DNA from: Octopus sinensis | Taxonomy: Eukaryota | Assembly (NCBI RefSeq): GCF_006345805.1 | Contig: NC_042999.1 | Coordinates: forward strand, 12,648,001-12,712,000 | Direction of reading: 5' to 3' | Length of the DNA stretch: 64,000 bases | Part shown: piece by piece, positions 1 to 64,000 of the stretch | Numbering within the stretch: the first letter of the stretch is position 1 | Layout: every line of letters starts with the position of its first letter | The notes under the pieces: generated by a model | Seen by the model: only the letters and a program-made list of their open reading frames with translations | Databases searched by the model: none | Told to the model about the DNA's origin: nothing | Program-made: the position numbers and the translations under genes

Positions 1-293
1 TTCGGTAAACTGGGAGATTATTAACTAACATGGAAACAAGTTGGCATTAGGAATGTCATTCAGCTGTAAAAAAAACACTGACTCAACAAACTCTTGTCTA
101 ACCCATGCAAGCATGGAAAAGTAGATGTTAAAAGACCATGATGATGATGATGATGGTGCATTGCTTTAGAAATCCTTAATTTTTGTGAAAGGAGTGAACT
201 GCTGATTACTTTCTTGATAACATTTTGGAATAAAATTCCTTAAAAAAATGAAATAAAAAATTTGTTTACTTTTTGGATTATGAAAGCAAAATG

Positions 294-330
<37 letters not shown>

Positions 331-1229
331 GTGGAGATGATTTACTATCATCATCATCATCATCATCATTTTAATGTCTATTTTTCTATGCTTCCATGAA
401 TTGGGTAGGATTCATTGAGGTAGATTTCTATGGCTGGATACTCTTCTATTCACTAACTCTCACCTGTTTCCAAGCCAGATAATATTACTCCATAGCTGGA
501 TATGTTTCCAAGGAGGATAGGAAGCAAATAACCTCACTTGTATGAGGTAACACTTGTTTGCAACTATTGCACAATATCAGACAGGGAAGCACACAAACGT
601 TCTTACACACACACACACTTACACACACACACACTTACACACACACACACATCCAGTTGGATGAAGATGTGCAATACTTAAATGTCGAAAACATTGATGA
701 GGTCTGCTGTATAATTGATTATTGTCTAGTTTTGACAACCAAGGACTTTACACCTGATACTTTAACTAAGATAAAGTAAGCTGACATCTGTTAATTTTAT
801 ATCCTGCTGCTGGATATATGATTTAATGGAGCAGAGAGAGAGAGTGAGTAAGTATTCACACGATGCTCTACGATTACTGTTACGTTGAGGTTAAATGCTC
901 TCTGCCAACAGTGAACTGCTCAATCTGAACAATTGACAGCTCTTTATTTTATAGCAATGTTTCAATCCACCTTTTGTCACTTGGGGCTTGTCAGAATCCT
1001 TCCACAACAGTTAAGAACCGAAAGTTTTAACCATCAACAATTTAGGGTAAATGGTAGGTTTAGTAAGGATTTTAAGATAACAAACTGGTATGTCAAGGAT
1101 CATTTCAGTAAAGTTAAATTGTATTTGGCTACTCAAATTTCAGTCATAGAACATTAGCAGTGCCAATATTGGCCATTCAGTTTTCAGATATAGATTATTC
1201 ATTAATGGCTATTTCTGTTTCCACCACAG

Positions 1230-1268
1230 GGCTTTAATGGTCCCCATAGTGGTTGCTTGTGCTCACAG
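1230..1268 (+). CDS. Probable 39-nt micro-exon (GFNGPHSGCLCSQ), phase 0/0, upstream of exon 4194
   Basis: Acceptor tttctgtttccaccacag, weak donor CAG|GTTTAC. Joins in frame to VLSVSAC. GPHSG resembles GRHAG at the equivalent place in the second internal repeat. Confidence 0.5.
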
Positions 1269-1349
1269 GTTTACTATAATAATGATAATAATAATGAAAT
1301 TATTGTATGTAGTGCTCAGGTGCACTGTAAATAATATAAGGTTTGTATA

Positions 1350-1805
1350 TCTATATATATAAAACTCAACTTGTGTGTCTGTGTGTGTATCTGTGTGTGT
1401 GTCTGTGTGTTTAACTTCCTGGCACATCTCCTCCTAGCCAACAAATCGTAGAACCACCAAAAATGAGTCACTTAAAGTTTAGGCGAATGAAAATTGAACT
1501 GCGCTATTTCTGTTCTGAAATTCATCTCACAAGTGCAAAAATTGATAATGTGTTTGTTTAGGCCTTATCCCATGCATTGAATAGTGAACTTTACTCAGTC
1601 AGCTGTTTGATGTGAACTGTGTTCACCACGCGTGCAAGCATGTGTAAATTGCATGAAAAATAAAAAATCAAGATATAAAAATGAATCGCCATAAACATTG
1701 TAGAAATTCGGCAAAGAAATGAATTTTCAGGATGTAGCCTGGAGGGTTTTTTCCTATTAATATGTATATATATATGTATGTATGTATATATATATATATA
1801 TATAT

Positions 1806-1836
<31 letters not shown>

Positions 1837-2563
1837 TGAGAGTATGATAGAAGAAGGCTAACTCTTCCTTCCATAGAAGAAAAAATTCAAATCGGACCAT
1901 GTTAACACCAAAAATTATTTACATCAAAAAGGTGCCTTTTTTCTATGAAAATCCCTAATTTTTACAATGTTTTGACTGCTGTGTCACCATTTTTCGGTGT
2001 ATTTCACTTAAAGAGAATAACAAGTGCCGCCCCGAATGGCCTCCGTGCCGGTGGCACATAAAGAGCACCATCCGATCGTGGGTGTTGCCAGCCTCGCCTG
2101 GCCCCCTTGCCGGTGGCATGTAAAAAGCACCACCCGACTGTGTCCGTTGCCAGCGCCGCCCCAACTGGCCTCCGTGCCGGTGGCACGTAAAAAGCACCAT
2201 CCGATCGTGGCCGTTGCCAGCCTTGCCTGGCCCCCGTGCCGGTGGCACATAAAAAGCACCATCCGTCCGTGGCCATTTGCCAGCCCCGTCTGGCACCTGT
2301 ACGGGTGGCACGTAAAAAGCACCCACTACACCCACGGAGTGGTTGGCGTTAGGAAGGGCATCCAGCCGTAGAAACACTGCCAGATCAGACTGGGCCTGGT
2401 GCAGCCTTCTGGCTTCCCAGACCCCAGTTGAACCGTCCAACCCATGCTAGCATGGAAAGCGGATGCTAAATGATGATGATGATGATACTGCCAAATTTTT
2501 ACTTTTCAAAAATTCCAATTCTAAAGGGTCTCAACAAACCGCAACGCCGGGGGACGCTGCTAG
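1350..2563 (+). mobile_element. Non-autonomous Helitron-like element interrupted by an RTE 3'-end copy
   Basis: A|TC start, GC-rich subterminal stretch (accgcaacgccggg), CTAG|T end. Termini resemble the copies at 3540 and 26596. Confidence 0.6.
2026..2487 (+). mobile_element. 5'-truncated RTE LINE / RTE-tailed SINE 3' end with ~60-bp tandem units and (TGA)n tail
   Basis: Matches the 3' end of the long RTE at 53917-57300. Ends ...gcggatgctaaa(tga)n. Confidence 0.8.
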
Positions 2564-2586
2564 TTTAACAATAAAATTAAGTTTAA

Positions 2587-4043
2587 CCCTTTCGTTACCA
2601 AACCGCCCGAAAAATATTTTGGTTAATGTGACCAAACCGCCCAAAGCCGCCCGAATTTACCTATTTATATTTAAATGAGAATATCAGAGCAAATCTCTTT
2701 AGTACATTCGTGAAAATAGGTATTATACTTTGTAAAGAGTTCAACTACAGTTTTGTACAAAAATCGAAGTGTAATTTTAATTCCGTGAATTTTGGGAGAT
2801 TTTTTCCGAAATTTGTTCCTATTGTGTTTTCAAAATTTGTAATTCTGACAAAAAATGGATACGAATTTCATTATATCAAGCAGCGAGTCAGAATTCGAAG
2901 GATTTTCTACTGAAGACCTTCATAAATCTAACTCTATGACTGAAAAGAAAAAGCATGTGGTATTTGATAATGAATCTGATGTTTCATTTTCCGAAAGTGA
3001 AAACAGTGAATCCGAGAGCTCCGACAGCGATAAAGAAAATGAATTGGCACCTGAATGGAGTGAAAATTTAAAAACTGTTTCTTTCGGTGATTTTTCTGCA
3101 GAAACTGGACCAAGCTACAGACTTTCCCAGAAGAGTAAAGCCTTAGACTATTTCTTTTTACTTTTTCGAATGAGCCTATTTGAAATAATTACGACGGAAA
3201 CGAACCGTTACGTTGAATGTAAACAAAATGAAAGAAAGGATTGTTAGTGGTTTCCCACAACCTTAAATGAAATTAAGACTATTTTGCCATAAATATTATT
3301 ATGGGTATCAGAAAGTTACCCAGAATAACAAATTCTATCGTAAAATTTTGTTGTATACCCAATTGAATATTAGCTAATAACCCATTTTCTATAGCGATGT
3401 TTGAACAAAATTTTAATAATTTTATATCTTGTTGAATTTACCTGTATCTACCTGCAATTAGAGTCACTTTGTGACAAAAATTATAGTATAGAATTGGTCG
3501 AGAACATTTCATTAAATTATCTTCCAAAATTCACGTTAATCTCTCTCTATATAAACGGCAGTTTGTCTGTGCGTGTTTCTGTGTGTCTGTTTGCTTGTAC
3601 CCTCACCCTGACTACGGCTTTCAACCGATTCTGATGAAACTTGACACACACATAGCCCAATGTCATAATTCAAAACTAACGCAGCGAAAATTTTGAAAAG
3701 TTCCCCCAGTTCTGAAAAAATCGATAAATTCGACATGGGGTCGAGAATCAGAAACACAAACCGCAAACTGTCTAGGGGACGCAACTCCACCTTTTTTAAC
3801 TAAAAAAAAAATTTACCATCATTTTTTTCCATTTTTTTGCTATTTTTTGGCTATAACTCTCTAAAAATGCTTTATAGTTATTTCCATTACAAACCTGAGC
3901 AACGCCGGGCGATACTGCTAGTATATTGATAAATAAAAAAGTTATAGTTGTTTAATGAAACCAGACTAAATTTATGATTATGTTAGAAATTAATTGAAAC
4001 ACATAAGGAGTGTATTTTGGTCAGAAATATAGTAATGAAAGGG
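2587..4043 (+). mobile_element. Internally deleted piggyBac (PGBD4-like) element with N-terminal transposase pseudogene
   Basis: TTAA|CCCTTTCGTTAC ... GTAATGAAAGGG|TTAA termini. ORF 2855-3247 is acidic N-terminus plus DYFFLLF...IITTETNRY; WFPTT.NEIK...IIMGIRKLP follows after a stop and frameshift. Confidence 0.8.
3540..3921 (+). mobile_element. Non-autonomous Helitron nested in the piggyBac element
   Basis: A|TC...cctgagcaacgccgggcgatactgCTAG|T, no TSD. Confidence 0.75.
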
Positions 4044-4193
4044 TTAACTCTTATAAACATACTAAACATTATTTTTAAAAGTAAAATCTATTGGCAACAA
4101 TCTTTTAAACTGCAGAAAGCTATTATTTAGATTGTAACTGGTCGATATTGGTGGAGTGCATTTCTTTTTATTTATAATTTTTGTTGTTTACAG

Positions 4194-4444
4194 GTTCTGA
4201 GTGTGTCTGCTTGCAGAAAATTTCACAGACATTCAAATAATCCATATGAAGAACAAGAAGTTGTTGGATTCTATCCAGGATTAAGCTGTGAGGATGCCAG
4301 ATACCCACTTAATAATTCAAATCCAGTCATTGTCAAAGAAAAATTTTGTCATCTCCTTGGACATAGTCAAATTGAAGTTGGCAAAGAAATAACAATAGGT
4401 TGTAAAAACTGCATTTGTATGCCTGGTGGAAAATTGAAGTGCAA
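4194..4444 (+). CDS. Exon 1 (in window): Cys-module C-half (FYPGLSCED) and half-VWC ([11 protein letters not shown])
   Basis: Acceptor ttgttgtttacag, donor AA|GTAAGT (phase 2). ORF 4203-4448. Confidence 0.85.
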
Positions 4445-7400
4445 GTAAGTGGCCAGGTACAGTTTATAATTAAATGATGTTTGAAAACAAGAATAAACAT
4501 AAATTTTACAGTCATTAGCTAGCAGAAAATAAATAGCACTTATTTTTTTTTTATAAAATATTACTTACATCATCATCATTTAATGTCCATCTTTCATAGT
4601 GGTATGGGTTGAATGGTTTGAGAGGAGTGAGGCAAGCTGAAGAGCTGCACCCATTGTCTGCTTTGGTATGGTTTCTATGGCTGGATACCCTTTCTCATGC
4701 TACCCACCAGTGCCAACCATCAGTGCTTTTTACATGGCACCAATGTAAGTGGAATCACCAAGTAACTTGCAGGATAATGACCTCTCAATTGGAAGAGGGA
4801 GTGGAACCAAGGGAGGTGGCTTTGTGTCAGCTGAGAGGTTAAAGTATAAGGGAGGGATAGAGATGAGTTAGTATAGGGTTACTTGGTTACCTGAGTGGGA
4901 TAAGAAAGGAGAGGAAGAAGATAAAGTGAGAGAGAGATGGTGGAACAGTGGTGGGGAGCATAAGTGGTACAGACGGGATAGAAGGGGATGTTCCATAAGA
5001 GTATGAGGGTAGGGGAAGAGGGAGCTGTAGCGAGTGGCTGGGGTGGGTGGGTGTGTAGTAGATATGTGAGGGCATAGAGAGTGTGCACGTAAGGTATATG
5101 AGGGTTAATGGAGGGGACTGTAGTGGGTGGTGGGATGGAGGTTGGGTAAACGGATTGTGAGGGAGGTGGGGCATGGCCGTAAAGGATATGCCTGTATGTA
5201 TGCATGGCCATGGTTTTACTTGGCTTGACATACAAATTTGATATTTCCTGCAGGTAATAAAAATAGTATAATTCCTTATTTTTCACAATATAATAATTAC
5301 AATTACTTGTCATTTGTAATAGATATTCTATATTAGAAGAATATTCCTCTCAAAATATTGGATTCGAATTTTGGCACAAGGCCAGCGAGTTTGGAGGAAG
5401 GGGCTGAGTTGATTAAATCAACCCCAGTGTTCAGCTGATTCTTATTTCATTGACCCTGAAAAGATGACAGGCAAAGTCAACCCCAACAGAATTTGAACTC
5501 AGAACATGAAGATGGACAAAAGGCTGCTAAGCATTCAGTCTGCTGACAATTCTGCCAACTCACTGCCTTATTCATATCAAAATATCAATAATTCTTTCCA
5601 TAATAGGCCCAGGGCTTGAAATTTTGGAGGAGGGGGAAACTTGATTATATTTTAATGACCCCTGAAAGGATGAAAGGCAAAGTTGACTTTGGCAGGATTT
5701 GAACTCAGAATGTAAAGACAGACAAAATGCCAGCTCTTCACCTTATATCAAAATATTAAGAATAAAAGAACATTTAAGTAGTGAACATTACTAAATATGG
5801 CAATTGGTATTTCGAAGAATACAAATATGTTAACTCTTTTGATATTAACCGACCTGAGACTACTCCTGGTTCTATGATACAAACTTCCTGTTTAAATTGC
5901 TCTAAATTAAAACCATCTTTCAAAATGTCACACTAATTTATACTCCAAACACTAATAATAACAAAATTAGCTTTTTCATTATTTTCAAAATGAAATGAAA
6001 CAAAGCAGTGTATCTGAAGAGAAATATGGTAACAAGACTTTAAAAAAATGTGATAGATGATATATATACTAATTAGAAACTGGAATTAAATATAAAAACT
6101 TTTTAATGAATTTATAATATTGTTCTGGAAAATTTGAAGAAAATTGTCAAAAGAAAATTAAAAAGGAATTAATTTGAATCTCGTTTATTCATTTGTGAAT
6201 ATGTTATTAGTTTGAGTTCAAGACTTGTAGATGTTTCAGGGTCTATAAAATAGTACCAGTCAATTACTTGGTGTAATTGACAGACTCCTCCCCACAAAGC
6301 TGCCGGCCTTGCGCCAAAGCTTGAAACCATTATTACCGTCTGTAAAATTCTTCATCTCATTGGAACTTGCTTATATTTTCCTAGATGTTCTGACTTAATT
6401 CTTCGCAAAGAAATTCGAGATTTCACCTGGGAAGAGATGGCCAAACTGCAGCAGGCTATTTCCCAGCTTCGTTTGTCAGGAATAGACAATATCTGGAATA
6501 AATACAGAGACCTCTACATGGTTCATCACATGCATTCACATGGTGGGGCATTCTATCTTCCATGGCATCGCCAGTTTTTGCAGCTTGTTGAATTGCAACT
6601 GAAAGAGATAGACTGCCATGTTACCTTACCATATTTTGATTTCACAACTGATGCTGCTAACTTCTCAGAAGCCATCATCTGGCAGCCCAATTTCTTTGGA
6701 GGAGATGGATGGGGATGGTGTGTTCCAGATCATGCTTTTGGTGACAGGTGACTATTTAATGTTGTTTTTGCATGTTACTCTTAAAAAGGAATTTTAATTA
6801 ATTAGTATTTCCCACAGTCATCATCATTATTTTCTGTTTGTTTTCCATGCTGGCATCACTTGAATGTGTCACCATGGTCTGTGTCTGTTCTTATTTGAAG
6901 ATTTTGTCCTGCTACATGGGTCAAAAGACCAAGCTTCTCATGTAGCTTGTGTTTGGGGCTTGGTTTCTAGTATTGTATATCTTTCCTGAATGTGCTGTGT
7001 GTGTGTGTTTCTGTGTGTACACAGAGTAATCTTCTTTTAAGCACTATTGCCACAAAACTGCATCCATTTGAATATAAACATCATTTTACTTCTCAAAAAT
7101 CCTATCTTTATTATATTCGAATGGAAAACATTTACTTGAGATCTTAAGATTAACATGATAATGACCACTAATCTTAAAATTAAGCTTGAATGAACCTATT
7201 TTTTGCTTTGTTAAGACTTAAGATTTTAAAAAGTGTGGTCAACATAAAAAAGAATAATTTAAGATTTGATTAAATTGGGATTTAATTAAGGGCAATTAAT
7301 ACTTCTCAGGCTCCTTTATATTATTAATTGTTCTTTTTTTTTTAACAGTAATGCTTGGAAACCATGCCTGAAAAGGAATTTCAGCCATATTGTTGAGGTC

Positions 7401-8040
7401 CCAACAATGCTTGATGTTGCTGCTGCCATCAGTAAAACAGATTTCATGGAAATGAGTGAACTTCTGGAGACATTTGCAGCGTATATCCATTCCTTTGTTG
7501 GTGGTGATATGTCAACGACTGCAATGGCTTACGACCCTCTCTTCTACATCATTCAAACCTACATTGACAGATTGTATGCCACCTGGCAGAAAATGGGCCA
7601 CAACAAATTTAAATTCCCAGCAGCCTATGGAAATATTCCAATGGTTCCATTCAATACGGCACCATTGGATGTTCTTGATCTAGAAAATGACCTCTGTGTG
7701 ACTTACAGTCCTCCAGGAAAGGGTCGACCATGCAACAAAACTGTTCATTTGCATGTGTCAGAGTTAAGTGCTGTTGAGAAAAATCCTAATATTCATGTGA
7801 AAATCATAAGTAGATCTGGTTATGATCAGTTTGGTTACAATTCCAGGGGCTTTGACCGTAGAGGCTTTAATAAATTTGGATATAACTATCATGGTAAGTG
7901 ATTTTATTTCTTTTTGTTACAATGTTTAATCCTGTTAGAACATAGATTTTGATAATAATGTTCTATAAATTGTCTCTCCATCTTTTTTTTGCGAAAGTAT
8001 TTTTGTCATTTAAAAGGGACATCTCGATCAATGTGTGTGT

Positions 8041-8100
<60 letters not shown>

Positions 8101-9581
8101 CGTGCGTGTACGTGCACATACACATAATCATTATCTTTTTTAATGTCCATGCTTGTAGGAGTCAGGTGGAGTTTATTGAGGTAGATTTTATACAGCTGGA
8201 TGCTCTTCCTGTCACAATCTCCACATATTTCCAAACAAGGTAATATTTCCCCATGGTCATTTGCAGAATGATACCGCTTGTATGACAGTGACACTCATTT
8301 ACAACTATCACATAATGACAAGTGAGTGAGACACACCCTTTCATGCTCCCACACATTATTCAGGTGCCCTCAATGTGTCCAGGGGTCAGCTTACCAAGAC
8401 TCTTCAGTTACTTTACTGGTTGCTTCTACCTGGATCATCATTGGCTGTGGGTTAATATGGAATGAGACCCCAGTCCCTTTTGCAATCACTGACCATCACC
8501 TTTTCAGTTTTGACCTATCCAGTCTTATGGCATGTCACGTACCCCACTGACATCACTTCAAGTCCATTGATCTGCAGTGTCTGCCATTTCAGGCTTTGTG
8601 TGCTTAAACATCAAACGCAGCCCTTTACTTCACTGCAACATCTGTGAAGCTCTCCATGAGCTAGATGTAGAGTGGGTGCTGAAGAGGGATTCTGGTCAGC
8701 CTCCAAAGGGAAGGAACTGCTTCTCATCTCTTGCATCCTACACCCAGTGTATGTGTGTGTGTATGTATATATACACACACATATATATTGTGTGTGTGTG
8801 TGTGTTTGTATGTATGTATATATGTATGTATGTATGTATGTATGTGTATATATAAAATGTTATATCTCACATTCTGTATTTGACATATACTTGATATTAC
8901 ATGATTGATATATATACTAATTCATATTTATAATGTATAATTTATAAATTTTAATTCTTAATATTAAAAAGTATAATTTTTATTCTTAATTTTTAATCTT
9001 TAATGCTTTATTGTATTGCTTATTTTTAAAGGGATGTAAAATTAGATATTAATATTTTGAAATAGAACCTGAAGATGTGTTGGAAAAAAAGCACCAACCG
9101 ATCGTGGCCGCTGCCAGCCTACCCTGGCACGTAAAAAGCACTCACTACACTCATAGAGTGGTTGGCGTTAGGAAGGGCATCCAGCTGTAGAAACACTGTC
9201 AGATCAGTCTGGAGCCTGGTGCAGCCTCCTGGCTTCCCAGACCCCGGTCAAACCATCCAACCCATGCTAGCATGGAAAATGGACGTTAAACGATGATGAT
9301 GATGATATGTATATATATGGGTATACAGTTGTGTAGATGTATATATATTTTAATCTTCCAATACTGAAACACATGTAGTTCCTTCATATTTAATAAATAT
9401 AAGATATAATTAATGAAGTATATTATATACCCTACTGGTAATTTTGGTTATATCCTTTAAGTAGTATTATTTTGTGGTCAGCAAACTGATACCATGGGCT
9501 TACTGTAGGATATACACATTAGGTTATTTTTGTATTATCTGAAATATAATACCCGCATATCAATTAATCCCCCAAAATTGA

Positions 9582-9615
<34 letters not shown>

Positions 9616-10280
9616 AAAATGAGAAAATGGAGAAATATACCTAAATCAATCATCAACCATCAGATAATACCCAATCAATACTTTATTAAACCATTACACA
9701 ACAGCAGTTATATTATACATAATATATTACAAATATAACAAGACATAGAAATAGAAATAGAAAATACATTTATATTGTAGCTGACAGCTGTTTCGGCCGT
9801 GAAGACAGGTATGTCCCATTTAACCTATTAGCTATATAAAGCAGGTATAAATGAGACATTAACAAGAATGTCTCACGGCCTCTTCAGAGAATTTAATGTA
9901 AGTATGAAAAAAATTTACATAGAAATATAAATATGTGTGTATAGACACTCATATTTCTACACATATATATATATACACAATAATACAATATAAACAATAT
10001 AGGTCAATATACATTAACAAACACAATAATGTTCTATATTGAACTCATAGTTCTATAACCAACATCAAGGAAATACATGTACACTCACATTTAAAGCAGG
10101 CATATATATTTAACAGTCCAGTCTATTAAAATGTGTAACCACACAAAAAAAAGTCAATAAAATTAATATTAATAATAATAATAACAACCATGATTGTACC
10201 AATTAAAGCCATATATACATATATATCTATCTATATATATATATATAATATATATATATATAATATATATATATATATAT

Positions 10281-10316
<36 letters not shown>

Positions 10317-13300
10317 AAAGTGCATGTTGGCAATGACTTTGGTGAATTTAGTGTGAAAGTAGGAGTGCCTCAAGGCTTGGTTGTCAATCTTATCCTATTC
10401 ATCATAGTTTTTCAAACCATTACTGAAGAGTTTAAGACTGGCTGTTTGTGGTTCCTCCTGATGATGTCTTGAGCTAACTGGATCCTATAAAGGAGCTGTT
10501 GTGGTAGCAGACCACGAAACACGGTTGTAATTCCTGGGAACTCATATGCTGATGATCTAGTCCTCAGCTGAATCTATTGGGTAATCTGTGAAGAAATTCC
10601 AGGCATAGCAGCTAAACCTAGAATTGAGGGGCCTTAAACCTGTCAAAGGCTGAGGATGTAGTTAGTAGGAAAAATATCTGGACTTTAGTTTCTTTGGGGA
10701 AATAACCTTGTTCTGTATGTAGAAAAGTGTCACATTGTTCTTGATGTAAACTATGGACACACAAGAATCACAGGCAGACTATCTAAGAAGGTAAACTTCT
10801 TATGTGATAGATACACTGGAGCAGTATGTACAAGCATACCTGAAAATGAATGTCTTAAATGCCTGGATGGCTCATTAGAAGTGGTTGATAGCCTTTGTTA
10901 CCTATGAGATGTAACTAGCAAGGGAGGCTGGTTGATCTGACAGTATAATTGCTCGAATAAGAAGTGGTTGGGGAAAGTTCAGGTAGCAACTACCACAGCT
11001 AATAACAAAAATCATTTCCCCAAGAGTGAAGGGCAGATTGTTTGATGCTTGAGTTAGAAGTGCAGTGTTGCATGGTAGTGAGACATGGGGCTTGTAAAGA
11101 TTGGAAAGAAAGAAAGTGAGCATGCTCTGTTGGATGTGCAATGTGAGGGTGCATGAAAAACATTGTACAAAGATGCTGTGTGAAAAACTGCATATAAAAG
11201 GAATCAGATGCTGTTTTCAAGAAATAAGGCTGAGACGGTATGGTCATGTGATGTATATGAATGCAGACAGCTGTCTAAAGAAGTGCCATTTGCTCAATAT
11301 AGCTGGAAGCAACAGAAAGGAAGACTCAAGAAGATAGAGAAAGAAGTGAAAGCTGACCTGAGAACCCTGAGCCTGATGGATGAGAACAAAGGACTTGGAT
11401 GAAACAGTGATATAAGGTTCTCAAAAAGGCACACCCTCCTCAGCAAGACTGAGTTCTGGAAGTGCTATAGTTTGGGTTCTCCAACTGTTATTGTGGCCCC
11501 TTCCTCTCATGTAGCACGTTTATCTCTTACCTTCCTCCTCTCTTCCCCTCCCCTCCTCAGCAATTGTATCCTTTCTGATACTCCTACTTCTTGCTCCCCC
11601 TCCCCCAACTCTTCTGCATCCCTCTAGTCTCATCCTCCCTATAACCTCACCAAATTTGACAATCTACCTTTTCCAACCCTCTTTTATACAATCTTACATA
11701 CCTCCTCCCCTCCACCCACTTCTGCCTTGTGGAGCACCTAAGCCCCTTATCCCCATTATCTATCTCTTGTATTTCCCACTGATCATTTTCTCTTTTCTGC
11801 ATTCTAGATGTGTGCAGCCATGCAAATCCCTCCGCAGCAACCTGCTCTGCCCCACCCATCACCACCACCATTCCTTAGTATGAAGCTAACCCTCCACCTA
11901 CTCCAGGGTTTATAGTCTTGGGAATTGCATGGCAACCTTGACAGTGCAGCTGACACAAAAGAAAAAAGCTCCTAGTCCGTGCTGTAAAGGGATTAGTTGT
12001 AAAAACCAGAAGCAGACATCGGAGCTTGATGCTGTCCTCGGACACATCAGCTCCTATCAACCTATGCCAGCATGGATGATAAATTGATGATATATATATG
12101 TGTGTGTGTGTGTGTGTATGAGAAAAAGAGAAGGTGGGGAGCAAAATGAGTAACCAGGGCAAAATGAGTCACTTTTGATATCTTCTTGTCAATCTCCCTG
12201 TTTGAAACCATTACATTGTAAGTATTGCATCATCATTTTGCATTACTACATTATACTTAGAAGTGAAAATTGGTCAGCATAGTTGTTGTTGAAGTTGAAG
12301 GAGTCTAAAATATAGTCAGGCGGCAAGTCCTCTTTTTTCGAGAAATTTCTCCTCAACTCTGACCTTATATTAATTGAGTTTGTTAAATACCAAAAATTTT
12401 CCAGATATTTTATTAGTGATCTTTTCTCTGTTGGTTTCCAAGTCAATTTTTTTTCCACATTAATGCCTAATTTGATAATTTTGAAGTTTAAAAAAATGTT
12501 TAGAATGGAGTAAAATGAGTAATGGCTAATTTCAATAATCTCTTCTCTTTAACTGCATGGTGTGTAAATATATCATAAAGAGAACACTCTAGCACAGTGT
12601 TTCCCAAACTTTTTGCACCAAATTGCAATATTGCACAAAAATGCTCCATCGTTCACCTGTTTAAAAAAACCCTGACACAACCCTGCCTAACATTAAATCC
12701 CTTAGGAAACCCCCACCCCTGTATCATTTGACACACATACTATATCGTAAGCTCATTGCCCTGTTAGTGCCGTTTGAACTAAATATGCGGTTGTTTACAA
12801 ATCCTTTATCATGGGTTTAGTTTAGCCATTAGTGTAAATAAAAGTCTAACGTTAACTCTATATTATGCTGCCAAATTAACTTCTGGAAACTTGCGCTTTC
12901 TTTTGCCCTGATTTTCATTTTCCCCAAATGAACCATTCATCAGAACTACCGACGCAAAAATGATGAATGATTTTATCATTAAGGAAAAGAATACAACTTT
13001 TTAATGAGAACCATGTGTCTGGTGTAAAGTAGCTAGTGCAGATACATTTGATTTCAAACTTGTCAACTTTAGCCACAAGTCTTGTTGTTGTATTACATCC
13101 AGTCTAATGAAGTGGATAGTGGAGTATTTTCAAAGAAAAAGATATGTAAAACGGTTCAACAAAGCATAAAGCACAGTTTCCTTTTGACAGCCACCGCACT
13201 TCGATATGGTATAAGAGTTTATTATAGTCCTCATCATTTATCAGACAGAGTTGACGGAAAATTTGATCAGACAAGGAACTGGACTTCAATTTGTCCACAG

Positions 13301-14872
13301 TCTTGGTAACTAACTGTTGTGCATCATTCAATCTGCTGTTCATATTTTTTGCCACTAAATGCTGCCGGTGTGCCAAGCAGTGAACAGTTAGTGTCTGGTG
13401 GGAAATTTCACGCTTTACGAGAGATGGAAAAATCTCTGTCCTTCTATCATCGAAGGGGTTCCATCAGACGCACAGGCAAGAATATTACTGAGTGGGATAT
13501 TATGTTCAAAAAGGAAAGACTTGAAAGTGTGAAAAATGGTTGCACCTTTTGAATTAAGTGGCAATTTCTCAGTGAACAGCATTTCCTGACAAGGTTGAAA
13601 GTCTTCACTGAAATACCGAACACACACCATCATCAACAGTTGATTCATCCACTTGTATAGAAAGTTCAGAACATTAATGAGCTGATGTTTGACATCGTTG
13701 GCCCTTTTCATCGATGCGTCGAGAAATTGTTATTGCCAAGTGGGATCTTCTTCATAATGTTATCATGTTTTTCGTGTATAACGGTTGATAAACCTCTTCG
13801 ATGATAACTGGGCGAAGTAATGTTTCTCCAATTGTGTGAGACTTCCCAGGCTTAGCAACAAGCAATGCAATGTTGTACGATGCAATCAACCCGTCATTCT
13901 CCTGTTTCCTAGAGTAGCGTGTTGAATGTTTGGATTTGCTTTTTGAAAGAGGAGCTCAGTTGCAAAAAGTATGCTAACGGCTTGTCCTTCTTGCCAGAAT
14001 GCTTTGCATCAAAGTAATAACTTCAAGCATGAAGGCTTCGTTGGTCAATGTTTGATGGCAAAGAAGACACATTGGTAACGGGCAGTTTTGAGGAGGGAAT
14101 AAATCCAAACGATAAATAATCACTACTGCACTGTCGAGAAATGTTCTTGACTTGAGGCATCAGTAAAGTGAAAATGAATTTCACTGGATGGCGTCTGAAA
14201 GGCAGTATGGTCTTCCCAAAGAGAAGAAGTCATCGATAGAGCAGAGTCAGATGACACGTCTTTACTGGAGCAAATACGGATCTAGTTCGTTTGGCTGCCA
14301 GCATTTCATAAATTAAAATTTGATCATTTTCACCCAGTCAAGAAACACGATTTCTAAGCTGTCATTTTGTGCGTGACTGCACATTTTGTCAACATCCTTG
14401 TATTTTGATATGAAACCACAGAATTACGCACGACATAACTTTTTTTTTATTTTCCGGAGTTTTCAGAAAATTTTGGCAAATTTGAATTCTATATGCGGGA
14501 CTTTATGCCTATTTGGCTGCTATTTTTAGCCCGCATGACAACCATCTCGATGACTGCGACAAAAACATTCAAGCGATACACAAGTCTGCTTTTTTTTTTA
14601 TATACTCATGCGAGTAGTCAAATCGATAAAAGTGCATCCTTATTCTAGACATGCTCAGATATAGGTAAATGCAGACTTGGCTGCCAGCCTCCCCTGGCAC
14701 GTAAAAAACACCCACTACACTCATGGAGTGGTTGGCGTTAGGAAGGGCATCAAGCTGTAGAAACACTGCCAGATCAGACTGGAGCCTGGTGCAGCCTCCT
14801 GGCTTCCCAGGCTCCGGTCAAACCGTCCAACCCTTGCTAGCACGGAAAGCGGACGTTAAATGATGATGATGA

Positions 14873-14919
<47 letters not shown>

Positions 14920-14970
14920 TACATACATATATATATATACACATGTATATATATATTTATACATATATAC

Positions 14971-15052
<82 letters not shown>

Positions 15053-18000
15053 TTTGTATAATCCCTCCCACCAGTCTGCTCCATTTCACCAAACTTAATA
15101 CAAAGACGAATGAAATACTTAGGTGCACTTCTTAGGAGGATTTGTCTTTTTTTTTTGCCTTTTAGCCTTGATACTTTAAACTGTTCTGGGAAATGCTATT
15201 GATTATTCTAGTGTGTAGTAGCTGTTGTAACATGCATGAGGTAGCATTGAGGGCACCTTGTTTGTGTTCTCTTCTATATCATGTTTGAAGACTTCAGACC
15301 TGGCTGTGAAGAGAGGTTGTGCATGTATAAGTTCTGTATGACAGCCTCATCCAGCACACTTGCTAAAAAAATTGTATTCTTAATTTTGCATTAATCATGA
15401 AGGTTTCCAACTCACTCTGTATGTTGCCAGTTTTAACATGTCTTCTTTTTTCTTTTTATGTTTCTGCAGGTGTTAACCGAGAGGGATTTGATCGAGAGGG
15501 TTATGACTTGGCAGGATATAACCGGTATGGATTTGATCGTGATGGTTATGACCGGGATGGTTTCAATGTTTCGGGCAGAGATCGTGATGACAAGTTGGAC
15601 ACTTCTCTTATTTTTGAGAAACAATACTTACCACATAGGCATTGTTTAAACAGGAAAGGTTAGTATTGACTCTATAAAAAAATTATAGGACAAATTTGAG
15701 TATTTGTTAGAGTTTCAATTTTAGTTTTGTAAAATTTTAATACTTTATTTACTTTCAGGATTTCTGACTTAAATTCCTTGTGACTTTAGTTTAAAGCAAA
15801 TTGAACTCTTTTAAGATTCAGATTATTCTGTCAAATGTAATGCTTATTTATTTCTATTGTTTTAAATTAATCATGCATCATCTCTTGGCTTTGAGATTTC
15901 GATATGATTTTTTTATTTTTACAGTAAGATTGGTAGGTGTGAGAGGCTGGATCTGGATGGTTTGAACATCTAACAGAATATTTGGGTCGGATATGGCTGG
16001 TTTAAATGATAAAAGGTTTAACATTAGTGGTTAAGGAAATATCTAATGTATTGCATACAAGAACAAATGGGGTTAGAAAAATTTCTTATTAGGTGTGGGT
16101 AGGGATCTATTCCTAAGAAGTTCTCTTTGCAGCCAGGTGGCTTCATGTCCAGTCTCACTGCATGACACCTTGATCCAGTGTCTTCTACTCTAGCCTTGGA
16201 CCAAACGGTACCTTGTGAGGGAATTTGGTGTATGGACTAAAAACAAGCCCATCATGTCAATCCCACTTGTTCAAATACACTGGAGATCAATAAATATGTA
16301 AGAACTGGGTTGAAAAATCCTTTTGCATAGAAATTGTTGAAGGCTGTTTATGAGACTTGGATGCATGTCTCCTGGAGACAAATGTTCTCTTGAAAGGTTA
16401 TAAATTCCTACAATTTTTACTGATAAAAATTAAAGTTTCTAAAACAGGAATTTGAAGTATTACTTTGGTCTAATGGAGTTGCACAGCCACAGCCTTTGAC
16501 TTTCTCTATCCAAAATGGTTTTTCAGCCCAATATTTACTGGTTATTATTTATAGACTTATGTGCTTCAAGAGCTGCTGTTCCAAAAGAAATTATTTCATG
16601 TTCTGTCAAAAAAAAAAAAGAAATGATTATTTTTTTATCCATTTCAGGTCTTACTAAAGATGGCTTTGACCGATATGGTTTTGATATCTATGGATATGAC
16701 TTGGAAAACTGCAATTATTCCTTTAAGGGACCATTTACTACACTGTTGATGCATCGTGTTTGGGAAATTCTTCATACCCAATCGCATGAATTTCTTGTAA
16801 CTCTGACTAAAACCTGTCAACCTTTGAAACAACTTCCAAATGTTTGGTATAAGCAATTTTGGATGGAACCCCATGAAGCATTTGTGGTAGGTAAGTATTT
16901 ATTTAATGTTTTCATTTTATTGTTTGGCTTTATTATTTGTTGTTTATATAAATAAATGTGAAGAATTACATGGAAGCACTTACGCAATTATGCTGATGCT
17001 TCGAGTGGCCATGAATTGGGAACAGAAAATGAAACATATCTTATTGTAGTTAAAATTCAATAATTTTGGTAACAAAGCATTGAATAGATAAAAGATAATT
17101 GAATTGGTATAACATCAACAATTATCAGAAAGAAATGACAAATATTCTTAATTCTATCTCCAAAAATTGAAATGACACTGGATAAAAATGAAAAGCATTT
17201 TCCCGAATCAGGAATTCTTGGTCCTGCATAAAGGATGTGCACACTTTCCAAGTAAAAATAAATTCTTTGTAGAAGCTGAAAAAATTGTGTTTTGAAGTTA
17301 GAGATGAAATAGCTAAATAGGATTTCTTTGCAGCAGATGTTTATACTCTTTTACTTGTTTCAGTCATTTGACTGTGGCCATGCTGGAGCACTGCCTTTAG
17401 TCGAGCAAATCGACCCCAGGACTTATTCTTTATATTAACTTTATTGTGTCACTATATGTGTTTCGAAATATTCTGCCTTTATTTCAATTAATTTTGAAAA
17501 TAATGAAGAATTTTGTGAAATAACATTTGTCATAATTAAGTTCAAGAGAAATGTGGTATGAAAAAGGTTAAGAGCATCCAGCTGTAGAAACTGTGCCACA
17601 ACAGACAATTGGAGTTTGGACAGCTCTCCAGCTGGCCAGCTCCTTTCAAACTGTCCAACTCATGCCAGCATGGAAAATGGACATTAAATGAGGATGATGG
17701 TAATAATGACATTGCAGTATCTAAAAAGCTATAGCATATTTTTCAGAGTTTTAATAGAATTATCTGAAAAAAATCTCACAACAGTTATTTAGGATGAGTA
17801 GAGTTCTTTGCAGAAAGGAAGTTGGTTGAACCCCTTTCATACCAATCCACTTGAGGCTGCTCCTTGTTCTATGATAACAGAAACTTCCTCTTTTAAAGTG
17901 ATCTACATTTAAACCTTCCATCAGAATTTCATATTAAGTTTCAAATACATGTTTATCTAACTAAATTCCTTCTTTTTTCAAGATTCATTGGAACAAAAGC

Positions 18001-21000
18001 AGAAGATTTCAAAAGTATTATAGTGACAAAAAGGGCTAAGGATTAATTTTTGTAGGACTCTAATTTCAAGATATCTGGAATTACCATATGTAGTTCTGCA
18101 TTATAGAAATGAAATATAAAATACCAATATGATGCTTGCACATGTTTTATACTGCTTTATAAAATATTTTCTTCAATATTTACTTGCTAACTTTATGTTT
18201 GCCTTTGTCCTGTTGTGCTGCTGACCAGCACATCTAGATCACCTATATCGCCACCCAACATCTATTCTTGCCTTTATCTCACTATCTACCCTTACAAGTC
18301 TAGGGTGCCCTCCAGCCTTTCTTTCGTTTATTACCTTTGTTGCTTTCACCCACTGCTCCAACCTTCCCTTTTCTCTAACTGTCCTCCCTTCATTGCCTCC
18401 TTAACTGGAATACTTTCTCTGCATCCACACTGTTCTTCCCCATCCACCTCCTTGATACCCTCCAAGTTTTCTTACCCTCGTTACTTTTCCAGCATTCACT
18501 TTTCTTTCTCTGTCCTCTTCCCCATTTTCTCAGCCTCCTCAACTACCCCTCATCTGGCTACCCTTGTAACACACCATGTCTCTTTTTCCAGATTCTTTAC
18601 TACCCTTGTTTGTTTCTTCTATTTTTGTCCCCCTTTCACCAAAATCTTCTTTTTCTTACTTGCCCCTATAAAGTATTATATATAATGATATAATATAATG
18701 AAATTATTGTATACAGTGCTCAGGTGCTCCACAACTTGTCAGAAAGTGCATATAAAGTACATGCAGCAATGTAGAAATGTCTGGAAAGTGAACATGCTTG
18801 TGTGTGTATGGAGGGGAGAAAATCAAGTGTAGTGTTGGCGAATCTCAGGAAGCATGGAAGTTTTGAAGGATGCAGTGCTCCGACAACTAACAACTGATGC
18901 CGGCAGTTTGTTCCACGCTTCAGCAACTCTCAGCGTGAAAAAATGTTTCCTGAAGTCATGGGAGCTGTGCTGTTTTCTTACTTTGTAAATATGTCCATGG
19001 GTGTTAGATGGGTGGATTTTGAAGAGGTGCTCAGAGTTATTGTTTGTGCGATGGTTGATAATTTTATGGGTGTCTGCCAAGTCAGCTGCCAGACGTCGGA
19101 GTTTCAATGTGTCCATGCCCAGGGAAGTAAGGCGTTCAGGATATGGCAAATGCCTGATGGAGGGTATTCTTTTGGTTGCACGTTGCTGAACAGCTTCCAG
19201 ACGATTGATGTCCTGGGCAAGATAGGGGTTCCAGACCTGTGATGCAAATTCCAGGTGAGGTCTTACCATAGCTATATAAAGCCGCAGATAGATAGCTGGA
19301 GAGCGGCTCACAAAGGATTTGGTGAGTGATGCCAAGACACCCTCAGCCTTCTTGACAATTTTAGCGATGTGTTTTGTCCAACGCAAATCACTGTCGACAA
19401 TAACACCCAGGTCACATTCACTTGAAGACTTTTTGAGACTAGTGTTGTGGAGGGAGTAGGTGGACGCTGGGTTTCTCCTCCCATAATGCATGGTGGTACA
19501 TTTGTCCACAGCCAGCTTGAGTTGCTAGTCCATGATCCACTGCTGCATTGTGTCCAGGTCTGCTTGCAATAGAGATCCATAGTGTACAGGATTTGACCTC
19601 TTTATTTCGAGGTACAGCTTGATGTCATCTGCATATTTCAGCACTGTGGCATTCTTTAAGTTGGCATCTATGTCATTAACATATGCAACAAATAAAAGGG
19701 GGCCAAGAACAGATCCCTGCGGCACACCAGATGTCATCTCATAGGGCGAAGAGTGCTGTCCTAGAACTGTGACAACCTCTTTTCGGCCGAAAATAAAGGA
19801 CTTTAACCAGTTATAGAGTTCGTCTCTATTATATTGGACACTCGCACAACACCTTGCTATTCTGTCCCTACCTTTCTCATTAAATCCTGACTATCTTTGC
19901 TTCCCTTGATTTCTGCCATATTCCATTTTCATGCAGTGTCTGTTAATCTCTGCAATACCACCATCCTCACAATTATAAATCTATTCCTCTCATCGTGCTT
20001 CATCCTTTCTCATCAGACTCCAAAAATCATCACACACTCTCCCTTCTAATCTCCTTCTGTTTTAGGGTTTATTTAGGCTCATAGTTTTCCTGGTTGCAAG
20101 ATGACTTCACTGGTACTGGTACCACTGAAAAAAAAGGAAAACCAGTCCACTCTGTAAAATGGTTGGTATTAGGAAGGCCATCCAGCTATAGAAACCATAC
20201 TAAAACAGAGAGGGAGCATGGTGCCTTTCTCCAATTTGTTGGATCCGGTTGAACCATGCAAACTATGCCAGCAAAGAAGGTGGATGCTGATAACGAGGAT
20301 GAACTTTTTGTTTTGAATAAGCAAAACCCTTTGATTTCCTTTTAGTCATTGCTACTTTAACAAAGTTTGTTTTTGTCAGATTTGATCAAGTCGGATGTCC
20401 CTCTTCAGTCGGAGAGCAACATTTTGTCTCAAAGAATTTGTTTCTCAATTGAACCATACGTGTCTCCATGTCCTTGTAATCGAGTTACGACATGTACCAT
20501 CAATCTCTGTTTGGATGCTGAATGTCCAAGCTATCCCCAAGCCAATTGCTTTGTTGATGTCTGCAACGAATGCTCGCCAGTTTGGTACTTGAAAGGAAGG
20601 ATTGTTGACTGTGAAACGGTCAGAGGTAAGTAATGCAAAGAAATAATACCCGGAGAGTCAAGTAATACAATCTATACTTGATCATGCAAACTCTGTCCCC
20701 TGTAAAACTAATTTAGGATAAAAGCTTCTTAATTTCACACCAAGATCTTTTTCTAATTCTAAATTGATTTTATTATTAAAATATTTGGCACAATTCTTGA
20801 AATTTATTTAGATTATTTTGAACAACTAAGATTAATATTTTCTGAAAATGCTTTATATCATCACTCTATCATGAAAGTGGTTGAGAAGACCAGAGCAGAA
20901 ATTAAACTTAGAGCATGAAGAATAGGAAGAAATATAGCAAAGCATTTCTTCCAATGCTCTGACGATTCTGTTTGCTGACAGCATTTAGATGACAAATTGT

Positions 21001-24000
21001 CCTGATGTACACAATTAAAACATCAAATTATTACAGCTATCTGTGTACCACATTTAATGTATATATACTGTTGAAAGCATGATGCTGTAGTGAGAGAAAA
21101 TCTCTTTACAGACATGATAAAAACACAATATATATTGCTACTAAGCGGAAATTGTCTTAGCAGTGACATAAAACACCAGACAGATTCTAACCTTCTTAGG
21201 CCTCGTCAAGGGTGTGTTCTCACTCCCACATGCCTATATAAAATTATCTCCCTCTGACATATAGGGAACAGTGAATGATTTATTCACTAATATTGTAGAG
21301 AGCTTGCTGAACTGTAAATAAACTCAGTGCATGTATTTGAAACAGCAAATAATCATCTACATAGATATGTACGGCTATTACAGTTGAGAAAGCTTTCCAC
21401 AATATATATAAAGATGAACTATGATACACAGATTATTATAATAATGTTTGTCTGTACTTGTAGGGTTAATAGTGTTTATTTGAACCTCCTGTCATAGTGA
21501 CACACCCTCAGCCTATGTTTTTGCTTCTGTTGTATCTATACTCAGCTCCAATAACAATTTCTTAACTTGGAGTGTTTATATTTTTCTTTCATATTCTTAA
21601 CAGATTATTGTCATCCAAATCCATGTCAACATGGTGCTACATGCATCCAATCGGTGTGGCCTGCAGAACCTTGGTTAGTTTCCTGTAAATGTCCACCCGG
21701 TTATGAAGGTGATCATTGCCAGTACAAATCAAAAGAAATTTGTTACCTTCCTTTACAGAAAGGTAAGTCATTTTGTCATGCTCGATTTTCTATGTCGTTA
21801 TTACAGGGTATGACAAAAAATAAAACCCTTCCAGATTCACTAGTCTTGATAAAAGTTACAACAGAAAATGCAAAGTATGGCACCAGTCCTAACTAATAAT
21901 AACAAAAAGCAAGAAATGGTAAAACATTAGCTTGATGAAGACACCATTATTATCTGTCTAACTTAATGAGTGCCATACCAATAACTGTAAAATATGGGCG
22001 GTTTTTCTGTTTCAGCCTGTATTTTGGATAGATTTTAAAATGCAAACACTGTCAAATATTTTAATTACTTATTTACAACTTTTTGTTCATTTATAGAAAT
22101 GTGCTTAAAGAGTTTATTTTACAACTGATGTGGTTAAGGTTATTTGTAAAAGTTGCAAGTCAATGAATGCAGGAAAAATGTGCAGGAAGGGGGTTTCAGA
22201 CTTCCACTGTTCTGGGGAAGAAGGACTGAGCACAAAATATGAGTGATAAGATGAGGAAAGAAGAGTGAGTTGGGTGTTTGTGAGTCGTGGTATTATGATA
22301 TTAGCCAGCTCTGAAGCGTAGAGACCACTGTTAAAGATAGGCAAGGTGAGAAGCAGAGGTTGCTCAATACCAAATTTCATTTAGGTATGTAACTAGCAGT
22401 ACACATCATTGACAAGCCCAAAGGAAGCTGAAATGCATCTGGCATTCTCATGAATCATTGATATATATATATACCTATTGCTTTTTTTAACACAGCATAT
22501 CTATGAAAAGACTTTCTCTCAGAGAAAAACCTTCACATAAAAAGCACTGGTGCTGGTGCCATGTAAAAAGCACCAAAATACAGGCTGCAACAGAAAAACC
22601 TCCCATATTTTACAGTTATTGGTATGGCACTCATTAAGTTAGACAGATAATAATGGTGTCTTCATCAAGCTAATGTTTTACCATTTCTTGCTTTTACCCA
22701 TCCAACCCATGCTAGTGTAGGAATATGAATATATATGACTGTACGTAAGGAGTTTGGTGACATAGGTCTCCTCTCGTACGCCGCGCGGCCACATCCTAAC
22801 ATAATATAATAGAATAAGCCATAATACATGTTTATATTATACAGTGCCAAAGGAAATGAATAAAGGACGCCAAAACCGTTCTACTTTTATAAAGAGAAGA
22901 TAGATTTTATTCACAGTGTACAAAGTGAGTTGTGATTACTAGCGTAGTGTTGTGGTATGAATGCATGCGTATAATATTTGTGTCTGTGTGTTTGTGCGTG
23001 CGACAGGAGGTACAGATAAAGGTGCATGCGAATACACCAGAAATACAGAGCATAAAAGAAGTCTCAACATATTGAGTTAAGATAGAGTTATTTTATCAGT
23101 TCATGTAGTACACGATAATAAGTTCTATAACAAGATTTGGGTCTCGAAGAGGAGATTAGTTGAGTCTCTTGTTGAGCAGGTTTCTCTTGATATAGATGTT
23201 CTTTCAAGTATATATTCTGCAACTGTTTTTCCATGGTCATAGTTTCACACAAACAGCGTGAGATGAATCTGTGTATTTATCTTGTGTACAAGTTGAATCT
23301 CCGGAGATGGAGATGACGTTGGTGATGACGTTCTGTCTGTTGCTGCTATACAGTATAGTTGGCTTGGCTGACGTCTGTCTTTTGAACTGGAACATGGTTG
23401 AGTAAGCTCTGTGAGGTCTCCAACCAGACCTTAGAAGGTCTTGAGTCGAAAGACGGTGAATCGTGGAAATACTAGCCTATTTATGGAGTGAAGATGGCTC
23501 AATTGAAAGATCCTATCTGAAAGCCGTGATTGGTCAGTTTACACACTGGTGCGAAATAAGTAGAGAAACAGACTGCGCTTAGATGCTAACCAATCAGATC
23601 AGTGGACACAACAAGGTTAAACTAGCCAAAGATGTTTGTAATCTCAAACGAGAGCATTCCTAATGTTTTTCTCAAACAGTGAAGATAGCAATATTGCTAC
23701 ACTAGCATGGAAAACGGATGTTAAACGATAATGATGAGGATGATGATGGTGCCACATAAAAAGCACAGGTGATAGTGTCATGTAAAAAGTACCAAGTACA
23801 ATCTTATTTCTTTATTGCCCACAAGGAGCTAAACATAATCTGTAAAATAGTTGGCATTAGGAAGGGCTGTAGAAACTATGCCAAATCGGATCATGAAACC
23901 TGGTGCAACTCCTGACTTTGCCAGCTCCTGTCCAGCTATCCAGCCCATACTGGCATGGACTGGACATTATATGTTGATGATGATCATGATTAGGATGCCT

Positions 24001-25747
24001 TTCAGTGATGTATATAAGTTAAGAATGGTATACAGTTGGCTATAATAATCGTATTTGCCTGAGCTTGCAGGATGTGGTGTTCTTTCACACCTACTCTTCT
24101 GACCTTTCCTTTGAATGCAGTTTTGTTTTTTGTTTGTGCATATGGCAGCAACAATGGCTCAGAGTTGTTGGGAATTATTTTCCAACTGTGAAGTGGAGGA
24201 ATGCCAGTCTTTGGCTGCATCAGTTTTTGTTATGTTGAGGATATACCTTCACCAAGATAGTGAATCCAATCAGTTGTAGTGACATTCAGGGTTCTAGCTG
24301 CATGCTGCTCATGTTTTAAGACTGGAATGGGCTGCAGTAATGTTTTCTTGATTTTAATGTTTTGATTTCTTTTGTGCTTTTGAAGAAGACAAAATTGATA
24401 AAATCTCATTGAAGAATGTTTGCGAGGTTTCTATTCATGGAATCATTATAGGTTTGGTGTGGAGAGGTGACTAGGCTGCATGGGGATAATTTTTGGTTGT
24501 TGGAGACTTAGAGCAGAATGAAGGGTGATATAATTTATGTATAAGTGCTTGAAGGTGACGGTGAGTGGGTCTCTGATGAATGTGGGGTTCAAAACTGAAC
24601 CCTGGGGTACACAAGACATTATGGAATGTGAGTCATAGAGAACTCCATCAATACATATTGTGATAAGGATTTTAAATATTTCCTTTTGCTATCTATAATT
24701 TTTTTATACATTATTTATCAATTTATAAAGACATAGATGTAAAAACCCAACATCATTCTATCTTTTACAGGTTCCTGTTCAAGGAATGTGAGTCGTTGGT
24801 ACTTTGACTTCCATCGATCAAAATGTGTCCAGTTTGATTATTCTGGTTGTGGGGGCAATGCTAATTTATTTGAGACACTTACAGATTGCCAGAAAAAATG
24901 TGTTGTTGGTGCTTGTTGTTACCGGCAGCAACTTAATCCAGCAGTTACCATTGGCTTTGGTCCTGATGGCTATGATAAGTAAGATTAATTTTTCTAATTG
25001 TTTGTTGTATTATCCTTTTAAGCCTTAAGATTTACTTTCGCTCTATCACTAAGGGTTATTCAGCCTCTCTTGTATTAGTGTTATGGGAAAATGCTTCCAG
25101 TACATGTTGTGAAACCATTGATGTTAGAGAGGGCATCAAGTTGCAGAAAGCAAATCAGATAACACACTTGAGCACTTAGTCTTTGGGAATGATAGCGTTT
25201 AATGGGATATCACTCGGATTATGGTGATTCATCCAACCCATGCTAGCATGGAAAAACAAATGTAAAGTGATGTTGATGACAGCAATAGTTTCATTTGTGT
25301 GAATATCTCTTATTATAAAAGGCAGATTTTATCTGCCTCCCTTTGGGAGTTATACAAATCTACAATATAGGATTTCTTCAATTACAATTTACCTAGCAAT
25401 TTTAAGAGTACAATGCATCGCGTCATGCCAGGTCCAGTTTTTAAAATTTCAACTCCAATTAAGCAAAATTTACAGAAAACTCACATTCTGGTGTGTGTGT
25501 CAAATGCTTTTCTTAGTCTGGTTTACACCACACGCAAACGCACACACACAGTGGGCAACAAATAAAGTGAAACTAGATGTAATATTTGTTTCTCTCTATC
25601 ACGCTGATAGATACATGAGTAAAATGTATGGGAAGCTAACACATAAGTGTGAGTGAAAATGTTCTTGGAAGAGAGTAAATAGCCAGAGATAGTGATTTGA
25701 GGAACACTCATACATACATACATACATACATACATACATACATACAT

Positions 25748-25782
<35 letters not shown>

Positions 25783-26096
25783 TACATACATACACACACA
25801 CATACATACATACATACATATACATACATACATACATACATATACATACATACACACACACATACACACACACACAGTATTGAAGCTTGAGAACAATCAG
25901 ATACATTTGCAACACATCTGTTGAAAATATTATTGTTCACACACATACATATACATATATACATACAGACAGACAGGCAGATAGACACACACACACACAC
26001 ACATGATCCAGCATGGCCACAACCTCAAGGCTGAAACATATAAAAGAATAACAGAATATAAATGTGTGCATGTGTGTGAGAGAGAGAGTGTGTGTG

Positions 26097-26128
<32 letters not shown>

Positions 26129-29100
26129 TGTATATATATATATAATAATGCGGTTTTTTCAACAGCTTGAACTAAAAGTCAGAGGGGAATGGGATAAACT
26201 ACTTATATTAACTTGCTATAAAAGCAGGTAGTAATTTTATCTTGTCCTTATTCATAGTGCAAGTTTTGAAGAGTGCATTTCGATTTTAACAGCTATTTTT
26301 TTCAAAGCTATATTGGAACAGCCTAGAAGACGAGCCTCATCCTGAAAGATCTGTAGAACTCGACAAGGACATCCTGAAAACCCTGGTAGAACAAAATCTC
26401 ATCGTAACTGTTGAGGAACTAGCAGAGAAGCTTGGATTTGGTCATTCAACCATTCATTGAGACCTGTGTGCTATCGGAAAAGTCAGCAAATTGGGTCAAT
26501 GGGTTCCTCACGAACTTTCCGAGTCTAATTGCATGCAGAGAGTGAATGTATGCTTTTCTTTGCTGTCACATCTCACCACTACTGCGCTATGTATATCTAT
26601 ATATATAAAACTGTAGTTGTGTGAGTGTCTGTCCCCTTCGATTTAGATTCCTAACTACTCCCACATTTTGCGGTGCAGTTTAACCAAATTCGGGTAGCTT
26701 ATAGTCGTGATTCATATCGAGCCCGTCTGAGTATTAGCGCGCGTCTACGATGAGTCTACGATTTTAAAAATAATTTAACATCATTTTTTATTCCATTTTA
26801 ATGCATAATTTTTCGTGTGTCGATGGCGGCGGAGTTGGCGTCCACGCTCACACCTGCACCTGTGGGGAAGGGAGTGTAAGGAAATCAACGTCGTAATGCG
26901 TTGTCAAGGAGACCAGCGTTCTTTTAGAACGACTTCATGGCTTGAAGACACCAAAACAGAAATGGCTAAGAAAGCGTCTACATGAGTCTACGATTTAAAA
27001 AAAAATTTACCATCGTTTTTTTTCCATTTTAATGCATTTTTTCGCTATTATATAAGGGAAGTAACTCTCTAAAAATGTCTACGATGAGTCAACGATTTTT
27101 CAAAAAATTTACCATCATATTTTTTCCATTTTTAATGCATTTTTTGCTATTTTTTGGCTATAACTCTCTAAAAATGCTTATATAGTTATTTCCCTTACAA
27201 ACCCGAGCAACGCCGGGCGATACTGCTAGTCAGTTGATAAGAAAACTGATGAGCTGGTAAATTTCCCCCTACCCATGTAAACCTGAAATTACAGATGCAC
27301 AGATTTAAGATTCCACAGTTGGTTGGTGTCTCAGTTTCAAGTTTATATATGGCACAAATTATTGACTTTAGGCTAAATTTTCTTCTGTTTCTGCTACAAG
27401 ACACTAATGATTCTATTATTGTGTTCTGGGTCTCTAACTCTTGCTTGAAGTACTGATGTTTCTATGGATTTTCTATTATTTATTAACTGACAATTACTTA
27501 AGCTAATTGATATTTTAGCTGCTCATCAGAATGGATTGTTTTACTTGGTTTGAATATTTTGACAACTTATCTAAGTCAGTCCACAAAAAAAGAATTGAAC
27601 CTGTAGTCTGCACCAAACAAATAGCTGGTATGGCTTTGGGGTTAAAAAGATTGCTTCCCAATCACGTGGTTTCAAGTTCAGTCTCACTGTGTAACACCCT
27701 GGGTAAATTTCTTCTATAGCCTTGGGCTAACCAAAGCCTCGTAAGTGGATTTGGTAGATGGAAACTGACTGTTGTGTGTGTGTGTGTGTATTGACATCAT
27801 GCAATAGTTGTAAATGAGTGCCACTGTTATGTAAGCAATGTTCTTCATTATCAGTATTCCATGCCATAGAGAAATATTATCTTGCTTGCTAATAGGTGAG
27901 GGTTGGTAACAGGAAGGGCATCCAGCTGTAGAAAATCTACCTCAATGAATTCCATGTGACCTGGAAAAGTATATGAGAATGATTAACGGATCAGATGAGA
28001 AAGTCAGAAGAATCATACAATCTTACTCTTGTCTATGAATCTATAATTCTGATAATCTGTTTGCTGGTGTGGTAGAGCTGGAGGAGACTACAATAGTGGA
28101 CTCTCTGCAACTTGTTGAACATAGATGCTCCTTTCATTCACCATCCTCTGCAGGGCCAATATAATAAATACTAGTGATACAATGATCCAATTCAAATATA
28201 TAAATTCCCCTAAAAATTTGAACCAACACCTACTCCAAAGAAATGGAAATAATTAAAATAAATAATTTTCCAAAATTTTAACTTTCAGATATGGGTTTAA
28301 TGCAAAAGGTTACAACCAGTTAAGGAAAATATTCAATGCAAAAACTGGGATGAAGATGGGAATCAACAGATTCAAGAAGAATGGCTATGATTGGCATGGT
28401 GAGGCATTTCCCATTTTATACACAAATCTAACAAGTTATTCTCTTGCATGTATTGTGTAGGCTTGATGGTGTGGTGTCTTGTAAATGAGTCTCATCATAA
28501 AAGCAGTGAATTCTATATTTGGTTGTGATTCTTTTGTAAATGAGTAGGCTTCATGTTTCATTTATCTTATTAATAAGATAAATATATTTAAAAAAAAATT
28601 TCCTATTTCTTGCCTGTGTAAAGATTTTTCAAAGCGTAAGATAATTTTTTTTATTGTTATTATTAATATAATAATAATAATAATAATATCAGAGACCCTG
28701 ATTATTCATACTTGTTGCTATAATGATGATAATCATAAAAATAATGATGAGCTTGGGCATCCAGCTGTAGAAGTTTTGCAAAAGCAGACATTGGAGCGCA
28801 GTCCTCTGGCATGTCAGATACTGCTGAACCATCCAACCCATGCCAGCCTGGAATATGGATAGTAAATGATGATGATACTCAGGTGCATGATACTCAGGTA
28901 AAAGAGGGACAGAAAGCAGCAATAATTGAACAAAGAAAGACAACAACGATAGCCAAAATTACATGTATAGTAGACAGAATAAAATAATAAAAAGGGAACA
29001 TTAAATGAGTCCTAAAGAGAAAAGAATGTCTAGACACATCAGGAGTAATGTTGGGGAGCCTAGAATTTTTGAAGGGTTCCATGTCCTAATGGCTAATAAC

Positions 29101-32100
29101 AAATGTTGGTAGTTTATTCCATGCTTTAACAATTCTGAGTATGAACAAAATCTTTCTGAAAGTTATGGGTGAGGCGCTGTTCTTTGATTTTATGAGCAGA
29201 GATAATGGATTTAAAAAAGAGGACCAAAATTATTGTTGGAAAGGTAACGGATAATCTTCTTGTGGGATTCTACCAAGTCATTTATCTACACATTGAAAGT
29301 TTAGTGTGTCAATGCTCAGAGAAGCAAGACATTGAAAATATGGTGACTGTTGGAGAGTTTGTCTCCAGGATGTATATCTCTGCAAGGATTAAAAGACAAT
29401 CAGTTTAACATAGCTTCTGTAAACCCTTTTGTTACCATATTTCTGTTGAGATGCTGTGTGCTTCTTTCAATTAATTCTAAATATAACAAAGAATTTAGTA
29501 TAATAACTTAGTTATCATTAAGCTAGTGTTAGGAACATAAATTGTGACTAAGGTTTGGTGGAGGAATTTAATTCAGAACTTTTGAAAACAAGACATTTGT
29601 ACTACAGAGCCAGAGGTGGTTTCAGGCAGTTTGGTATCAAAAGGGTTAATCCACTATAGTTTCTGTTAATCTTATACAGTTTTGGTGGACATGCATAGCC
29701 TAGTGGTTAGGGTGTTGGACTTGTGATCGTAAGATTGTGGTTTCAATTCCTGGACTGGCTGATGCATTGTGTTCTTGAGCAAAGCACTTCATGTGGCTCC
29801 AGTCCACTCAGCTGGTAAAAATGCATCTCTGGATGGGATGCTGGTCCTGCGACGGACTGGCATCCAGAGAAGAATATATTTACATCAGAGAAACCAGGAA
29901 ACTGGTCTTTTGTTTCCTTTTGACTAACTTTTTTACAGTTTTAGTTTTCATCATAAAGTAATTTTGTTTCTTTCTGATCTGTGAACACTAATGGTTTCTC
30001 TATTGCAGGTTATGACAAAAATGGATTCAACTCTGTTGGTTATGATAGATTAGGCTACAATTCTGAAGGTTACGATCCGTTCGGATTCAACATGACGGGA
30101 TATAGCAGAGAAGGTGAGTTTGATGGCATGATCGACTATGATGATGATGGCTACGATGAAGAAGGTTACAACAGGTGAGATTTCTTATTACTATTTATTG
30201 ATTCTTTTTCATCATCATTGTTTTAATGTCTGTTTTTCCATACTTGTATGGGTTGGATGGAATTTGTTGAGGCACATATTCTGTGACCAGGTGCCCCTTC
30301 TGTTGTCAACCCTCACCTATTTCTAAGCAAAGTTTATTTCCCCCATAGCCATCAGGTTTTTCACAGAAGACCGAAAACAAACAACACTGCTTCTACGACA
30401 GTGATGCTCATTTACGACTATCACAAAACGTCAAGACAAGGTACAAACTCTCCCTCTCCCTCACACACACGCAGAAGCTCATGTACAAACCACAAACAAG
30501 GCAATAAATGAAATCCTGTCTCTGAAGGAGGTAGTGACAGTGTTTCCTATCAAAAGTAGGTGTATAGGAAGGTTCATTCGAGAATTTGGTGAGTTCTGTT
30601 GCTATGAGGAGTGAAGAATCTAATATTTTTAGTAGTTGCACTTTGTTGGGTGAGGAAAGGAGAGAAAGAGAGGAGGGGGGGCAGGTGTCACTGTCATTTT
30701 GGTTCAGAACGTTCTACTAAAGTAAGGAAAAACCTGGCACTCTGTTGGTTGCAGAGTTGCAGTTGATCCAATCAACCAAACTGCTTGCTCATGAAATTAA
30801 CATGCAAATGGCTGAGTACTCCAAAGACATGTGTCCCCTTAATGTAGATTTCAGGAAGATTTGGTGACGCCCAAAATGTGATAAGGCTGGCCGTTTGAAA
30901 TGTACGTACTACTCATGTTCACCAGCTGAGTGAACTGGAGCAAAGTGAAATAGAGTGTCTTGCTCAAGGCTACAACACATTACCAGGTATCGAACTCATG
31001 ACCTTACGATTGTGACCTGAATACCCTAACCCTGTCCCTTAAGCCATGCACAACAGGATAAAGGTTGGTTTAGTTAGGAATATGAATGTGTAATATGGCA
31101 AAAGCCTGGATTTTGTGATTAAGAAGTTTGTTTCACAGCCACATGACTTCAGGTTCAATACCACTCTGTGGCACTCTGGACCAGCGTCTTCAGCTTCAGT
31201 TACCCAATGCATTGGGATGGGAATCCATTGTGTGTGTGTGTGTAAATGTTTGTCTCCCTGTTGATACAGCTGGGGCAGTGGTGATGTTTCACAGCACTGC
31301 TACATAAACAGCACACCCTCTGGCTTGAGTTGTTATGGTGTTTGAAGATCAGCAGAATAAAATATACCTTAAAAAAAATAATAAATAAGGGCCGCCGGCA
31401 AGAGAGGCATTCAGCCATTAGAATACTGGCTCAGTAAGTCTCTTCTAACTGATGCAGGCATGGAAAAAGTGGATGTAAAGATGATGGTATTGTCGGTGGT
31501 GATTCCCTATTATCCAATTCAGTGCATTAAAATAATTAATAGCAAAAATCAAAACTCTAAATATCTATTATAGGAAAGCTCACTAAGCAATGACGATTAA
31601 GATATATGTGTAGTTAATAGGCCTAAGTACATTGAAATCTGGTGATTCTCACTGCAGAAATCTCTCAGGTGAGAGATTCTCTATATTTCAGTCAACACTG
31701 CCTAATGTGCTTCTAATTAGTTAATTCTAGCTTGACAAGGATTTGCATGCATCAGCAAATGTAGCATTTACTGTTTAAGAATTGTAGTTCTTAATGGGCT
31801 GTGAACAGTGGATTCAGTGTCTCTGCTGATGAAGCACAACAATGCTGAAATATGCAGCTTACAGTCTAATGATGTCATTGATGTGGTTCTCACACACTTT
31901 GTCTGTGAAGGAGAATTTCTCTCTTGAAACACAAATGCGTTAAATATAATTGTACACACCTGTATTTGAATCAACACTGCTTAGTGCTCCTCTAGTAAGT
32001 TAGTCTCAGCTTGTCAAAGTTTTGCACACATCAGCAAATTTCCCATTTGATGTTTAAATATATAAATGGTAGTTCTCAGAGGACCATGAATAATGGAAGC

Positions 32101-35100
32101 GGTATTCTTGGGTAAGTAGATGAAGGATCAAACTTGTGGATAAGATGCAACTTTATCACTAATAACATTTCCAGAATAAATATAATTCCTGATAATTGTT
32201 CTTCATAGCTAAGGAAAGTGAGGTAATGAAGAATTAAGAAGCCTGGGGACACATACTTGCATGTACATAGACACAATGTACAGATTAGTGTAAAGTAAGT
32301 TAAACTATTCTTTTTTTTTTGTTTCCTAGTCCAGTTAATTCATAATTTTAAGTTGACAAGAATCACCAGGTTTTCAGTTTCTTTGCATTTTTCCATTGGT
32401 TGTCATTTATTCATCATCATCATCATTTAGCGTCCGCTTTCCATGCTAGCATGGGTTGGACGGGTCAACTGGGGTCTGTGAAGCTGGAAGGCTTCGTCAG
32501 GCCCAGTCAGATCTGGCAGTGTTTCTACGGCTGGATGCCCTTCCTAACGCCAACCACTCCGCGAGTGTAGTGGGTGTTTTTTACGTGCCACCTGCACAGG
32601 TGCCAGACAGAGCTGGCGAATGGCCACGAACGGATGGTGCTTTTACGTGTCACCGGCACGGGGCCAGGCGATGCTGGCAACGGACACGAACGGATGGTGC
32701 TTTTACGTGCCACCGACACGGGGCCTCAAAACAAATTATTTGTAATCTTTTGGGGTTTTAACTCAAGATAAAATTGCATTTTAATAAAAAGAAATGATGA
32801 GGCAAATGATTACATAAAAATCACAGAATATCATTCTTATTTTGCCTAATTTCTCACCTGCATCACTGATTTGTATAACAATTTTGAGGTAATAATATCT
32901 AATTGATGAAAAATAGGTAAGGTGATGCCAATAAATGAAAATATAGAGAAAGATGATGTATTACCATATGTTAGTTATTTAGTGATCCTATAATATTTTG
33001 AGAAAGATTCCCCTTTCAAAAAATATAAAAAAAAGAAAAAGAATAGAGTTCAGACAAAATGTATTGTTACCTGCCGGCTATTTTGGTGGCCTGTTGGTAA
33101 CCTTATAAATGCCAATTATTTAATTTTGAGTCTCGTTACTGGCAGGCCATTAGAATGCCTTGCTATTCAAAATTATATTAATTGGCAGGAAAAGCTAAGT
33201 TAACTTTAACAGAACTAAGATACCATTACTCTAAATCCATTCTAAACCAGTGTATATGTGATGGAATGTTGTGATGTAAAATAAAATTGATTCAAACAGA
33301 TTAAGGAAATTTATTTCTGTTTCTTTTTACAGGGCAGGGTTCAATTGTGAAGGTGTTAACCGAGATGGTTTGGATATTTATGGACGTCATGCTGGCTTCA
33401 AGTATACTTGCATGAGAACCACAAGGAAAAGGTGTCAACATTTGGAAACCGAAGATGATGTTCAAATTGTTCGTTTTTCTCCAGGAAAAAAATGTGAAGA
33501 TGTCAGTTGCAAGCCAAATTGTATGTGTTGGTTTAATAATCAGTTCCATAGGATTTGGGACGATTTCAATGTAGGCTGTGAGAAATTTCAGTGTCACTTG
33601 GGAGGGTTTTCAGAAATGAATTCTTGTCAAAAACATTTACAACGCAAAGAGATTCGTGACATGAGTTTTGATGAAATAAAGCGTTACCAACTTGTCATCC
33701 AGAATCTACAGCATGAAAAAAGAAATGGTAAATCTGTGTGGTTTGAATTTGCTGAAATGTATTCAGAATATATTCCTCAAGCTTCAGGAAATCCTTTATT
33801 TTTGCCATGGCATCGCTACTTTTTGTTTATGGTTGAAAAGTTGATGCAAGATGTTGAATGTGGTGTTGTGATCCCATATTATGATTGGACCCTTGATATT
33901 GGTGTCTTGAATAAATCGGTTATTTGGTCATCAAAATTTTTTGGTGGTAATGGTGAAAATGGAACAGACTGTGTCAGATATCATCCGTTTAAGTCTTATC
34001 ATCCACCATATTGGGCACCTTGTCTCCGTAGACACTTCAATTCTTCAGTACATCTTCCAGACGCAATTCATGTTTACTTGGCTTTACAGGAAAGTACCTT
34101 TAGTGATTTCTCAGCTTACATGGAATCAATGCTGCATCTTTTCCAGATGTGGGTTGGAGGCCACATGGACTCACCTCTCAGTGCTTACGACCCCCTTTTC
34201 TATTCACATGTAGCTTTTATTGATAAACTCTGGGATGATTGGCAGAGGAGTCATAAAAAAGGTTTGCTGCGATTTCCTCCTAATTTTCGATATGTTCCTA
34301 TGGAACCTTTCAAAGTTACTCCTGATGATGTATTAGATTGCAAAAAACAAATCTGTATAACCTATCTGAATTTACCATTTGGATCACCATGTAACCAGAC
34401 CAAAATAAAGACCTATGGATATGATAGTGATAGTTATGATCGTCATGGCTTTGATAAAAATGGTTATGATAAAGATGGATTTGATGTACATGGAATAAAC
34501 ATTGATGGCTATATTGATCTCAGAGGAATATATAATAATGAGGGATTTGACAAAGAAGGCTTTTCTCGACAAGGTTTTGATAGTATGGGCTACGACAGAG
34601 ATCTTTTTTTCAAAGATGGTTACAATTCTGACGGCTTTGATGTTGCTGGCTATGACAGATCTGGTCATAACAGATATGGTTTCAGTAGAATCAAAACGAA
34701 TGTCTTCAGTGAACATGTCTCTACATTCAGAAAGAATGAGTTCAATGAACTTGGATTAAATAACTTGGGTTTTAATAACAAAGGGTTTGACATTTTTGGT
34801 TTTGACAAGGATGGATTCAATCGCTTTGGCTGCAATTACTATTTCAATGGCCCGTTTTATATAATCATATACCAGTCACTTAAAAATAAACTTAGCGAGA
34901 TAAAATCCATGCATTCTTTGATAAATATTCCAAGGTTGTGTTCTGCAGTGTCACAGCTTCCTCAGTGGATGTATAAAGTTTATTGGTTGAACCGGCAAAA
35001 AAACATTCCAGAAGTTTTGGCAATAATGGCTCTGGACAGACTGAAAAATCCTTATTCATTTGATGATGTCTTTGACAAAATTTGGGTTCCTCCTGTTCCT

Positions 35101-38100
35101 GATCCGAGGTAAACAATAACAATTTTGATTTATTGATTTTCTAAAAAAAATTCATTTATTCTATTCTGACCAATTCCCGGCTGTGTGTGTGTGTGTGTGT
35201 GCGTGTGGTGTGTGTGTGTGTGCGTGTGTGTGTGTGCGTGTGTGTGTGTGTGTGTGTGCACATGTTTGTGTTTTGCACACATTTTACAGCTTTTACGACT
35301 AGGGGACAGAGGGTTAAAAATGTGTGCACACAAGGTCTTCAAGTCAAATTTCTTTAATTGAAGAGGATTATTCAATTCACAATGCAATTCAAAAGTAAAT
35401 TTTTGTGCTGAAAATTTGAACCTTGGTTGAGACTGATAATTGTGTTAATTTGTATTTGTTTAACAATTTTTATTTCTCTGATTTTAATTGTGGCACCAGC
35501 ACCATTATCAATTCTGCTACGGTGGACAGGTCTTCTTGAGTACAGCTAGGTGCCAGGTATCTTGGTCCTTTGTCAACTCCTTCGTAAGGCTCAGTGTCTT
35601 GAGATTGGCCTTCAATACTTCGTCCCATGTCTTTCTGGGTTTCTTTCTTCCACAAGTTCTCTCCAACTTTAAGTGATCGGCACTTCTGTATGCAACTGTC
35701 TACATCCATATGCATCACCTGACCAAACCACACTAATTCCTCCTATGCCATAATTTTCTCTCACCACACTAGTACTCTGTCACCGATGGGCTAGGGGCTT
35801 TCCCTGTCCCTTAATTGCTTTACTGCTGTCAACACAAATAGCTGGTCCCTCTGTTGGGTTCACACTGAGGAAACTGCCGTTCTCCCATTCACTCTCCACA
35901 TGTAATAATCCCTCATAGTAGCACTTCCATGCCTCTTTCTTTTCAGAGTCACTGAACACAAGCATACCATCATCCATATGTACACACTTCTCTTCCACAA
36001 CATCTTGATTAGACATATTGATGGCTTGTATAAAGGCATTTAAAGTTAGTGGATAAGAGAAGTGATATCACTAAGGGTGATGAATGCATCAATGGCTTCA
36101 AATTTTGGCACAAGGCCAACAATTTTAGTGGTCAGGAGCAAGTCAAATCCAGTACTTGATTCCCTGAAAAGATGGGCTAGGGGCTTTCCCTGTCCCTTAA
36201 TTGCCTTACTGCTGTCAACACAAATAGCTGGTCCCTCTGTTGGGTTCACACTGAGGAAACTGCTTTTCTGCCATTCACTCTCCACATGTAATAATCTCTC
36301 ATAGTAGCACTTCATCCATGATGGAATTTGAACTTAGAATGTAAAGATCTCGAAGAATTGCTGTCCATTACATTAACAATTTTGCCAACTTGTCACTTTA
36401 ATAATAATAATAATAATACAACAACAACAACAACAACAACAATAATAATAATAATAATGATGATAATGATGATGCCTCAAACTATATCTTAAGGAACCCA
36501 CGTTACTGATTAGCCTGTTTCTTCTCTCTGCTTCTTCTATTTCTACTTCAATAGCTTTTGGTCCTATAAACTAGCACACTTCATAGCCTCAAACTCACTA
36601 GGTTCCCTATTTACATCTTGTCCTCATTCCTATAATACCACATTAGTTTATATATAAAACACCAAATGTTTTGTATGATCCTTTCTTCCTTTCAGCTCTA
36701 TGAAATTCTCTTTCCACCTGTTTTTCTTGGACTTTTGACCAACTGAATTTATAGATTAAACATTTGCCTATATCAGTCTTGAAGTGCTCTTCTATGTGTG
36801 CCTAATTCATGAAAAGAAGGTTGGTGTAGTTTTCAGATATGTGAATAGGGTTCTATAGTGAAACATACTTTATTTTTGTTTTATAAAGAATTAGCCATAT
36901 AAATTCTGAAGAAGAATCTTTGTGGTTTAATTTTGTCTGTGTTTTCTTGAGAATTTCCTAGAAGATAATGGACTTAATGAGTCATGCTCATTTAACATCC
37001 ATTTTTCCATGCTTGCATGGGTTGGATGGTTAGTTAGGAACCAAAGGACCATGCTGCCCTCCAACATCTGCTTTATCATGGTTTCCACAACTGGTTGCCT
37101 TACCTAATGTCAATCACTTCATAGTGCACTGGTGCCTCTTTTGTGATACCAGCTCTGGCAAGGTCACAAAGTACTTGCAAGACAAGATCCTTCAACTGAG
37201 TGGGATGTAGTATTGAGTGATATGAGTATGAAAGGAATTTCTTATCTATGGGTCAAAAGAAGGGATATCCATCAGTCCCTTGCAGTGTGTTGTCTGTCTT
37301 GGTAGTTTTTAAATTGTGAGGAATCAATTACAACATGCTTTTGCAATTCCTGTTGATGGAAGCAGTGCAAACCTGGTGGTAGGTGTTTGCTTTCTACAAA
37401 CAGTTGCTAATGTGTAACTCAGTCTAATATTGATAGTTACCTGTATGGTTTAGAGATGACATGGAGGAGGTTGATGTAGAGAAGAAAGAGAACAAGACAT
37501 ATAATGAAACTTGTTTGATTGATGACTTGCAACGCTTACGATATCAACCTGCCTGAGAAGGCCCGCTCCTCATTCTATGATACAAATGTCCTCTTTTAAA
37601 GTAATCTAAATAAATAAAAAAAAAGCCCTTCCACTGAAATTTCTGAAATGTTAATTTATGTTCCAAACACCAGTTAAATAATCTTTTCTGCTCTAGGCAC
37701 AAGGCCCAAAATTTTGTGGGAGGGGCCAGTCGATTAGATTAACCCCAGTATTCAACTGATACTAAATTTATAAACCCAGAAAAGATGAAAGGCAAAGTTG
37801 ACCTTGGCGGAATTTGAACTCAGAATGTAAAGACAGAGGAAATGCCGCTAAGCATTTCGCCCGGCATGCTAATGTTTCTGTCAGCTCGCTGCCTTACACC
37901 AGTTAAATAATGGCAAAGTTATTTTAATAAATTCTTCATTATTTTCAAAATTAATTAAAACAAAGTCAGTGAGTGTATTTTATGTGAAAAATGGTTATAA
38001 AAGGACTAAATACATAATCTCCACTAATCTGTTCTTTTGGAAACAATAAACAAAGCCATGACAGGATCAACTGATTAGCATTAAAGAAAAAAAACTGCAA

Positions 38101-41100
38101 AAGATTTTACTCTCAACAAATCCACAAAGATTTGTAGATTAACTAAATTCCTGCAACCTAAGAGAATTTGCATAAAAATACTGAAAGAAAAAATGTATGT
38201 ATGAAAGAAAAATTAAATTAAATTAACTGTTTAAACCAAGGATCAACAAACTTAATATATCATTGATCCCTTCACAAAATTGTTGATAACTTATGCTTCC
38301 TCCCATGACCACCATCATGTAAATTTCTAAAATAAATTAAAAAGTGTAATTAGTTAAACTTTCTTCATTTACAAACAATAATTTCTTCATTTTTCTTTCA
38401 TCATAACTGCTTTTGAACAAATTTAATGAAAATACTTTATGAAATTGACAAGGAACAATAAAAATTTATATTCTTAAATTTTGGCACTGTCATTTTTTCA
38501 TTTTTATGATTTTTCTTGCCAAATAAACGCACACACACACACTATTTGTTTTACGCTCTTTTATTATTGTTCTTATTTTAGCTGATGTCCATTCTCTGGA
38601 AATCTTTCATCACACACCTGTAACCTCTTCAGCGACTCTTCTCCCACATGTCTCCTCCTTTTCTGTTTAGTTCATTCTGTCTTTCTATGGTGTGTATCCT
38701 TATCTAAATATGTTTGTATCTGTGTGTGTGTGTGTGTGTGTGCACATGTCTATGTGTTTTTTATGTGTGTTTTGTGTGGTACATGGATCCCCATGTACAG
38801 AGAACAGCTGTATGGAATGCAAGATGAACCCACAGGTTAACTGTAAGATTAGGAATGTAGTCTATAGCTTAAGATGTATTAAGGAATGGTATGGAAACAA
38901 GATGACAACTTACTTTGGGGAGATGGCATGCAGCATGGGGGAGCAGACTGGCAAATACTGGCAGGAGGAGCTCAAAGAGGAGAAAAGTTCGTCAGTGCTC
39001 AACGAACATACTCAAGTAAAATATAAAGGCTTCGTTAATAACGTAGAGGTTAAGGTATTATCAACACATAGAACAGACATGACATTTAGATTACAGAGGC
39101 TACACACATANNNNNNNNNNNNNNNNNNNNNNNNNNNNNNNNNNNNNNNNNNNNNNNNNNNNNNNNNNNNNNNNNNNNNNNNNNNNNNNNNNNNNNNNNN
39201 NNNNNNNNNNACACACACAGAGAAACATACATACATAAAACTCATACACACACACAAGACAACATACATAAAACTCATACACACACACAAGACATACATA
39301 CATAAAACTCATACACACACACAAGACACCATACATAAAACTCATCCCACAGAGACAGACATACATCATAAAACTAAACATACACCCCACACAGACTAAC
39401 TACATAAAAACTCATACACACACACACAAGACATACATACATAAACTCATACACACACACACAAGACATACTACATAAAAACTCATACACACACAGAGAA
39501 GACATACATACATAAAACTCATACACACCACAAGACATACATACATAAAACTCATACACACACACAAGACATACATACATAAAACTCATACACACACACA
39601 AGACACACATACATAAAACTCATACACACAGAGAAGACATACATACATAAAACTCATACACACACACAAGACATACATACATAAAACTCATACACACACA
39701 CACAAGACATACATACATAAAACTCATACACACCCGGCAGAGACATACATACATACATCAAACTCATACATACAAACACACAAGACATACATACATAAAA
39801 CTCATACACACACACAAGACCTACATACATAAAACTCATACACAACACACAAGACCACATACATAAAACTCATACAACACAGAGAAGACCTACATACTAA
39901 ACTCATACACACACACAAGACATACATACATAAAACTCATAACACACACACACAAGACATACATACATAAAACTCATACACACACACCAAAGAGACATAC
40001 ATACATAAAACTCATACACACACACAAGACAACATACAAAACTCATACACACACACAAGACATACATACATAAAACTCATACACACACACACAAGACAAG
40101 ACATACATAAAACTCATACACACGAGAAGACATACATACATAAAACTCATATAACACACACACAAGACATACATACATAAAACTCATCCACCACACACAA
40201 GACATACATACATAAAACTCATACCCACCCACAAGACATACATACATAAAACTCATACACACACACACAAGACATACATACATAAAACTCAACACACCAC
40301 ACAACAAGACACACATACAAAACTCATACAACACACACACACAAGACACACATACATAAAACTCATACACACACACACAAGACACACATACATAAAACTC
40401 ATACACACACACAAGACATACATACAAAACTCATACACACACACACAAGACTACATACATAAAACTCATACACACCCACACAAGACACACATACATAACT
40501 CATACACACACAACACAGACATACATACATAAAACTCATACACACACACACAAGACATACATACATAAAACTCATACACACACACAAGACATACATACAT
40601 AAACTCATACACACACACACAAGACATACATACATAAAGCTCATACACACACACAAGACATAGATACATAAAACTCATACAACACACAAGACATACATAC
40701 ATAAACTCATACACACACACAAGACATACATACATAAAACTCATACACACACACAAGACATACATACATAAAACTCATACACACACACACAAGACATACA
40801 TACATAAAACTCATACACACACACAAGACATACATACATAAAACTCATACACACACACACAAGACATACATACATAAAACTCATACACACACACAAGACA
40901 TACATACATAAAACTCATACACACACACAAGACATACATACATAAAACTCATACACACACACACAAGACATACATACATAAAACTCATACACACACACAA
41001 GACATACATACATAAAACTCATACACACACACAAGACATACATACATAAAACTCATACACACACACAAGACATACATACATAAAACTCATACACACACAC

Positions 41101-44100
41101 AAGACACACATACATAAAACTCATACACACACACACAAGACATACATACATAAAACTCATACACACACACACAAGACACACATACATAAAACTCATACAC
41201 ACACACAAGACATACATACATAAAACTCATACACACACACACAAGACACACATACATAAAACTCATACACACACACAAGACACACATACATAAAACTCAT
41301 ACACACACACACAAGACATACATACATAAAACTCATACACACACACACACAAGACACACATACATAAAACTCATACACACACACAAGACACACATACATA
41401 AAACTCATACACACACACACAAGACACACATACATAAAACTCATACACACACACACAAGACACACATACATAAAACTCATACACACACACACAGACATAC
41501 ATACATAAAACTCATACACACACACACAAGACACACATACATAAAACTCATACACACACACAAGACATACATATATAAAACTCATACACACACAAGACAT
41601 ACATACATAAAACTCATACAATCACACAAGACATACATACATAAAACTCATACACACACACACAAGACATACATACATAAAACTCATACACACACACCAA
41701 GACACACATACATAAAACCCATACACACACACAAGACACACATACATAAAACTCATACACACACACAAGACACACATACATAAAACTCATACACACACAC
41801 AAGACACACATACATAAAACTCATACACACACACAAGACACACATACATAAAACTCATACACACACACAAGACATACATACATAAAACTCATACACACAC
41901 ACACAAGACATACATACATAAACTCATACACACACAAGACATACATACATAAAACTCATACACACACACACAAGACATACATACATAAAACTCATACACA
42001 CACACAAGACACACATACATAAAACTCATACACACACACAAGACATACATACATAAAACTCATACACACACACAAGACACACATACATAAAACTCATACA
42101 CACACACACAAGACATACATACATAAAACTCATACACACACACAACACACATACATAAAACTCATACACACACACACAAGACATACATACATAAAACTCA
42201 TACACACACACAAGACATACATACATAAAACTCATACACACACACAAGACATACATACATAAAACTCATACACACACACACAGACACACATACATAAAAC
42301 TCATACACACACACACAAGACATACATACATAAAACTCATACACACACACAAGACACACATACATAAAACTCATACACACACACACAAGACATACATACA
42401 TAAAACTCATACACACACACAAGACACACATACATAAAACTCATACACACACACAAGACACACATACATAAAACTCATACACACACACACAAGACATACA
42501 TACATAAAACTCATACACACACACACAAGACATACATACATAAAACTCATACACACACACACAAGACATACATACATAAAACTCATACACACACACAAGA
42601 CATACATACATAAAACTCATACACACACACACAAGACACACATGCGTAAAATTAAGATGGAATAAGAATAAATTATAAAGAGAGATAAGTAAATAAACGA
42701 AGAAAAAACTATATAAAGGGCACGGATACAAACAATATAGTGAGCACATCCATATACGCATGCACAGACACGCATACACACATGCAAACGCATGTGTAGA
42801 TAAGGATACACACCATAGAAAGACAGAATAGACTAAACAGAGCAGGAGGGGACGTGGGATGGAAGAATCACTGAAGAGCTCACAGGTGTGGGACAAAAGA
42901 TTTCTAGACAATGGACATCAAGTAAAATAAGAACAATTATAAAAGAAGGAAGAATGAATGAATGTCTAATGCAACTGTATACTAGGCAAGAAAAATGAAT
43001 GACCATTCCAAAATATAACAATATCTGTTTCAATACACGGTTTCACATGAAGAATCATGCAAAATAAGTCAATGAACAAAAATCAAAATTCAGTCATATT
43101 GATTTAGTTGGAATATTTAAAGTAAAATATATGTTTGGTGAATACTAGTTTTGGCATCAAATATTTGGCTGGAAATAAGGCAGCAAGCTGGCAGAATCTT
43201 TAGCATGCCAGGCAAAATGCTTAGCAGTATTTCGTCTGTCTTTACGTTCTGCCCAGGTCGACTTTGCCTTCCATCCTTTCGTGGGTTCGATAAATTAAGT
43301 ACCAGCTGCATATTGAGGTCAATCTAATCAACTGGCTCCTTCCCCAAAAATTTCAAGCCTTGTGCTTAGAGTAGAAAAGAATATTTGGCTGGAAATTAGT
43401 GAGTTTTAGCCTTAAATTACTCACACTCATTTCAATTCGTTTTGCTAAAAATTCAACACTGTTTATGCTTCAAATTGTTTCAGCTACTTGTCAATATTGA
43501 TCCTTAAGGATCAATATCTGTGATATTTATGCTTCAAATTGTTTCAGCTATTTGTCAATATAGGTCCTTAAGGATCAATATCTGTGATATTTATGCTTCA
43601 AATTTTTTCAGCTATTTATCAATATAGGTCCTTAAGGGTCAATATCTGTGATATTTATGCTTCAAATTGTTTCAGCTATTTGTCAATATAGGTCCTTAGG
43701 GATCAATATCTGTGATATTTATGCTTCAAATTGTTTCAGCTATTTATCAATATAGGTCCTTAAGGGTCAATATCTGTGATATTTATGCTTCAAATTGTTT
43801 CAGCTATTTGTCAATATTGATCCTTAAGGGTCAATATCTGTGATATTTATGCTTCAAATTGTTTCAGCTATTTGTCAATATAGGTCCTTAAGGATCAATA
43901 TCTGTGATATTTATGCTTCAAATTTTTTCAGCTATTTATCAATATAGGTCCTTAAGGGTCAATATCTGTGATATTTATGCTTCAAATTGTTTCAGCTATT
44001 TGTCAATATTGATCCTTAAGGGTCAATATCTGTGATATTTATGCTTCAAATTGTTTCAGCTATTTGTCAATATAGGTCCTTAAGGATCAATATCTGTGAT

Positions 44101-47100
44101 ATGTATGCTTCAAATTTTTTCAGCTATTTATCAATATAGGTCCTTAAGGGTCAATATCTGTGATATTTATGCTTCAAATTGTTTCAGCTATTTATCAATA
44201 TTGATCCTTAAGCATCAATATCTGTGATATTTATGCTTCAAATTGTTTCAGCTATTTATCAATATTGATCCTTAAGCATCAATATCTGTGATATTTATGC
44301 TTTAACTTGTTTCAGCTATTTATCAATATTGATCCTTAAGGATCAATATCTGTGATATTTATGCTTCAAGTTGTTTCAGCTATTTATCAATATTGATCCT
44401 TAAGCATCAATATCTGTGATATTTATGCTTCAAATTGTTTCAGCTATTTATCAATATTGATCCTTAAGCATCAATATCTGTGATATTTATGCTTCAAATT
44501 GTTTCAGCTAGCTATTTATCAATATTGATCCTTAGGATCAATATCTGTGATATTTATGCTTCCAGTTGTTTCAGCTATTTATCAATATTGATCCTTAAGG
44601 ATCAATATCTGTGATATTTATGCTTCAAATTGTTTCAGCTATTTATCAATATTGATCCTTAAGGGTCAATATCTGTGATATTTTTGCTTCAAATTGTTTC
44701 AGCTATTATCAATGTTGATCCTTAGGGTCAATATCTGTGATATTTATGCTTCAAATTGTTTCAGCTATTTATCAATATTGATCCTTAAGCATCAATATCT
44801 GATATTTATGCTTCAAATTGTTTCAGCTATTTATCAATATTGATCCTTAAGGATCAATATCTGTGATATTTATGCTTCAAATTGTTTCAGCTATTTATCA
44901 ATATTGATCCTTAAGGATCAATATCTGTGATATTTATGCTTCAAATTGTTTCAGCTATTTGTCAATATAGGTCCTTAAGGATCAATATCTGTGATATGTA
45001 TGCTTCAAATTTTTTCAGCTATTTATCAATATTGATCCTTAAGGGTCAATATCTGTGATATTTATGCTTCAAATTGTTTCAGCTATTTATCAATATTGAT
45101 CCTTAAGCATCAATATCTGATATTTATGCTTCAAATTGTTTCAGCTATTTATCAATATTGATCCTTAAGCATCAATATCTGTGATATTTATGCTTTAACT
45201 TGTTTCAGCTATTTATCAATATTGATCCTTAAGGATCAATATCTGTGATATTTATGCTTCAAGTTGTTTCAGCTATTTATCAATATTGATCCTTAAGCAT
45301 CAATATCTGTGATATTTATGCTTCAAATTGTTTCAGCTATTTATCAATATTGATCCTTAAGGATCAATATCTGTGATATTTATGCTTCAAATTGTTTCAG
45401 CTATTTATCAATATTGATCCTTAAGGATCAATATCTGTGATATTTATGCTTCAAATTGTTTCAGCTATTTATCAATATTGATCTTAAGCATCAATATCTG
45501 TGATATTTATGCTTTAACTTGTTTCAGCTATTTATCAATATTGATCCTTAAGGATCAATATCTGTGATATTTATGCTTCAAGTTGTTTCAGCTATTTATC
45601 AATATTGATCCTTAAGCATCAATATCTGTGATATTTATGCTTCAAATTGTTTCAGCTATTTATCAATATTGATCCTTAAGCATCAATATCTGTGATAGTT
45701 ATGCTTCAAATTGTTTCAGCTATTTATCAATATTGATCCTTAAGGATCAATATCTGTGATATTTATGCTTCAAATTGTTTCAGCTATTTATCAATATTGA
45801 TCCTGAAGCATCAATATCTGTGATATTTATGCTTCAAATTGTTTCAGCTATTTATCAATATTGATCCTTAAGGATCAATATCTGTGATATTTATGCTTCA
45901 AATTGTTTCAGCTATTTATCAATATTGATCCTTAAGGGTCAATATCTGTGATATTTATGTTTCAAATTGTTTCAGCTATTTATCAATGTTGATCCTTAAG
46001 GGTCAATATCTGTGATATTTATGCTTCAAATTGTTTCAGCTATTTATCAATATTGATCCTGAAGCATCAATATCTGTGATATTTATGCTTCAAATTGTTT
46101 CAGCTATTTATCAATATTGATCCTTAAGGATCAATATCTGTGATATTTATGCTTCAAATTGTTTCAGCTATTTATCAATATTGATCCTTAAGGGTCAATA
46201 TCTGTGATATTTATGTTTCAAATTGTTTCAGCTATTTATCAATGTTGATCCTTAAGGGTCAATATCTGTGATATTTATGCTTCAAATTGTTTCAGCTATT
46301 TATCAATATTGATCCTTAAGCATCAATATCTGATATTTATGCTTCAAATTGTTTCAGCTATTTATCAATATTGATCCTTAAGGATCAATATCTGTGATAT
46401 TTATGCTTCAAATTGTTTCAGCTATTTATCAATATTGATCCTTAAGGATCAATATCTGTGATATTTATGCTTCAAATTGTTTCAGCTATTTATCAATATT
46501 GATCCTTAATGGTCAATATCTGTGATATTTATGCTTCAAATTGTTTCAGCTATTTATCAATATTGATCCTTAAGGGTCAATATCTGTGATATTTATGCTT
46601 CAAATTGTTTCAGCTATTTATCAATATTGATCCTTAAGGATCAATATCTGTGATATTTATGCTTCAAATTGTTTCAGCTATTTATCAATATTGATCCTTA
46701 AGGATCAATATCTGTGATATTTATGCTTCAAATTGTTTCAGCTATTTATCAATATTGATGCTTAAGCATCAATATCTGTGATATTTATGCTTCAAATTGT
46801 TTCAGCTATTTATCAGTATTGATCCTTAAGCATCAATATCTGTGATATTTATGCTTCAAATTGTTTCAGCTATTTATCAATATTGATCCTTAAGCATCAA
46901 TATCTGTGATATTTATGCTTCAAATTGTTTCTGCTATTTATCAATATTGATCCTTAAGGGTCAATATCTGTGATATTTATGCTTCAAATTGTTTCAGCTA
47001 TTTATCAATATTGATCCTTAAGGGTCAATATCTGTGATATTTATGCTTCAAATTGTTTCAGCTATTTATCAATGTTGATCCTTAAGGGTCAATATCTGTG

Positions 47101-50100
47101 ATATTTATGCTTCAAATTGTTTCAGCTATTTATCAATATTGATCCTTAAGCATCAATATCTGATATTTATGCTTCAAATTGTTTCAGCTATTTATCAATA
47201 TTGATCCTTTAGGATCAATATCTGTGATATTTATGCTTCAAATTATTTCAGCTATTTATCAATATTGATCCTTAAGGATCAATATCTGTGATATTTATGC
47301 TTCAAATTGTTTCAGCTATTTATCAATATTGATCCTTAAGCATCAATATCTGTGATATTTATGCTTCAAATTGTTTCAGCTATTTATCAATATTGATCCT
47401 TAAGGATCAATATCTGTGATATTTATGCTTCAAATTGTTTCAGCTATTTATCAATATTGATCCTTAAGGATCAATATCTGTGATATTTATGCTTCAAATT
47501 GTTTCAGCTATTTATCAATATTGATCCTTAAGGGTCAATATCTGTGATATTTATGCTTCAAATTGTTTCAGCTATTTATCAATATTGATCTTTAAGCATC
47601 AATATCTGTGATATTTATGCTTCAAATTGTTTCAGCTATTTATCAATATTGATCCTTAAGGGTCAATATCTGTGATATTTATGCTTCAAATTGTTTCAGC
47701 TATTTATCAATTGATCCTTAAGCATCAATATCTGTGATATTTATGCTTCAAATTGTTTCTGCTATTTATCAATATTGATCCTTAAGGGTCAATATCTGTG
47801 ATATTTATGCTTCAAATTGTTTCAGCTATTTATCAATATTGATCCTTAAGGGTCAATATCTGTGATATTTATGCTTCAAATTGTTTCAGCTATTTATCAA
47901 TGTTGATCCTTAAGGGTCAATATCTGTGATATTTATGCTTCAAATTGTTTCAGCTATTTATCAATATTGATCCTTAAGCATCAATATCTGATATTTATGC
48001 TTCAAATTGTTTCAGCTATTATCAATATTGATCCTTTAGGATCAATATCTGTGATATTTATGCTTCAAATTATTTCAGCTATTTATCAATATTGATCCTT
48101 AAGGATCAATATCTGTGATATTTATGCTTCAAATTGTTTCAGCTATTTATCAATATTGATCCTTAAGCATCAATATCTGTGATATTTATGCTTCAAATTG
48201 TTTCAGCTATTTATCAATATTGATCCTTAAGGATCAATATCTGTGATATTTATGCTTCAAATTGTTTCAGCTATTTATCAATATTGATCCTTAAGGATCA
48301 ATATCTGTGATATTTATGCTTCAAATTGTTTCAGCTATTTATTAATATTGATCCTTAAGGGTCAATATCTGTGATATTTATGCTTCAAATTGTTTCAGCT
48401 ATTTATCAATATTGATCTTTAAGCATCAATATCTGTGATATTTATGCTTCAAATTGTTTCAGCTATTTATCAATATTGATCCTTAAGGGTCAATATCTGT
48501 GATATTTATGCTTCAAATTGTTTCAGCTATTTATCAATATTGATCCTTAAGCATCAATATCTGTGATATTTATGCTTCAAATTGTTTCAGCTATTTATCA
48601 ATATTGATCCTTAAGGATCAATATCTGTGATATTTATGCTTCAAATTGTTTCAGCTATTTATCAATATTGATCCTTAAGCATCAATATCTTTGATATTTA
48701 TGCTTCAAATTGTTTCAGCTATTTATCAATATTGATTCTTAAGGATCAATATCTGTGATATTTATGCTTCAAATTGTTTCAGCTATTTATCAATATTGAT
48801 CCTTAAGCATCAATATCTGTGATATTTATGCTTCAAATTGTTTCAGCTATTTATCAATATTGATCCTTAAGGATCAATATCTGTGATATTTATGCTTCAA
48901 ATTGTTTCAGCTATTTATCAATATTGATCCTTAAGCATCAATATCTGTGATATTTATGCTTCAAATTGTTTCAGCTATTTATCAATATTGATCCTTAAGC
49001 ATCAATATCTGTGATATTTATGCTTCAAATTGTTTCAGCTATTTATCAATATTGATCCTTAAGGATCAATATCTGTGATATTTATGCTTCAAATTGTTTC
49101 AGATATTTATCAATATTGATCCTTAAGCATCAATATCTGTGATATTTATGCTTCAAATTGTTTCAGCTATTTATCAATATTGATCCTTAAGGATCAATAT
49201 CTGTGATATTTATGCTTCAAATTGTTTCAGCTATTTATCAATATTGATCCTTACGGATCAATATGTGTGATATTTATGCTTCAAATTGTTTCAGCTATTT
49301 ATCAATATTGATCCTTAAGCATCAATATCTGTGATATTTATGCTTCTAATTGTTTCAGCTATTTATCAATATTGATCCTTAAGCATCAATATCTGTGATA
49401 TTTATGCTTCAAATTGTTTCAGCTATTTATCAATATTGATCCTTAAGCATCAATATCTTTGATATTTATGCTTCAAATTGTTTCAGCTATTTATCAATAT
49501 TGATCCTTAACCATCAATATCTGTGATATTTATGCTTTAAATTGTTTCAGCTATTTATCAATATTGATCCTTCAGGATCAATATCTGTGATATTTATGCT
49601 TCAAATTGTTTCAGCTATTTATCAATATTGATCCTTAAGCATCAATATCTGTGATATTTATGCTTCAAATTGTTTCAGCTATTTATCAATATTGATCCTT
49701 AAGGGTCAATATCTGTGATATTTATGCTTCAAATTGTTTCAGCTATTTATCAATATTGATCCTTAAGGATCAATATCTGTGATATTTATGCTTCAAATTG
49801 TTTCAGCTATTTATCAATATTGATCCTTAAGCATCAATATCTGTGATATTTATGCTTCAAATTGTTTCAGCTATTTATCAATATTGATCCTTAAGGATCA
49901 ATATCTGTGATATTTATGCTTCAAATTGTTTCAGCTATTTATCAATATTGATCCTTAAGGATCAATATCTGTGACATTCATACTTCAAATTGTTTCAGCT
50001 ATTTATCAATATAGGTCCTTAAGGATCAATATCTGTGATATTTATGCTTCAAATTGTTTCAGCTATTTATCACCGAGCGTGGCTGTCTGCCAGCCTCGTC

Positions 50101-51930
50101 TGGCACCTGTGTCGGTGGCATATAAAAAACACCATCCTTAAGGGTCAATATCTGTGATATTTATGCTTCAAATTGTTTCAGCTATTTATCAGTATAGATC
50201 CTTAAGGATCAATATCTGTGATATTTATGCTTCAAATTGTTTCAGCTATTTATCAATATTGATCCTTAAGCATCAATATCTGTGATATTTATGCTTCAAA
50301 TTGTTTCAGCTATTTATCAATATTGATCCTTAAGGATCAATATCTGTGATATTTATGCTTCAAATTGTTTCAGCTATTTATCAATATTGATCCTTAAGGA
50401 TCAATATCTGTGATATTTATGCTTCAAATTGTTTCAGCTATTTATCAATATTTATCCTTAAGCATCAATATCTTTGATATTTATGCTTCAAATTGTTTCA
50501 GCTATTTATCAATATTGATTCTTAAGGATCAATATCTGTGATATTTATGCTTCAAATTGTTTCAGCTATTTATCAATATTGATCCTTAAGCATCAATATC
50601 TGTGATATTTATGCTTCAAATTGTTTCAGCTATTTATCAATATTGATCCTTAAGGATCAATATCTGTGATATTTATGCTTCAAATTGTTTCAGCTATTTA
50701 TCAATATTGATCCTTAAGGGTCAATATCTGTGACATTCATACTTCAAATTGTTTCAGCTATGTATCAATATAGGTCCTTAAGGATCAATATCTGTGATAT
50801 TTATGCTTCAAATTGTTTCAGCTATTTATCACCGAGTCTGGCTGTCTGCCAGCCTCGTCTGGCACCTGTGTCGGTGGCATATAAAAAACACCATCCTTAA
50901 GGGTCAATATCTGTGATATTTATGCTTCAAATTGTTTCAGCTATTTATCAGTATAGATCCTTAAGGATCAATATCTGTGATATTTATGCTTCAAATTGTT
51001 TCAGCTATCTATCAATATTGATCCTTAAGGATCAATATCTGTGATATTTATGCTTCAAATTGTTTCAGCTATTTATCAATATAGATCCTTAAGGATCAAT
51101 ATCTGTGATATTTATGCTTCAAATTGTTTCTGCTATTTGTCAATATAGATCCTTAAGGATCAATATCTGTGATATTTATTCTGCATTTTACAGGTTTTGT
51201 TTGGAAACAAACTTCTTTTCAAAATGTCCCCTGGGTCATGCTCCTGTCAAATGTTCATCAGATTTGTGCTTTGATACAATTTGTCCTGGTAAGATTCATT
51301 TATTTTTTATATTATTTTTAATTCAATATATTATATTTTTTTAAACAAAATTCCATTCTTTATAACATTTCAATCTCTCATTTTCACATAGCTTCATCTT
51401 GGTTATACTCATGTGTTTTCAATAAGGCATTACTACGTATATCCTCATCATTTAATGTCCATGTTCCATGCTTATATATCTTTATATATTGGAAAAAAAA
51501 CGAGTAGAAATTTTGCTCTGGATAATTTTTCTTTTAATCTTCATAATGTTTACAGTGAGTTACTCAGACATGAATTTCAAGCTTTCAAGTAGCTGTTTTC
51601 AAACTGAAAAATATATGTTCTACTGGTTGCTTAAATAGCCAAAAAATTTTTTTGTTAGGAGTATATACACAAAAAGAGGAAAAATATATAAAAAATACAA
51701 AGGCATGTGTATAGAAGGTGGAGAAGAAGTGGGGGAAACAAGTAAATGAAATAAAGATAAGAATAACGATAAGACTAATGGTATTTGAGAAGAGGAGAAA
51801 GTAGAGTTAAATCCCTTAAGAATAAAGAAGGGGAGTATTTTGGAGGGGTCATTATTGTTGTGAATTATCAAAAGATTTGAGGTCAGATGTTCAGCTCTCA
51901 CACATGATATGGTGTGTGTATATGTGTATA

Positions 51931-51962
<32 letters not shown>

Positions 51963-52809
51963 AACAGAGCTGGATAACAAAACCGTTCCCTCTTTAGTGT
52001 TCACCCATAATTATGACCCTAGTATCGATCTATTGCATTACAAGTGACCCCTCAGTTTATGGCCACAGGGTATCTTTTGTCTCATAAAAAACAGGGACAT
52101 TTTCATATGACGCACCCATTAAATGTTACAGCAGAAATTGTTTTCACCTCAATAGACGTCATTGATTGGTTGAAATTGCCGAAATGCAAGAAATTAAACA
52201 ACAAATATGTTACAAACTACAGAATTTTCTCAAGAAAGCCAAGAGAAAAAGATGTTTTATAAACACATTCTACCAGTATACGAAGTTTAAAATTTTTTAG
52301 TTACAAAGAAATTATTTTAAAAATCTGTCGGTCAGAGTGAAAAGATCCCAAATTCGCTTTTTTTTTCTTGTTTTTGCTTTCTTTTTCTTTACTTTTTAAA
52401 AATTTTATTCTTATTTCTATATGTGCATACATACATATATACATATACGTACATACGTATTAATCTATGTACACTCATACAATTAAATGTAATTACACAC
52501 ACACACACACACACATTATATATATATATTGCAAATAAGAAAATGGAAGAACAATAGTTGGTTCATCAACTTTCTAAAGTTGATGAACCAACTATTGTTC
52601 TCCTCCATTTTCTTATTTGCAATATAAATTAATGGTAAAATATTTCTTTACTTTCACCCATTTAATACACTAGGTAATGTTATTGCATTGCAATAAAAAA
52701 TACTTGTGTATTAATAATTGGGTATTCTACCAGCAGTATATTGGATAGATATTATCCCTTAGTGGGTTGGACTCACAACCCCTAACTTTCTTGAAGTTAT
52801 ATATATACA

Positions 52810-52845
<36 letters not shown>

Positions 52846-55800
52846 TAATCATCATCATCATCATTTAGCGTCCGTTTTCCATGCTAGCATGGGTTGGACG
52901 GTTCAACTGGGGTCTGTGAAGCCAGAAGGCTGCATCAGGCCCAGTCTGATCTGGCAGTGTTTCTACGGCTGGATGCCCTTCCTAACGCCAACCACTCCGC
53001 GAGTGTAGTGGGTGCTTTATATATATATATCAATATTATACATCTCAACATGTATGTATGGATTTCTACATGCAAATGAGACAAAGGGGTGGTTATAGAG
53101 GGGTACTCCCCAGTGGAATCTGGGTGTTACCCCATTCAGACTTACGGTTGAGAGTGGGTTTGTATTCTTGTATACAGTCATGTATACAACTTGAACAGAC
53201 ACATTTCACTAATTAAACACACGTTCACATGTGCACACACGTTTGAATTAAATTTGTATTAATAAATATGTTTTGCCATCTAGAAATCATCATGATTGTT
53301 TTAATGTCTACTTTTCTATGCTTGCATGGGTCAGACTAAATTTGTTGAGGCAGATTTTTTACTGTCAGATGTACTTGTTTGCCCCAACCCTGATCTGTTT
53401 GCAATCAAAGTAATATTTCCCCATGGCAAGACATGATTTTCCTGGAAGACTGGAAGTAAGCAACATCACTTATATGACGGTCATGCTTATTCATAAACAT
53501 CATGTGACGTCAAGAAAACACACACACACACGCACACATGTATACATGATAGGCTTCTTTCAGTTTCTTCTCACAAGGTTTTGGTTCACCTAGCTCTATA
53601 GCAGAAGATATTTTGCCCAAGGTGTCATGCATTAGAACAGAACTGATACCATCTGCTTGCAAAGCAAACTTCTCAACTACTCTGCCATGTTTGTACTAAT
53701 ATAATCTCTTTAATACAGATAATGCTTTTTTTTTCTAAAACATTTAAATTTGTTTCTTGTTTCTAGGTATATCTGGTGCCATCTGCCGAGTGAACTATTG
53801 TGGGACCTGTTCTGTTGAATGGTATGATGCTCACTCTGGTGATGTTGTAGAATGCCAAGGTACTTTCAAATAATGGCTTTAGCTAGATGAAACTGTGAAA
53901 AAATGTTTTTTTTAAAATCATCATCATCATTGTTTAATGTCTGCTTTCCATGCTAGCATGGGTTGGACAGTTTGGTAAGCCAGTGGACTGCACCAGGCTC
54001 CAATGTGATCTGACAAGGCTTCTACAGCTTGATGCCCTTCCCAATGCCAACCACTCTAAGAGTGTAGTGGGTGCTTTCTACGTGCCACCAGAATGGGAGC
54101 CAGTCAGGCGGCACTAGCACCGACCACATTCATATGGTGTTTTTCACGTGCCACCAGCATAGGAGTCAGTACTGCAGCACTGACATCAACCACGTTCAAA
54201 TGGTGCTTTTTACATGCCACCGACACAGGAGCCAGTTAGGTGGCACTGGCATTGACCATACTTGAATGGTGCTTTTTACGTGCCACCAGCATGAGTGTCA
54301 GTCAGTTGGCACTGGCATCGGCCTTGACAATGATTTCACTTGACTCAACAGGTCTTCTCAAGCACAGCATATTGCCTGGTGATTGAAGGGTACTCTTAAA
54401 TGAGCCAGTTATGTGGCACTGGCATAGGCCATGGCTATGACCTCACTTGGCCAGGTCTTCTCAAGCATAGCATATCTCCAAAGGTCTCGGTCACTTGTTG
54501 CCTCTGTGAGGCCCAACGTTTGAAGGTCATGCTTTACTACCTCATCCCAGATCTTCCTATGTCTACCTCTTCCGCAGGTTCCCTCCACTGTTAGGGTGTG
54601 ATACTTCTTCACACAGCTGTCCTCATCCATACGTAACACACGACCATACCAGCGCAGTCCTCTCTCTTGCACACCACATCTGATACCTATTATGTCCAAC
54701 TTTTCTCTCAGGGCACTTACACTGTGTTGTGTATGCACACTGGCATTACACATCCAGTGGAACATCCTAGCTTCATTTCTTTCAAGCCTACGCATCTCCT
54801 CAGCAGCCACAGCCCATATTTCACTGCCATGTAGCATGACTGTTCATACACATGCATCATACAATCTACCTCTTACTCTGAGCAAGAGACCCTTTGTCAC
54901 CAGCAGAGGTAGGAGCTCTCTGAACTTTACCCAGGCTGTTTTATTCTAGCAGCTACACTCTCAGAGAATCCACCCTGGCTACTGATTTGGTCACCTAGGT
55001 AACTGATGCTATCAACTACTTCTAATTTTTCCTCCTGACATGTGATGGAATCTGTTTTCTGCACATAAGAGGGGGCTAAGGACTAAACCTTGGTAGACTC
55101 CTATTTCTACCTGGAATTCTTCACTATACTCATTCTCAACCCTCGCCTTACTGACAGCATCCCTGTACATGGCTTGTACAGCTCTCACTAACCCTTCGTC
55201 TATCCCTACCTTCTACATTGATCACCAGATAAAGCATCAGGTAACCCTGTCAAAGGCTTTCCCCATGTCAATGAAAGCCAAGTACAGAGGTTTATCTTTG
55301 GCTAGGAATTTCTCCTGCAGCTGTCTTACCAGAAATTAGTGGTGCTTCTCCCTGTTACAAAACGAAACTGCATCTCATCTAAACTAACTCTCACCCTAAT
55401 TAGTTGGGCTATGACCCTCTCCTTGACTTTCATCACCTGATTCAACAATTTGATTCCTTTGTAATTATTCCTGTTGATTGCATCACCTTTACCTTTTTAA
55501 CAGTTGACTATGATGCTGCTACATCAATCATTAGGTATGACTCTTTCATGTATCTCCTGGTTGACTATGTGGGTGACTAGACTACAGCCTACACCACCAG
55601 ACATTTTAAGCATCTCTGCAGTGATTCTTGATGGGCGAGAGGCTTTCCCTCTCTTCATACCATGAATTGCTTTATCTACCAAGGTACTGTCAAATCGAAT
55701 AGCTGGTCCTTCTGTTGAGTCGACATTTGGCAGACTCTCTTTCTCTCATGCATTCTCTTCATTTAGCAACCTTTCATAGTGGCATCTCCAAGTCTCTCTC

Positions 55801-58800
55801 TTTGCAGCATCACTGCAAAGTGAGCCATCTTCCATGTGAGCACATTTCTCTCCTGTGACATCATGATTCTCTCTTACATACTGTCTTGTAATATGAAACA
55901 CTTTGGCCCTCACATTGCAGAACATTGGCAAATTTTTTCTTCTGCTTTCCCTCTAGCTAAGTAAACCTGTCTCGTAGCTTCCCTTCTGGTGATCGGATAC
56001 TACTGCACTTCCAGTCCTTCCATGCATGTTTCTTTTCCCTAATGGCCTTGTCAACTACATTGTTCCACCATCACGTTACCTTAAGTTGAGAGGGGGCTTT
56101 GCACTATCCACAGATCTCGTCAGTAGCCCGCAACAGGTTGTCCTGTAGGAACTTCTAGTTGTCTTCCACATTATGTGATGCTACATCCTCCTGTTTGTTG
56201 TCAAAAGCTTCAAGTAATACGTCTCTAAATCTCTGTCCTTAAGCTTCTAGGCCCTTCTTTTCCATGCTGGTCATCTTCTGGGCATCCATTTAGCCCTGAT
56301 CCTGAAATTGCTGACTGCTAACCTATGTTGTGGGGTGCATTCTTCACCTGAGAAGATTTTGGCATTTATAAGTAGCCATTTTTCTCTGTTCCTGATAATA
56401 ATGTAGTCAATCTGACTAGTGTCCTCACCAGACAGGTGACTGGCAGGTTTCCTGAAGTTCGTAATTACAGATCATCATTTGCATCACAGAACTCCAGCAG
56501 CTTGGTTCCCTCCTCACTGTGGGAACCAAATCTGTAGCCTCCAGTACACCATGGAAGCTCCCTGGATGTTGTCCAATATGCCTGTTGAAGTCGTCAGCCA
56601 CAAAGATCCCTGTCATTTGTCAATGAGGGGGTCTGCAAAGGAGTGTTGTAAAATCTGTCTTTCTGTTCATCAGGTAGCCCTGGCTGAGGGGCAGAAGCTG
56701 AGATAATGGCTGTTAATCCATGTTGCAGTACTAGTCGAAGCTTAAGTATTCTGTCACTCTGACTACTTTGATTACCTTATCAACCCATTTCTCCACAAGA
56801 AGTATACCGACGTCCACAACCCCATCAGTGTTCCCTACCCAGAAAATCTTATACCTATGTTCTTTGCTTGTGAGGAGCCAAGCAGAACTTCCTCTCCACC
56901 TTACTTCTTGGATGCAACACAAATCTACATGTCTCCGTTCAAGCATTTCAACACTCTCACTAGACCTACTTTTCAGTGTGCCAACTTGGGGGGTGTGGAT
57001 GACGTGGGCCAGTGAGACCCTGGGATGGGAGACAGCAGCATCATGCATCTGAAAAGAAAGCTCACATTTGGCAGACCTCGTAAACATACAATAGCCTTCA
57101 ACCTGCATACACTATCATTTTATGCGCTACATAATCACTACATTCCATAGGAGATAGACGCTGGGTAAGGATGGGGGAAGCATTCCGTATAGTAAGCCAT
57201 TGGAGGTACTCTAGACAAAGATATCCAGTAGAGGTTAGAGGATAAAGACTGCTGGGATGGGAGGGTGCACCATAAAATGGCAAAGCACTATGGCTGCTGA
57301 TGTAAATGAATAACAATAATAGTTATTATAAAGAGCAGTGTTGAGGGAAATAGAATTGAACATTTTAGAAATTGTAAAACATATGATTTATGACTGTAGA
57401 TTTATATAAATTTTGGATGAGGACATAGTGCAACAGTGAGGAGTCTTATGAATGGGTAAATAGATATTTAAACATTGTACTGCTTGCAGAAACAACCAAA
57501 CAATGTTCTTCATTATCATCACTACCACCATCAACAGCCTCATCATTATCATCATCACTACCACCATCATCATCCTTTTGCTGTTCACCTTTTTATGCTT
57601 GCATGGGTCAGGTACAATTTGAAGTAGATTTTTCTAGGGTCAGATGTCCTTCTTGTCACTAACCCTAACATTTGCCCATCATTAGACATTTTCCCACCAA
57701 AGATTGAAAAAAATGTCTCTGCTTATATAACAGTGACTCTCATTTACAATTATCACTTGATGAATAACTTAATAAGTGAACAAATTGGATGAATTCACTT
57801 TATAGATACAAATGATTGGATGTAGGGTGGCAGTTTGGGTCTGTTCCAGCTTCCTTCCTGTCAAGCCTACTTTTGTATGTCCAATGTTGTTTAGTCCTCA
57901 GTTTGCCGTAATTCAGTAGACCAATGCTGAAAGATATCTCTGGCGGATGTTTGTACTGTCTTTCCAAATGTGAGGGATTTTATCAACCAATGTGAATTTT
58001 TCTTTTAGATGACTGGGTGTGTTTGGGGGACTTAGGCTACTACTTTTGCAGAGTAAACAACCTTATTGTGGTTTTCTCATTGGTGGTGGCCACATGGATA
58101 TGAGTGGAGTGGACTCTTATAGCAATCTGTTTTGGTGTATTTTTCAAGGTTGTAAAGATGAACACAATCGACATAGACCTGATAAAACATCCTGGATCAA
58201 CTCTGAGTGCAATAATTGTACCTGTAAGGTAAGGAGAGTTTATTTACTCACTAATCATCATCATCATCATCATCATCATCATTTAATGCTCACTTTTCCT
58301 TTCTTGCATGGGTTCCTCCTGGCCTGACATGTTTTCATAGAATATTGCTTCTATGATGGTAACATTCATTTACAACCATCACAGGACGTAAAGACAATAA
58401 CACACACACACATACACACACGCACATACACACACACACATATGTATATAAGGAGCTTCTTTCAGTTTCCGTCTACCATATCCACTCACAAGGCTTTGGT
58501 TGGCCTAGGGCTATAATAGAAGACACTTGCCCAAAGTACCATGCAGTGGAACAGAACCTGTGACCATGTAATTGAAAAGCAAACATCTTAGCTATTCCAC
58601 CTTGCGTACACCTGCCATTTTGTTGTTCTTAAATATTTCTGTTGAAATTCATTTCTTTTGTTTCAAATAATTTTGAAAATATGTTAAACTAATTTTATCG
58701 TTATTAAGCTCAACTTTGAGGCATAAATTAACAGGAAATTTTTGTGCAAATTTATAAAATAAATGACTTAAAACAGGAAATTTTTTTTCTGTCATGGAGC

Positions 58801-60778
58801 CAAGTCTGTCTCAGGTAGGTTTCTATCAAAAGGGTTAAAACACATGAATTATATTAAATAGATAAATATACTACACTGGATTTGTTCTTTTGTTTTATTA
58901 ATGTTTGTTTTCCCATGCTAGTATGGGTAAGACAAGGAGTTATTTGAGGCAGGAATTTTTGCAGCTGAATGCTTTTCCTGTCACCAACCCTTCACCAACC
59001 CTTAACTATTTTTCAAGTAAAGGATTTTTCATTTTATTTCAAAGGTCTTCCAAAGCGTGGAGCAAACCAGTCCTACTCTCAACAAAGAATGACATTATTT
59101 ACATAGGGAAGCATGCACGCACACATCCATCCTCCCCCCTATCTCTCCTTCTCTCTCAAGCTTCCTTTAGTTTCTTTCTATTAAATTCACTTATGTGGCA
59201 TTGGTCTGCCCAGTGCTATAGTAGAAGATACTTGCTGAAGGTGCTGCACAGTGAACTGTTTGCAAAGCAAACTTTTTGATCACGCAGCCATGCTTTGTGT
59301 CTCTATGTGATAAAAAACAACAAAAATTCCGTCAGATTTTCAAACATTAGCAGCTATTTTTGTACTTAAATGAAAAGACATTTAGAAGTATTTGGACCAT
59401 TTTTTCTTCTTTCATATTGTAGGAGATGGTCTAAAATTAGAGAATTATTTCATTTTTCTTGCTTTTAACTGTAAATCTCTGATTATATTCATCAACCCAT
59501 TTATTTTCCTCTTTTTAACTATATTTCTTCAGTCAGATTTTATTGACTGTCAGCCTGTGCTCTGCCCTGAGGTTTCATGTCTCTTCCCTGCCACAGCTAC
59601 AGGGGAATGCTGTCCAAGTTGTAAAGGTAAGCCATTCTAAAAGAACAACCGTTTCCTCTTCCAGGTAAGTCAAACAGGTGTGCTTCGTGCTTTATGTCTT
59701 TATGTAATGTCTTTAACAAGATTTAAACTCATGATTATGCTTCCATATATTTGTTGAAAGAATAAGTGTTAACCTCTTTGTTACCATATTACTGCTCAAG
59801 TGCATTAATTTTGGAAATAAGGAAGAATTTAGTAAAATAATTTTGTCTTTCATAAACTGGTGTTTGTAACATGAAATTTTGAGGGAATGTTTTAATTTAA
59901 ATCATTTTAAAACAAGAAAGTTTTTTTTTTGTATCCTTGAAGCAGGGGCAGTCTAAAGTGGTGGTCGGGTATCAGAAGAGTCAAACTCCATAAATGTGAA
60001 GTTCTATATTTAAGAGATGAGGAATTATTTACATTATTTACATTTGAAAGATATTTGTCCTTATCTTATTTGTTGTTAACACAGCGTTTCGGCTGATATA
60101 CCCTCCAGCCTTCATCAGGTGTCTTGGGGAAATTTCAAACCTGGGTTCTCATTCCTAAGTTTATTTTATGATGTTATTATTATTATTATTCAGGTCACAG
60201 CCTGGAATCGAACTCGGAATCTTGGAGTTAGTAGCCAGCGCTCTTAACCACTATGCCATATGAGGACATATCTGTCAAATGTGAATAATGTAAATAATGT
60301 CCATAAATGTGGTTAGTTCTTTTTGTCTCATCGTTCTGTTAATGGAGTATAAGTTTAATTAACTGCATCGTTATTGTATATTGACAGGTTTTTTTTTTAA
60401 ATCTATATTTCAGTTGGCTGTAATTATGATGAGAATTTCCATGCCTTGAATAGTTCCTTCACTCCTTCCACGGACCCCTGTCAAACATGTTCTTGTCAGA
60501 AAGGCAATGTGTTCTGTGAGGAAAAAGTGTGTACTTCTCTTGATTCTTGTCACACACCTGTTGTTCTGGCTAACGAATGCTGTCCTACTTGTATGGACTG
60601 TGGTCAACATCCCAATGGCTCTCAATGGATGGAAGGCCACTGCCAACATTGTGTTTGTTTGGTAAGTTTTCTTGTTATTTTTCTAATTATCTTTCACTCA
60701 TTTTGATATGGCTTTCCGTTAAAAAGGAAACATATTTTCTTACATATTTTCCTTTTTGAGAATGTGATGTCTACATAT

Positions 60779-60815
<37 letters not shown>

Positions 60816-63800
60816 GACACACACACACACACAGACATTGATACTAATTCATATCTAATTACAAATCACATTATCATTATTATTGTTCATGTGTCCACTT
60901 TTCCATGTGGGTAGGGGTCATTTGGAGTTTGTTGAGGCAGATATTCTAAAAGCTGGATGCTCTTCGTTTATTGAAACGGTCACCTGTTTCCAAGTAAGGT
61001 AATATTTCTCCATGGTCAGACATGTTTTTCTCAGAAGACTGGAAGTGAACAACTTCACCTGTATGATGGCGATGGTAATTTACAATCATTGTGTAATATG
61101 AAGATAAGGGTACACACACACACACACACACAGAGGCTTCTTCCAGTTTCTTTCTGTGAAACTGACTCACAGGGCTTTGGTCGAACCAGGGCCATTATAG
61201 AAGTTACTTTCCATATTGTGAGTGAAATTGATCTGCCTGGGCAGCACACTCAGCTGTTCTTGCTCCTTGGCTGATGAAATACCTCAGAGGCTTCAGAAGG
61301 CAACTGATTCCTTCAGGGCTCTTTTGAGTCTTATATCCAGTCCCAACATGGCATCACAAAGCAGACAAAAGTTGTTGTGCACATTCTGTGTGTGTGTGTG
61401 TGTGTGTGCGTATTCTGGCATCACTCCTTTACTCATATGAGACATGGAGCCTTTACTGGCATCATGTAGGAGACCTTGAATGCTTCCATCAGAGATGTCT
61501 CAGACATGTTCTGAATGTTGGCTGACTCCAGGAACAGAACTCTTGAAAAGAACAGATGTCCTGAGCATTGAAACAACGGTGCACAAGCACCATTTACATT
61601 GGATTGGACATCTTGTTTGGACGAATGATCAGAGGATGCCTAAACAAACTCTGTATGGTGAACTTGTTTGCGGAGAGCCCAGAGCAGAAATCAAGACTAT
61701 GATTTAAGGATTGTGTAAGATCCTCGTTGAAAGCATGGGGAATATGGGAAGCCAGTTGGGGAAGCAATGCTTGTTACCACCACCAATGGAAAAAGAGAAA
61801 CCAAGTAAAGGAAGGAGGAGGAGGAGTTGGTGTTTTTGAAAGAAACATGCACTTTCCATGCAGAATTTAAGTAAGCTGCTCAAGAACGCACAACCTGTGC
61901 AGTGGATGTTTATCAAGGGCTGAGCTTATTAGTCACCGGCAAAGGCCACAAGTGTAAAGTATAAATTTGTCTGAGTTTACAATATTCTTAATGGTCAGTG
62001 ATGACCTTCAGTCACAAGTGAGCAGCTATAATTTGTGTGTGTATGCATGCATGTGTGTATATATGGATACGTATATATGTGTGTGTGTTTGTGTTTGTGT
62101 CATATAAGTTGTATATGATGAAGACAAGTGTCTCTGTCATATAAGCTGTGTCGTACATTTCCAGTTTCTCTTAAAAATATGTTTGGCTATTTGCTTCCAA
62201 GATATATCTCGCAGATTCCCTGGGATGCATCATCGGTGGTGTTTCTGGGATCTTACAGGGTTCCAGGTCTTTCAACATCAGCCTCCCTTGCACAGTTGAC
62301 TCACCTGAGATGCATCAATTTCCAGCTTGCATCCCAGCAGCAAACCACTGGGCTCTCCTTTTTATCTAAAGGCAACTATTAGCCTTCTGTGCAGCTTCAG
62401 TGATGGAATTTTTGACCCTAGCAAACAGGAAGTGCACCCAACTGTAGAAAATCTGCCTTAGGGAATTCTGTTTCACCCAACCAAGTACAGGAAAATGGAT
62501 GTTAATTTGATGATGGGCCCTTACTGCTAAACTACTTCTCTGCATCTATGTCTGAAATCTTGCATTTCTGTGAACCTGCCTGTGATCCCACTGTGTCTCT
62601 TGGATTTTTATACATTATTACATTTGATACAAAGTATGAAATCCTTTGTCTACCATTTTGCCATTTTAAGTATGGCCTCTTCTCAGATGGTAACAATGTT
62701 TTGAAGAGTTCTTTATTCTTTCTTGCTTAGAATTTGTGAACTTAATTTTTAAGACATTTTCTCTTAAAATTGAATGATTTTCAGCTCACTTATAAATTAT
62801 CCTCTGTAATCTTCTACTTTAATGTTTTATATTTGCACACACACACACACACACATTGAGTATTTTAACTTCTGATATTGCAGAATGGCACTGCCAAATG
62901 TGAGCAAAAGGTGTGTCCATCAATTGAGTGTAAATACCCGGTACTTCCTGATGGAGAATGTTGTCCTCGTTGTCATGGTAACATATTTCAGGCAACTGAT
63001 TATTTTATTCTTTTTATGTGAATAATTTATTAATGTTTCAAGAAAATGTATTCTTTATATATTTTTCATGTTTTAGTTTTAAAAAACTGATTTTTCTGAC
63101 AAAAGCATTTAAAAACACAACTGTAGTGTACCGGTCTGCTTTGTTTCCCTATGTTCCTGCAGCCATCTGACTGCATCCAACCCTTGCTTATAGCCATCTT
63201 TCACTCTATGCTGTCTTCTATTCACTTCTTTGGTCATACCCGCTTGAGATTATGTTCTGGCACCCCTCCAGCCACCCATCTAAAATGTAAAGCAACCACG
63301 AATCTCCTCCACAACAAACCTCTTCCTAATCCTCCCATCATACATTACCTTCCCAACACCTTATATAAAGCCCCCGCACCATCTCCTGTTCCCACTCTTG
63401 AGCTAAGAAGCCTGTTGGTCTTGTGAGTTACAAGGCAACCTCACTAGTACTGGTGCCATGGAAAAGTTTCTGGTACACTCTGTTAAGTGTTGGCATTTGG
63501 AAAAACATCTAGCCATAGAAACCATGTCAAAACTGAGACATTGGTGCAAGATGTCATCCTCCAAGCCATTGGATTCTGTCTAACCATCCAACCCATTCCA
63601 GCGTAGAAAGCAAATGTAAAAATGTCATTTACTATCAATTAACGTCATGTGATCTATATATTTGTGCTGATATGTGTGTGTGTGTGTGTGTGTGTTACCA
63701 GGATGTTAAAAGCATAAAAAAATATCTCTGTAAATCTGAAAACAATTCTGTTTTTCTTGTAGACTGCCTGGTTGATGAGAAAATAGTATTGAACGATGAT

Positions 63801-63942
63801 GTCTTCACACTTTCTGGAAATGGATGCCAAGAATGTTACTGTAGCCAAGGGGATATACTGTGTAAAACAGTCGACTCCTGTGATAAACTTGATTGCAGGA
63901 ATGTCATAACACCAAAAGGAAAATGCTGTCCTCAGTGCAAAG
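4194..63942 (+). CDS. Partial multi-exon gene (18 exons, 5' and 3' ends outside window): extracellular-type protein with 2 degenerate tyrosinase-like domains, G(F/Y)(D/N)xx repeats, EGF, Kunitz and >=4 VWC domains
   Basis: Manual splicing gives GT-AG introns with matching phases at all 17 junctions (2,2,1,1,1,1,1,2,1,2,2,1,1,0,1,0,1), 5140 coding nt with no stop. Domains split across exons rejoin correctly (Kunitz, VWC, tyrosinase). Confidence 0.9.
5365..5745 (-). mobile_element. Two adjacent degenerate tRNA-derived SINE copies
   Basis: Both carry ggcaaagt(c/t)(a/g)ac...atttgaactcagaa, the reverse-strand B-box region, as in the copies at 37683 and 43177. Confidence 0.65.
6385..6747 (+). CDS. 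Exon 2: tyrosinase-like domain 1, N-terminal part (RKEIRD...[12 protein letters not shown]...LPYFDF...FFGGDG)
   Basis: Acceptor ttttcctag, donor AG|GTGACT (phase 2). CuA-type H-x8-H motif. Confidence 0.93.
7349..7893 (+). CDS. Exon 3: tyrosinase-like domain 1, C-terminal part (CLKRNF...IHSFVGGDM...YDPLFY...WQ) and first GYD repeats
   Basis: Acceptor tttttaacag, donor G|GTAAGT (phase 1). ORF 7407-7901. Confidence 0.93.
9084..9306 (+). mobile_element. RTE-family 3'-end copy
   Basis: aaaaagcacc...ggttggcgttaggaagggcatccagc...catgctagcatggaaa...(gat)n. Confidence 0.8.
9779..9890 (-). ncRNA. Hammerhead ribozyme-like motif (Penelope type)
   Basis: Minus strand CTGAAGA, stem II GGCCGTGA/TCACGGCC, GAAA, palindromic stem III ACAG/CTGT, GUC triplet. 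Stem I has only 2 bp. Confidence 0.6.
10310..11460 (+). mobile_element. Degenerate RTE-clade LINE RT/C-terminal fragment
   Basis: VKVGVPQG, a following YADDLV motif (tatgctgatgatctagtc) and RRYGHVMYM; multiple stops and frameshifts. Confidence 0.8.
12595..14160 (-). mobile_element. hAT (Charlie/Buster, ZBED5/SCAND3-like) transposase pseudogene with one TIR
   Basis: HRQHLVAK...IFRQLC...[13 protein letters not shown] and [13 protein letters not shown] on the minus strand. CAGTGTTTCCCAAAC TIR-like end at 12595. Confidence 0.85.
14679..14876 (+). mobile_element. RTE-family 3'-end copy followed by long (TA)n/(TACA)n
   Basis: Same 3' consensus and (TGA)n tail. Confidence 0.8.
14877..15047. repeat. 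Compound (TA)n/(TACA)n microsatellite; similar tracts at 296-328, 1760-1838, 8030-8110, 25707-25876 and elsewhere
   Basis: Direct inspection. Confidence 0.95.
15470..15658 (+). CDS. Exon 4: G(F/Y)(D/N)xx pentapeptide repeats
   Basis: Acceptor tttctgcag, donor G|GTTAGT. Translates [36 protein letters not shown]. Confidence 0.9.
16648..16890 (+). CDS. Exon 5: GYD repeats and CNYSFKGPF linker
   Basis: Acceptor atccatttcag, donor G|GTAAGT. Matches CNYYFNGPF in exon 11. Confidence 0.9.
18690..19830 (-). mobile_element. 5'-truncated CR1-like LINE (RT C-terminal part and 3' UTR)
   Basis: [14 protein letters not shown]...KYADDIKL...VDKC...DLGVIVDS.L...[13 protein letters not shown]. The two ORFs are in one frame, separated by a TAG where Trp is expected. 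Confidence 0.9.
20380..20625 (+). CDS. Exon 6: Cys-rich module copy 1 (CPC...[28 protein letters not shown]...VDC)
   Basis: Acceptor ttttgtcag, donor G|GTAAGT. Cys spacing matches exons 12+13. Confidence 0.9.
21604..21762 (+). CDS. Exon 7: EGF-like domain and start of Kunitz domain
   Basis: [12 protein letters not shown]...[12 protein letters not shown] is the EGF consensus. Acceptor cttaacag, donor G|GTAAGT. Confidence 0.93.
21905..22695. repeat. 123-bp inverted repeat pair (21905-22027 and 22573-22695)
   Basis: The arms are reverse complements with 2 mismatches. Confidence 0.9.
22716..23701 (-). mobile_element. Solo LTR (986 bp), Ty3/Gypsy-like
   Basis: TG...CA ends, 10/11 terminal inverted match (TGTAGGAATAT / TGTAGCAATAT), CTAG TSD at 22712-22715 and 23702-23705. 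It interrupts an RTE tail. Strand is inferred from a minus-strand TATA-like ATAAATA (~23480) and AATAAA (~22906). Confidence 0.75.
24771..24978 (+). CDS. Exon 8: Kunitz/BPTI domain, GACC motif, start of GYD repeats
   Basis: GSC...RWYF...[17 protein letters not shown]. Acceptor tcttttacag, donor AA|GTAAGA (phase 2). Confidence 0.93.
26320..26580 (+). mobile_element. Mariner transposase fragment (pseudogene)
   Basis: LEDEP...LKTLVEQN...ELAEKL...[17 protein letters not shown] contains the mariner WVPHEL motif and an internal stop. Confidence 0.85.
26596..27229 (+). mobile_element. Non-autonomous Helitron
   Basis: A|TC start, cccgagcaacgccggg hairpin, CTAG|T end. Its 3' ~100 bp are nearly identical to those of 3540-3921. 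Confidence 0.8.
27625..27965 (+). mobile_element. SINE with tRNA-like head and RTE-type tail (degenerate)
   Basis: Head ...gcttcccaatcacgtggtttcaagttcagtctcactg; tail aggaagggcatccagctgtagaaa. Reverse copies near 53310-53690, 58300-58600 and 60880-61200. Confidence 0.6.
28289..28398 (+). CDS. Exon 9 (not in ORF track): [10 protein letters not shown]...NGYDWH
   Basis: Acceptor aactttcag, donor G|GTGAGG. Phases 2/1 bridge exons 8 and 10, and it contains GFN/GYN/GYD units. Confidence 0.82.
29424..29645. mobile_element. piggyBac-type MITE (~220 bp)
   Basis: CCCTTTTGTTACCA ... TGGTATCAAAAGGG|TTAA. Related copies at ~5834-6035, 17833-18035, 58625-58834 and 59772-59985. Confidence 0.75.
30009..30174 (+). 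CDS. Exon 10: GYD repeats
   Basis: Acceptor tctctattgcag, donor AG|GTGAGA (phase 2). ORF 29981-30178. Confidence 0.88.
32411..32727 (-). mobile_element. Young-looking RTE-family 3'-end copy
   Basis: (atc)n tttagcgtccgctttccatgctagc...; very similar to 2026-2487 and 52848-53019. Confidence 0.85.
33333..35108 (+). CDS. Exon 11 (1776 nt): Cys-module C-half, half-VWC, complete tyrosinase-like domain 2, GYD repeats, linker
   Basis: 580-aa ORF 33370-35112. Acceptor tttttacag, donor AG|GTAAAC (phase 2). Motifs RKEIRD, FLPWHR, PYYDW, FFGGNG, CLRRHF, WVGGHM, YDPLFY. Confidence 0.95.
35470..36060 (-). mobile_element. Internally deleted RTE LINE fragment
   Basis: WFGQVMHMD...CIQKC (C-terminal region) joined to [20 protein letters not shown] (pre-RT linker). 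Confidence 0.75.
37683..37895 (-). mobile_element. tRNA-derived SINE with 16-bp TSD, inserted in a piggyBac-type MITE
   Basis: TSD acaccagttaaataat at 37667-37682 and 37896-37911. Minus-strand B-box GAGTTCAAATTCC. Confidence 0.85.
38775..39100 (+). mobile_element. Penelope-like element GIY-YIG endonuclease remnant
   Basis: C..C...NC...NVVYSLRC...YFGEM...S.L.EH...VKVL resembles the PLE VVY-C-YIGET-H pattern. Runs into the gap. Confidence 0.6.
39111..39210. other. Assembly gap (100 N)
   Basis: Run of exactly 100 N; true size unknown. Confidence 0.99.
39211..42642. repeat. Minisatellite, 34/36-bp unit (AC)5-6 AAGAC ATACATACAT AAAACTCAT, roughly 100 copies
   Basis: Unit measured at 40745-40778 (34 bp) and 40779-40814 (36 bp). 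Confidence 0.95.
43177..43379 (+). mobile_element. tRNA-derived SINE with 17-bp TSD and a deleted B-box
   Basis: TSD aatatttggctggaaat at 43160-43176 and 43380-43396. Confidence 0.85.
43462..51179. repeat. Tandem satellite, 64-bp unit, about 120 copies, with an internal 24-bp palindrome
   Basis: Unit gcttcaaattgtttcagctatttatcaatattgatccttaaggatcaatatctgtgatatttat; period 64 measured at 43531/43595. Confidence 0.97.
51194..51288 (+). CDS. Exon 12: Cys-rich module copy 2, N-half
   Basis: Acceptor tgcattttacag, donor G|GTAAGA. FCLE...[21 protein letters not shown]. Confidence 0.88.
52525..52626. repeat. Near-perfect fold-back hairpin (~50-bp arms)
   Basis: Arms are complementary except for a 2-nt bulge; the centre reads actttCTaaagt. 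Confidence 0.9.
52848..53019 (-). mobile_element. RTE-family 3'-end copy
   Basis: Same consensus and (ATC)n tail on the + strand. Confidence 0.85.
53767..53859 (+). CDS. Exon 13 (not in ORF track): Cys-rich module copy 2, C-half ([20 protein letters not shown]...VVEC)
   Basis: Acceptor tgtttctag, donor G|GTACTT. Completes the module seen intact in exon 6. Confidence 0.88.
53917..57300 (-). mobile_element. Near-full-length degenerate RTE-clade LINE (APE + RT, internally deleted), antisense to the host gene
   Basis: [16 protein letters not shown]...VGIL and DFNRHIG; RT region ...AFDRV; C-terminal HGSEIW...[10 protein letters not shown]; 3' UTR tandem units and (TGA)n tail. The YADD segment is missing and the 5' boundary is approximate. 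Confidence 0.9.
58149..58228 (+). CDS. Exon 14: VWC1 N-half
   Basis: Acceptor ttttcaag, donor AAG|GTAAGG (phase 0). GCKDE...[12 protein letters not shown]. Confidence 0.85.
59533..59626 (+). CDS. Exon 15: VWC1 C-half
   Basis: Acceptor atttcttcag, donor G|GTAAGC. ...GECCPSC. Confidence 0.88.
60040..60262 (-). mobile_element. SINE with tRNA-derived Pol III head, (AAT)n spacer and hammerhead-containing tail
   Basis: A-box TGGCATAGTGG and B-box-like GAGTTCGATTCC on the minus strand, upstream of the hammerhead. Confidence 0.7.
60078..60123 (-). ncRNA. Minimal hammerhead ribozyme-like motif (U16.1>C in this copy)
   Basis: GACAC CTGATGA A GGCTG-10nt-CAGCC GAAA CG CT GTGTT: 5-bp stem I, 5-bp stem II, cores intact. 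Confidence 0.65.
60414..60661 (+). CDS. Exon 16: VWC2 and N-half of VWC3
   Basis: Acceptor atatttcag, donor TTG|[21 protein letters not shown]...ECCPTC. Confidence 0.92.
61215..61900 (+). mobile_element. Degenerate RTE (BovB-like) LINE C-terminal fragment
   Basis: [10 protein letters not shown] and HLHWIGHL...[11 protein letters not shown]. Confidence 0.7.
62884..62977 (+). CDS. Exon 17 (not in ORF track): VWC3 C-half ([31 protein letters not shown])
   Basis: Acceptor gatattgcag, donor G|GTAACA. Confidence 0.9.
63763..63942 (+). CDS. Exon 18: VWC4; gene continues beyond window
   Basis: Acceptor tttcttgtag, donor G|GTAAAA (phase 1). [13 protein letters not shown]...KCCPQC. Confidence 0.9.
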
Positions 63943-64000
63943 GTAAAATCCCATTCAGTTGAGTAATTAAGCTTTCTCTCATTATCGTGTCTGCTGCATT

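Follow-up and report, generated by a model that had tools for sequence, protein, structure and literature searches.

The window analysed here, 64,000 nucleotides of the Octopus sinensis genome (GCF_006345805.1 NC_042999.1:12648001-12712000), contains 18 plus-strand exons between positions 4194 and 63942 that splice to 5140 nt, or 1713 stop-free codons, in an independent rebuild of the gene model. All 18 exons display AG/GT boundaries and compatible phases, with the first acceptor (4194) and the last donor (63942) identical to the limits given in the initial annotation. The spliced product comprises, in order, (i) tyrosinase-like unit 1, (ii) an EGF domain, (iii) a Kunitz domain, (iv) Tyr/Asp-rich repeats, (v) tyrosinase-like unit 2, and (vi) four VWC domains; Pfam recovers two Tyrosinase matches (3.9e-21 and 7.9e-24), EGF (5.8e-06), Kunitz (4.3e-17), and four VWC stretches (4e-33). 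The single spliced reading frame of more than 1700 residues proposed in the initial annotation, including its domain order, is thus confirmed by the 1713-codon rebuild and the Pfam order; it does not represent the whole protein, since the 5' and 3' parts of the gene lie beyond the window. Of this single, very large gene, which extends both upstream and downstream, the window covers the middle third.

Both pseudo-tyrosinase units share one build: the Cys-rich lead-in opens onto a type-3-copper fold, after which come pentapeptide repeats and a helical region, and a Cys module closes the unit. Unit 1 is distributed over six exons. Exon 1 (4194-4444) encodes the half-VWC-like, Cys-rich lead-in, supported by its acceptor and donor scores and by 97.6% identity to residues 535-619 of the O. 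bimaculoides protein (P0121); its acceptor, in phase 0, joins it to an exon located upstream of the window. Exon 2 (6385-6747; 96.7% identity to P0121) encodes the CuA half of the tyrosinase-like domain, including a 13-residue stretch, followed by exon 3 (7349-7893) with the CuB half, in which B1 is Ala and B3 is Gln, and the first G-[YF]-[DN]-x-x repeats. The repeats continue in exon 4 (15470-15658; 93.8% identity to P0121 residues 922-985) and finish in exon 5 (16648-16890), which adds the helical region and aligns to Patella, Tegillarca, and Argonauta proteins. Exon 6 (20380-20625) encodes the 10-Cys module that closes the unit, for which no Pfam family was matched, and ends in a consensus donor, AGAG/GTAAGT, in phase 1. 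Exon 7 (21604-21762) encodes the EGF domain, as indicated by the Pfam EGF match and the splice sites, together with the opening Cys of Kunitz domain 2; exon 8 (24771-24978) supplies the remainder of the Kunitz domain and a CC linker. The small exon 9 (28289-28398), composed of pentapeptide repeats, is required for the frame between exons 8 and 10 and has counterparts in Elysia chlorotica (P0134, residues 607-644) and Argonauta (P0222); exon 10 (30009-30174) carries the Tyr/Asp repeats ahead of unit 2.

The second unit is encoded almost entirely by exon 11 (33333-35108; 1776 nt), which brings together the Cys-rich lead-in, tyrosinase-like domain, repeats, and helical region in a single exon; the chance probability of a 592-codon open exon at 36% G+C, computed from base composition, is ~3e-19. 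The closing Cys module is split between exon 12 (51194-51288) and exon 13 (53767-53859). Exons 14 to 18 comprise the four VWC stretches, in the tandem chordin-type arrangement of Kielin/KCP-type proteins: VWC 1 in exons 14 (58149-58228) and 15 (59533-59626), VWC 2 and the first half of VWC 3 in exon 16 (60414-60661), the second half of VWC 3 in exon 17 (62884-62977), and VWC 4 in exon 18 (63763-63942), whose phase-1 donor leads the gene past the window. Intron 11 (35109-51193, plus strand) is ~16 kb long, filled with satellites, and holds an assembly gap, a run of N at 39111-39210 adjoining a 34-bp satellite (39211-42651, ~99 copies), followed by a 64-bp satellite (43462-51179, ~121 copies) that ends 15 nt before exon 12. 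The flanking exons join in frame (...PVPDPR/FCLETN...), the junction is contiguous in Argonauta, Amia, and Elysia proteins, and 0 residues are missing in the alignment with Argonauta; the gap costs no coding sequence.

The orthologues of Argonauta, O. bimaculoides, and Lingula supplied the extent of the whole protein, the cross-species support consisting of computational gene models throughout. BLASTP of the 1713-residue model against the 3774-residue Argonauta hians protein GAB1599713.1 (P0222) returns a single HSP covering residues 446-2150 at 80.3% identity with 8 gap positions, leaving 1624 residues beyond the window's end. The partial O. bimaculoides entry A0A0L8IDI7 displays 96% identity over the shared part (94-98% over window exons 1-4) and adds 534 residues upstream of the window model, comprising VWC, EGF, and Kunitz domains. 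Both entries are unreviewed computational annotations, and both represent orthologues with all modules in the octopus order and no structural difference. Lingula XP_013412584.1 preserves the same order, with a typical signal peptide at the start, two Tyrosinase domains, 30 VWC, against 20 detected in Argonauta, and one VWD; the VWD is matched in Argonauta (2.1e-31), Lingula (1.4e-36), and shark (9e-38). By this comparison, the window exons encode the equivalent of residues 446-2150 of a ~3800-residue protein, with a deduced layout that starts with a signal peptide, a NELL-like N-terminal region, a coiled coil, and VWC, then EGF and Kunitz domains and pseudo-tyrosinase unit 1, and continues with EGF, Kunitz, the G-[YF]-[DN]-x-x repeats, unit 2, ~20-30 VWC, and VWD. 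In other annotations the locus is split, into three in Elysia chlorotica and into two in Ptychodera.

Database entries named 'kielin/chordin-like protein', an automatic assignment from VWC similarity, include Argonauta hians GAB1599713.1, Lingula XP_013412584.1, shark XP_060698749.1, and others; the annotated counterparts range from brachiopods to sharks and occur in amphioxus and horseshoe crab. In Amia (bowfin), a kielin/KCP-like gene with a 2338-residue VWC-rich product encloses a tyrosinase-like gene on the same strand; the shark 'kielin/chordin-like protein' aligns colinearly with this locus, and the cassette is also present in the shark 'KCP'. The suggestion in the initial annotation of an unnamed gene, perhaps from an uncharacterised family, does not hold in view of these annotated orthologues, A0A0L8IDI7, and the bowfin locus: the gene is real but the family is not new. 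Such tyrosinase-domain sequences of more than 3000 residues are mentioned in passing in a 2024 paper (PMC11667028), and the pseudo-tyrosinase cassette itself appears to have been characterised by nobody in the literature. Unit 1 shares 40-43% identity with the crinoid, amphioxus, hemichordate, and Lingula units and ~30% with its own unit 2, and both units are present in hemichordate, Lingula, and octopod proteins; these identities indicate that units 1 and 2 are ancient paralogues, both present by the time of the bilaterian ancestor.

Both units retain the central-domain fold of tyrosinases, as indicated by the PF00264 matches and by AlphaFold2 combined with Foldseek. The AlphaFold2 model of unit 2 (exon 11; pLDDT 82.5, pTM 0.85) retrieves bacterial tyrosinases from Priestia and Streptomyces with TM 0.72-0.75 and E 1e-14. 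The copper ligands A1/A2/A3/B1/B2/B3, called from alignments to hemocyanin and tyrosinase together with ligand tables, with the A1 column the least certain, read Y/H/H/A/H/Q in unit 1, where three of six His are kept (A2, A3, and B2), and Y/S/H/L/Q/V in unit 2, where a single one is kept (A3). The six-histidine site of catalytic type-3 copper proteins is thus incomplete in units 1 and 2, as it is in all the relatives examined, which precludes a binuclear copper centre in both units, neither of which is an oxidase. An invariant His occurs in the motif C-x3-H-P-F, conserved across the family, and additional His residues lie nearby in unit 1 (HHMHSHGG); the three His kept in unit 1 may allow one metal ion to be bound.

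The Tyr/Asp-rich repeats follow a strict pentapeptide, G-[YF]-[DN]-x-x, with 52 motifs and a spacing of 5 in 34 of 43 successive pairs; Y+F account for 18-21% and D+N for 21-25% of their composition. The repeats display a pLDDT of 86-94 inside the whole unit versus an overall 56.5 for a model of the region on its own, a drop that the shallower alignment of the isolated model (17 sequences versus 54) may partly explain. Judging from the models, these repeats probably pack onto the tyrosinase-like core rather than forming a floppy linker. In addition, the spliced Kunitz domain (51 residues) preserves the spacing C-x8-C-x15-C-x7-C-x12-C-x3-C, with Ser at P1 in place of the basic Lys/Arg typical of trypsin-type inhibitors. 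This position is also Ser in Argonauta, Gly in Lingula, and Glu in Thunnus, and it is His in the upstream Kunitz 1 of O. bimaculoides.

Two alternative readings concern the integrity of the gene and the activity of its units. The locus could comprise two or more tandem genes, one ending after the unit 1 Cys module by reading through donor 20625 (CETVRGK, then a stop, two codons past the donor) and the next starting from the EGF exon at 21604; the Patella Gnomon model LOC126809496 (NCBI) ends by the same read-through (...ERGKFQKI, then a stop), stand-alone single-unit models of ray-finned fish stop right after the Cys module, and hexamers resembling poly(A) signals occur inside the 978-bp interval. 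Such hexamers, AATAAA-like, are nevertheless expected by chance at 64% A+T, the stand-alone model in Amia sits within a larger same-strand gene, and the donor is a perfect consensus whose phase fits the EGF acceptor. The EGF exon has neither a start codon nor a signal peptide of its own, and the 978-bp intron (20625 to 21604) contains no convincing first exon, the only candidate being a weak ATG exon of 15 codons. Moreover, the junction is read through by Argonauta (matched over 14 residues), Lingula, Tegillarca (P0123, residues 777 to 778), and Elysia marginata proteins, the last two crossing it at the exact predicted splice. Separate tandem genes are therefore improbable, and the single gene of the initial annotation is corroborated by the colinearity of the window model with single Argonauta and Lingula proteins and by the proteins that span the junction. 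Still less probable, to the point of being barely tenable, is an active phenoloxidase, in which one or both domains would bind metal and oxidise phenols, perhaps those of the protein's own Tyr-rich repeats. The retained fold, the A2, A3, and B2 histidines of unit 1 with the neighbouring His cluster, and the family-wide invariant His are compatible with such an activity; yet all six ligands are found in 0 of ~45 family sequences, B1 is His in none of them, unit 2 is reduced to one of six ligands, and the replacing residues, Ala, Leu, Gln, Val, and Ser, do not ligate copper. The reuse of a type-3 copper fold for a non-enzymatic role, as initially proposed, is borne out by the ligand loss in both units and in all relatives examined, and this role is well supported for both tyrosinase domains.

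The reading we favour, with reasonable though not high confidence, is that the gene is the octopus orthologue of a bilaterian giant secreted 'kielin/chordin-like' protein carrying two dead-tyrosinase units, a Kielin/KCP-like BMP/TGF-beta scaffold. By analogy, the most likely function would be that of a secreted, matrix-bound scaffold that binds BMP/TGF-beta; the secreted, modular character recognised at the outset is supported. Like Kielin, KCP, and Crossveinless-2, the protein would be secreted and retained at the cell surface or in the matrix, its VWC array would bind BMP/TGF-beta-family ligands and shape their availability, and the dead-tyrosinase units may serve non-enzymatically, as rigid modules for binding or spacing. 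A mainly structural protein is a less probable but sizeable alternative: instead of modulating growth factors, it would form a bulk disulfide- and tyrosine-cross-linked component of the extracellular matrix, with cuticle-like layers, egg cases, and shell or eggcase matrix as candidate sites, where VWC/VWD would polymerise and genuine oxidases would use the Tyr-rich repeats as cross-linking substrates. 'Kielin/chordin-like' VWC proteins are the most abundant in the Argonauta eggcase matrix and occur in shells of Lottia and Crassostrea as well (bioRxiv 10.1101/2021.07.10.451900), which argues for this possibility, as do the very large size, the C-terminal VWD of the orthologues, the Tyr/Phe- and Asp/Asn-rich composition of the repeats, and the non-basic Kunitz P1, a feature presumably common in structural matrix proteins. 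However, the eggcase contigs are VWC-only by that paper's description (bioRxiv 10.1101/2021.07.10.451900), their derivation from the octopus gene being putative. The gene is also retained in shark, amphioxus, and horseshoe crab, animals that lack shells or egg cases, and the predicted order and packing of the repeats would make them less accessible as substrates. The structural and signalling-scaffold readings are compatible with each other.

Among known systems, tyrosinases, catechol oxidases, and the units of molluscan hemocyanin share the four-helix-bundle fold, with PF00264 matching both octopus units, and hemocyanin also carries the domain more than once per chain. The octopus protein differs in its depleted ligand sets and in embedding the domains in a VWC/VWD protein. 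Molluscan hemocyanin comprises 7-8 units of tyrosinase plus beta-sandwich, whereas the octopus gene displays two, with EGF and Kunitz domains between them; where hemocyanin has a beta-sandwich after each tyrosinase domain, the octopus units continue into pentapeptide repeats and a helical region before the Cys module, with no match to Hemocyanin_bet in the window model and none to any Pfam family in the region after each domain.

Xenopus Kielin and mammalian KCP (CRIM2) are secreted proteins with a long chordin-type VWC array ending in VWD, as in the octopus orthologues, and Kielin displays a thrombospondin-N-like N-terminus. Mammalian KCP, described as 18 cysteine-rich repeats plus VWD (PMC10315795), is devoid of the EGF-Kunitz-tyrosinase-like cassette, whereas two cassettes occur in the octopus protein, which is ~2.5 times larger. 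Binding of BMPs, enhancement of BMP signalling, and suppression of TGF-beta/activin are described for mouse KCP only (PMC10315795, PMC6829314); BMP enhancement is known for vertebrate Kielin/KCP proteins only, and the one-to-one orthology of the octopus protein is putative. BMPER/Crossveinless-2, which modulates BMPs outside the cell and can be anchored at the cell surface, likewise presents a VWC array followed by VWD, and its GDPH autocleavage motif is present in the Lingula orthologue (FGDPHYRTFDG), whereas Argonauta has GKTH at this position; it comprises only five VWC and lacks both the cassette and the NELL-like N-terminus. Finally, the part upstream of the window, as read in A0A0L8IDI7, matches NEL/NELL2 (PDB 9oz6, E 6.5e-06) over the end of a LamG/TSPN-like domain, the coiled coil, and the first VWC, with no Pfam match to the LamG/TSPN family in the O. 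bimaculoides N-terminal part; beyond this matching part, NELL1/2 proteins continue with EGF repeats, whereas the octopus family continues with tyrosinase-like units and a 30-VWC array.

The window is A+T-rich (~36% G+C), with many microsatellites and interspersed repeats, and its forward-strand stop-to-stop ORFs comprise one 610-codon frame (33280-35109) together with shorter Cys-rich or Gly/Tyr/Asp-rich frames. Anchoring of the ORFs by tblastn of homologues, followed by splice-site scoring, yielded a model of 18 exons (4194-63942) in which all donor/acceptor pairs are phase-compatible and the 5140 nt read, once spliced, as 1713 stop-free codons. The ORF limits of the initial annotation, 4194 and 63942, coincide exactly with the first acceptor and the last donor. 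One exon of 110 nt (28289-28398) was located solely via the frame requirement; the proteins of Elysia chlorotica and Argonauta bear it out. Pfam matches in the model include (i) a tyrosinase domain in each unit (3.9e-21 in unit 1, exons 1-6, and 7.9e-24 in unit 2, exon 11), (ii) EGF (5.8e-06), (iii) Kunitz (4.3e-17), and (iv) four VWC stretches (4e-33). The domain order is the one initially described, and the proposed single spliced ORF of more than 1700 aa is borne out to the nucleotide, far beyond chance.

The first 4.2 kb of the window form part of the preceding intron. The O. bimaculoides orthologue A0A0L8IDI7, 94-98% identical to window exons 1-4, carries 534 extra residues upstream, outside the window, comprising a hydrophobic signal-like segment, a region matching NEL/NELL2, and then EGF and the first Kunitz domain; the NEL/NELL2 match (E 6.5e-06) covers the end of a TSPN domain, a coiled coil and the first VWC. 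Beyond the equivalent of the window, the Argonauta protein has another 1624 residues, made up of VWC repeats with a VWD at the end; in the octopus gene, ~25 further VWC and then VWD/C8/TIL are expected downstream. This C-terminal architecture was taken from the exhaustive HMMER search; a word-indexed homologue search with the second Cys module and the four VWC stretches gave no matches. The upstream 534 and downstream 1624 residues therefore indicate that the entire 64-kb window is internal to one predicted gene, correcting the picture of the locus from a stand-alone 1700-aa protein to the middle of a ~3800-aa gene.

The critical junction for this continuity joins the unit 1 Cys module, ending at the donor AGAG/GTAAGT (20625, phase 1), to the acceptor of the EGF exon (21604). 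A break into separate genes, with a terminal exon at 20625, is conceivable because read-through of the donor hits a stop two codons on; the NCBI Patella model ends by read-through at the same junction, and annotations elsewhere divide the locus into adjacent partial genes (Elysia chlorotica EGW08_010326/7/8 and two Ptychodera models). Yet the donor matches the consensus perfectly, and the 978-bp interval 20626-21603, scanned for an independent first exon, a signal peptide and a terminator, contains one weak 15-codon first-exon candidate only. The cross-species proteins, computational annotations throughout, likewise argue for a single gene: that of Tegillarca granosa crosses the same junction as '...DCYAERD/FCDPNPC...' (aa 777->778), and that of Elysia marginata also links unit 1 to EGF. 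Among the full-length relatives obtained by the exhaustive HMMER search, Argonauta hians GAB1599713.1 (3774 aa) is matched over its residues 446-2150 by the entire model in a single HSP, at 80.3% identity and with eight gap positions, and Lingula anatina XP_013412584.1 (4190 aa) displays the same domain order.

Elysia chlorotica EGW08_010326, EGW08_010327 and EGW08_010328, and likewise Ptychodera flava XP_070532926.1 and XP_070576623.1, are in each species neighbouring partial models on a single contig that jointly make up one Kielin-like gene, split by public annotation. The single-gene reading recasts as fragments of one gene these three Elysia chlorotica and two Ptychodera models, a nested 'uncharacterized' Amia gene and the truncated O. 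bimaculoides entries; similar stand-alone fish models are probably also fragments of a Kielin-like gene. Unit 2 lies in one 1776-nt exon (33333-35108), whereas the paralogous unit 1 (4194-20625) is spread over six exons separated by five introns, the longest 7.6 kb. Many introns of the locus are in phase 1, which would allow exons to be skipped in frame. The large unit 2 exon seems widely conserved, since ORF callers, reading through its ends, have turned it into many database proteins of 550-630 aa (P0001-P0020). These nominally complete proteins were rejected as stand-alone genes: they start in a polypyrimidine tract ('...F.RAG') and end in Arg plus a stop at an AG/GTAA donor.

Copper ligand positions were assigned from phmmer alignments against hemocyanins, those of squid included, and against Streptomyces and Priestia tyrosinases, together with a MAFFT-based ligand table. 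In unit 1, the CuA positions A1-A3 are occupied by Tyr (the least certain alignment), His and His, and the CuB positions B1-B3 by Ala, His and Gln; the corresponding residues of unit 2 are Tyr, Ser and His, and Leu, Gln and Val. None of ~45 domains sampled from molluscs, a brachiopod, arthropods, an echinoderm, a hemichordate, amphioxus, a shark and ray-finned fishes carries all six histidines, and in each of them B1 is some other residue. The alignments show the catalytic metal site to be lost in both tyrosinase-like domains, and the suggestion that a type-3 copper fold has been reused non-enzymatically is well supported by the ligands missing from both units. The predicted tyrosinase fold is itself intact: the AlphaFold2 model of exon 11, built from a 54-sequence alignment, reached a pLDDT of 82.5 and a pTM of 0.85, and Foldseek matched it to bacterial tyrosinases (TM 0.72-0.75, E 1e-14). 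A relationship to hemocyanin was rejected, given the lack of a beta-sandwich domain and the lost ligands. A Cys-x3-His-Pro-Phe motif ('CVRYHPF', alignment positions 213-219 of exon 11) is invariant across the 54 units of the alignment, which range from fish to molluscs, as are Cys176, Cys230 and Cys353. Active tyrosinases carry Gly-Pro-Phe at the position of His-Pro-Phe in this family, and the invariant His could indicate a new site.

The Tyr/Asp-rich regions consist of a strict pentapeptide repeat, G-[YF]-[DN]-x-x, with 52 motifs spaced exactly five residues apart in 34 of 43 successive pairs and located at model residues 355-475, 725-850 and 1190-1335 (exons 3-5 and 8-11). Neither the repeats, nor the helical region that follows them, nor the module of 8-10 Cys closing each unit matches a Pfam family, even at E <= 1. 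Within the whole unit the repeat region is modelled at a pLDDT of 86-94, and the repeat and helical regions, when modelled in isolation, were poorly predicted (pLDDT 56.5, a drop to which the shallower alignment may contribute); this difference suggests that the repeats pack on the tyrosinase-like core. Bacterial proteins (P0074 and P0062 among them) bear the same repeat in arrays hundreds of residues long, the carriers comprising an Enorma DUF6273 protein, proteins with UvrD-like helicase domains and TrbI/VirB10 proteins. The octopus and bacterial repeats, covered by no Pfam family, may reflect either homology or convergence, a further small question. The Kunitz domains are unlikely to be trypsin-type inhibitors, the P1 residue being Ser, His, Gly or Glu in different species.

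Unit 1 shares 40-43% identity with units of crinoid, amphioxus, Ptychodera (196-815) and Lingula (454-1070), and unit 2 shares 40-44% with those of shark, Limulus, Amia, Ptychodera (1031-1512) and Lingula (1294-1933), whereas the two units of the window are only ~30% identical to each other. Since same-unit identity across phyla exceeds that between units, and octopods, Lingula and the hemichordate possess both, the comparison dates both events, the doubling of the unit and the disappearance of its copper site, to before the protostome-deuterostome split. A pseudo-enzyme kept so long must do something. The single-unit models of other lineages reflect either real losses or incomplete annotation.

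An assembly gap (N run, 39111-39210) lies inside the 16-kb intron between exon 11, ending at 35108 in phase 2, and exon 12, starting at 51194. Two satellites occupy most of this intron: a 34-bp satellite (39211-42651, ~99 copies, 90% matches) starts directly right of the gap, which abuts its left edge, and a 64-bp satellite (43462-51179, ~121 copies, 94% matches) ends 15 nt before the exon 12 acceptor. The spliced junction, '...PVPDPR' and the 17 residues that follow, runs without interruption in the proteins of Amia, Elysia and Argonauta, so that the gap alters intron length only; that consecutive parts of one protein flank it argues that the scaffold join is correct. An interspersed repeat of ~180-320 bp, probably a SINE-like element, occurs in both orientations (2037-2485, 9125-9305, 14695-14879, 32400-32800, 52843-53018 and 53918-54089), all copies being intronic and 77-94% identical, some with internal sub-repeats on a 60-bp scale. 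Intron 5 harbours an antisense, minus-strand non-LTR retrotransposon fragment (18826-19737), of which the ORF 19528-19737 matches RVT_1 (5.2e-11) and the adjoining 228-aa ORF has no Pfam match; this RVT_1 fragment was the sole Pfam hit among ten intronic or antisense ORFs. The intron upstream of exon 1 contains a forward-strand, Ser/Glu/Asp-rich ORF of 130 aa with an ATG start (2855-3247); a piggyBac-derived or transposase-like identity was not confirmed, with no Pfam match.

The protein shows a secreted-type modular architecture and long-term conservation. By analogy with Kielin, KCP and Crossveinless-2, the VWC array, and the VWD, would bind ligands of the BMP/TGF-beta family and matrix, controlling ligand availability; the N-terminal coiled coil may, like those of NELL and thrombospondin, mediate oligomerisation, and the pseudo-tyrosinase units would serve as rigid non-enzymatic modules. 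The main rival to this signalling scaffold is a bulk structural role, in line with the Kielin/chordin-like VWC proteins, which may or may not derive from this gene, that are the most abundant in the Argonauta eggcase matrix and also occur in mollusc shells (10.1101/2021.07.10.451900); the two roles are mutually compatible. A bolder reading, which we consider possible though rather doubtful, takes the dead tyrosinase, its repeat wrap and the closing Cys module as an unnamed ancient class of non-catalytic domain with its own binding function, one that the bilaterian ancestor would have held in two copies within its Kielin-like gene, that sharks and ray-finned fishes retain and that mammalian KCP, as described, lacks. 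Under that reading, the cassette of sharks and ray-finned fishes may be optional or alternatively spliced, its partners could be, for example, a phenolic, quinone-tanned or calcium-rich matrix or a growth-factor partner, and its binding function would be missing from present knowledge of mammalian KCP.

Kielin itself comprises TSPN, 27 CR and VWD. The family had initially been considered possibly uncharacterised, a view that is not supported, as NCBI already annotates the full-length relatives as 'kielin/chordin-like protein', a label resting on VWC similarity rather than proof of orthology. In Amia ocellicauda, LOC136750261, a tyrosinase-like 'uncharacterized protein' of 704 aa, sits within a called gene of the same strand whose 2338-aa product is VWC-rich (CM071091.1, 39975217-39998795, reversed), and EGF and Kunitz exons lie directly upstream of its annotated start. 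A shark 'kielin/chordin-like protein' is colinear along this locus, from the N-terminal part through EGF, Kunitz to tyrosinase-like, the Cys module and VWC. Nesting and colinearity thus place the cassette inside a kielin/KCP-like gene in at least one bony fish, where LOC136750261 represents an optional cassette or else an artefact of split annotation. The literature search yielded no work devoted to the cassette, the single mention being a brief comment that tyrosinase-domain sequences of some spiralians are longer than 3000 aa and include kielin/chordin-like domains (PMC11667028). Mammalian KCP, with 18 Cys-rich repeats and a VWD, enhances BMP signalling and suppresses that of TGF-beta/activin, and its published descriptions include no cassette, in contrast to the octopus gene (PMC10315795, PMC6829314); mouse KCP, lacking the cassette, is therefore unable to reveal its role. 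The octopus gene is a member of a widely annotated, functionally unstudied form of Kielin/KCP-type gene, not a categorically new system; it is worth a note for researchers of BMP modulators and pseudo-enzymes. The Kielin/KCP-type BMP modulator appears to have borne a pair of copper-less tyrosinase cassettes from a time before the protostome-deuterostome divergence.

What the first reader, a model, noticed from the sequence alone, without database searches (positions are those of the whole stretch)
6385..7710. Tyrosinase-like domain 1 keeps about 3 of 6 copper ligands but gains a local His cluster
Seen: the CuA region reads [26 protein letters not shown]2 and A3 (H-x8-H) are present, the usual A1 position aligns to Tyr, and three extra His lie nearby. 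The CuB region reads [13 protein letters not shown]...[10 protein letters not shown], so B1 is Ala, B2 is His and B3 is Gln. Established: type-3 centres need six His. Inference: no binuclear oxidase activity, but a mononuclear metal site built from HHMHSH is possible.
Basis: partly seen in the sequence, partly recalled or inferred. Interest (0 to 1): 0.75.

Follow-up and report, generated by a model that had tools for sequence, protein, structure and literature searches.

The report
Copper-site-degenerate tyrosinase domain in octopus KCP-like gene
This is a real, well-conserved tyrosinase-fold domain that has lost half of its copper-binding histidines; it sits in a giant secreted kielin/chordin-like protein of an octopus, and relatives show that most of that loss dates to early bilaterian animals, so it is an old "dead enzyme" module rather than a working oxidase.

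Summary
Two exons (6385-6747 and 7349-7893, + strand) encode a 303-aa domain that matches Pfam Tyrosinase (E=5e-22). It reads [31 protein letters not shown] and [10 protein letters not shown].

I aligned it to 116 relatives that keep the six ligands. The ligand columns are domain residues 44/52/61/164/168/190. The CuB helices carry a single His, so a type-3 dicopper site cannot form.

The whole window is the N-terminal half of one gene, the orthologue of Argonauta hians "kielin/chordin-like protein" (3774 aa). That protein has EGF, Kunitz, two tyrosinase-like domains, G[FY]D repeats, about 20 VWC domains and a VWD domain.

Orthologues occur in molluscs, a brachiopod, a hemichordate, an echinoderm and amphioxus. 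In all of them A1 is Tyr and B1 is never His. The closest domains with six His are in choanoflagellate Kunitz-tyrosinase proteins.

Of the extra histidines, H47 is invariant and H50 is common. H48 is not conserved, and position 52 (A2) varies.

Best reading: a non-oxidase structural or binding module. A rebuilt single-metal site (H47, H50 or H52, H61) is not excluded.

The parts
6385..6747 (+). Exon a of tyrosinase-like domain 1 (residues 1-120 plus two bases of codon 121). It holds the CuA region: Y44 (A1 position), H47, H48, M49, H50, H52 (A2) and H61 (A3).
   Evidence: Sequence and splice signals. tblastn to Argonauta KCP-like P0020 aa 525-645, 86.8% identity. Pfam PF00264.
7349..7893 (+). 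Exon b of tyrosinase-like domain 1 (residues 121-303). It holds the CuB region: A164 (B1 position), H168 (B2) and Q190 (B3 position). It also holds conserved Cys237 and Cys249 and the start of the G[FY]D/N repeats (about 7800-7893).
   Evidence: tblastn to P0020 aa 643-824, 78% identity. Ligand-column table.
4194..4444 (+). Upstream exon encoding a Cys-rich module that directly precedes domain 1 (…[14 protein letters not shown]…[16 protein letters not shown]). It has no Pfam match in the window. The equivalent stretch of Batillaria P0018 has a weak, below-threshold match to an FnI_RECK-like model.
15457..15660 (+). Exon with G[FY]D/N repeats that follow domain 1 ([33 protein letters not shown]…).
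   Evidence: P0020 aa 820-887, 78% identity.
16635..16889 (+). Exon with the last repeats and a conserved module without a Pfam family ([14 protein letters not shown]…). The same module follows domain 2.
21594..21764 (+). EGF-like exon of the second unit.
   Evidence: Pfam EGF, E=7.7e-9..
24770..24979 (+). Kunitz/BPTI exon of the second unit.
   Evidence: Pfam PF00014, E=8.8e-16..
33325..35109 (+). Single large exon holding a Cys-rich module, tyrosinase-like domain 2, G[FY]D/N repeats and the C-terminal module. In domain 2 only A3 of the six ligand positions is His.
   Evidence: Pfam PF00264, E=3.2e-24. Ligand table. tblastn to P0020 aa 1262-1856, 84.7% identity.
60413..63944 (+). First VWC (chordin-type Cys-rich) exons of the same gene: 60413-60661, 62884-62976 and 63762-63944.
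   Evidence: Pfam VWC, E=1.2e-10 and 7.4e-9. Colinear with P0020 aa 1977-2151.

Best explanation
Domain 1 is a tyrosinase-fold module that cannot act as an oxidase. It is part of the N-terminal region of a giant secreted kielin/chordin-like (KCP-like) protein of an octopod.

Shown:
- It keeps the tyrosinase sequence signature, and a moderate-confidence model gives the four-helix bundle.
- It keeps the generic structural residues: LPWHR, E69, PY..D, GG, DP.F and D194.
- Cysteines at 77, 112, 127, 237 and 249 are conserved in the orthologue-type domains; whether they form disulfides was not tested.
- Three of the six copper ligands are replaced (A1 to Tyr44, B1 to Ala164, B3 to Gln190).
- The CuB helices carry only one His.
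- The A1 and B1 replacements are shared by the orthologous domain in molluscs, a brachiopod, a hemichordate, an echinoderm and amphioxus.
- The sister domain 2 is even more degenerate.
- The closest domains that keep six His are in choanoflagellate Kunitz-tyrosinase proteins.

Inferred:
- The dicopper site decayed before or early in bilaterian evolution.
- Since then the domain has been kept under purifying selection for a non-catalytic role. It may be a rigid structural or protein-binding module acting together with the adjacent Kunitz domain, Cys-rich module and Tyr/Phe-rich G[FY]D repeats.
- The former copper cavity is refilled by family-specific residues (Y44, H47, M49, Y166, Y182).
- No dioxygen binding or phenol oxidation is expected.
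For: - Pfam Tyrosinase hit.
- AlphaFold2 model with helices 36-46, 57-75, 153-171 and 184-202. Its best PDB fold matches are Bacillus and Streptomyces tyrosinases (probability 1.0, TM about 0.5).
- Ligand-column table: Y/H/H/A/H/Q here, against His in 75-96% of 116 relatives that keep their ligands.
- All 23 non-redundant domain-1-type sequences have Y44 and none has His at 164.
- Argonauta has the same A164 and Q190.
- The gene is colinear with Argonauta KCP-like protein aa 445-2151 over window 4191-63944, at 61-92% identity. ORFs and splice sites are intact.
- Orthologue architectures are 2 Tyrosinase + 20-30 VWC + VWD.
- Named taxa span at least seven phyla.
- A neighbour-joining tree places domain-1 and domain-2 types as sister clades, each holding protostomes and deuterostomes, with six-His choanoflagellate domains outside them.
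- Amphioxus domain 1 has lost A3, B2 and B3 as well, yet still scores 407 bits against the family profile.
Against: - The non-catalytic role is inferred from sequence only. No metal content, activity or expression data were available.
- The model is of moderate quality (mean pLDDT 61.6), and its coordinates could not be read, so the side-chain geometry of the old site is unknown.
- H47, M49, H50, H61, H168 and (in most species) H190 are conserved around the former site. That is more than a simple cavity filler needs and would fit a residual metal site.
- The tree is a simple neighbour-joining tree without support values.
Confidence: 0.78

Rival explanations
1. Domain 1 has been rebuilt into a single-metal (Cu or Zn) site at the old CuA locus. 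The ligands would be H47 (one turn after the lost A1), H50 and/or H52, and H61, possibly with Y44 or M49. The domain would then be a metal-binding or metal-sensing module, or a different kind of redox module.
For: - H47 is invariant, M49 is present in 91% and H61 in 96% of 23 domain-1-type sequences.
- 20 of 23 have H47 plus His at 50 or 52 plus H61.
- H50 aligns with the Cys at A2-2 of mollusc hemocyanins. In those proteins that Cys is bonded to the A2 His (PMC11803259), so the position lies next to the CuA site.
- Four His in six residues is rare by composition alone (0.8% of shuffles).
Against: - H48 is not conserved, and position 52 varies.
- Lingula has H47-A-I-Q and amphioxus has H47-I-S-E. 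Amphioxus also lacks H61, yet both keep the domain.
- About 20% of relatives that keep their ligands also have His at 47, so it need not be a new ligand.
- No coordinates, so no geometry.
Confidence: 0.17
2. The domain is still a working phenol oxidase or oxygen binder that uses non-canonical ligands (Tyr44, Gln190) for a dicopper site.
For: - The fold and many second-shell residues are kept.
- Gln and Tyr can ligate copper in other proteins (general knowledge).
Against: - B1 is Ala, which has no ligating side chain.
- The CuB helices hold a single His.
- Position 164 is A, V, I, L or S across the family, and the seventh His next to B3 is Ile here.
- To my knowledge, no type-3 protein works with one-His CuB.
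Confidence: 0.03
3. It is a decaying relic (a pseudogene or pseudo-exon), or a separate tandem tyrosinase gene, rather than part of a functional large gene.
For: - Half of the ligands are lost.
- The exons are separated by long, repeat-rich introns.
Against: - Reading frames are open and splice sites are canonical.
- Core identity is 85.5% to Argonauta and about 51% to the deuterostome domains.
- The window is colinear with one 3774-aa protein model.
- Another genome shows the same order: Kunitz, Cys-rich module, domain 1, repeats, module, Kunitz, repeats (L001).
Confidence: 0.02

Closest known systems
Short-spacing secreted tyrosinases and catechol oxidases (alpha-subclass type-3 copper proteins with CuA motif H-x7-H-x8-H; PPO types a-f of PMC11803259, e.g. 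mollusc tyrosinases and fungal short PPOs)
   Same: - Same Pfam family (PF00264).
- The same ungapped spacing between the A1, A2 and A3 columns.
- The same LPWHR, GGDM and DP.F....D motifs, and the same predicted four-helix bundle.
   Different: - A1, B1 and B3 are Tyr, Ala and Gln.
- The His next to B3 is Ile.
- PYWDWT has become PYFDFT.
- The domain is an internal module of a protein of more than 3000 aa rather than a free-standing enzyme.
Kielin / kielin-chordin-like protein (KCP) and crossveinless-2-type BMP modulators
   Same: - The gene continues into VWC repeats inside the window.
- Its Argonauta orthologue has 20 VWC domains plus VWD and TIL.
- Databases name the orthologues kielin/chordin-like protein.
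   Different: - From my own recollection, not tested here, mammalian KCP and Xenopus Kielin have no tyrosinase, Kunitz or G[FY]D-repeat region.
- Here, and in shark, teleosts, Limulus, Lingula and others, one or two tyrosinase-like domains precede the VWC array.
- BMP binding of this protein has not been tested.
Choanoflagellate Kunitz-tyrosinase multidomain proteins (e.g. Salpingoeca rosetta PTSG_11343 and PTSG_12389, and a S. urceolata protein)
   Same: - They are the closest tyrosinase domains outside the KCP-like set.
- The local order is the same: Kunitz, then a G[FY]D-like stretch, then the tyrosinase domain.
   Different: - Several of them (P0038, P0039, P0040, P0041, P0048) keep all six His plus the seventh His.
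- They have no VWC or VWD array.
Type-3 relatives that no longer work with copper: copper-free arthropod hexamerins and pseudo-hemocyanins, and zinc-binding TYRP1/TYRP2
   Same: These show the same evolutionary theme: a dicopper fold kept after the loss of oxidase or oxygen-carrier chemistry. This rests on general knowledge and PMC5855855.
   Different: - Hexamerins belong to the arthropod (beta) branch, which has other Pfam families.
- TYRP1/2 keep all six His and bind zinc.
- This domain is alpha-branch, keeps 3 of 6 His, and is fused to a chordin-type protein.
Mollusc hemocyanin functional units
   Same: They give the top summed sequence scores in the PDB. Aligned to them, H52, H61, A164, H168 and Q190 fall on their A2, A3, B1, B2 and B3.
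   Different: - Per-unit scores are low (16-39 bits, against 72 bits for Streptomyces tyrosinase).
- The hemocyanin A1 lies in an insertion that is absent here.
- There is no Cys-x-His; H50 stands at the Cys position.
- Pfam reported only PF00264, with no hemocyanin C-terminal domain.

Membership tests
Tyrosinase / type-3 copper central domain (PF00264) | Significant match to the family profile | tested here: met
   E=5.1e-22, 79.7 bits against a cut-off of 22.6, covering residues 40-202.
Tyrosinase / type-3 copper central domain (PF00264) | Four-helix-bundle fold similar to solved tyrosinases | tested here: met
   AlphaFold2 model with helices 36-46, 57-75, 153-171 and 184-202. Foldseek top hits are Bacillus megaterium and Streptomyces tyrosinases (probability 1.0, TM about 0.5). 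Model quality is moderate (pLDDT 61.6).
Tyrosinase / type-3 copper central domain (PF00264) | CuA site: three His in H-x(n)-H-x8-H | tested here: not met
   The A1 column is Tyr44. H52 (A2) and H61 (A3) are present.
Tyrosinase / type-3 copper central domain (PF00264) | CuB site: three His in H-x3-H-x(n)-H | tested here: not met
   B1 is Ala164, B2 is His168 and B3 is Gln190. There is no other His on the two CuB helices.
Tyrosinase / type-3 copper central domain (PF00264) | Binds two copper ions and dioxygen, or oxidises phenols | not testable with these tools
   This needs metal analysis and enzyme assays on the recombinant domain.
Kielin/chordin-like (KCP-like) proteins | Array of VWC (chordin-type Cys-rich) repeats in the same polypeptide | tested here: met
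   Window exons 60413-60661 and 63762-63944 match VWC. They are colinear with the VWC region of Argonauta P0020, which has 20 VWC domains.
Kielin/chordin-like (KCP-like) proteins | C-terminal VWD domain | tested here: inconclusive
   It is present in the orthologues (P0020, P0022, P0027, P0028). The corresponding part of this gene lies beyond the window.
Kielin/chordin-like (KCP-like) proteins | Binds BMPs and modulates BMP signalling | not testable with these tools
   No functional data. The name is an automatic annotation.
Mollusc hemocyanin functional unit | Long A1-A2 spacing, Cys-x-His at A2, and a C-terminal beta-sandwich domain | tested here: not met
   The spacing is short (A1 column to A2 is 8 residues). 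His50 stands where the Cys would be. Pfam reported only PF00264.

The most novel reading that the evidence does not exclude
The paired tyrosinase-like domains of KCP-like proteins may be an ancient, bilaterian-wide repurposing of an active Kunitz-tyrosinase cassette that is still intact in choanoflagellates. On this reading, domain 1 kept a rebuilt three-His (H47, H50 or H52, H61) single-metal pocket, or a phenol- or tyrosine-binding pocket. That pocket would dock the neighbouring Tyr/Phe-rich G[FY]D repeats or a partner protein, coupling metal or matrix state to the VWC array, which is presumed (not tested) to bind BMPs.
Probability: 0.15. Interest if true: 0.75.

Novelty: new variant of a known kind. 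Interest (0 to 1): 0.5.

Why it matters
Type-3 copper proteins are usually treated as enzymes or oxygen carriers. The copper-less derivatives I know of are arthropod hexamerins.

Here an alpha-branch tyrosinase domain lacking half of its ligands, two of them replaced across phyla, has been kept for more than half a billion years inside a chordin-type extracellular protein. The protein occurs from molluscs to sharks and teleosts. Versions with the full six histidines survive in choanoflagellates.

The papers I could search mention these proteins only as ">3000 aa outliers with a kielin/chordin-like domain" (PMC11667028).

This gives a clean, testable case of how a metalloenzyme becomes a non-catalytic matrix or signalling module. 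It also flags an unstudied N-terminal region of KCP-like proteins.

For genome annotation it is a warning. "Tyrosinase domain" hits in such genes should not be counted as phenol oxidases, for example in shell-matrix or pigmentation gene counts.

Tried and rejected
1. I first thought YRDLYMVH matched the Streptomyces YDEFVRTH motif, which would make H47 the true A1. I rejected this. Ungapped alignment to 116 short-spacing relatives puts A1 at Tyr44, and PMC11803259 confirms a 7-9-residue A1-A2 spacing for this branch.

2. I considered two tandem paralogous genes, each with its own tyrosinase-like domain. I rejected this because the window is colinear with one Argonauta protein, and orthologue models hold both domains.

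3. I considered a hemocyanin functional unit, because hemocyanins top the PDB list. I rejected this. The high scores are sums over many units, each unit scores low, and the hemocyanin features are absent.

4. I tried to judge His geometry from a model. The AlphaFold2 job returned only confidence values and secondary structure, and no coordinates reached the script environment. Geometry could not be measured.

5. The first protein search returned only ORF-like fragments without names. The gene's identity came only from the profile search plus the name look-ups.

6. Literature searches for a described tyrosinase-VWC/KCP fusion, or for inactive tyrosinase-like domains, found nothing specific.

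7. The bacterial and viral collections were not searched, because they are irrelevant to an animal gene.
Full report
**What is in the sequence.** The window is animal DNA with introns, (TG)n microsatellites and about 35% G+C. On the + strand, two exons with canonical splice signals encode the flagged peptides.
- Exon a is 6385-6747.
- Exon b is 7349-7893.
- They are joined through a split Ser codon.

It matches Pfam Tyrosinase (PF00264) with E=5e-22. Against solved structures it matches mollusc hemocyanin units and bacterial tyrosinases.

**Which residues sit in the ligand columns.** A profile of the domain and its homologues was searched against 1.84 billion representative proteins. I aligned the 174 full-length domain hits to that profile.

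In the 116 relatives that keep their ligands, His dominates exactly six columns. These correspond to domain residues 44, 52, 61, 164, 168 and 190, with His in 86, 97, 112, 100, 108 and 107 of the 116. The CuA stretch aligns without gaps: HLSxVPxAHGNPxFLPWHR against [19 protein letters not shown]. This is the short H-x7-H-x8-H spacing that PMC11803259 describes for mollusc, cnidarian and fungal short polyphenol oxidases.

The window domain reads as follows:

| Ligand | Residue |
|---|---|
| A1 | Tyr44 |
| A2 | His52 |
| A3 | His61 |
| B1 | Ala164 |
| B2 | His168 |
| B3 | Gln190 |

The "seventh" His next to B3 is Ile189. Hemocyanin alignments give the same B1, B2, B3, A2 and A3 equivalences.

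My own first guess was that H47 is A1, by analogy with the Streptomyces motif.

**Can it be a dicopper site?** The domain's histidines lie at 47, 48, 50, 52, 61, 78, 116, 134, 168 and 205, plus four in the C-terminal tail. An AlphaFold2 model has mean pLDDT 61.6 and pTM 0.61. It shows the expected bundle helices at 36-46, 57-75, 153-171 and 184-202. Its best PDB fold matches are Bacillus megaterium and Streptomyces tyrosinases (probability 1.0, TM about 0.5).

The two CuB helices carry only His168. A three-His CuB, and therefore a type-3 centre, is excluded by sequence alone.

**What gene this is.** The top profile hits are giant proteins. The best is GAB1599713.1, "kielin/chordin-like protein [Argonauta hians]", 3774 aa. 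Others with the same name come from Lingula, Anneissia, Limulus, the shark Hemiscyllium and teleosts. Unnamed models come from Ptychodera, Branchiostoma, Patella, Owenia, crustaceans and a spider.

Pfam finds 2 Tyrosinase + 20-30 VWC + VWD in the Argonauta and Lingula proteins. It finds 1 Tyrosinase + 22-29 VWC + VWD in the shark and Limulus proteins.

Residues 445-2151 of the Argonauta protein map colinearly onto window 4191-63944 at 61-92% identity. The order along the window is:
1. Cys-rich exon
2. Domain 1 (two exons)
3. G[FY]D/N repeats
4. An unnamed module
5. EGF (21594-21764)
6. Kunitz (24770-24979)
7. More repeats
8. One large exon (33325-35109) with a Cys-rich module, domain 2, repeats and the unnamed module
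9. After a 16-kb intron, the first VWC exons (60413-63944)

The window is therefore the N-terminal half of one octopod KCP-like gene, and "domain 1" and "domain 2" belong to the same protein. A contig from another animal (L001) shows the same order in compact form, with domain 1 in a single exon.

**How old the degeneration is.** Identity comparisons and a neighbour-joining tree (no support values) split the KCP-like domains into two clades.
- The domain-1-type clade holds molluscs, Lingula, Anneissia, Branchiostoma and Ptychodera.
- The domain-2-type clade holds cephalopods, Lingula, Ptychodera, Limulus, shark and teleosts.
- The two clades are sisters.
- Choanoflagellate domains lie just outside them. 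These keep six His and are likewise preceded by a Kunitz domain and a G[FY]D-like stretch.

In the 23 non-redundant domain-1-type sequences:
- Tyr44 is invariant.
- Position 164 is A, V, I, L or S, and never His.
- H61 is kept in 96% and H168 in 91%.
- Position 190 is His in most sequences. It is Gln in the window, in Argonauta and in the crinoid, and Tyr in amphioxus.
- Position 52 (A2) is H, N, S, R, K or Y.

The losses of A1 and B1 therefore predate the protostome-deuterostome split. The B3-to-Gln change is a later step, seen in both octopods and separately in the crinoid.

Amphioxus domain 1 keeps none of the six ligands, although it does keep H47. It is still a strong family member (407 bits).

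Domain 1 is about as conserved between the window and Argonauta as the rest of the protein: 86.8% and 78% for its two exons, and 85.5% over the core. It is about 51% identical to the deuterostome domains. This argues for maintained function, not decay.

**The histidine cluster.** Four His in six residues is uncommon by composition (0.8% of shuffles). The four have different histories.

| Residue | Status |
|---|---|
| H52 | The retained A2 |
| H47 | Invariant in the domain-1 clade; about 20% of ligand-keeping relatives also have His there |
| H50 | Present in molluscs, Ptychodera and the crinoid; Q in Lingula, E in amphioxus. It aligns with the Cys at A2-2 of hemocyanins. In those proteins that Cys is bonded to the A2 His (PMC11803259), so it lies next to CuA |
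| H48 | Ser in Argonauta and variable elsewhere |

Other residues specific to the domain-1 clade around the old site are M49 (91%), Y166 and Y182. PYFDFT also replaces PYWDWT.

Twenty of 23 sequences have H47, His at 50 or 52, and H61. A rebuilt three-His single-metal pocket at the CuA locus therefore cannot be dismissed. The exceptions (Lingula, amphioxus and one unnamed sequence) show that the domain can persist without it.

**Conclusion and comparison with known families.** The best-supported reading, at about 0.78, is a non-oxidase tyrosinase-fold module. It is kept for a structural or binding role in a secreted KCP-like protein.
- It passes the profile and fold tests for the tyrosinase family.
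- It fails both copper-site tests, so it should not be filed as a tyrosinase enzyme.
- It is not a hemocyanin unit.
- It resembles arthropod hexamerins only in the theme of lost copper chemistry.

The single-metal variant gets about 0.17. Residual oxidase activity gets about 0.03, and a pseudogene or separate gene about 0.02.

The papers I could search mention such proteins only in passing, as very long outliers with a kielin/chordin-like domain (PMC11667028). Aguilera et al. 2013 do not mention them. I therefore rate this as a new variant of a known kind, of moderate interest.

The decisive work is metal analysis, activity assays and a structure of the recombinant domain, with a six-His choanoflagellate domain as control.

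Noticed in passing
window 33622-34500 (within exon 33325-35109): Tyrosinase-like domain 2 of the same gene is more degenerate than domain 1. The ligand columns read Y, S, H, L, Q, V, so only A3 is His. The non-ligand His next to B3 (position 189) is kept. Pfam Tyrosinase E=3.2e-24. The Argonauta orthologue has the same residues at all ten tabulated positions.
   Followed up: partly
window about 7800-7893, 15457-15585, 29990-30184 and about 34480-34900: Runs of short G[FY][DN]xxG[FY][DN] repeats rich in Tyr and Phe follow each tyrosinase-like domain. They have no Pfam family. Similar stretches lie next to the six-His tyrosinase domains of choanoflagellate proteins. Their role is unknown; a tyrosinase substrate-like or docking element is one possibility.
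   Followed up: partly
window 16635-16889 and about 34900-35109: A conserved module of about 70-100 aa (NCNY.F.GPF…LP.W.Y…) closes each unit after the repeats. It is conserved in Argonauta, L001 and P0017 and has no Pfam match.
   Followed up: partly
window 39211-42651 and 43462-51000: Two large satellite arrays lie inside the 16-kb intron between exons 33325-35109 and 51192-51293. One has a 34-bp unit in about 99 copies (CA-rich, extreme strand skew). The other has a 64-bp unit in at least 118 copies at 94% match.
   Followed up: partly
window 10194-10472 (+): An intronic ORF contains a …[14 protein letters not shown]… stretch that looks to me like a reverse-transcriptase fragment, probably a decayed retroelement. 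It is flanked by (TA)/(TG) simple repeats.
   Followed up: no
L001 (ENA ERZ25071447 ctg87260) 3065-21085: An unidentified animal genome holds the orthologous gene in much more compact form. Domain 1 there is a single 361-codon ORF without the intron seen in the octopod, and it keeps His at B3.
   Followed up: partly
related proteins P0028, P0033, P0034, P0036 and P0172: Shark and teleost "kielin/chordin-like" proteins carry one domain-2-type tyrosinase-like domain ahead of the VWC array. If these are true KCP orthologues, the N-terminal tyrosinase-like region was lost in the lineage leading to the tetrapod KCP described in the literature. The tetrapod side is from my recollection and was not tested.
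   Followed up: no

What the first reader, a model, noticed from the sequence alone, without database searches (positions are those of the whole stretch)
33643..34370. Tyrosinase-like domain 2 has lost nearly all copper ligands yet the ORF and fold motifs are intact
Seen: [25 protein letters not shown] aligns without gaps to domain 1, with A1=Tyr, A2=Ser, A3=His. [13 protein letters not shown] gives B1=Leu and B2=Gln; DPLFYSHV gives B3=Val. Structural motifs (RKEIRD, PYYDW, FFGGNG, CLRRHF, DP.F) and Cys are retained in a stop-free 580-aa ORF. Inference: selection maintains a metal-free tyrosinase fold, for example as a phenol-, quinone- or protein-binding module.
Basis: partly seen in the sequence, partly recalled or inferred. 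Interest (0 to 1): 0.75.

Follow-up and report, generated by a model that had tools for sequence, protein, structure and literature searches.

The report
Copper-less tyrosinase module in octopod Kielin/chordin-like gene

Summary
Window 33631-34368 (+) encodes a Pfam Tyrosinase domain (E=2.9e-24). Its six copper-ligand positions read Tyr, Ser, His | Leu, Gln, Val, so only HA3 survives.

Three points need correcting.
- The "580-aa ORF" is one internal exon (33333-35108). It has phase-compatible splice sites, and its "stop" lies inside the GT donor.
- The canonical HA1 position is Tyr131, not Tyr134. Both are Tyr.
- "Domain 1" is also non-canonical: HB1 is Ala and HB3 is Gln.

The window is collinear with residues 445-2151 of the kielin/chordin-like protein of Argonauta hians (3774 aa; 2 tyrosinase, 20 VWC and 1 VWD domains).

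The same module, never with a full ligand set, occurs in the kielin/chordin-like proteins (KCPs) of a brachiopod, horseshoe crabs, a crinoid, amphioxus and a shark. It also occurs in a hemichordate protein and in shorter gene models from ray-finned fishes. HB1 is lost in all of them. Choanoflagellate relatives mostly keep 5-6 His.

- dN/dS for the orthologous exon in two other species is 0.12-0.15.
- Octopod-Argonauta identity is 86.6%, with all six ligand positions identical.
- AlphaFold gives pLDDT above 90 over nearly all of the domain. Foldseek matches bacterial tyrosinases (TM 0.72-0.76).

Best reading: a selected, non-catalytic tyrosinase-fold module of a secreted KCP. What it binds is unknown.

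The parts
33333..35108 (+). Single 1776-nt internal exon encoding the whole 'unit 2' module: GYD repeats, Cys-rich region, tyrosinase-like domain, GYD repeats and C-terminal helical region.
   Evidence: Acceptor cag|G at 33330-33332 and donor AG|GTAAAC at 35109. Junction codons AG(30173-30174)+G(33333) and AG(35107-35108)+G(51194) both give Arg and reproduce the Argonauta protein across both junctions. 84.7% identical to P0121 residues 1262-1856.
33631..34368 (+). Tyrosinase-like domain of unit 2 (exon residues 100-345). This is the finding itself.
   Evidence: Pfam PF00264 E=2.9e-24. AlphaFold pLDDT above 90 in nearly every 10-residue block. Foldseek matches to bacterial tyrosinases, E=6e-15, target TM 0.72-0.76.
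33760..33762 (+). Canonical HA1 position, now Tyr (TAT).
   Evidence: This column is His in 31 of 36 canonical relatives. Coordinates.
33784..33786 (+). HA2 position, now Ser (TCA).
   Evidence: Aligned to the 'HG' His of hemocyanin units..
33811..33813 (+). HA3 position, His retained (CAT, in LPWHR). This is the only surviving ligand.
   Evidence: His in 41 of 48 family members.
34132..34134 (+). HB1 position, now Leu (CTG).
   Evidence: No His in 49 family members.
34144..34146 (+). HB2 position, now Gln (CAG).
34210..34212 (+). HB3 position, now Val (GTA). The preceding non-ligand His (34207-34209) is kept.
34369..34848 (+). Run of G[YF][DN]xx pentapeptide ('GYD') repeats following the domain; about 20 pentads.
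   Evidence: pLDDT mostly 85-94 in the full-exon model, with a dip to 62-79 around exon residues 441-480.
34849..35108 (+). Conserved C-terminal helical region of the module.
   Evidence: Helices 509-583. Lowest dN/dS of the exon, 0.05-0.07.
6383..6745 (+). Unit 1 ('domain 1') exon with the CuA region. His at -5, -4, -2, HA2 and HA3; Tyr at the canonical HA1 column.
   Evidence: 86.8% identical to P0121 residues 525-645.
7338..7895 (+). Unit 1 exon with the CuB region (HB1 Ala, HB2 His, HB3 Gln) and the first GYD repeats. Boundaries approximate.
15457..20624 (+). Remaining unit 1 exons, boundaries approximate: GYD repeats 15457-15660, C-terminal region 16635-16889, Cys-rich tail 20385-20624.
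21594..30174 (+). Linker exons between the two units: EGF 21594-21764, Kunitz 24770-24979, GYD repeats 28287-28400 and 29990-30174.
   Evidence: Collinear with P0121 residues 1047-1264. Pfam EGF 7.7e-9 and Kunitz 8.8e-16. Donor at 30175.
51194..63944 (+). Downstream exons of the same gene: Cys-rich tail 51194-51288 and 53766-53861; VWC-repeat exons 58145-58228, 59530-59625, 60413-60661, 62884-62976 and 63762-63944. The gene runs off the window.
   Evidence: Pfam VWC 1.2e-10 for 60413-60661.

Best explanation
The region is the second of two tandem tyrosinase-derived modules in an octopod kielin/chordin-like protein (KCP) gene. The KCP is a very large secreted multi-domain protein; the orthologue has 20 VWC repeats and a VWD domain.

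The domain keeps the type-3-copper four-helix-bundle fold, but five of its six histidine ligands are replaced, mostly by hydrophobic or uncharged residues (Tyr, Ser, Leu, Gln, Val). It therefore most likely binds no binuclear copper and has no oxidase or oxygen-binding activity.

Purifying selection maintains it as a non-catalytic structural or binding module. It is folded together with its flanking GYD pentapeptide repeats and C-terminal helical region.

- **Shown:** fold homology, ligand replacement, conservation of the replacement across phyla, purifying selection, and gene context.
- **Inferred:** absence of metal, non-catalytic role, extracellular location, and the idea that the module serves KCP function. 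KCP is known in vertebrates to enhance BMP signalling (PMC10315795).
- **Unknown:** the binding partner.
For: **Fold.** Pfam E=2.9e-24. AlphaFold mean pLDDT 82 and pTM 0.84, with above 90 in nearly every block of the domain. Foldseek top hits are bacterial tyrosinases, E=6e-15, TM 0.72-0.76.

**Ligands.** Y,S,H|L,Q,V. Family frequencies: HB1 is Ser, Leu, Ala or Phe and never His (0 of 49); HB3 is Met, Ala, Ile or Tyr (His in 1 of 49); HA2 is Val, Gly or Asn (His in 3 of 48).

**Context.** 18 collinear stop-free exon matches to A. hians KCP residues 445-2151. Its Pfam content is 20 VWC, 2 Tyrosinase and 1 VWD. Splice phases reproduce the orthologue's sequence across the junctions.

**Selection.** Omega is 0.12-0.15 for the tyrosinase-like part and 0.05-0.07 for the C-terminal part, between two orthologous exons with dS 0.4-0.5. 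Identity to Argonauta is 86.6%, with all six positions identical; this is as high as or higher than the VWC exons at 61-86%.

**Age.** Both units form separate clades spanning protostomes and deuterostomes, with NJ bootstrap 100% and 90%. Named members come from Lingula, Limulus, Tachypleus, Anneissia, Branchiostoma, Ptychodera, Hemiscyllium and many ray-finned fishes.
Against: - No metal-binding or activity data exist; 'copper-free' rests on sequence alone.
- The family has a conserved His directly after WVGG (44 of 49). Many members also have His at -5 (19 of 46), HB2 (11 of 49) and HA3 (41 of 48), so a non-canonical mononuclear site cannot be excluded for some members.
- No transcript evidence was available for this species. 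The single-polypeptide model rests on predicted gene models from other species.
Confidence: 0.72

Rival explanations
1. The domain still binds a metal or is catalytic through a re-wired, non-canonical site. An example would be a mononuclear Cu, Zn or Fe site built from His148, the conserved His after WVGG, His280, Tyr or Gln.
For: His148 (HA3), the WVGG-His (44 of 49), the 'waterkeeper' Glu (26 of 49, plus Gln in 18) and HB3-1 His (28 of 49) are conserved. Unit 1-type modules keep up to 4 His in several phyla.
Against: - In unit 2 of octopods only one canonical ligand remains.
- Replacements at the ligand columns vary between lineages and are largely hydrophobic: Val/Gly, Ser/Leu/Ala/Phe and Met/Ala/Ile. 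This looks like cavity in-fill rather than a new conserved ligand set.
- HB1+1 His256 is not conserved (3 of 49).
Confidence: 0.1
2. Unit 2 is expressed, always or also, as a separate shorter secreted protein (Kunitz, module and Cys-rich tail) rather than only inside the giant KCP. That would make 'domain 1' and 'domain 2' different products.
For: Many ray-finned-fish gene models of 690-800 aa contain only Kunitz, one module and a Cys tail, and end at '...C.GW'. The octopod single-gene model is inferred from predicted proteins of other species.
Against: - 18 collinear, same-strand, phase-compatible exons link unit 1, the linker, unit 2 and the VWC repeats.
- Independent KCP models of Argonauta and Lingula contain both units in one chain, as does the uncharacterized Ptychodera protein.
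- No stop follows the unit-2 Cys tail in the window's orthologue.
Confidence: 0.13
3. Domain 2 is a decaying, functionless relic: a species-specific pseudo-domain or a processed retrocopy, given its intronless state.
For: Five of six ligands are lost. The module is a single exon, whereas paralogous unit 1 is split into at least 4 exons.
Against: - Omega is 0.12-0.15.
- The 592-codon reading frame of the exon is intact here, in Argonauta, in L001 and L002/L003, and in dozens of other species.
- The identical ligand set is found in Argonauta.
- Units 1 and 2 are only about 34% identical, and each clade spans the bilaterians.
- The exon has conserved acceptor and donor sites in three species.
Confidence: 0.03

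Closest known systems
Kielin/chordin-like protein (KCP; Kielin), an extracellular BMP-signalling modulator built of VWC (chordin-type CR) repeats plus a VWD domain
   Same: The window is collinear with the protein annotated as kielin/chordin-like in Argonauta hians (74-92% identity in 13 exon matches, 59-70% in the other five). VWC exons are present in the window, and the orthologue has 20 VWC and 1 VWD.
   Different: From my own knowledge, not tested here: the characterised mammalian KCP consists of CR repeats and a VWD only. The invertebrate, shark and fish forms carry one or two EGF-Kunitz-GYD-tyrosinase-like modules at the N-terminal side. I found this mentioned only in passing, as '>3,000 amino acids ... 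kielin/chordin-like domain' (PMC11667028). BMP binding by the octopod protein is untested.
Type-3 copper proteins of the PF00264 kind (bacterial tyrosinases such as 1wx2 and 8hpi; molluscan hemocyanin functional units; secreted molluscan tyrosinases)
   Same: Same fold and motifs: FLPWHR, PY.DW, FGG.G, WVGG, DP.F..H...D.LW. Foldseek target TM 0.72-0.76 and 22-29% identity.
   Different: The defining H-x(n)-H-x8-H and H-x3-H-x(n)-H ligand sets are gone (1 of 6 left). The domain is embedded in a multi-domain extracellular protein and flanked by GYD repeats.
Copper-ligand-deficient derivatives of oxygen carriers: arthropod hexamerins/pseudohemocyanins and Biomphalaria hemocyanin-like Hcl-1/Hcl-2
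   Same: Descendants of type-3 copper proteins that lost canonical histidines yet are retained and expressed for another role (PMC5201427).
   Different: Hexamerins belong to the arthropod hemocyanin superfamily (PF00372), not PF00264, and are free storage proteins. Hcl-1 lacks one His per functional unit and Hcl-2 one or more in four of its six units, and both are lineage-specific. Here the loss is 5 of 6 and bilaterian-wide, in a domain of a signalling or matrix protein.
TYRP1 / TYRP2 (DCT)
   Same: Tyrosinase-fold proteins that do not use copper in the classical way (zinc) (PMC3658974, PMC10113262).
   Different: They keep all six histidines and a binuclear metal site. The present domain does not.
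Choanoflagellate giant proteins (Salpingoeca urceolata P0141, S. rosetta P0137 and P0148, Hartaetosiga P0144)
   Same: They share the GYD-repeat, Cys-rich and tyrosinase part of the module (query residues 1 to about 390). They group next to the bilaterian KCP modules with 67% bootstrap.
   Different: P0141 has the full His set and P0148 is canonical at HA2, HA3 and all three CuB positions. P0137 and P0144 have themselves lost ligands (3 and 1 His in the count). Their remaining architecture was not analysed.

Membership tests
Type-3 copper protein (tyrosinase / catechol oxidase / molluscan hemocyanin unit, PF00264) | Sequence and fold of the common central tyrosinase domain | tested here: met
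   Pfam E=2.9e-24, 87 bits against a cut-off of 22.6. Foldseek E=6e-15, target TM 0.72-0.76.
Type-3 copper protein (tyrosinase / catechol oxidase / molluscan hemocyanin unit, PF00264) | CuA site: three His, H-x(n)-H-x8-H | tested here: not met
   Tyr131, Ser139, His148.
Type-3 copper protein (tyrosinase / catechol oxidase / molluscan hemocyanin unit, PF00264) | CuB site: three His, H-x3-H-x(n)-H | tested here: not met
   Leu255, Gln259, Val281.
Type-3 copper protein (tyrosinase / catechol oxidase / molluscan hemocyanin unit, PF00264) | Binds two copper ions and dioxygen; phenol oxidase or oxygen-carrier activity | not testable with these tools
   Needs metal analysis and enzyme assay.
Kielin/chordin-like protein (KCP) | Orthology or collinearity with annotated KCPs | tested here: met
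   18 collinear exon matches to A. hians KCP residues 445-2151. The same module occurs in the KCPs of Lingula, Limulus, Tachypleus, Anneissia, Branchiostoma and Hemiscyllium.
Kielin/chordin-like protein (KCP) | Array of VWC (chordin-type cysteine-rich) repeats | tested here: met
   VWC exon 60413-60661, Pfam E=1.2e-10. Further VWC-like exons lie at 58145-63944. The orthologue has 20 VWC.
Kielin/chordin-like protein (KCP) | C-terminal VWD domain | tested here: inconclusive
   Present in orthologues P0121 and P0125, but that part of the gene lies beyond the end of the window.
Kielin/chordin-like protein (KCP) | Binds BMPs and modulates BMP/TGF-beta signalling | not testable with these tools
   Known for vertebrate Kcp (PMC10315795). 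Untested for any tyrosinase-module-bearing form.
Hexamerin / pseudohemocyanin (copper-free arthropod hemocyanin derivatives) | Membership of the arthropod hemocyanin superfamily (PF00372 and partners) | tested here: not met
   Only PF00264 matched. This is an analogy of evolutionary fate, not membership.

The most novel reading that the evidence does not exclude
A tyrosinase-derived pseudoenzyme module, duplicated into two paralogous units before the protostome-deuterostome split, is an ancestral and still selected component of bilaterian Kielin/chordin-like proteins. It descends from a histidine-complete module that survives in choanoflagellates. No tetrapod appeared among the named hits, so it may have been lost there.

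This would give this class of BMP modulators an unrecognised ligand- or matrix-binding function. Examples would be docking to phenolic or quinone-tanned matrices, or to a protein partner through the former substrate pocket.
Probability: 0.45. Interest if true: 0.65.

Novelty: new variant of a known kind. Interest (0 to 1): 0.55.

Why it matters
The finding would add a clean, very old example of a pseudoenzyme domain derived from the tyrosinase/hemocyanin (PF00264) fold. The domain has been under purifying selection across hundreds of millions of years.

It would also show that non-tetrapod Kielin/chordin-like proteins carry one or two large modules of unknown function that the well-studied mammalian KCP lacks.

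That makes two questions testable:
- What can a copper-less tyrosinase fold bind?
- Does KCP in molluscs, echinoderms, sharks and fishes have activities beyond VWC-mediated BMP binding?

There is also a practical point. Counts of "tyrosinase genes" in mollusc and fish genomes that rely on PF00264 hits include these non-enzymes.

Tried and rejected
1. **Two tandem genes, with a signal peptide on P0001.** Rejected. The 'MDISVIYIIFYVCFFT' N-terminus is translated polypyrimidine tract and acceptor, because L002 is collinear genomic DNA. The Argonauta and Lingula KCP models and the uncharacterized Ptychodera protein carry both units in one chain.
2. **Retrocopy or processed pseudogene, suggested by the intronless unit 2.** Rejected on four grounds. 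The splice sites are conserved in three species. The units are about 34% identical. Each clade is ancient. Omega is about 0.13.
3. **Exact look-up of the window's own ORF to identify the species.** Not on record.
4. **dN/dS window versus L001/L002.** dS is saturated (NG86 undefined, ML dS above 5), so only dN of about 0.2 is usable. I could not fetch Argonauta DNA.
5. **Modelling the GYD-repeat and C-terminal part alone.** Using a 15-sequence alignment gave a poor model (pLDDT 55, pTM 0.38) with no PDB match. This compares with mostly 85-94 in the full-exon model built from 49 sequences. The comparison is confounded by alignment depth, so it does not prove that the repeats pack on the domain.
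6. **Pocket analysis.** Not possible, because model coordinates are not exposed.
7. **Literature searches**. No description of the ligand loss was found. PMC11667028 only mentions very long tyrosinase-domain proteins with kielin/chordin-like domains as outliers. PMC11803259 lists some mollusc and chordate 'd type' or unclassified polyphenol oxidases without detail.
8. **Pfam on four intronic ORFs** (RT-like and repeat-derived). No hits.
Full report
**1. What is at the coordinates**

The + strand frame through 33643-34370 is open from 33280 to 35112.

The translated region is a bona fide tyrosinase-type domain:
- Pfam PF00264 scores E=2.9e-24, 87 bits against a gathering score of 22.6.
- Molluscan hemocyanins score E down to 7e-60.
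- Streptomyces tyrosinase scores 1.8e-22.

The residue-by-residue alignments to hemocyanin functional units place the residues as follows:
- Ser139 lies under the 'HG' histidine (HA2).
- His148 lies under WHR (HA3).
- Leu255 and Gln259 lie under the H-x3-H pair (HB1, HB2).
- Val281 lies under the second His of the 'HH' pair (HB3).

I aligned 83 tyrosinase-domain sequences to a profile. In the 36 that are canonical at the other five positions, HA1 sits eight residues before HA2 (His in 31 of 36). In the window both positions are Tyr (Tyr131, Tyr134), so the statement 'A1 = Tyr' stands.

Net result: one of six ligands survives.

**2. It is an exon, not an ORF**

- Upstream, a polypyrimidine tract and cag|G acceptor end at 33332.
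- Downstream, the frame 'stops' at TAA 35110-35112, which is part of an AG|GTAAAC donor.
- The preceding exon ends AG|GTGAGA at 30174. The next exon begins after ttttacag| at 51194.
- Both junctions are phase 2. They rebuild Arg codons and reproduce '...GYNR|AGFNCEG...' and '...PDxR|FCLETN...' exactly as in the orthologous protein.
- The same acceptor and donor are present in the orthologous exon of two other species.
- The apparent signal peptide on database protein P0001 is translated intron.

**3. Gene context**

An exhaustive HMMER search returned P0121, 3774 aa. It is annotated as kielin/chordin-like protein of Argonauta hians (GAB1599713.1).

Its residues 445-2151 map to the window as 18 collinear, same-strand exon matches from 4191 to 63944. 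Identity is 74-92% in 13 of them and 59-70% in the other five. There are no internal stops.

The order along the protein is:
2. An EGF exon and a Kunitz exon (Pfam 7.7e-9 and 8.8e-16).
3. GYD-repeat exons.
4. Unit 2, the single exon 33333-35108.
5. A Cys-rich tail (51194-51288, 53766-53861).
6. VWC repeats running to the window's end (Pfam VWC 1.2e-10 for 60413-60661).

P0121 as a whole has 20 VWC, 2 Tyrosinase and 1 VWD domains. The protein, however, is a KCP, not a tyrosinase.

**4. The ligand loss is family-wide and old**

All 57 near-full-length homologues from the first search lack most ligands. They include Elysia, unnamed mollusc-like contigs and many ray-finned fishes.

In the 49-sequence alignment the columns read:

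| Position | Residues | His count |
|---|---|---|
| HA1 | Tyr/Arg | 3 of 46 |
| HA2 | Val/Gly/Asn | 3 of 48 |
| HA3 | His | 41 of 48 |
| HB1 | Ser/Leu/Ala/Phe | 0 of 49 |
| HB2 | Gln/Arg/His/Lys | 11 of 49 |
| HB3 | Met/Ala/Ile/Tyr | 1 of 49 |

Named proteins with the module, all annotated kielin/chordin-like:
- Lingula anatina
- Limulus polyphemus
- Tachypleus tridentatus
- Anneissia japonica
- Branchiostoma floridae
- Hemiscyllium ocellatum

Ptychodera flava has an uncharacterized protein with the module. None has a complete site, and HB1 is missing in every one.

Unit 1-type modules typically keep four His (for example Lingula H,R,H|A,H,H). Unit 2-type modules keep one to three. Argonauta unit 2 has exactly the window's Y,S,H|L,Q,V.

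Choanoflagellate giant proteins share the GYD, Cys-rich and tyrosinase part:
- Salpingoeca urceolata has all six His.
- One S. rosetta protein (P0148) is canonical at HA2, HA3 and the three CuB positions.
- P0137 and Hartaetosiga have themselves lost ligands.

A neighbour-joining tree puts unit 1 and unit 2 sequences in separate clades, each containing protostomes and deuterostomes. Bootstrap support over 200 replicates is 100% for unit 1, 90% for unit 2, 94% for all KCP modules together and 67% for the grouping with choanoflagellates. The duplication, and at least the HB1 loss, therefore predate the bilaterian radiation. This rests on distance trees only.

**5. Selection**

For the orthologous exon in two other species (L001 and L002, 87% nucleotide identity, dS 0.4-0.5), dN/dS values are (NG86 and ML):

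| Region | dN/dS |
|---|---|
| Tyrosinase-like part | 0.12-0.15 |
| Repeats | 0.17-0.20 |
| C-terminal region | 0.05-0.07 |

Against the window, dS is saturated and dN is 0.19-0.23 for the domain.

Window versus Argonauta identity is 86.6% in the domain, 86.9% in the repeats and 84.9% in the C-terminal part. The VWC exons of the same gene are 61-86% identical. The domain is thus at least as constrained as the parts of KCP whose function is understood.

**6. Structure**

AlphaFold2 on the whole exon product with 49 homologues gives:
- mean pLDDT 82 and pTM 0.84;
- above 90 in nearly every 10-residue block of residues 100-310 (one block dips to 73);
- mostly 85-94 over the GYD repeats, dipping to 62-79 around residues 441-480;
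- low confidence at the far N-terminus and the last 20 residues.

Foldseek against the PDB returns bacterial tyrosinases first (E=6e-15, target TM 0.72-0.76, 22-29% identity). Hemocyanin units and TYRP1 follow.

The repeat and C-terminal part modelled alone with 15 sequences is poor (pLDDT 55) and has no PDB match. Coordinates are not exposed, so I could not inspect the former active site.

**7. Mechanism**

The replacements at ligand columns are mostly hydrophobic or small, and they differ among lineages. The surrounding structural motifs and five cysteines are invariant. That pattern fits in-filling of a no-longer-used metal cavity within a fold kept for another purpose. It fits a re-engineered catalytic site poorly.

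I therefore favour a non-catalytic structural or binding module of a secreted KCP (confidence about 0.7).

A family-specific His directly after WVGG (44 of 49) is the best candidate for a new functional residue. From my recollection of bacterial tyrosinase structures, it probably lies near the pocket entrance. This was not checked on coordinates.

Rivals:
- a residual non-canonical metal site (about 0.1);
- expression also as a separate short protein, as fish gene models suggest (about 0.13; this does not conflict with the pseudoenzyme reading);
- neutral decay (about 0.03).

**8. Comparison with what is known, and novelty**

The gene is already annotated as kielin/chordin-like in relatives, and Pfam flags its tyrosinase domains.

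One paper notes in passing that tyrosinase-domain proteins over 3000 aa with kielin/chordin-like domains fall outside the tyrosinase clusters (PMC11667028). I found no description of the histidine loss, its phyletic breadth or the selection on it.

Conceptually it parallels hexamerins and Biomphalaria Hcl proteins (PMC5201427). It differs in three ways:
- it belongs to a different superfamily branch than hexamerins;
- the ligand loss is much deeper than in Hcl;
- it is a domain inside a signalling or matrix protein.

Vertebrate Kcp enhances BMP signalling (PMC10315795). KCP-like VWC proteins are the most abundant eggcase-matrix proteins of Argonauta (bioRxiv 10.1101/2021.07.10.451900). Whether that includes this gene is unknown.

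I rate it a new variant of a known kind, of moderate interest.

**9. Limits**

- The species is not identified.
- There is no transcript evidence for this species.
- The taxa of L001 and L002 are unknown.
- Trees are distance-based.
- 'Loss in tetrapods' rests only on the absence of tetrapods among named hits and on my recollection of mammalian KCP architecture.

Noticed in passing
window 6383-6745 and 7338-7895: Unit 1 ('domain 1') is not a canonical tyrosinase either. HB1 is Ala, HB3 is Gln and the canonical HA1 column is Tyr. It carries a His cluster VHHMHSHGG (His at -5, -4, -2 and HA2) plus HA3 and HB2. Argonauta keeps -5, -2, HA2 and HA3. Unit 1-type modules in other phyla keep about 4 His, so a non-canonical metal site is more plausible here than in unit 2.
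   Followed up: partly
window 33333-35108 versus 6383-16889: The whole unit 2 module is one 1776-nt exon, whereas paralogous unit 1 is split into at least four exons over 10 kb. The single-exon state is shared by the orthologous loci L001, L002 and L003, and apparently by many mollusc contigs.
   Followed up: partly
window 34369-34848, also 15457-15660, 28287-28400 and 29990-30174: Runs of G[YF][DN]xx pentapeptide repeats flank both tyrosinase-like domains. The same repeat gives strong hits (E down to 1e-48) to many bacterial proteins, including DUF6273 and TrbI/VirB10-family proteins with 27-48 double pentads. No Pfam family matched, and there was no PDB fold match for the isolated region.
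   Followed up: partly
window 39211-42651 and 43462-51000+: The 16-kb intron after the unit 2 exon holds two large satellite arrays: a strongly strand-skewed CA-rich 34/35-bp unit x about 99, and a 64-bp unit x at least 118. A 100-N assembly gap sits at 39111.
   Followed up: partly
window 34162-34164 (His after WVGG): A family-specific His directly following WVGG is conserved in 44 of 49 KCP-module sequences. In the Streptomyces tyrosinase sequence as I recall it, that position is Gln. It is a candidate new functional residue.
   Followed up: no
window 1955-2440 (-) and 32456-32761 (+): Two intronic copies of a repeat encode similar ORFs ('[32 protein letters not shown]...'). These are presumably an interspersed element. 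No Pfam hit for the 1955-2440 copy, the only one scanned.
   Followed up: partly
window 18823-19509 (-) and 54409-54837 (-): Two intronic ORFs (228 and 142 aa) look like fragments of retroelement polymerase C-terminal regions, but neither gave a Pfam hit at E<=0.01.
   Followed up: partly
proteins P0021, P0034, P0038 and others (ray-finned fishes): Fish gene models of 690-800 aa contain Kunitz, one module and a Cys tail, and end '...C.GW'. The shark KCP continues from the same point into VWC repeats. This suggests either a gene split or an alternative isoform in ray-finned fishes.
   Followed up: no
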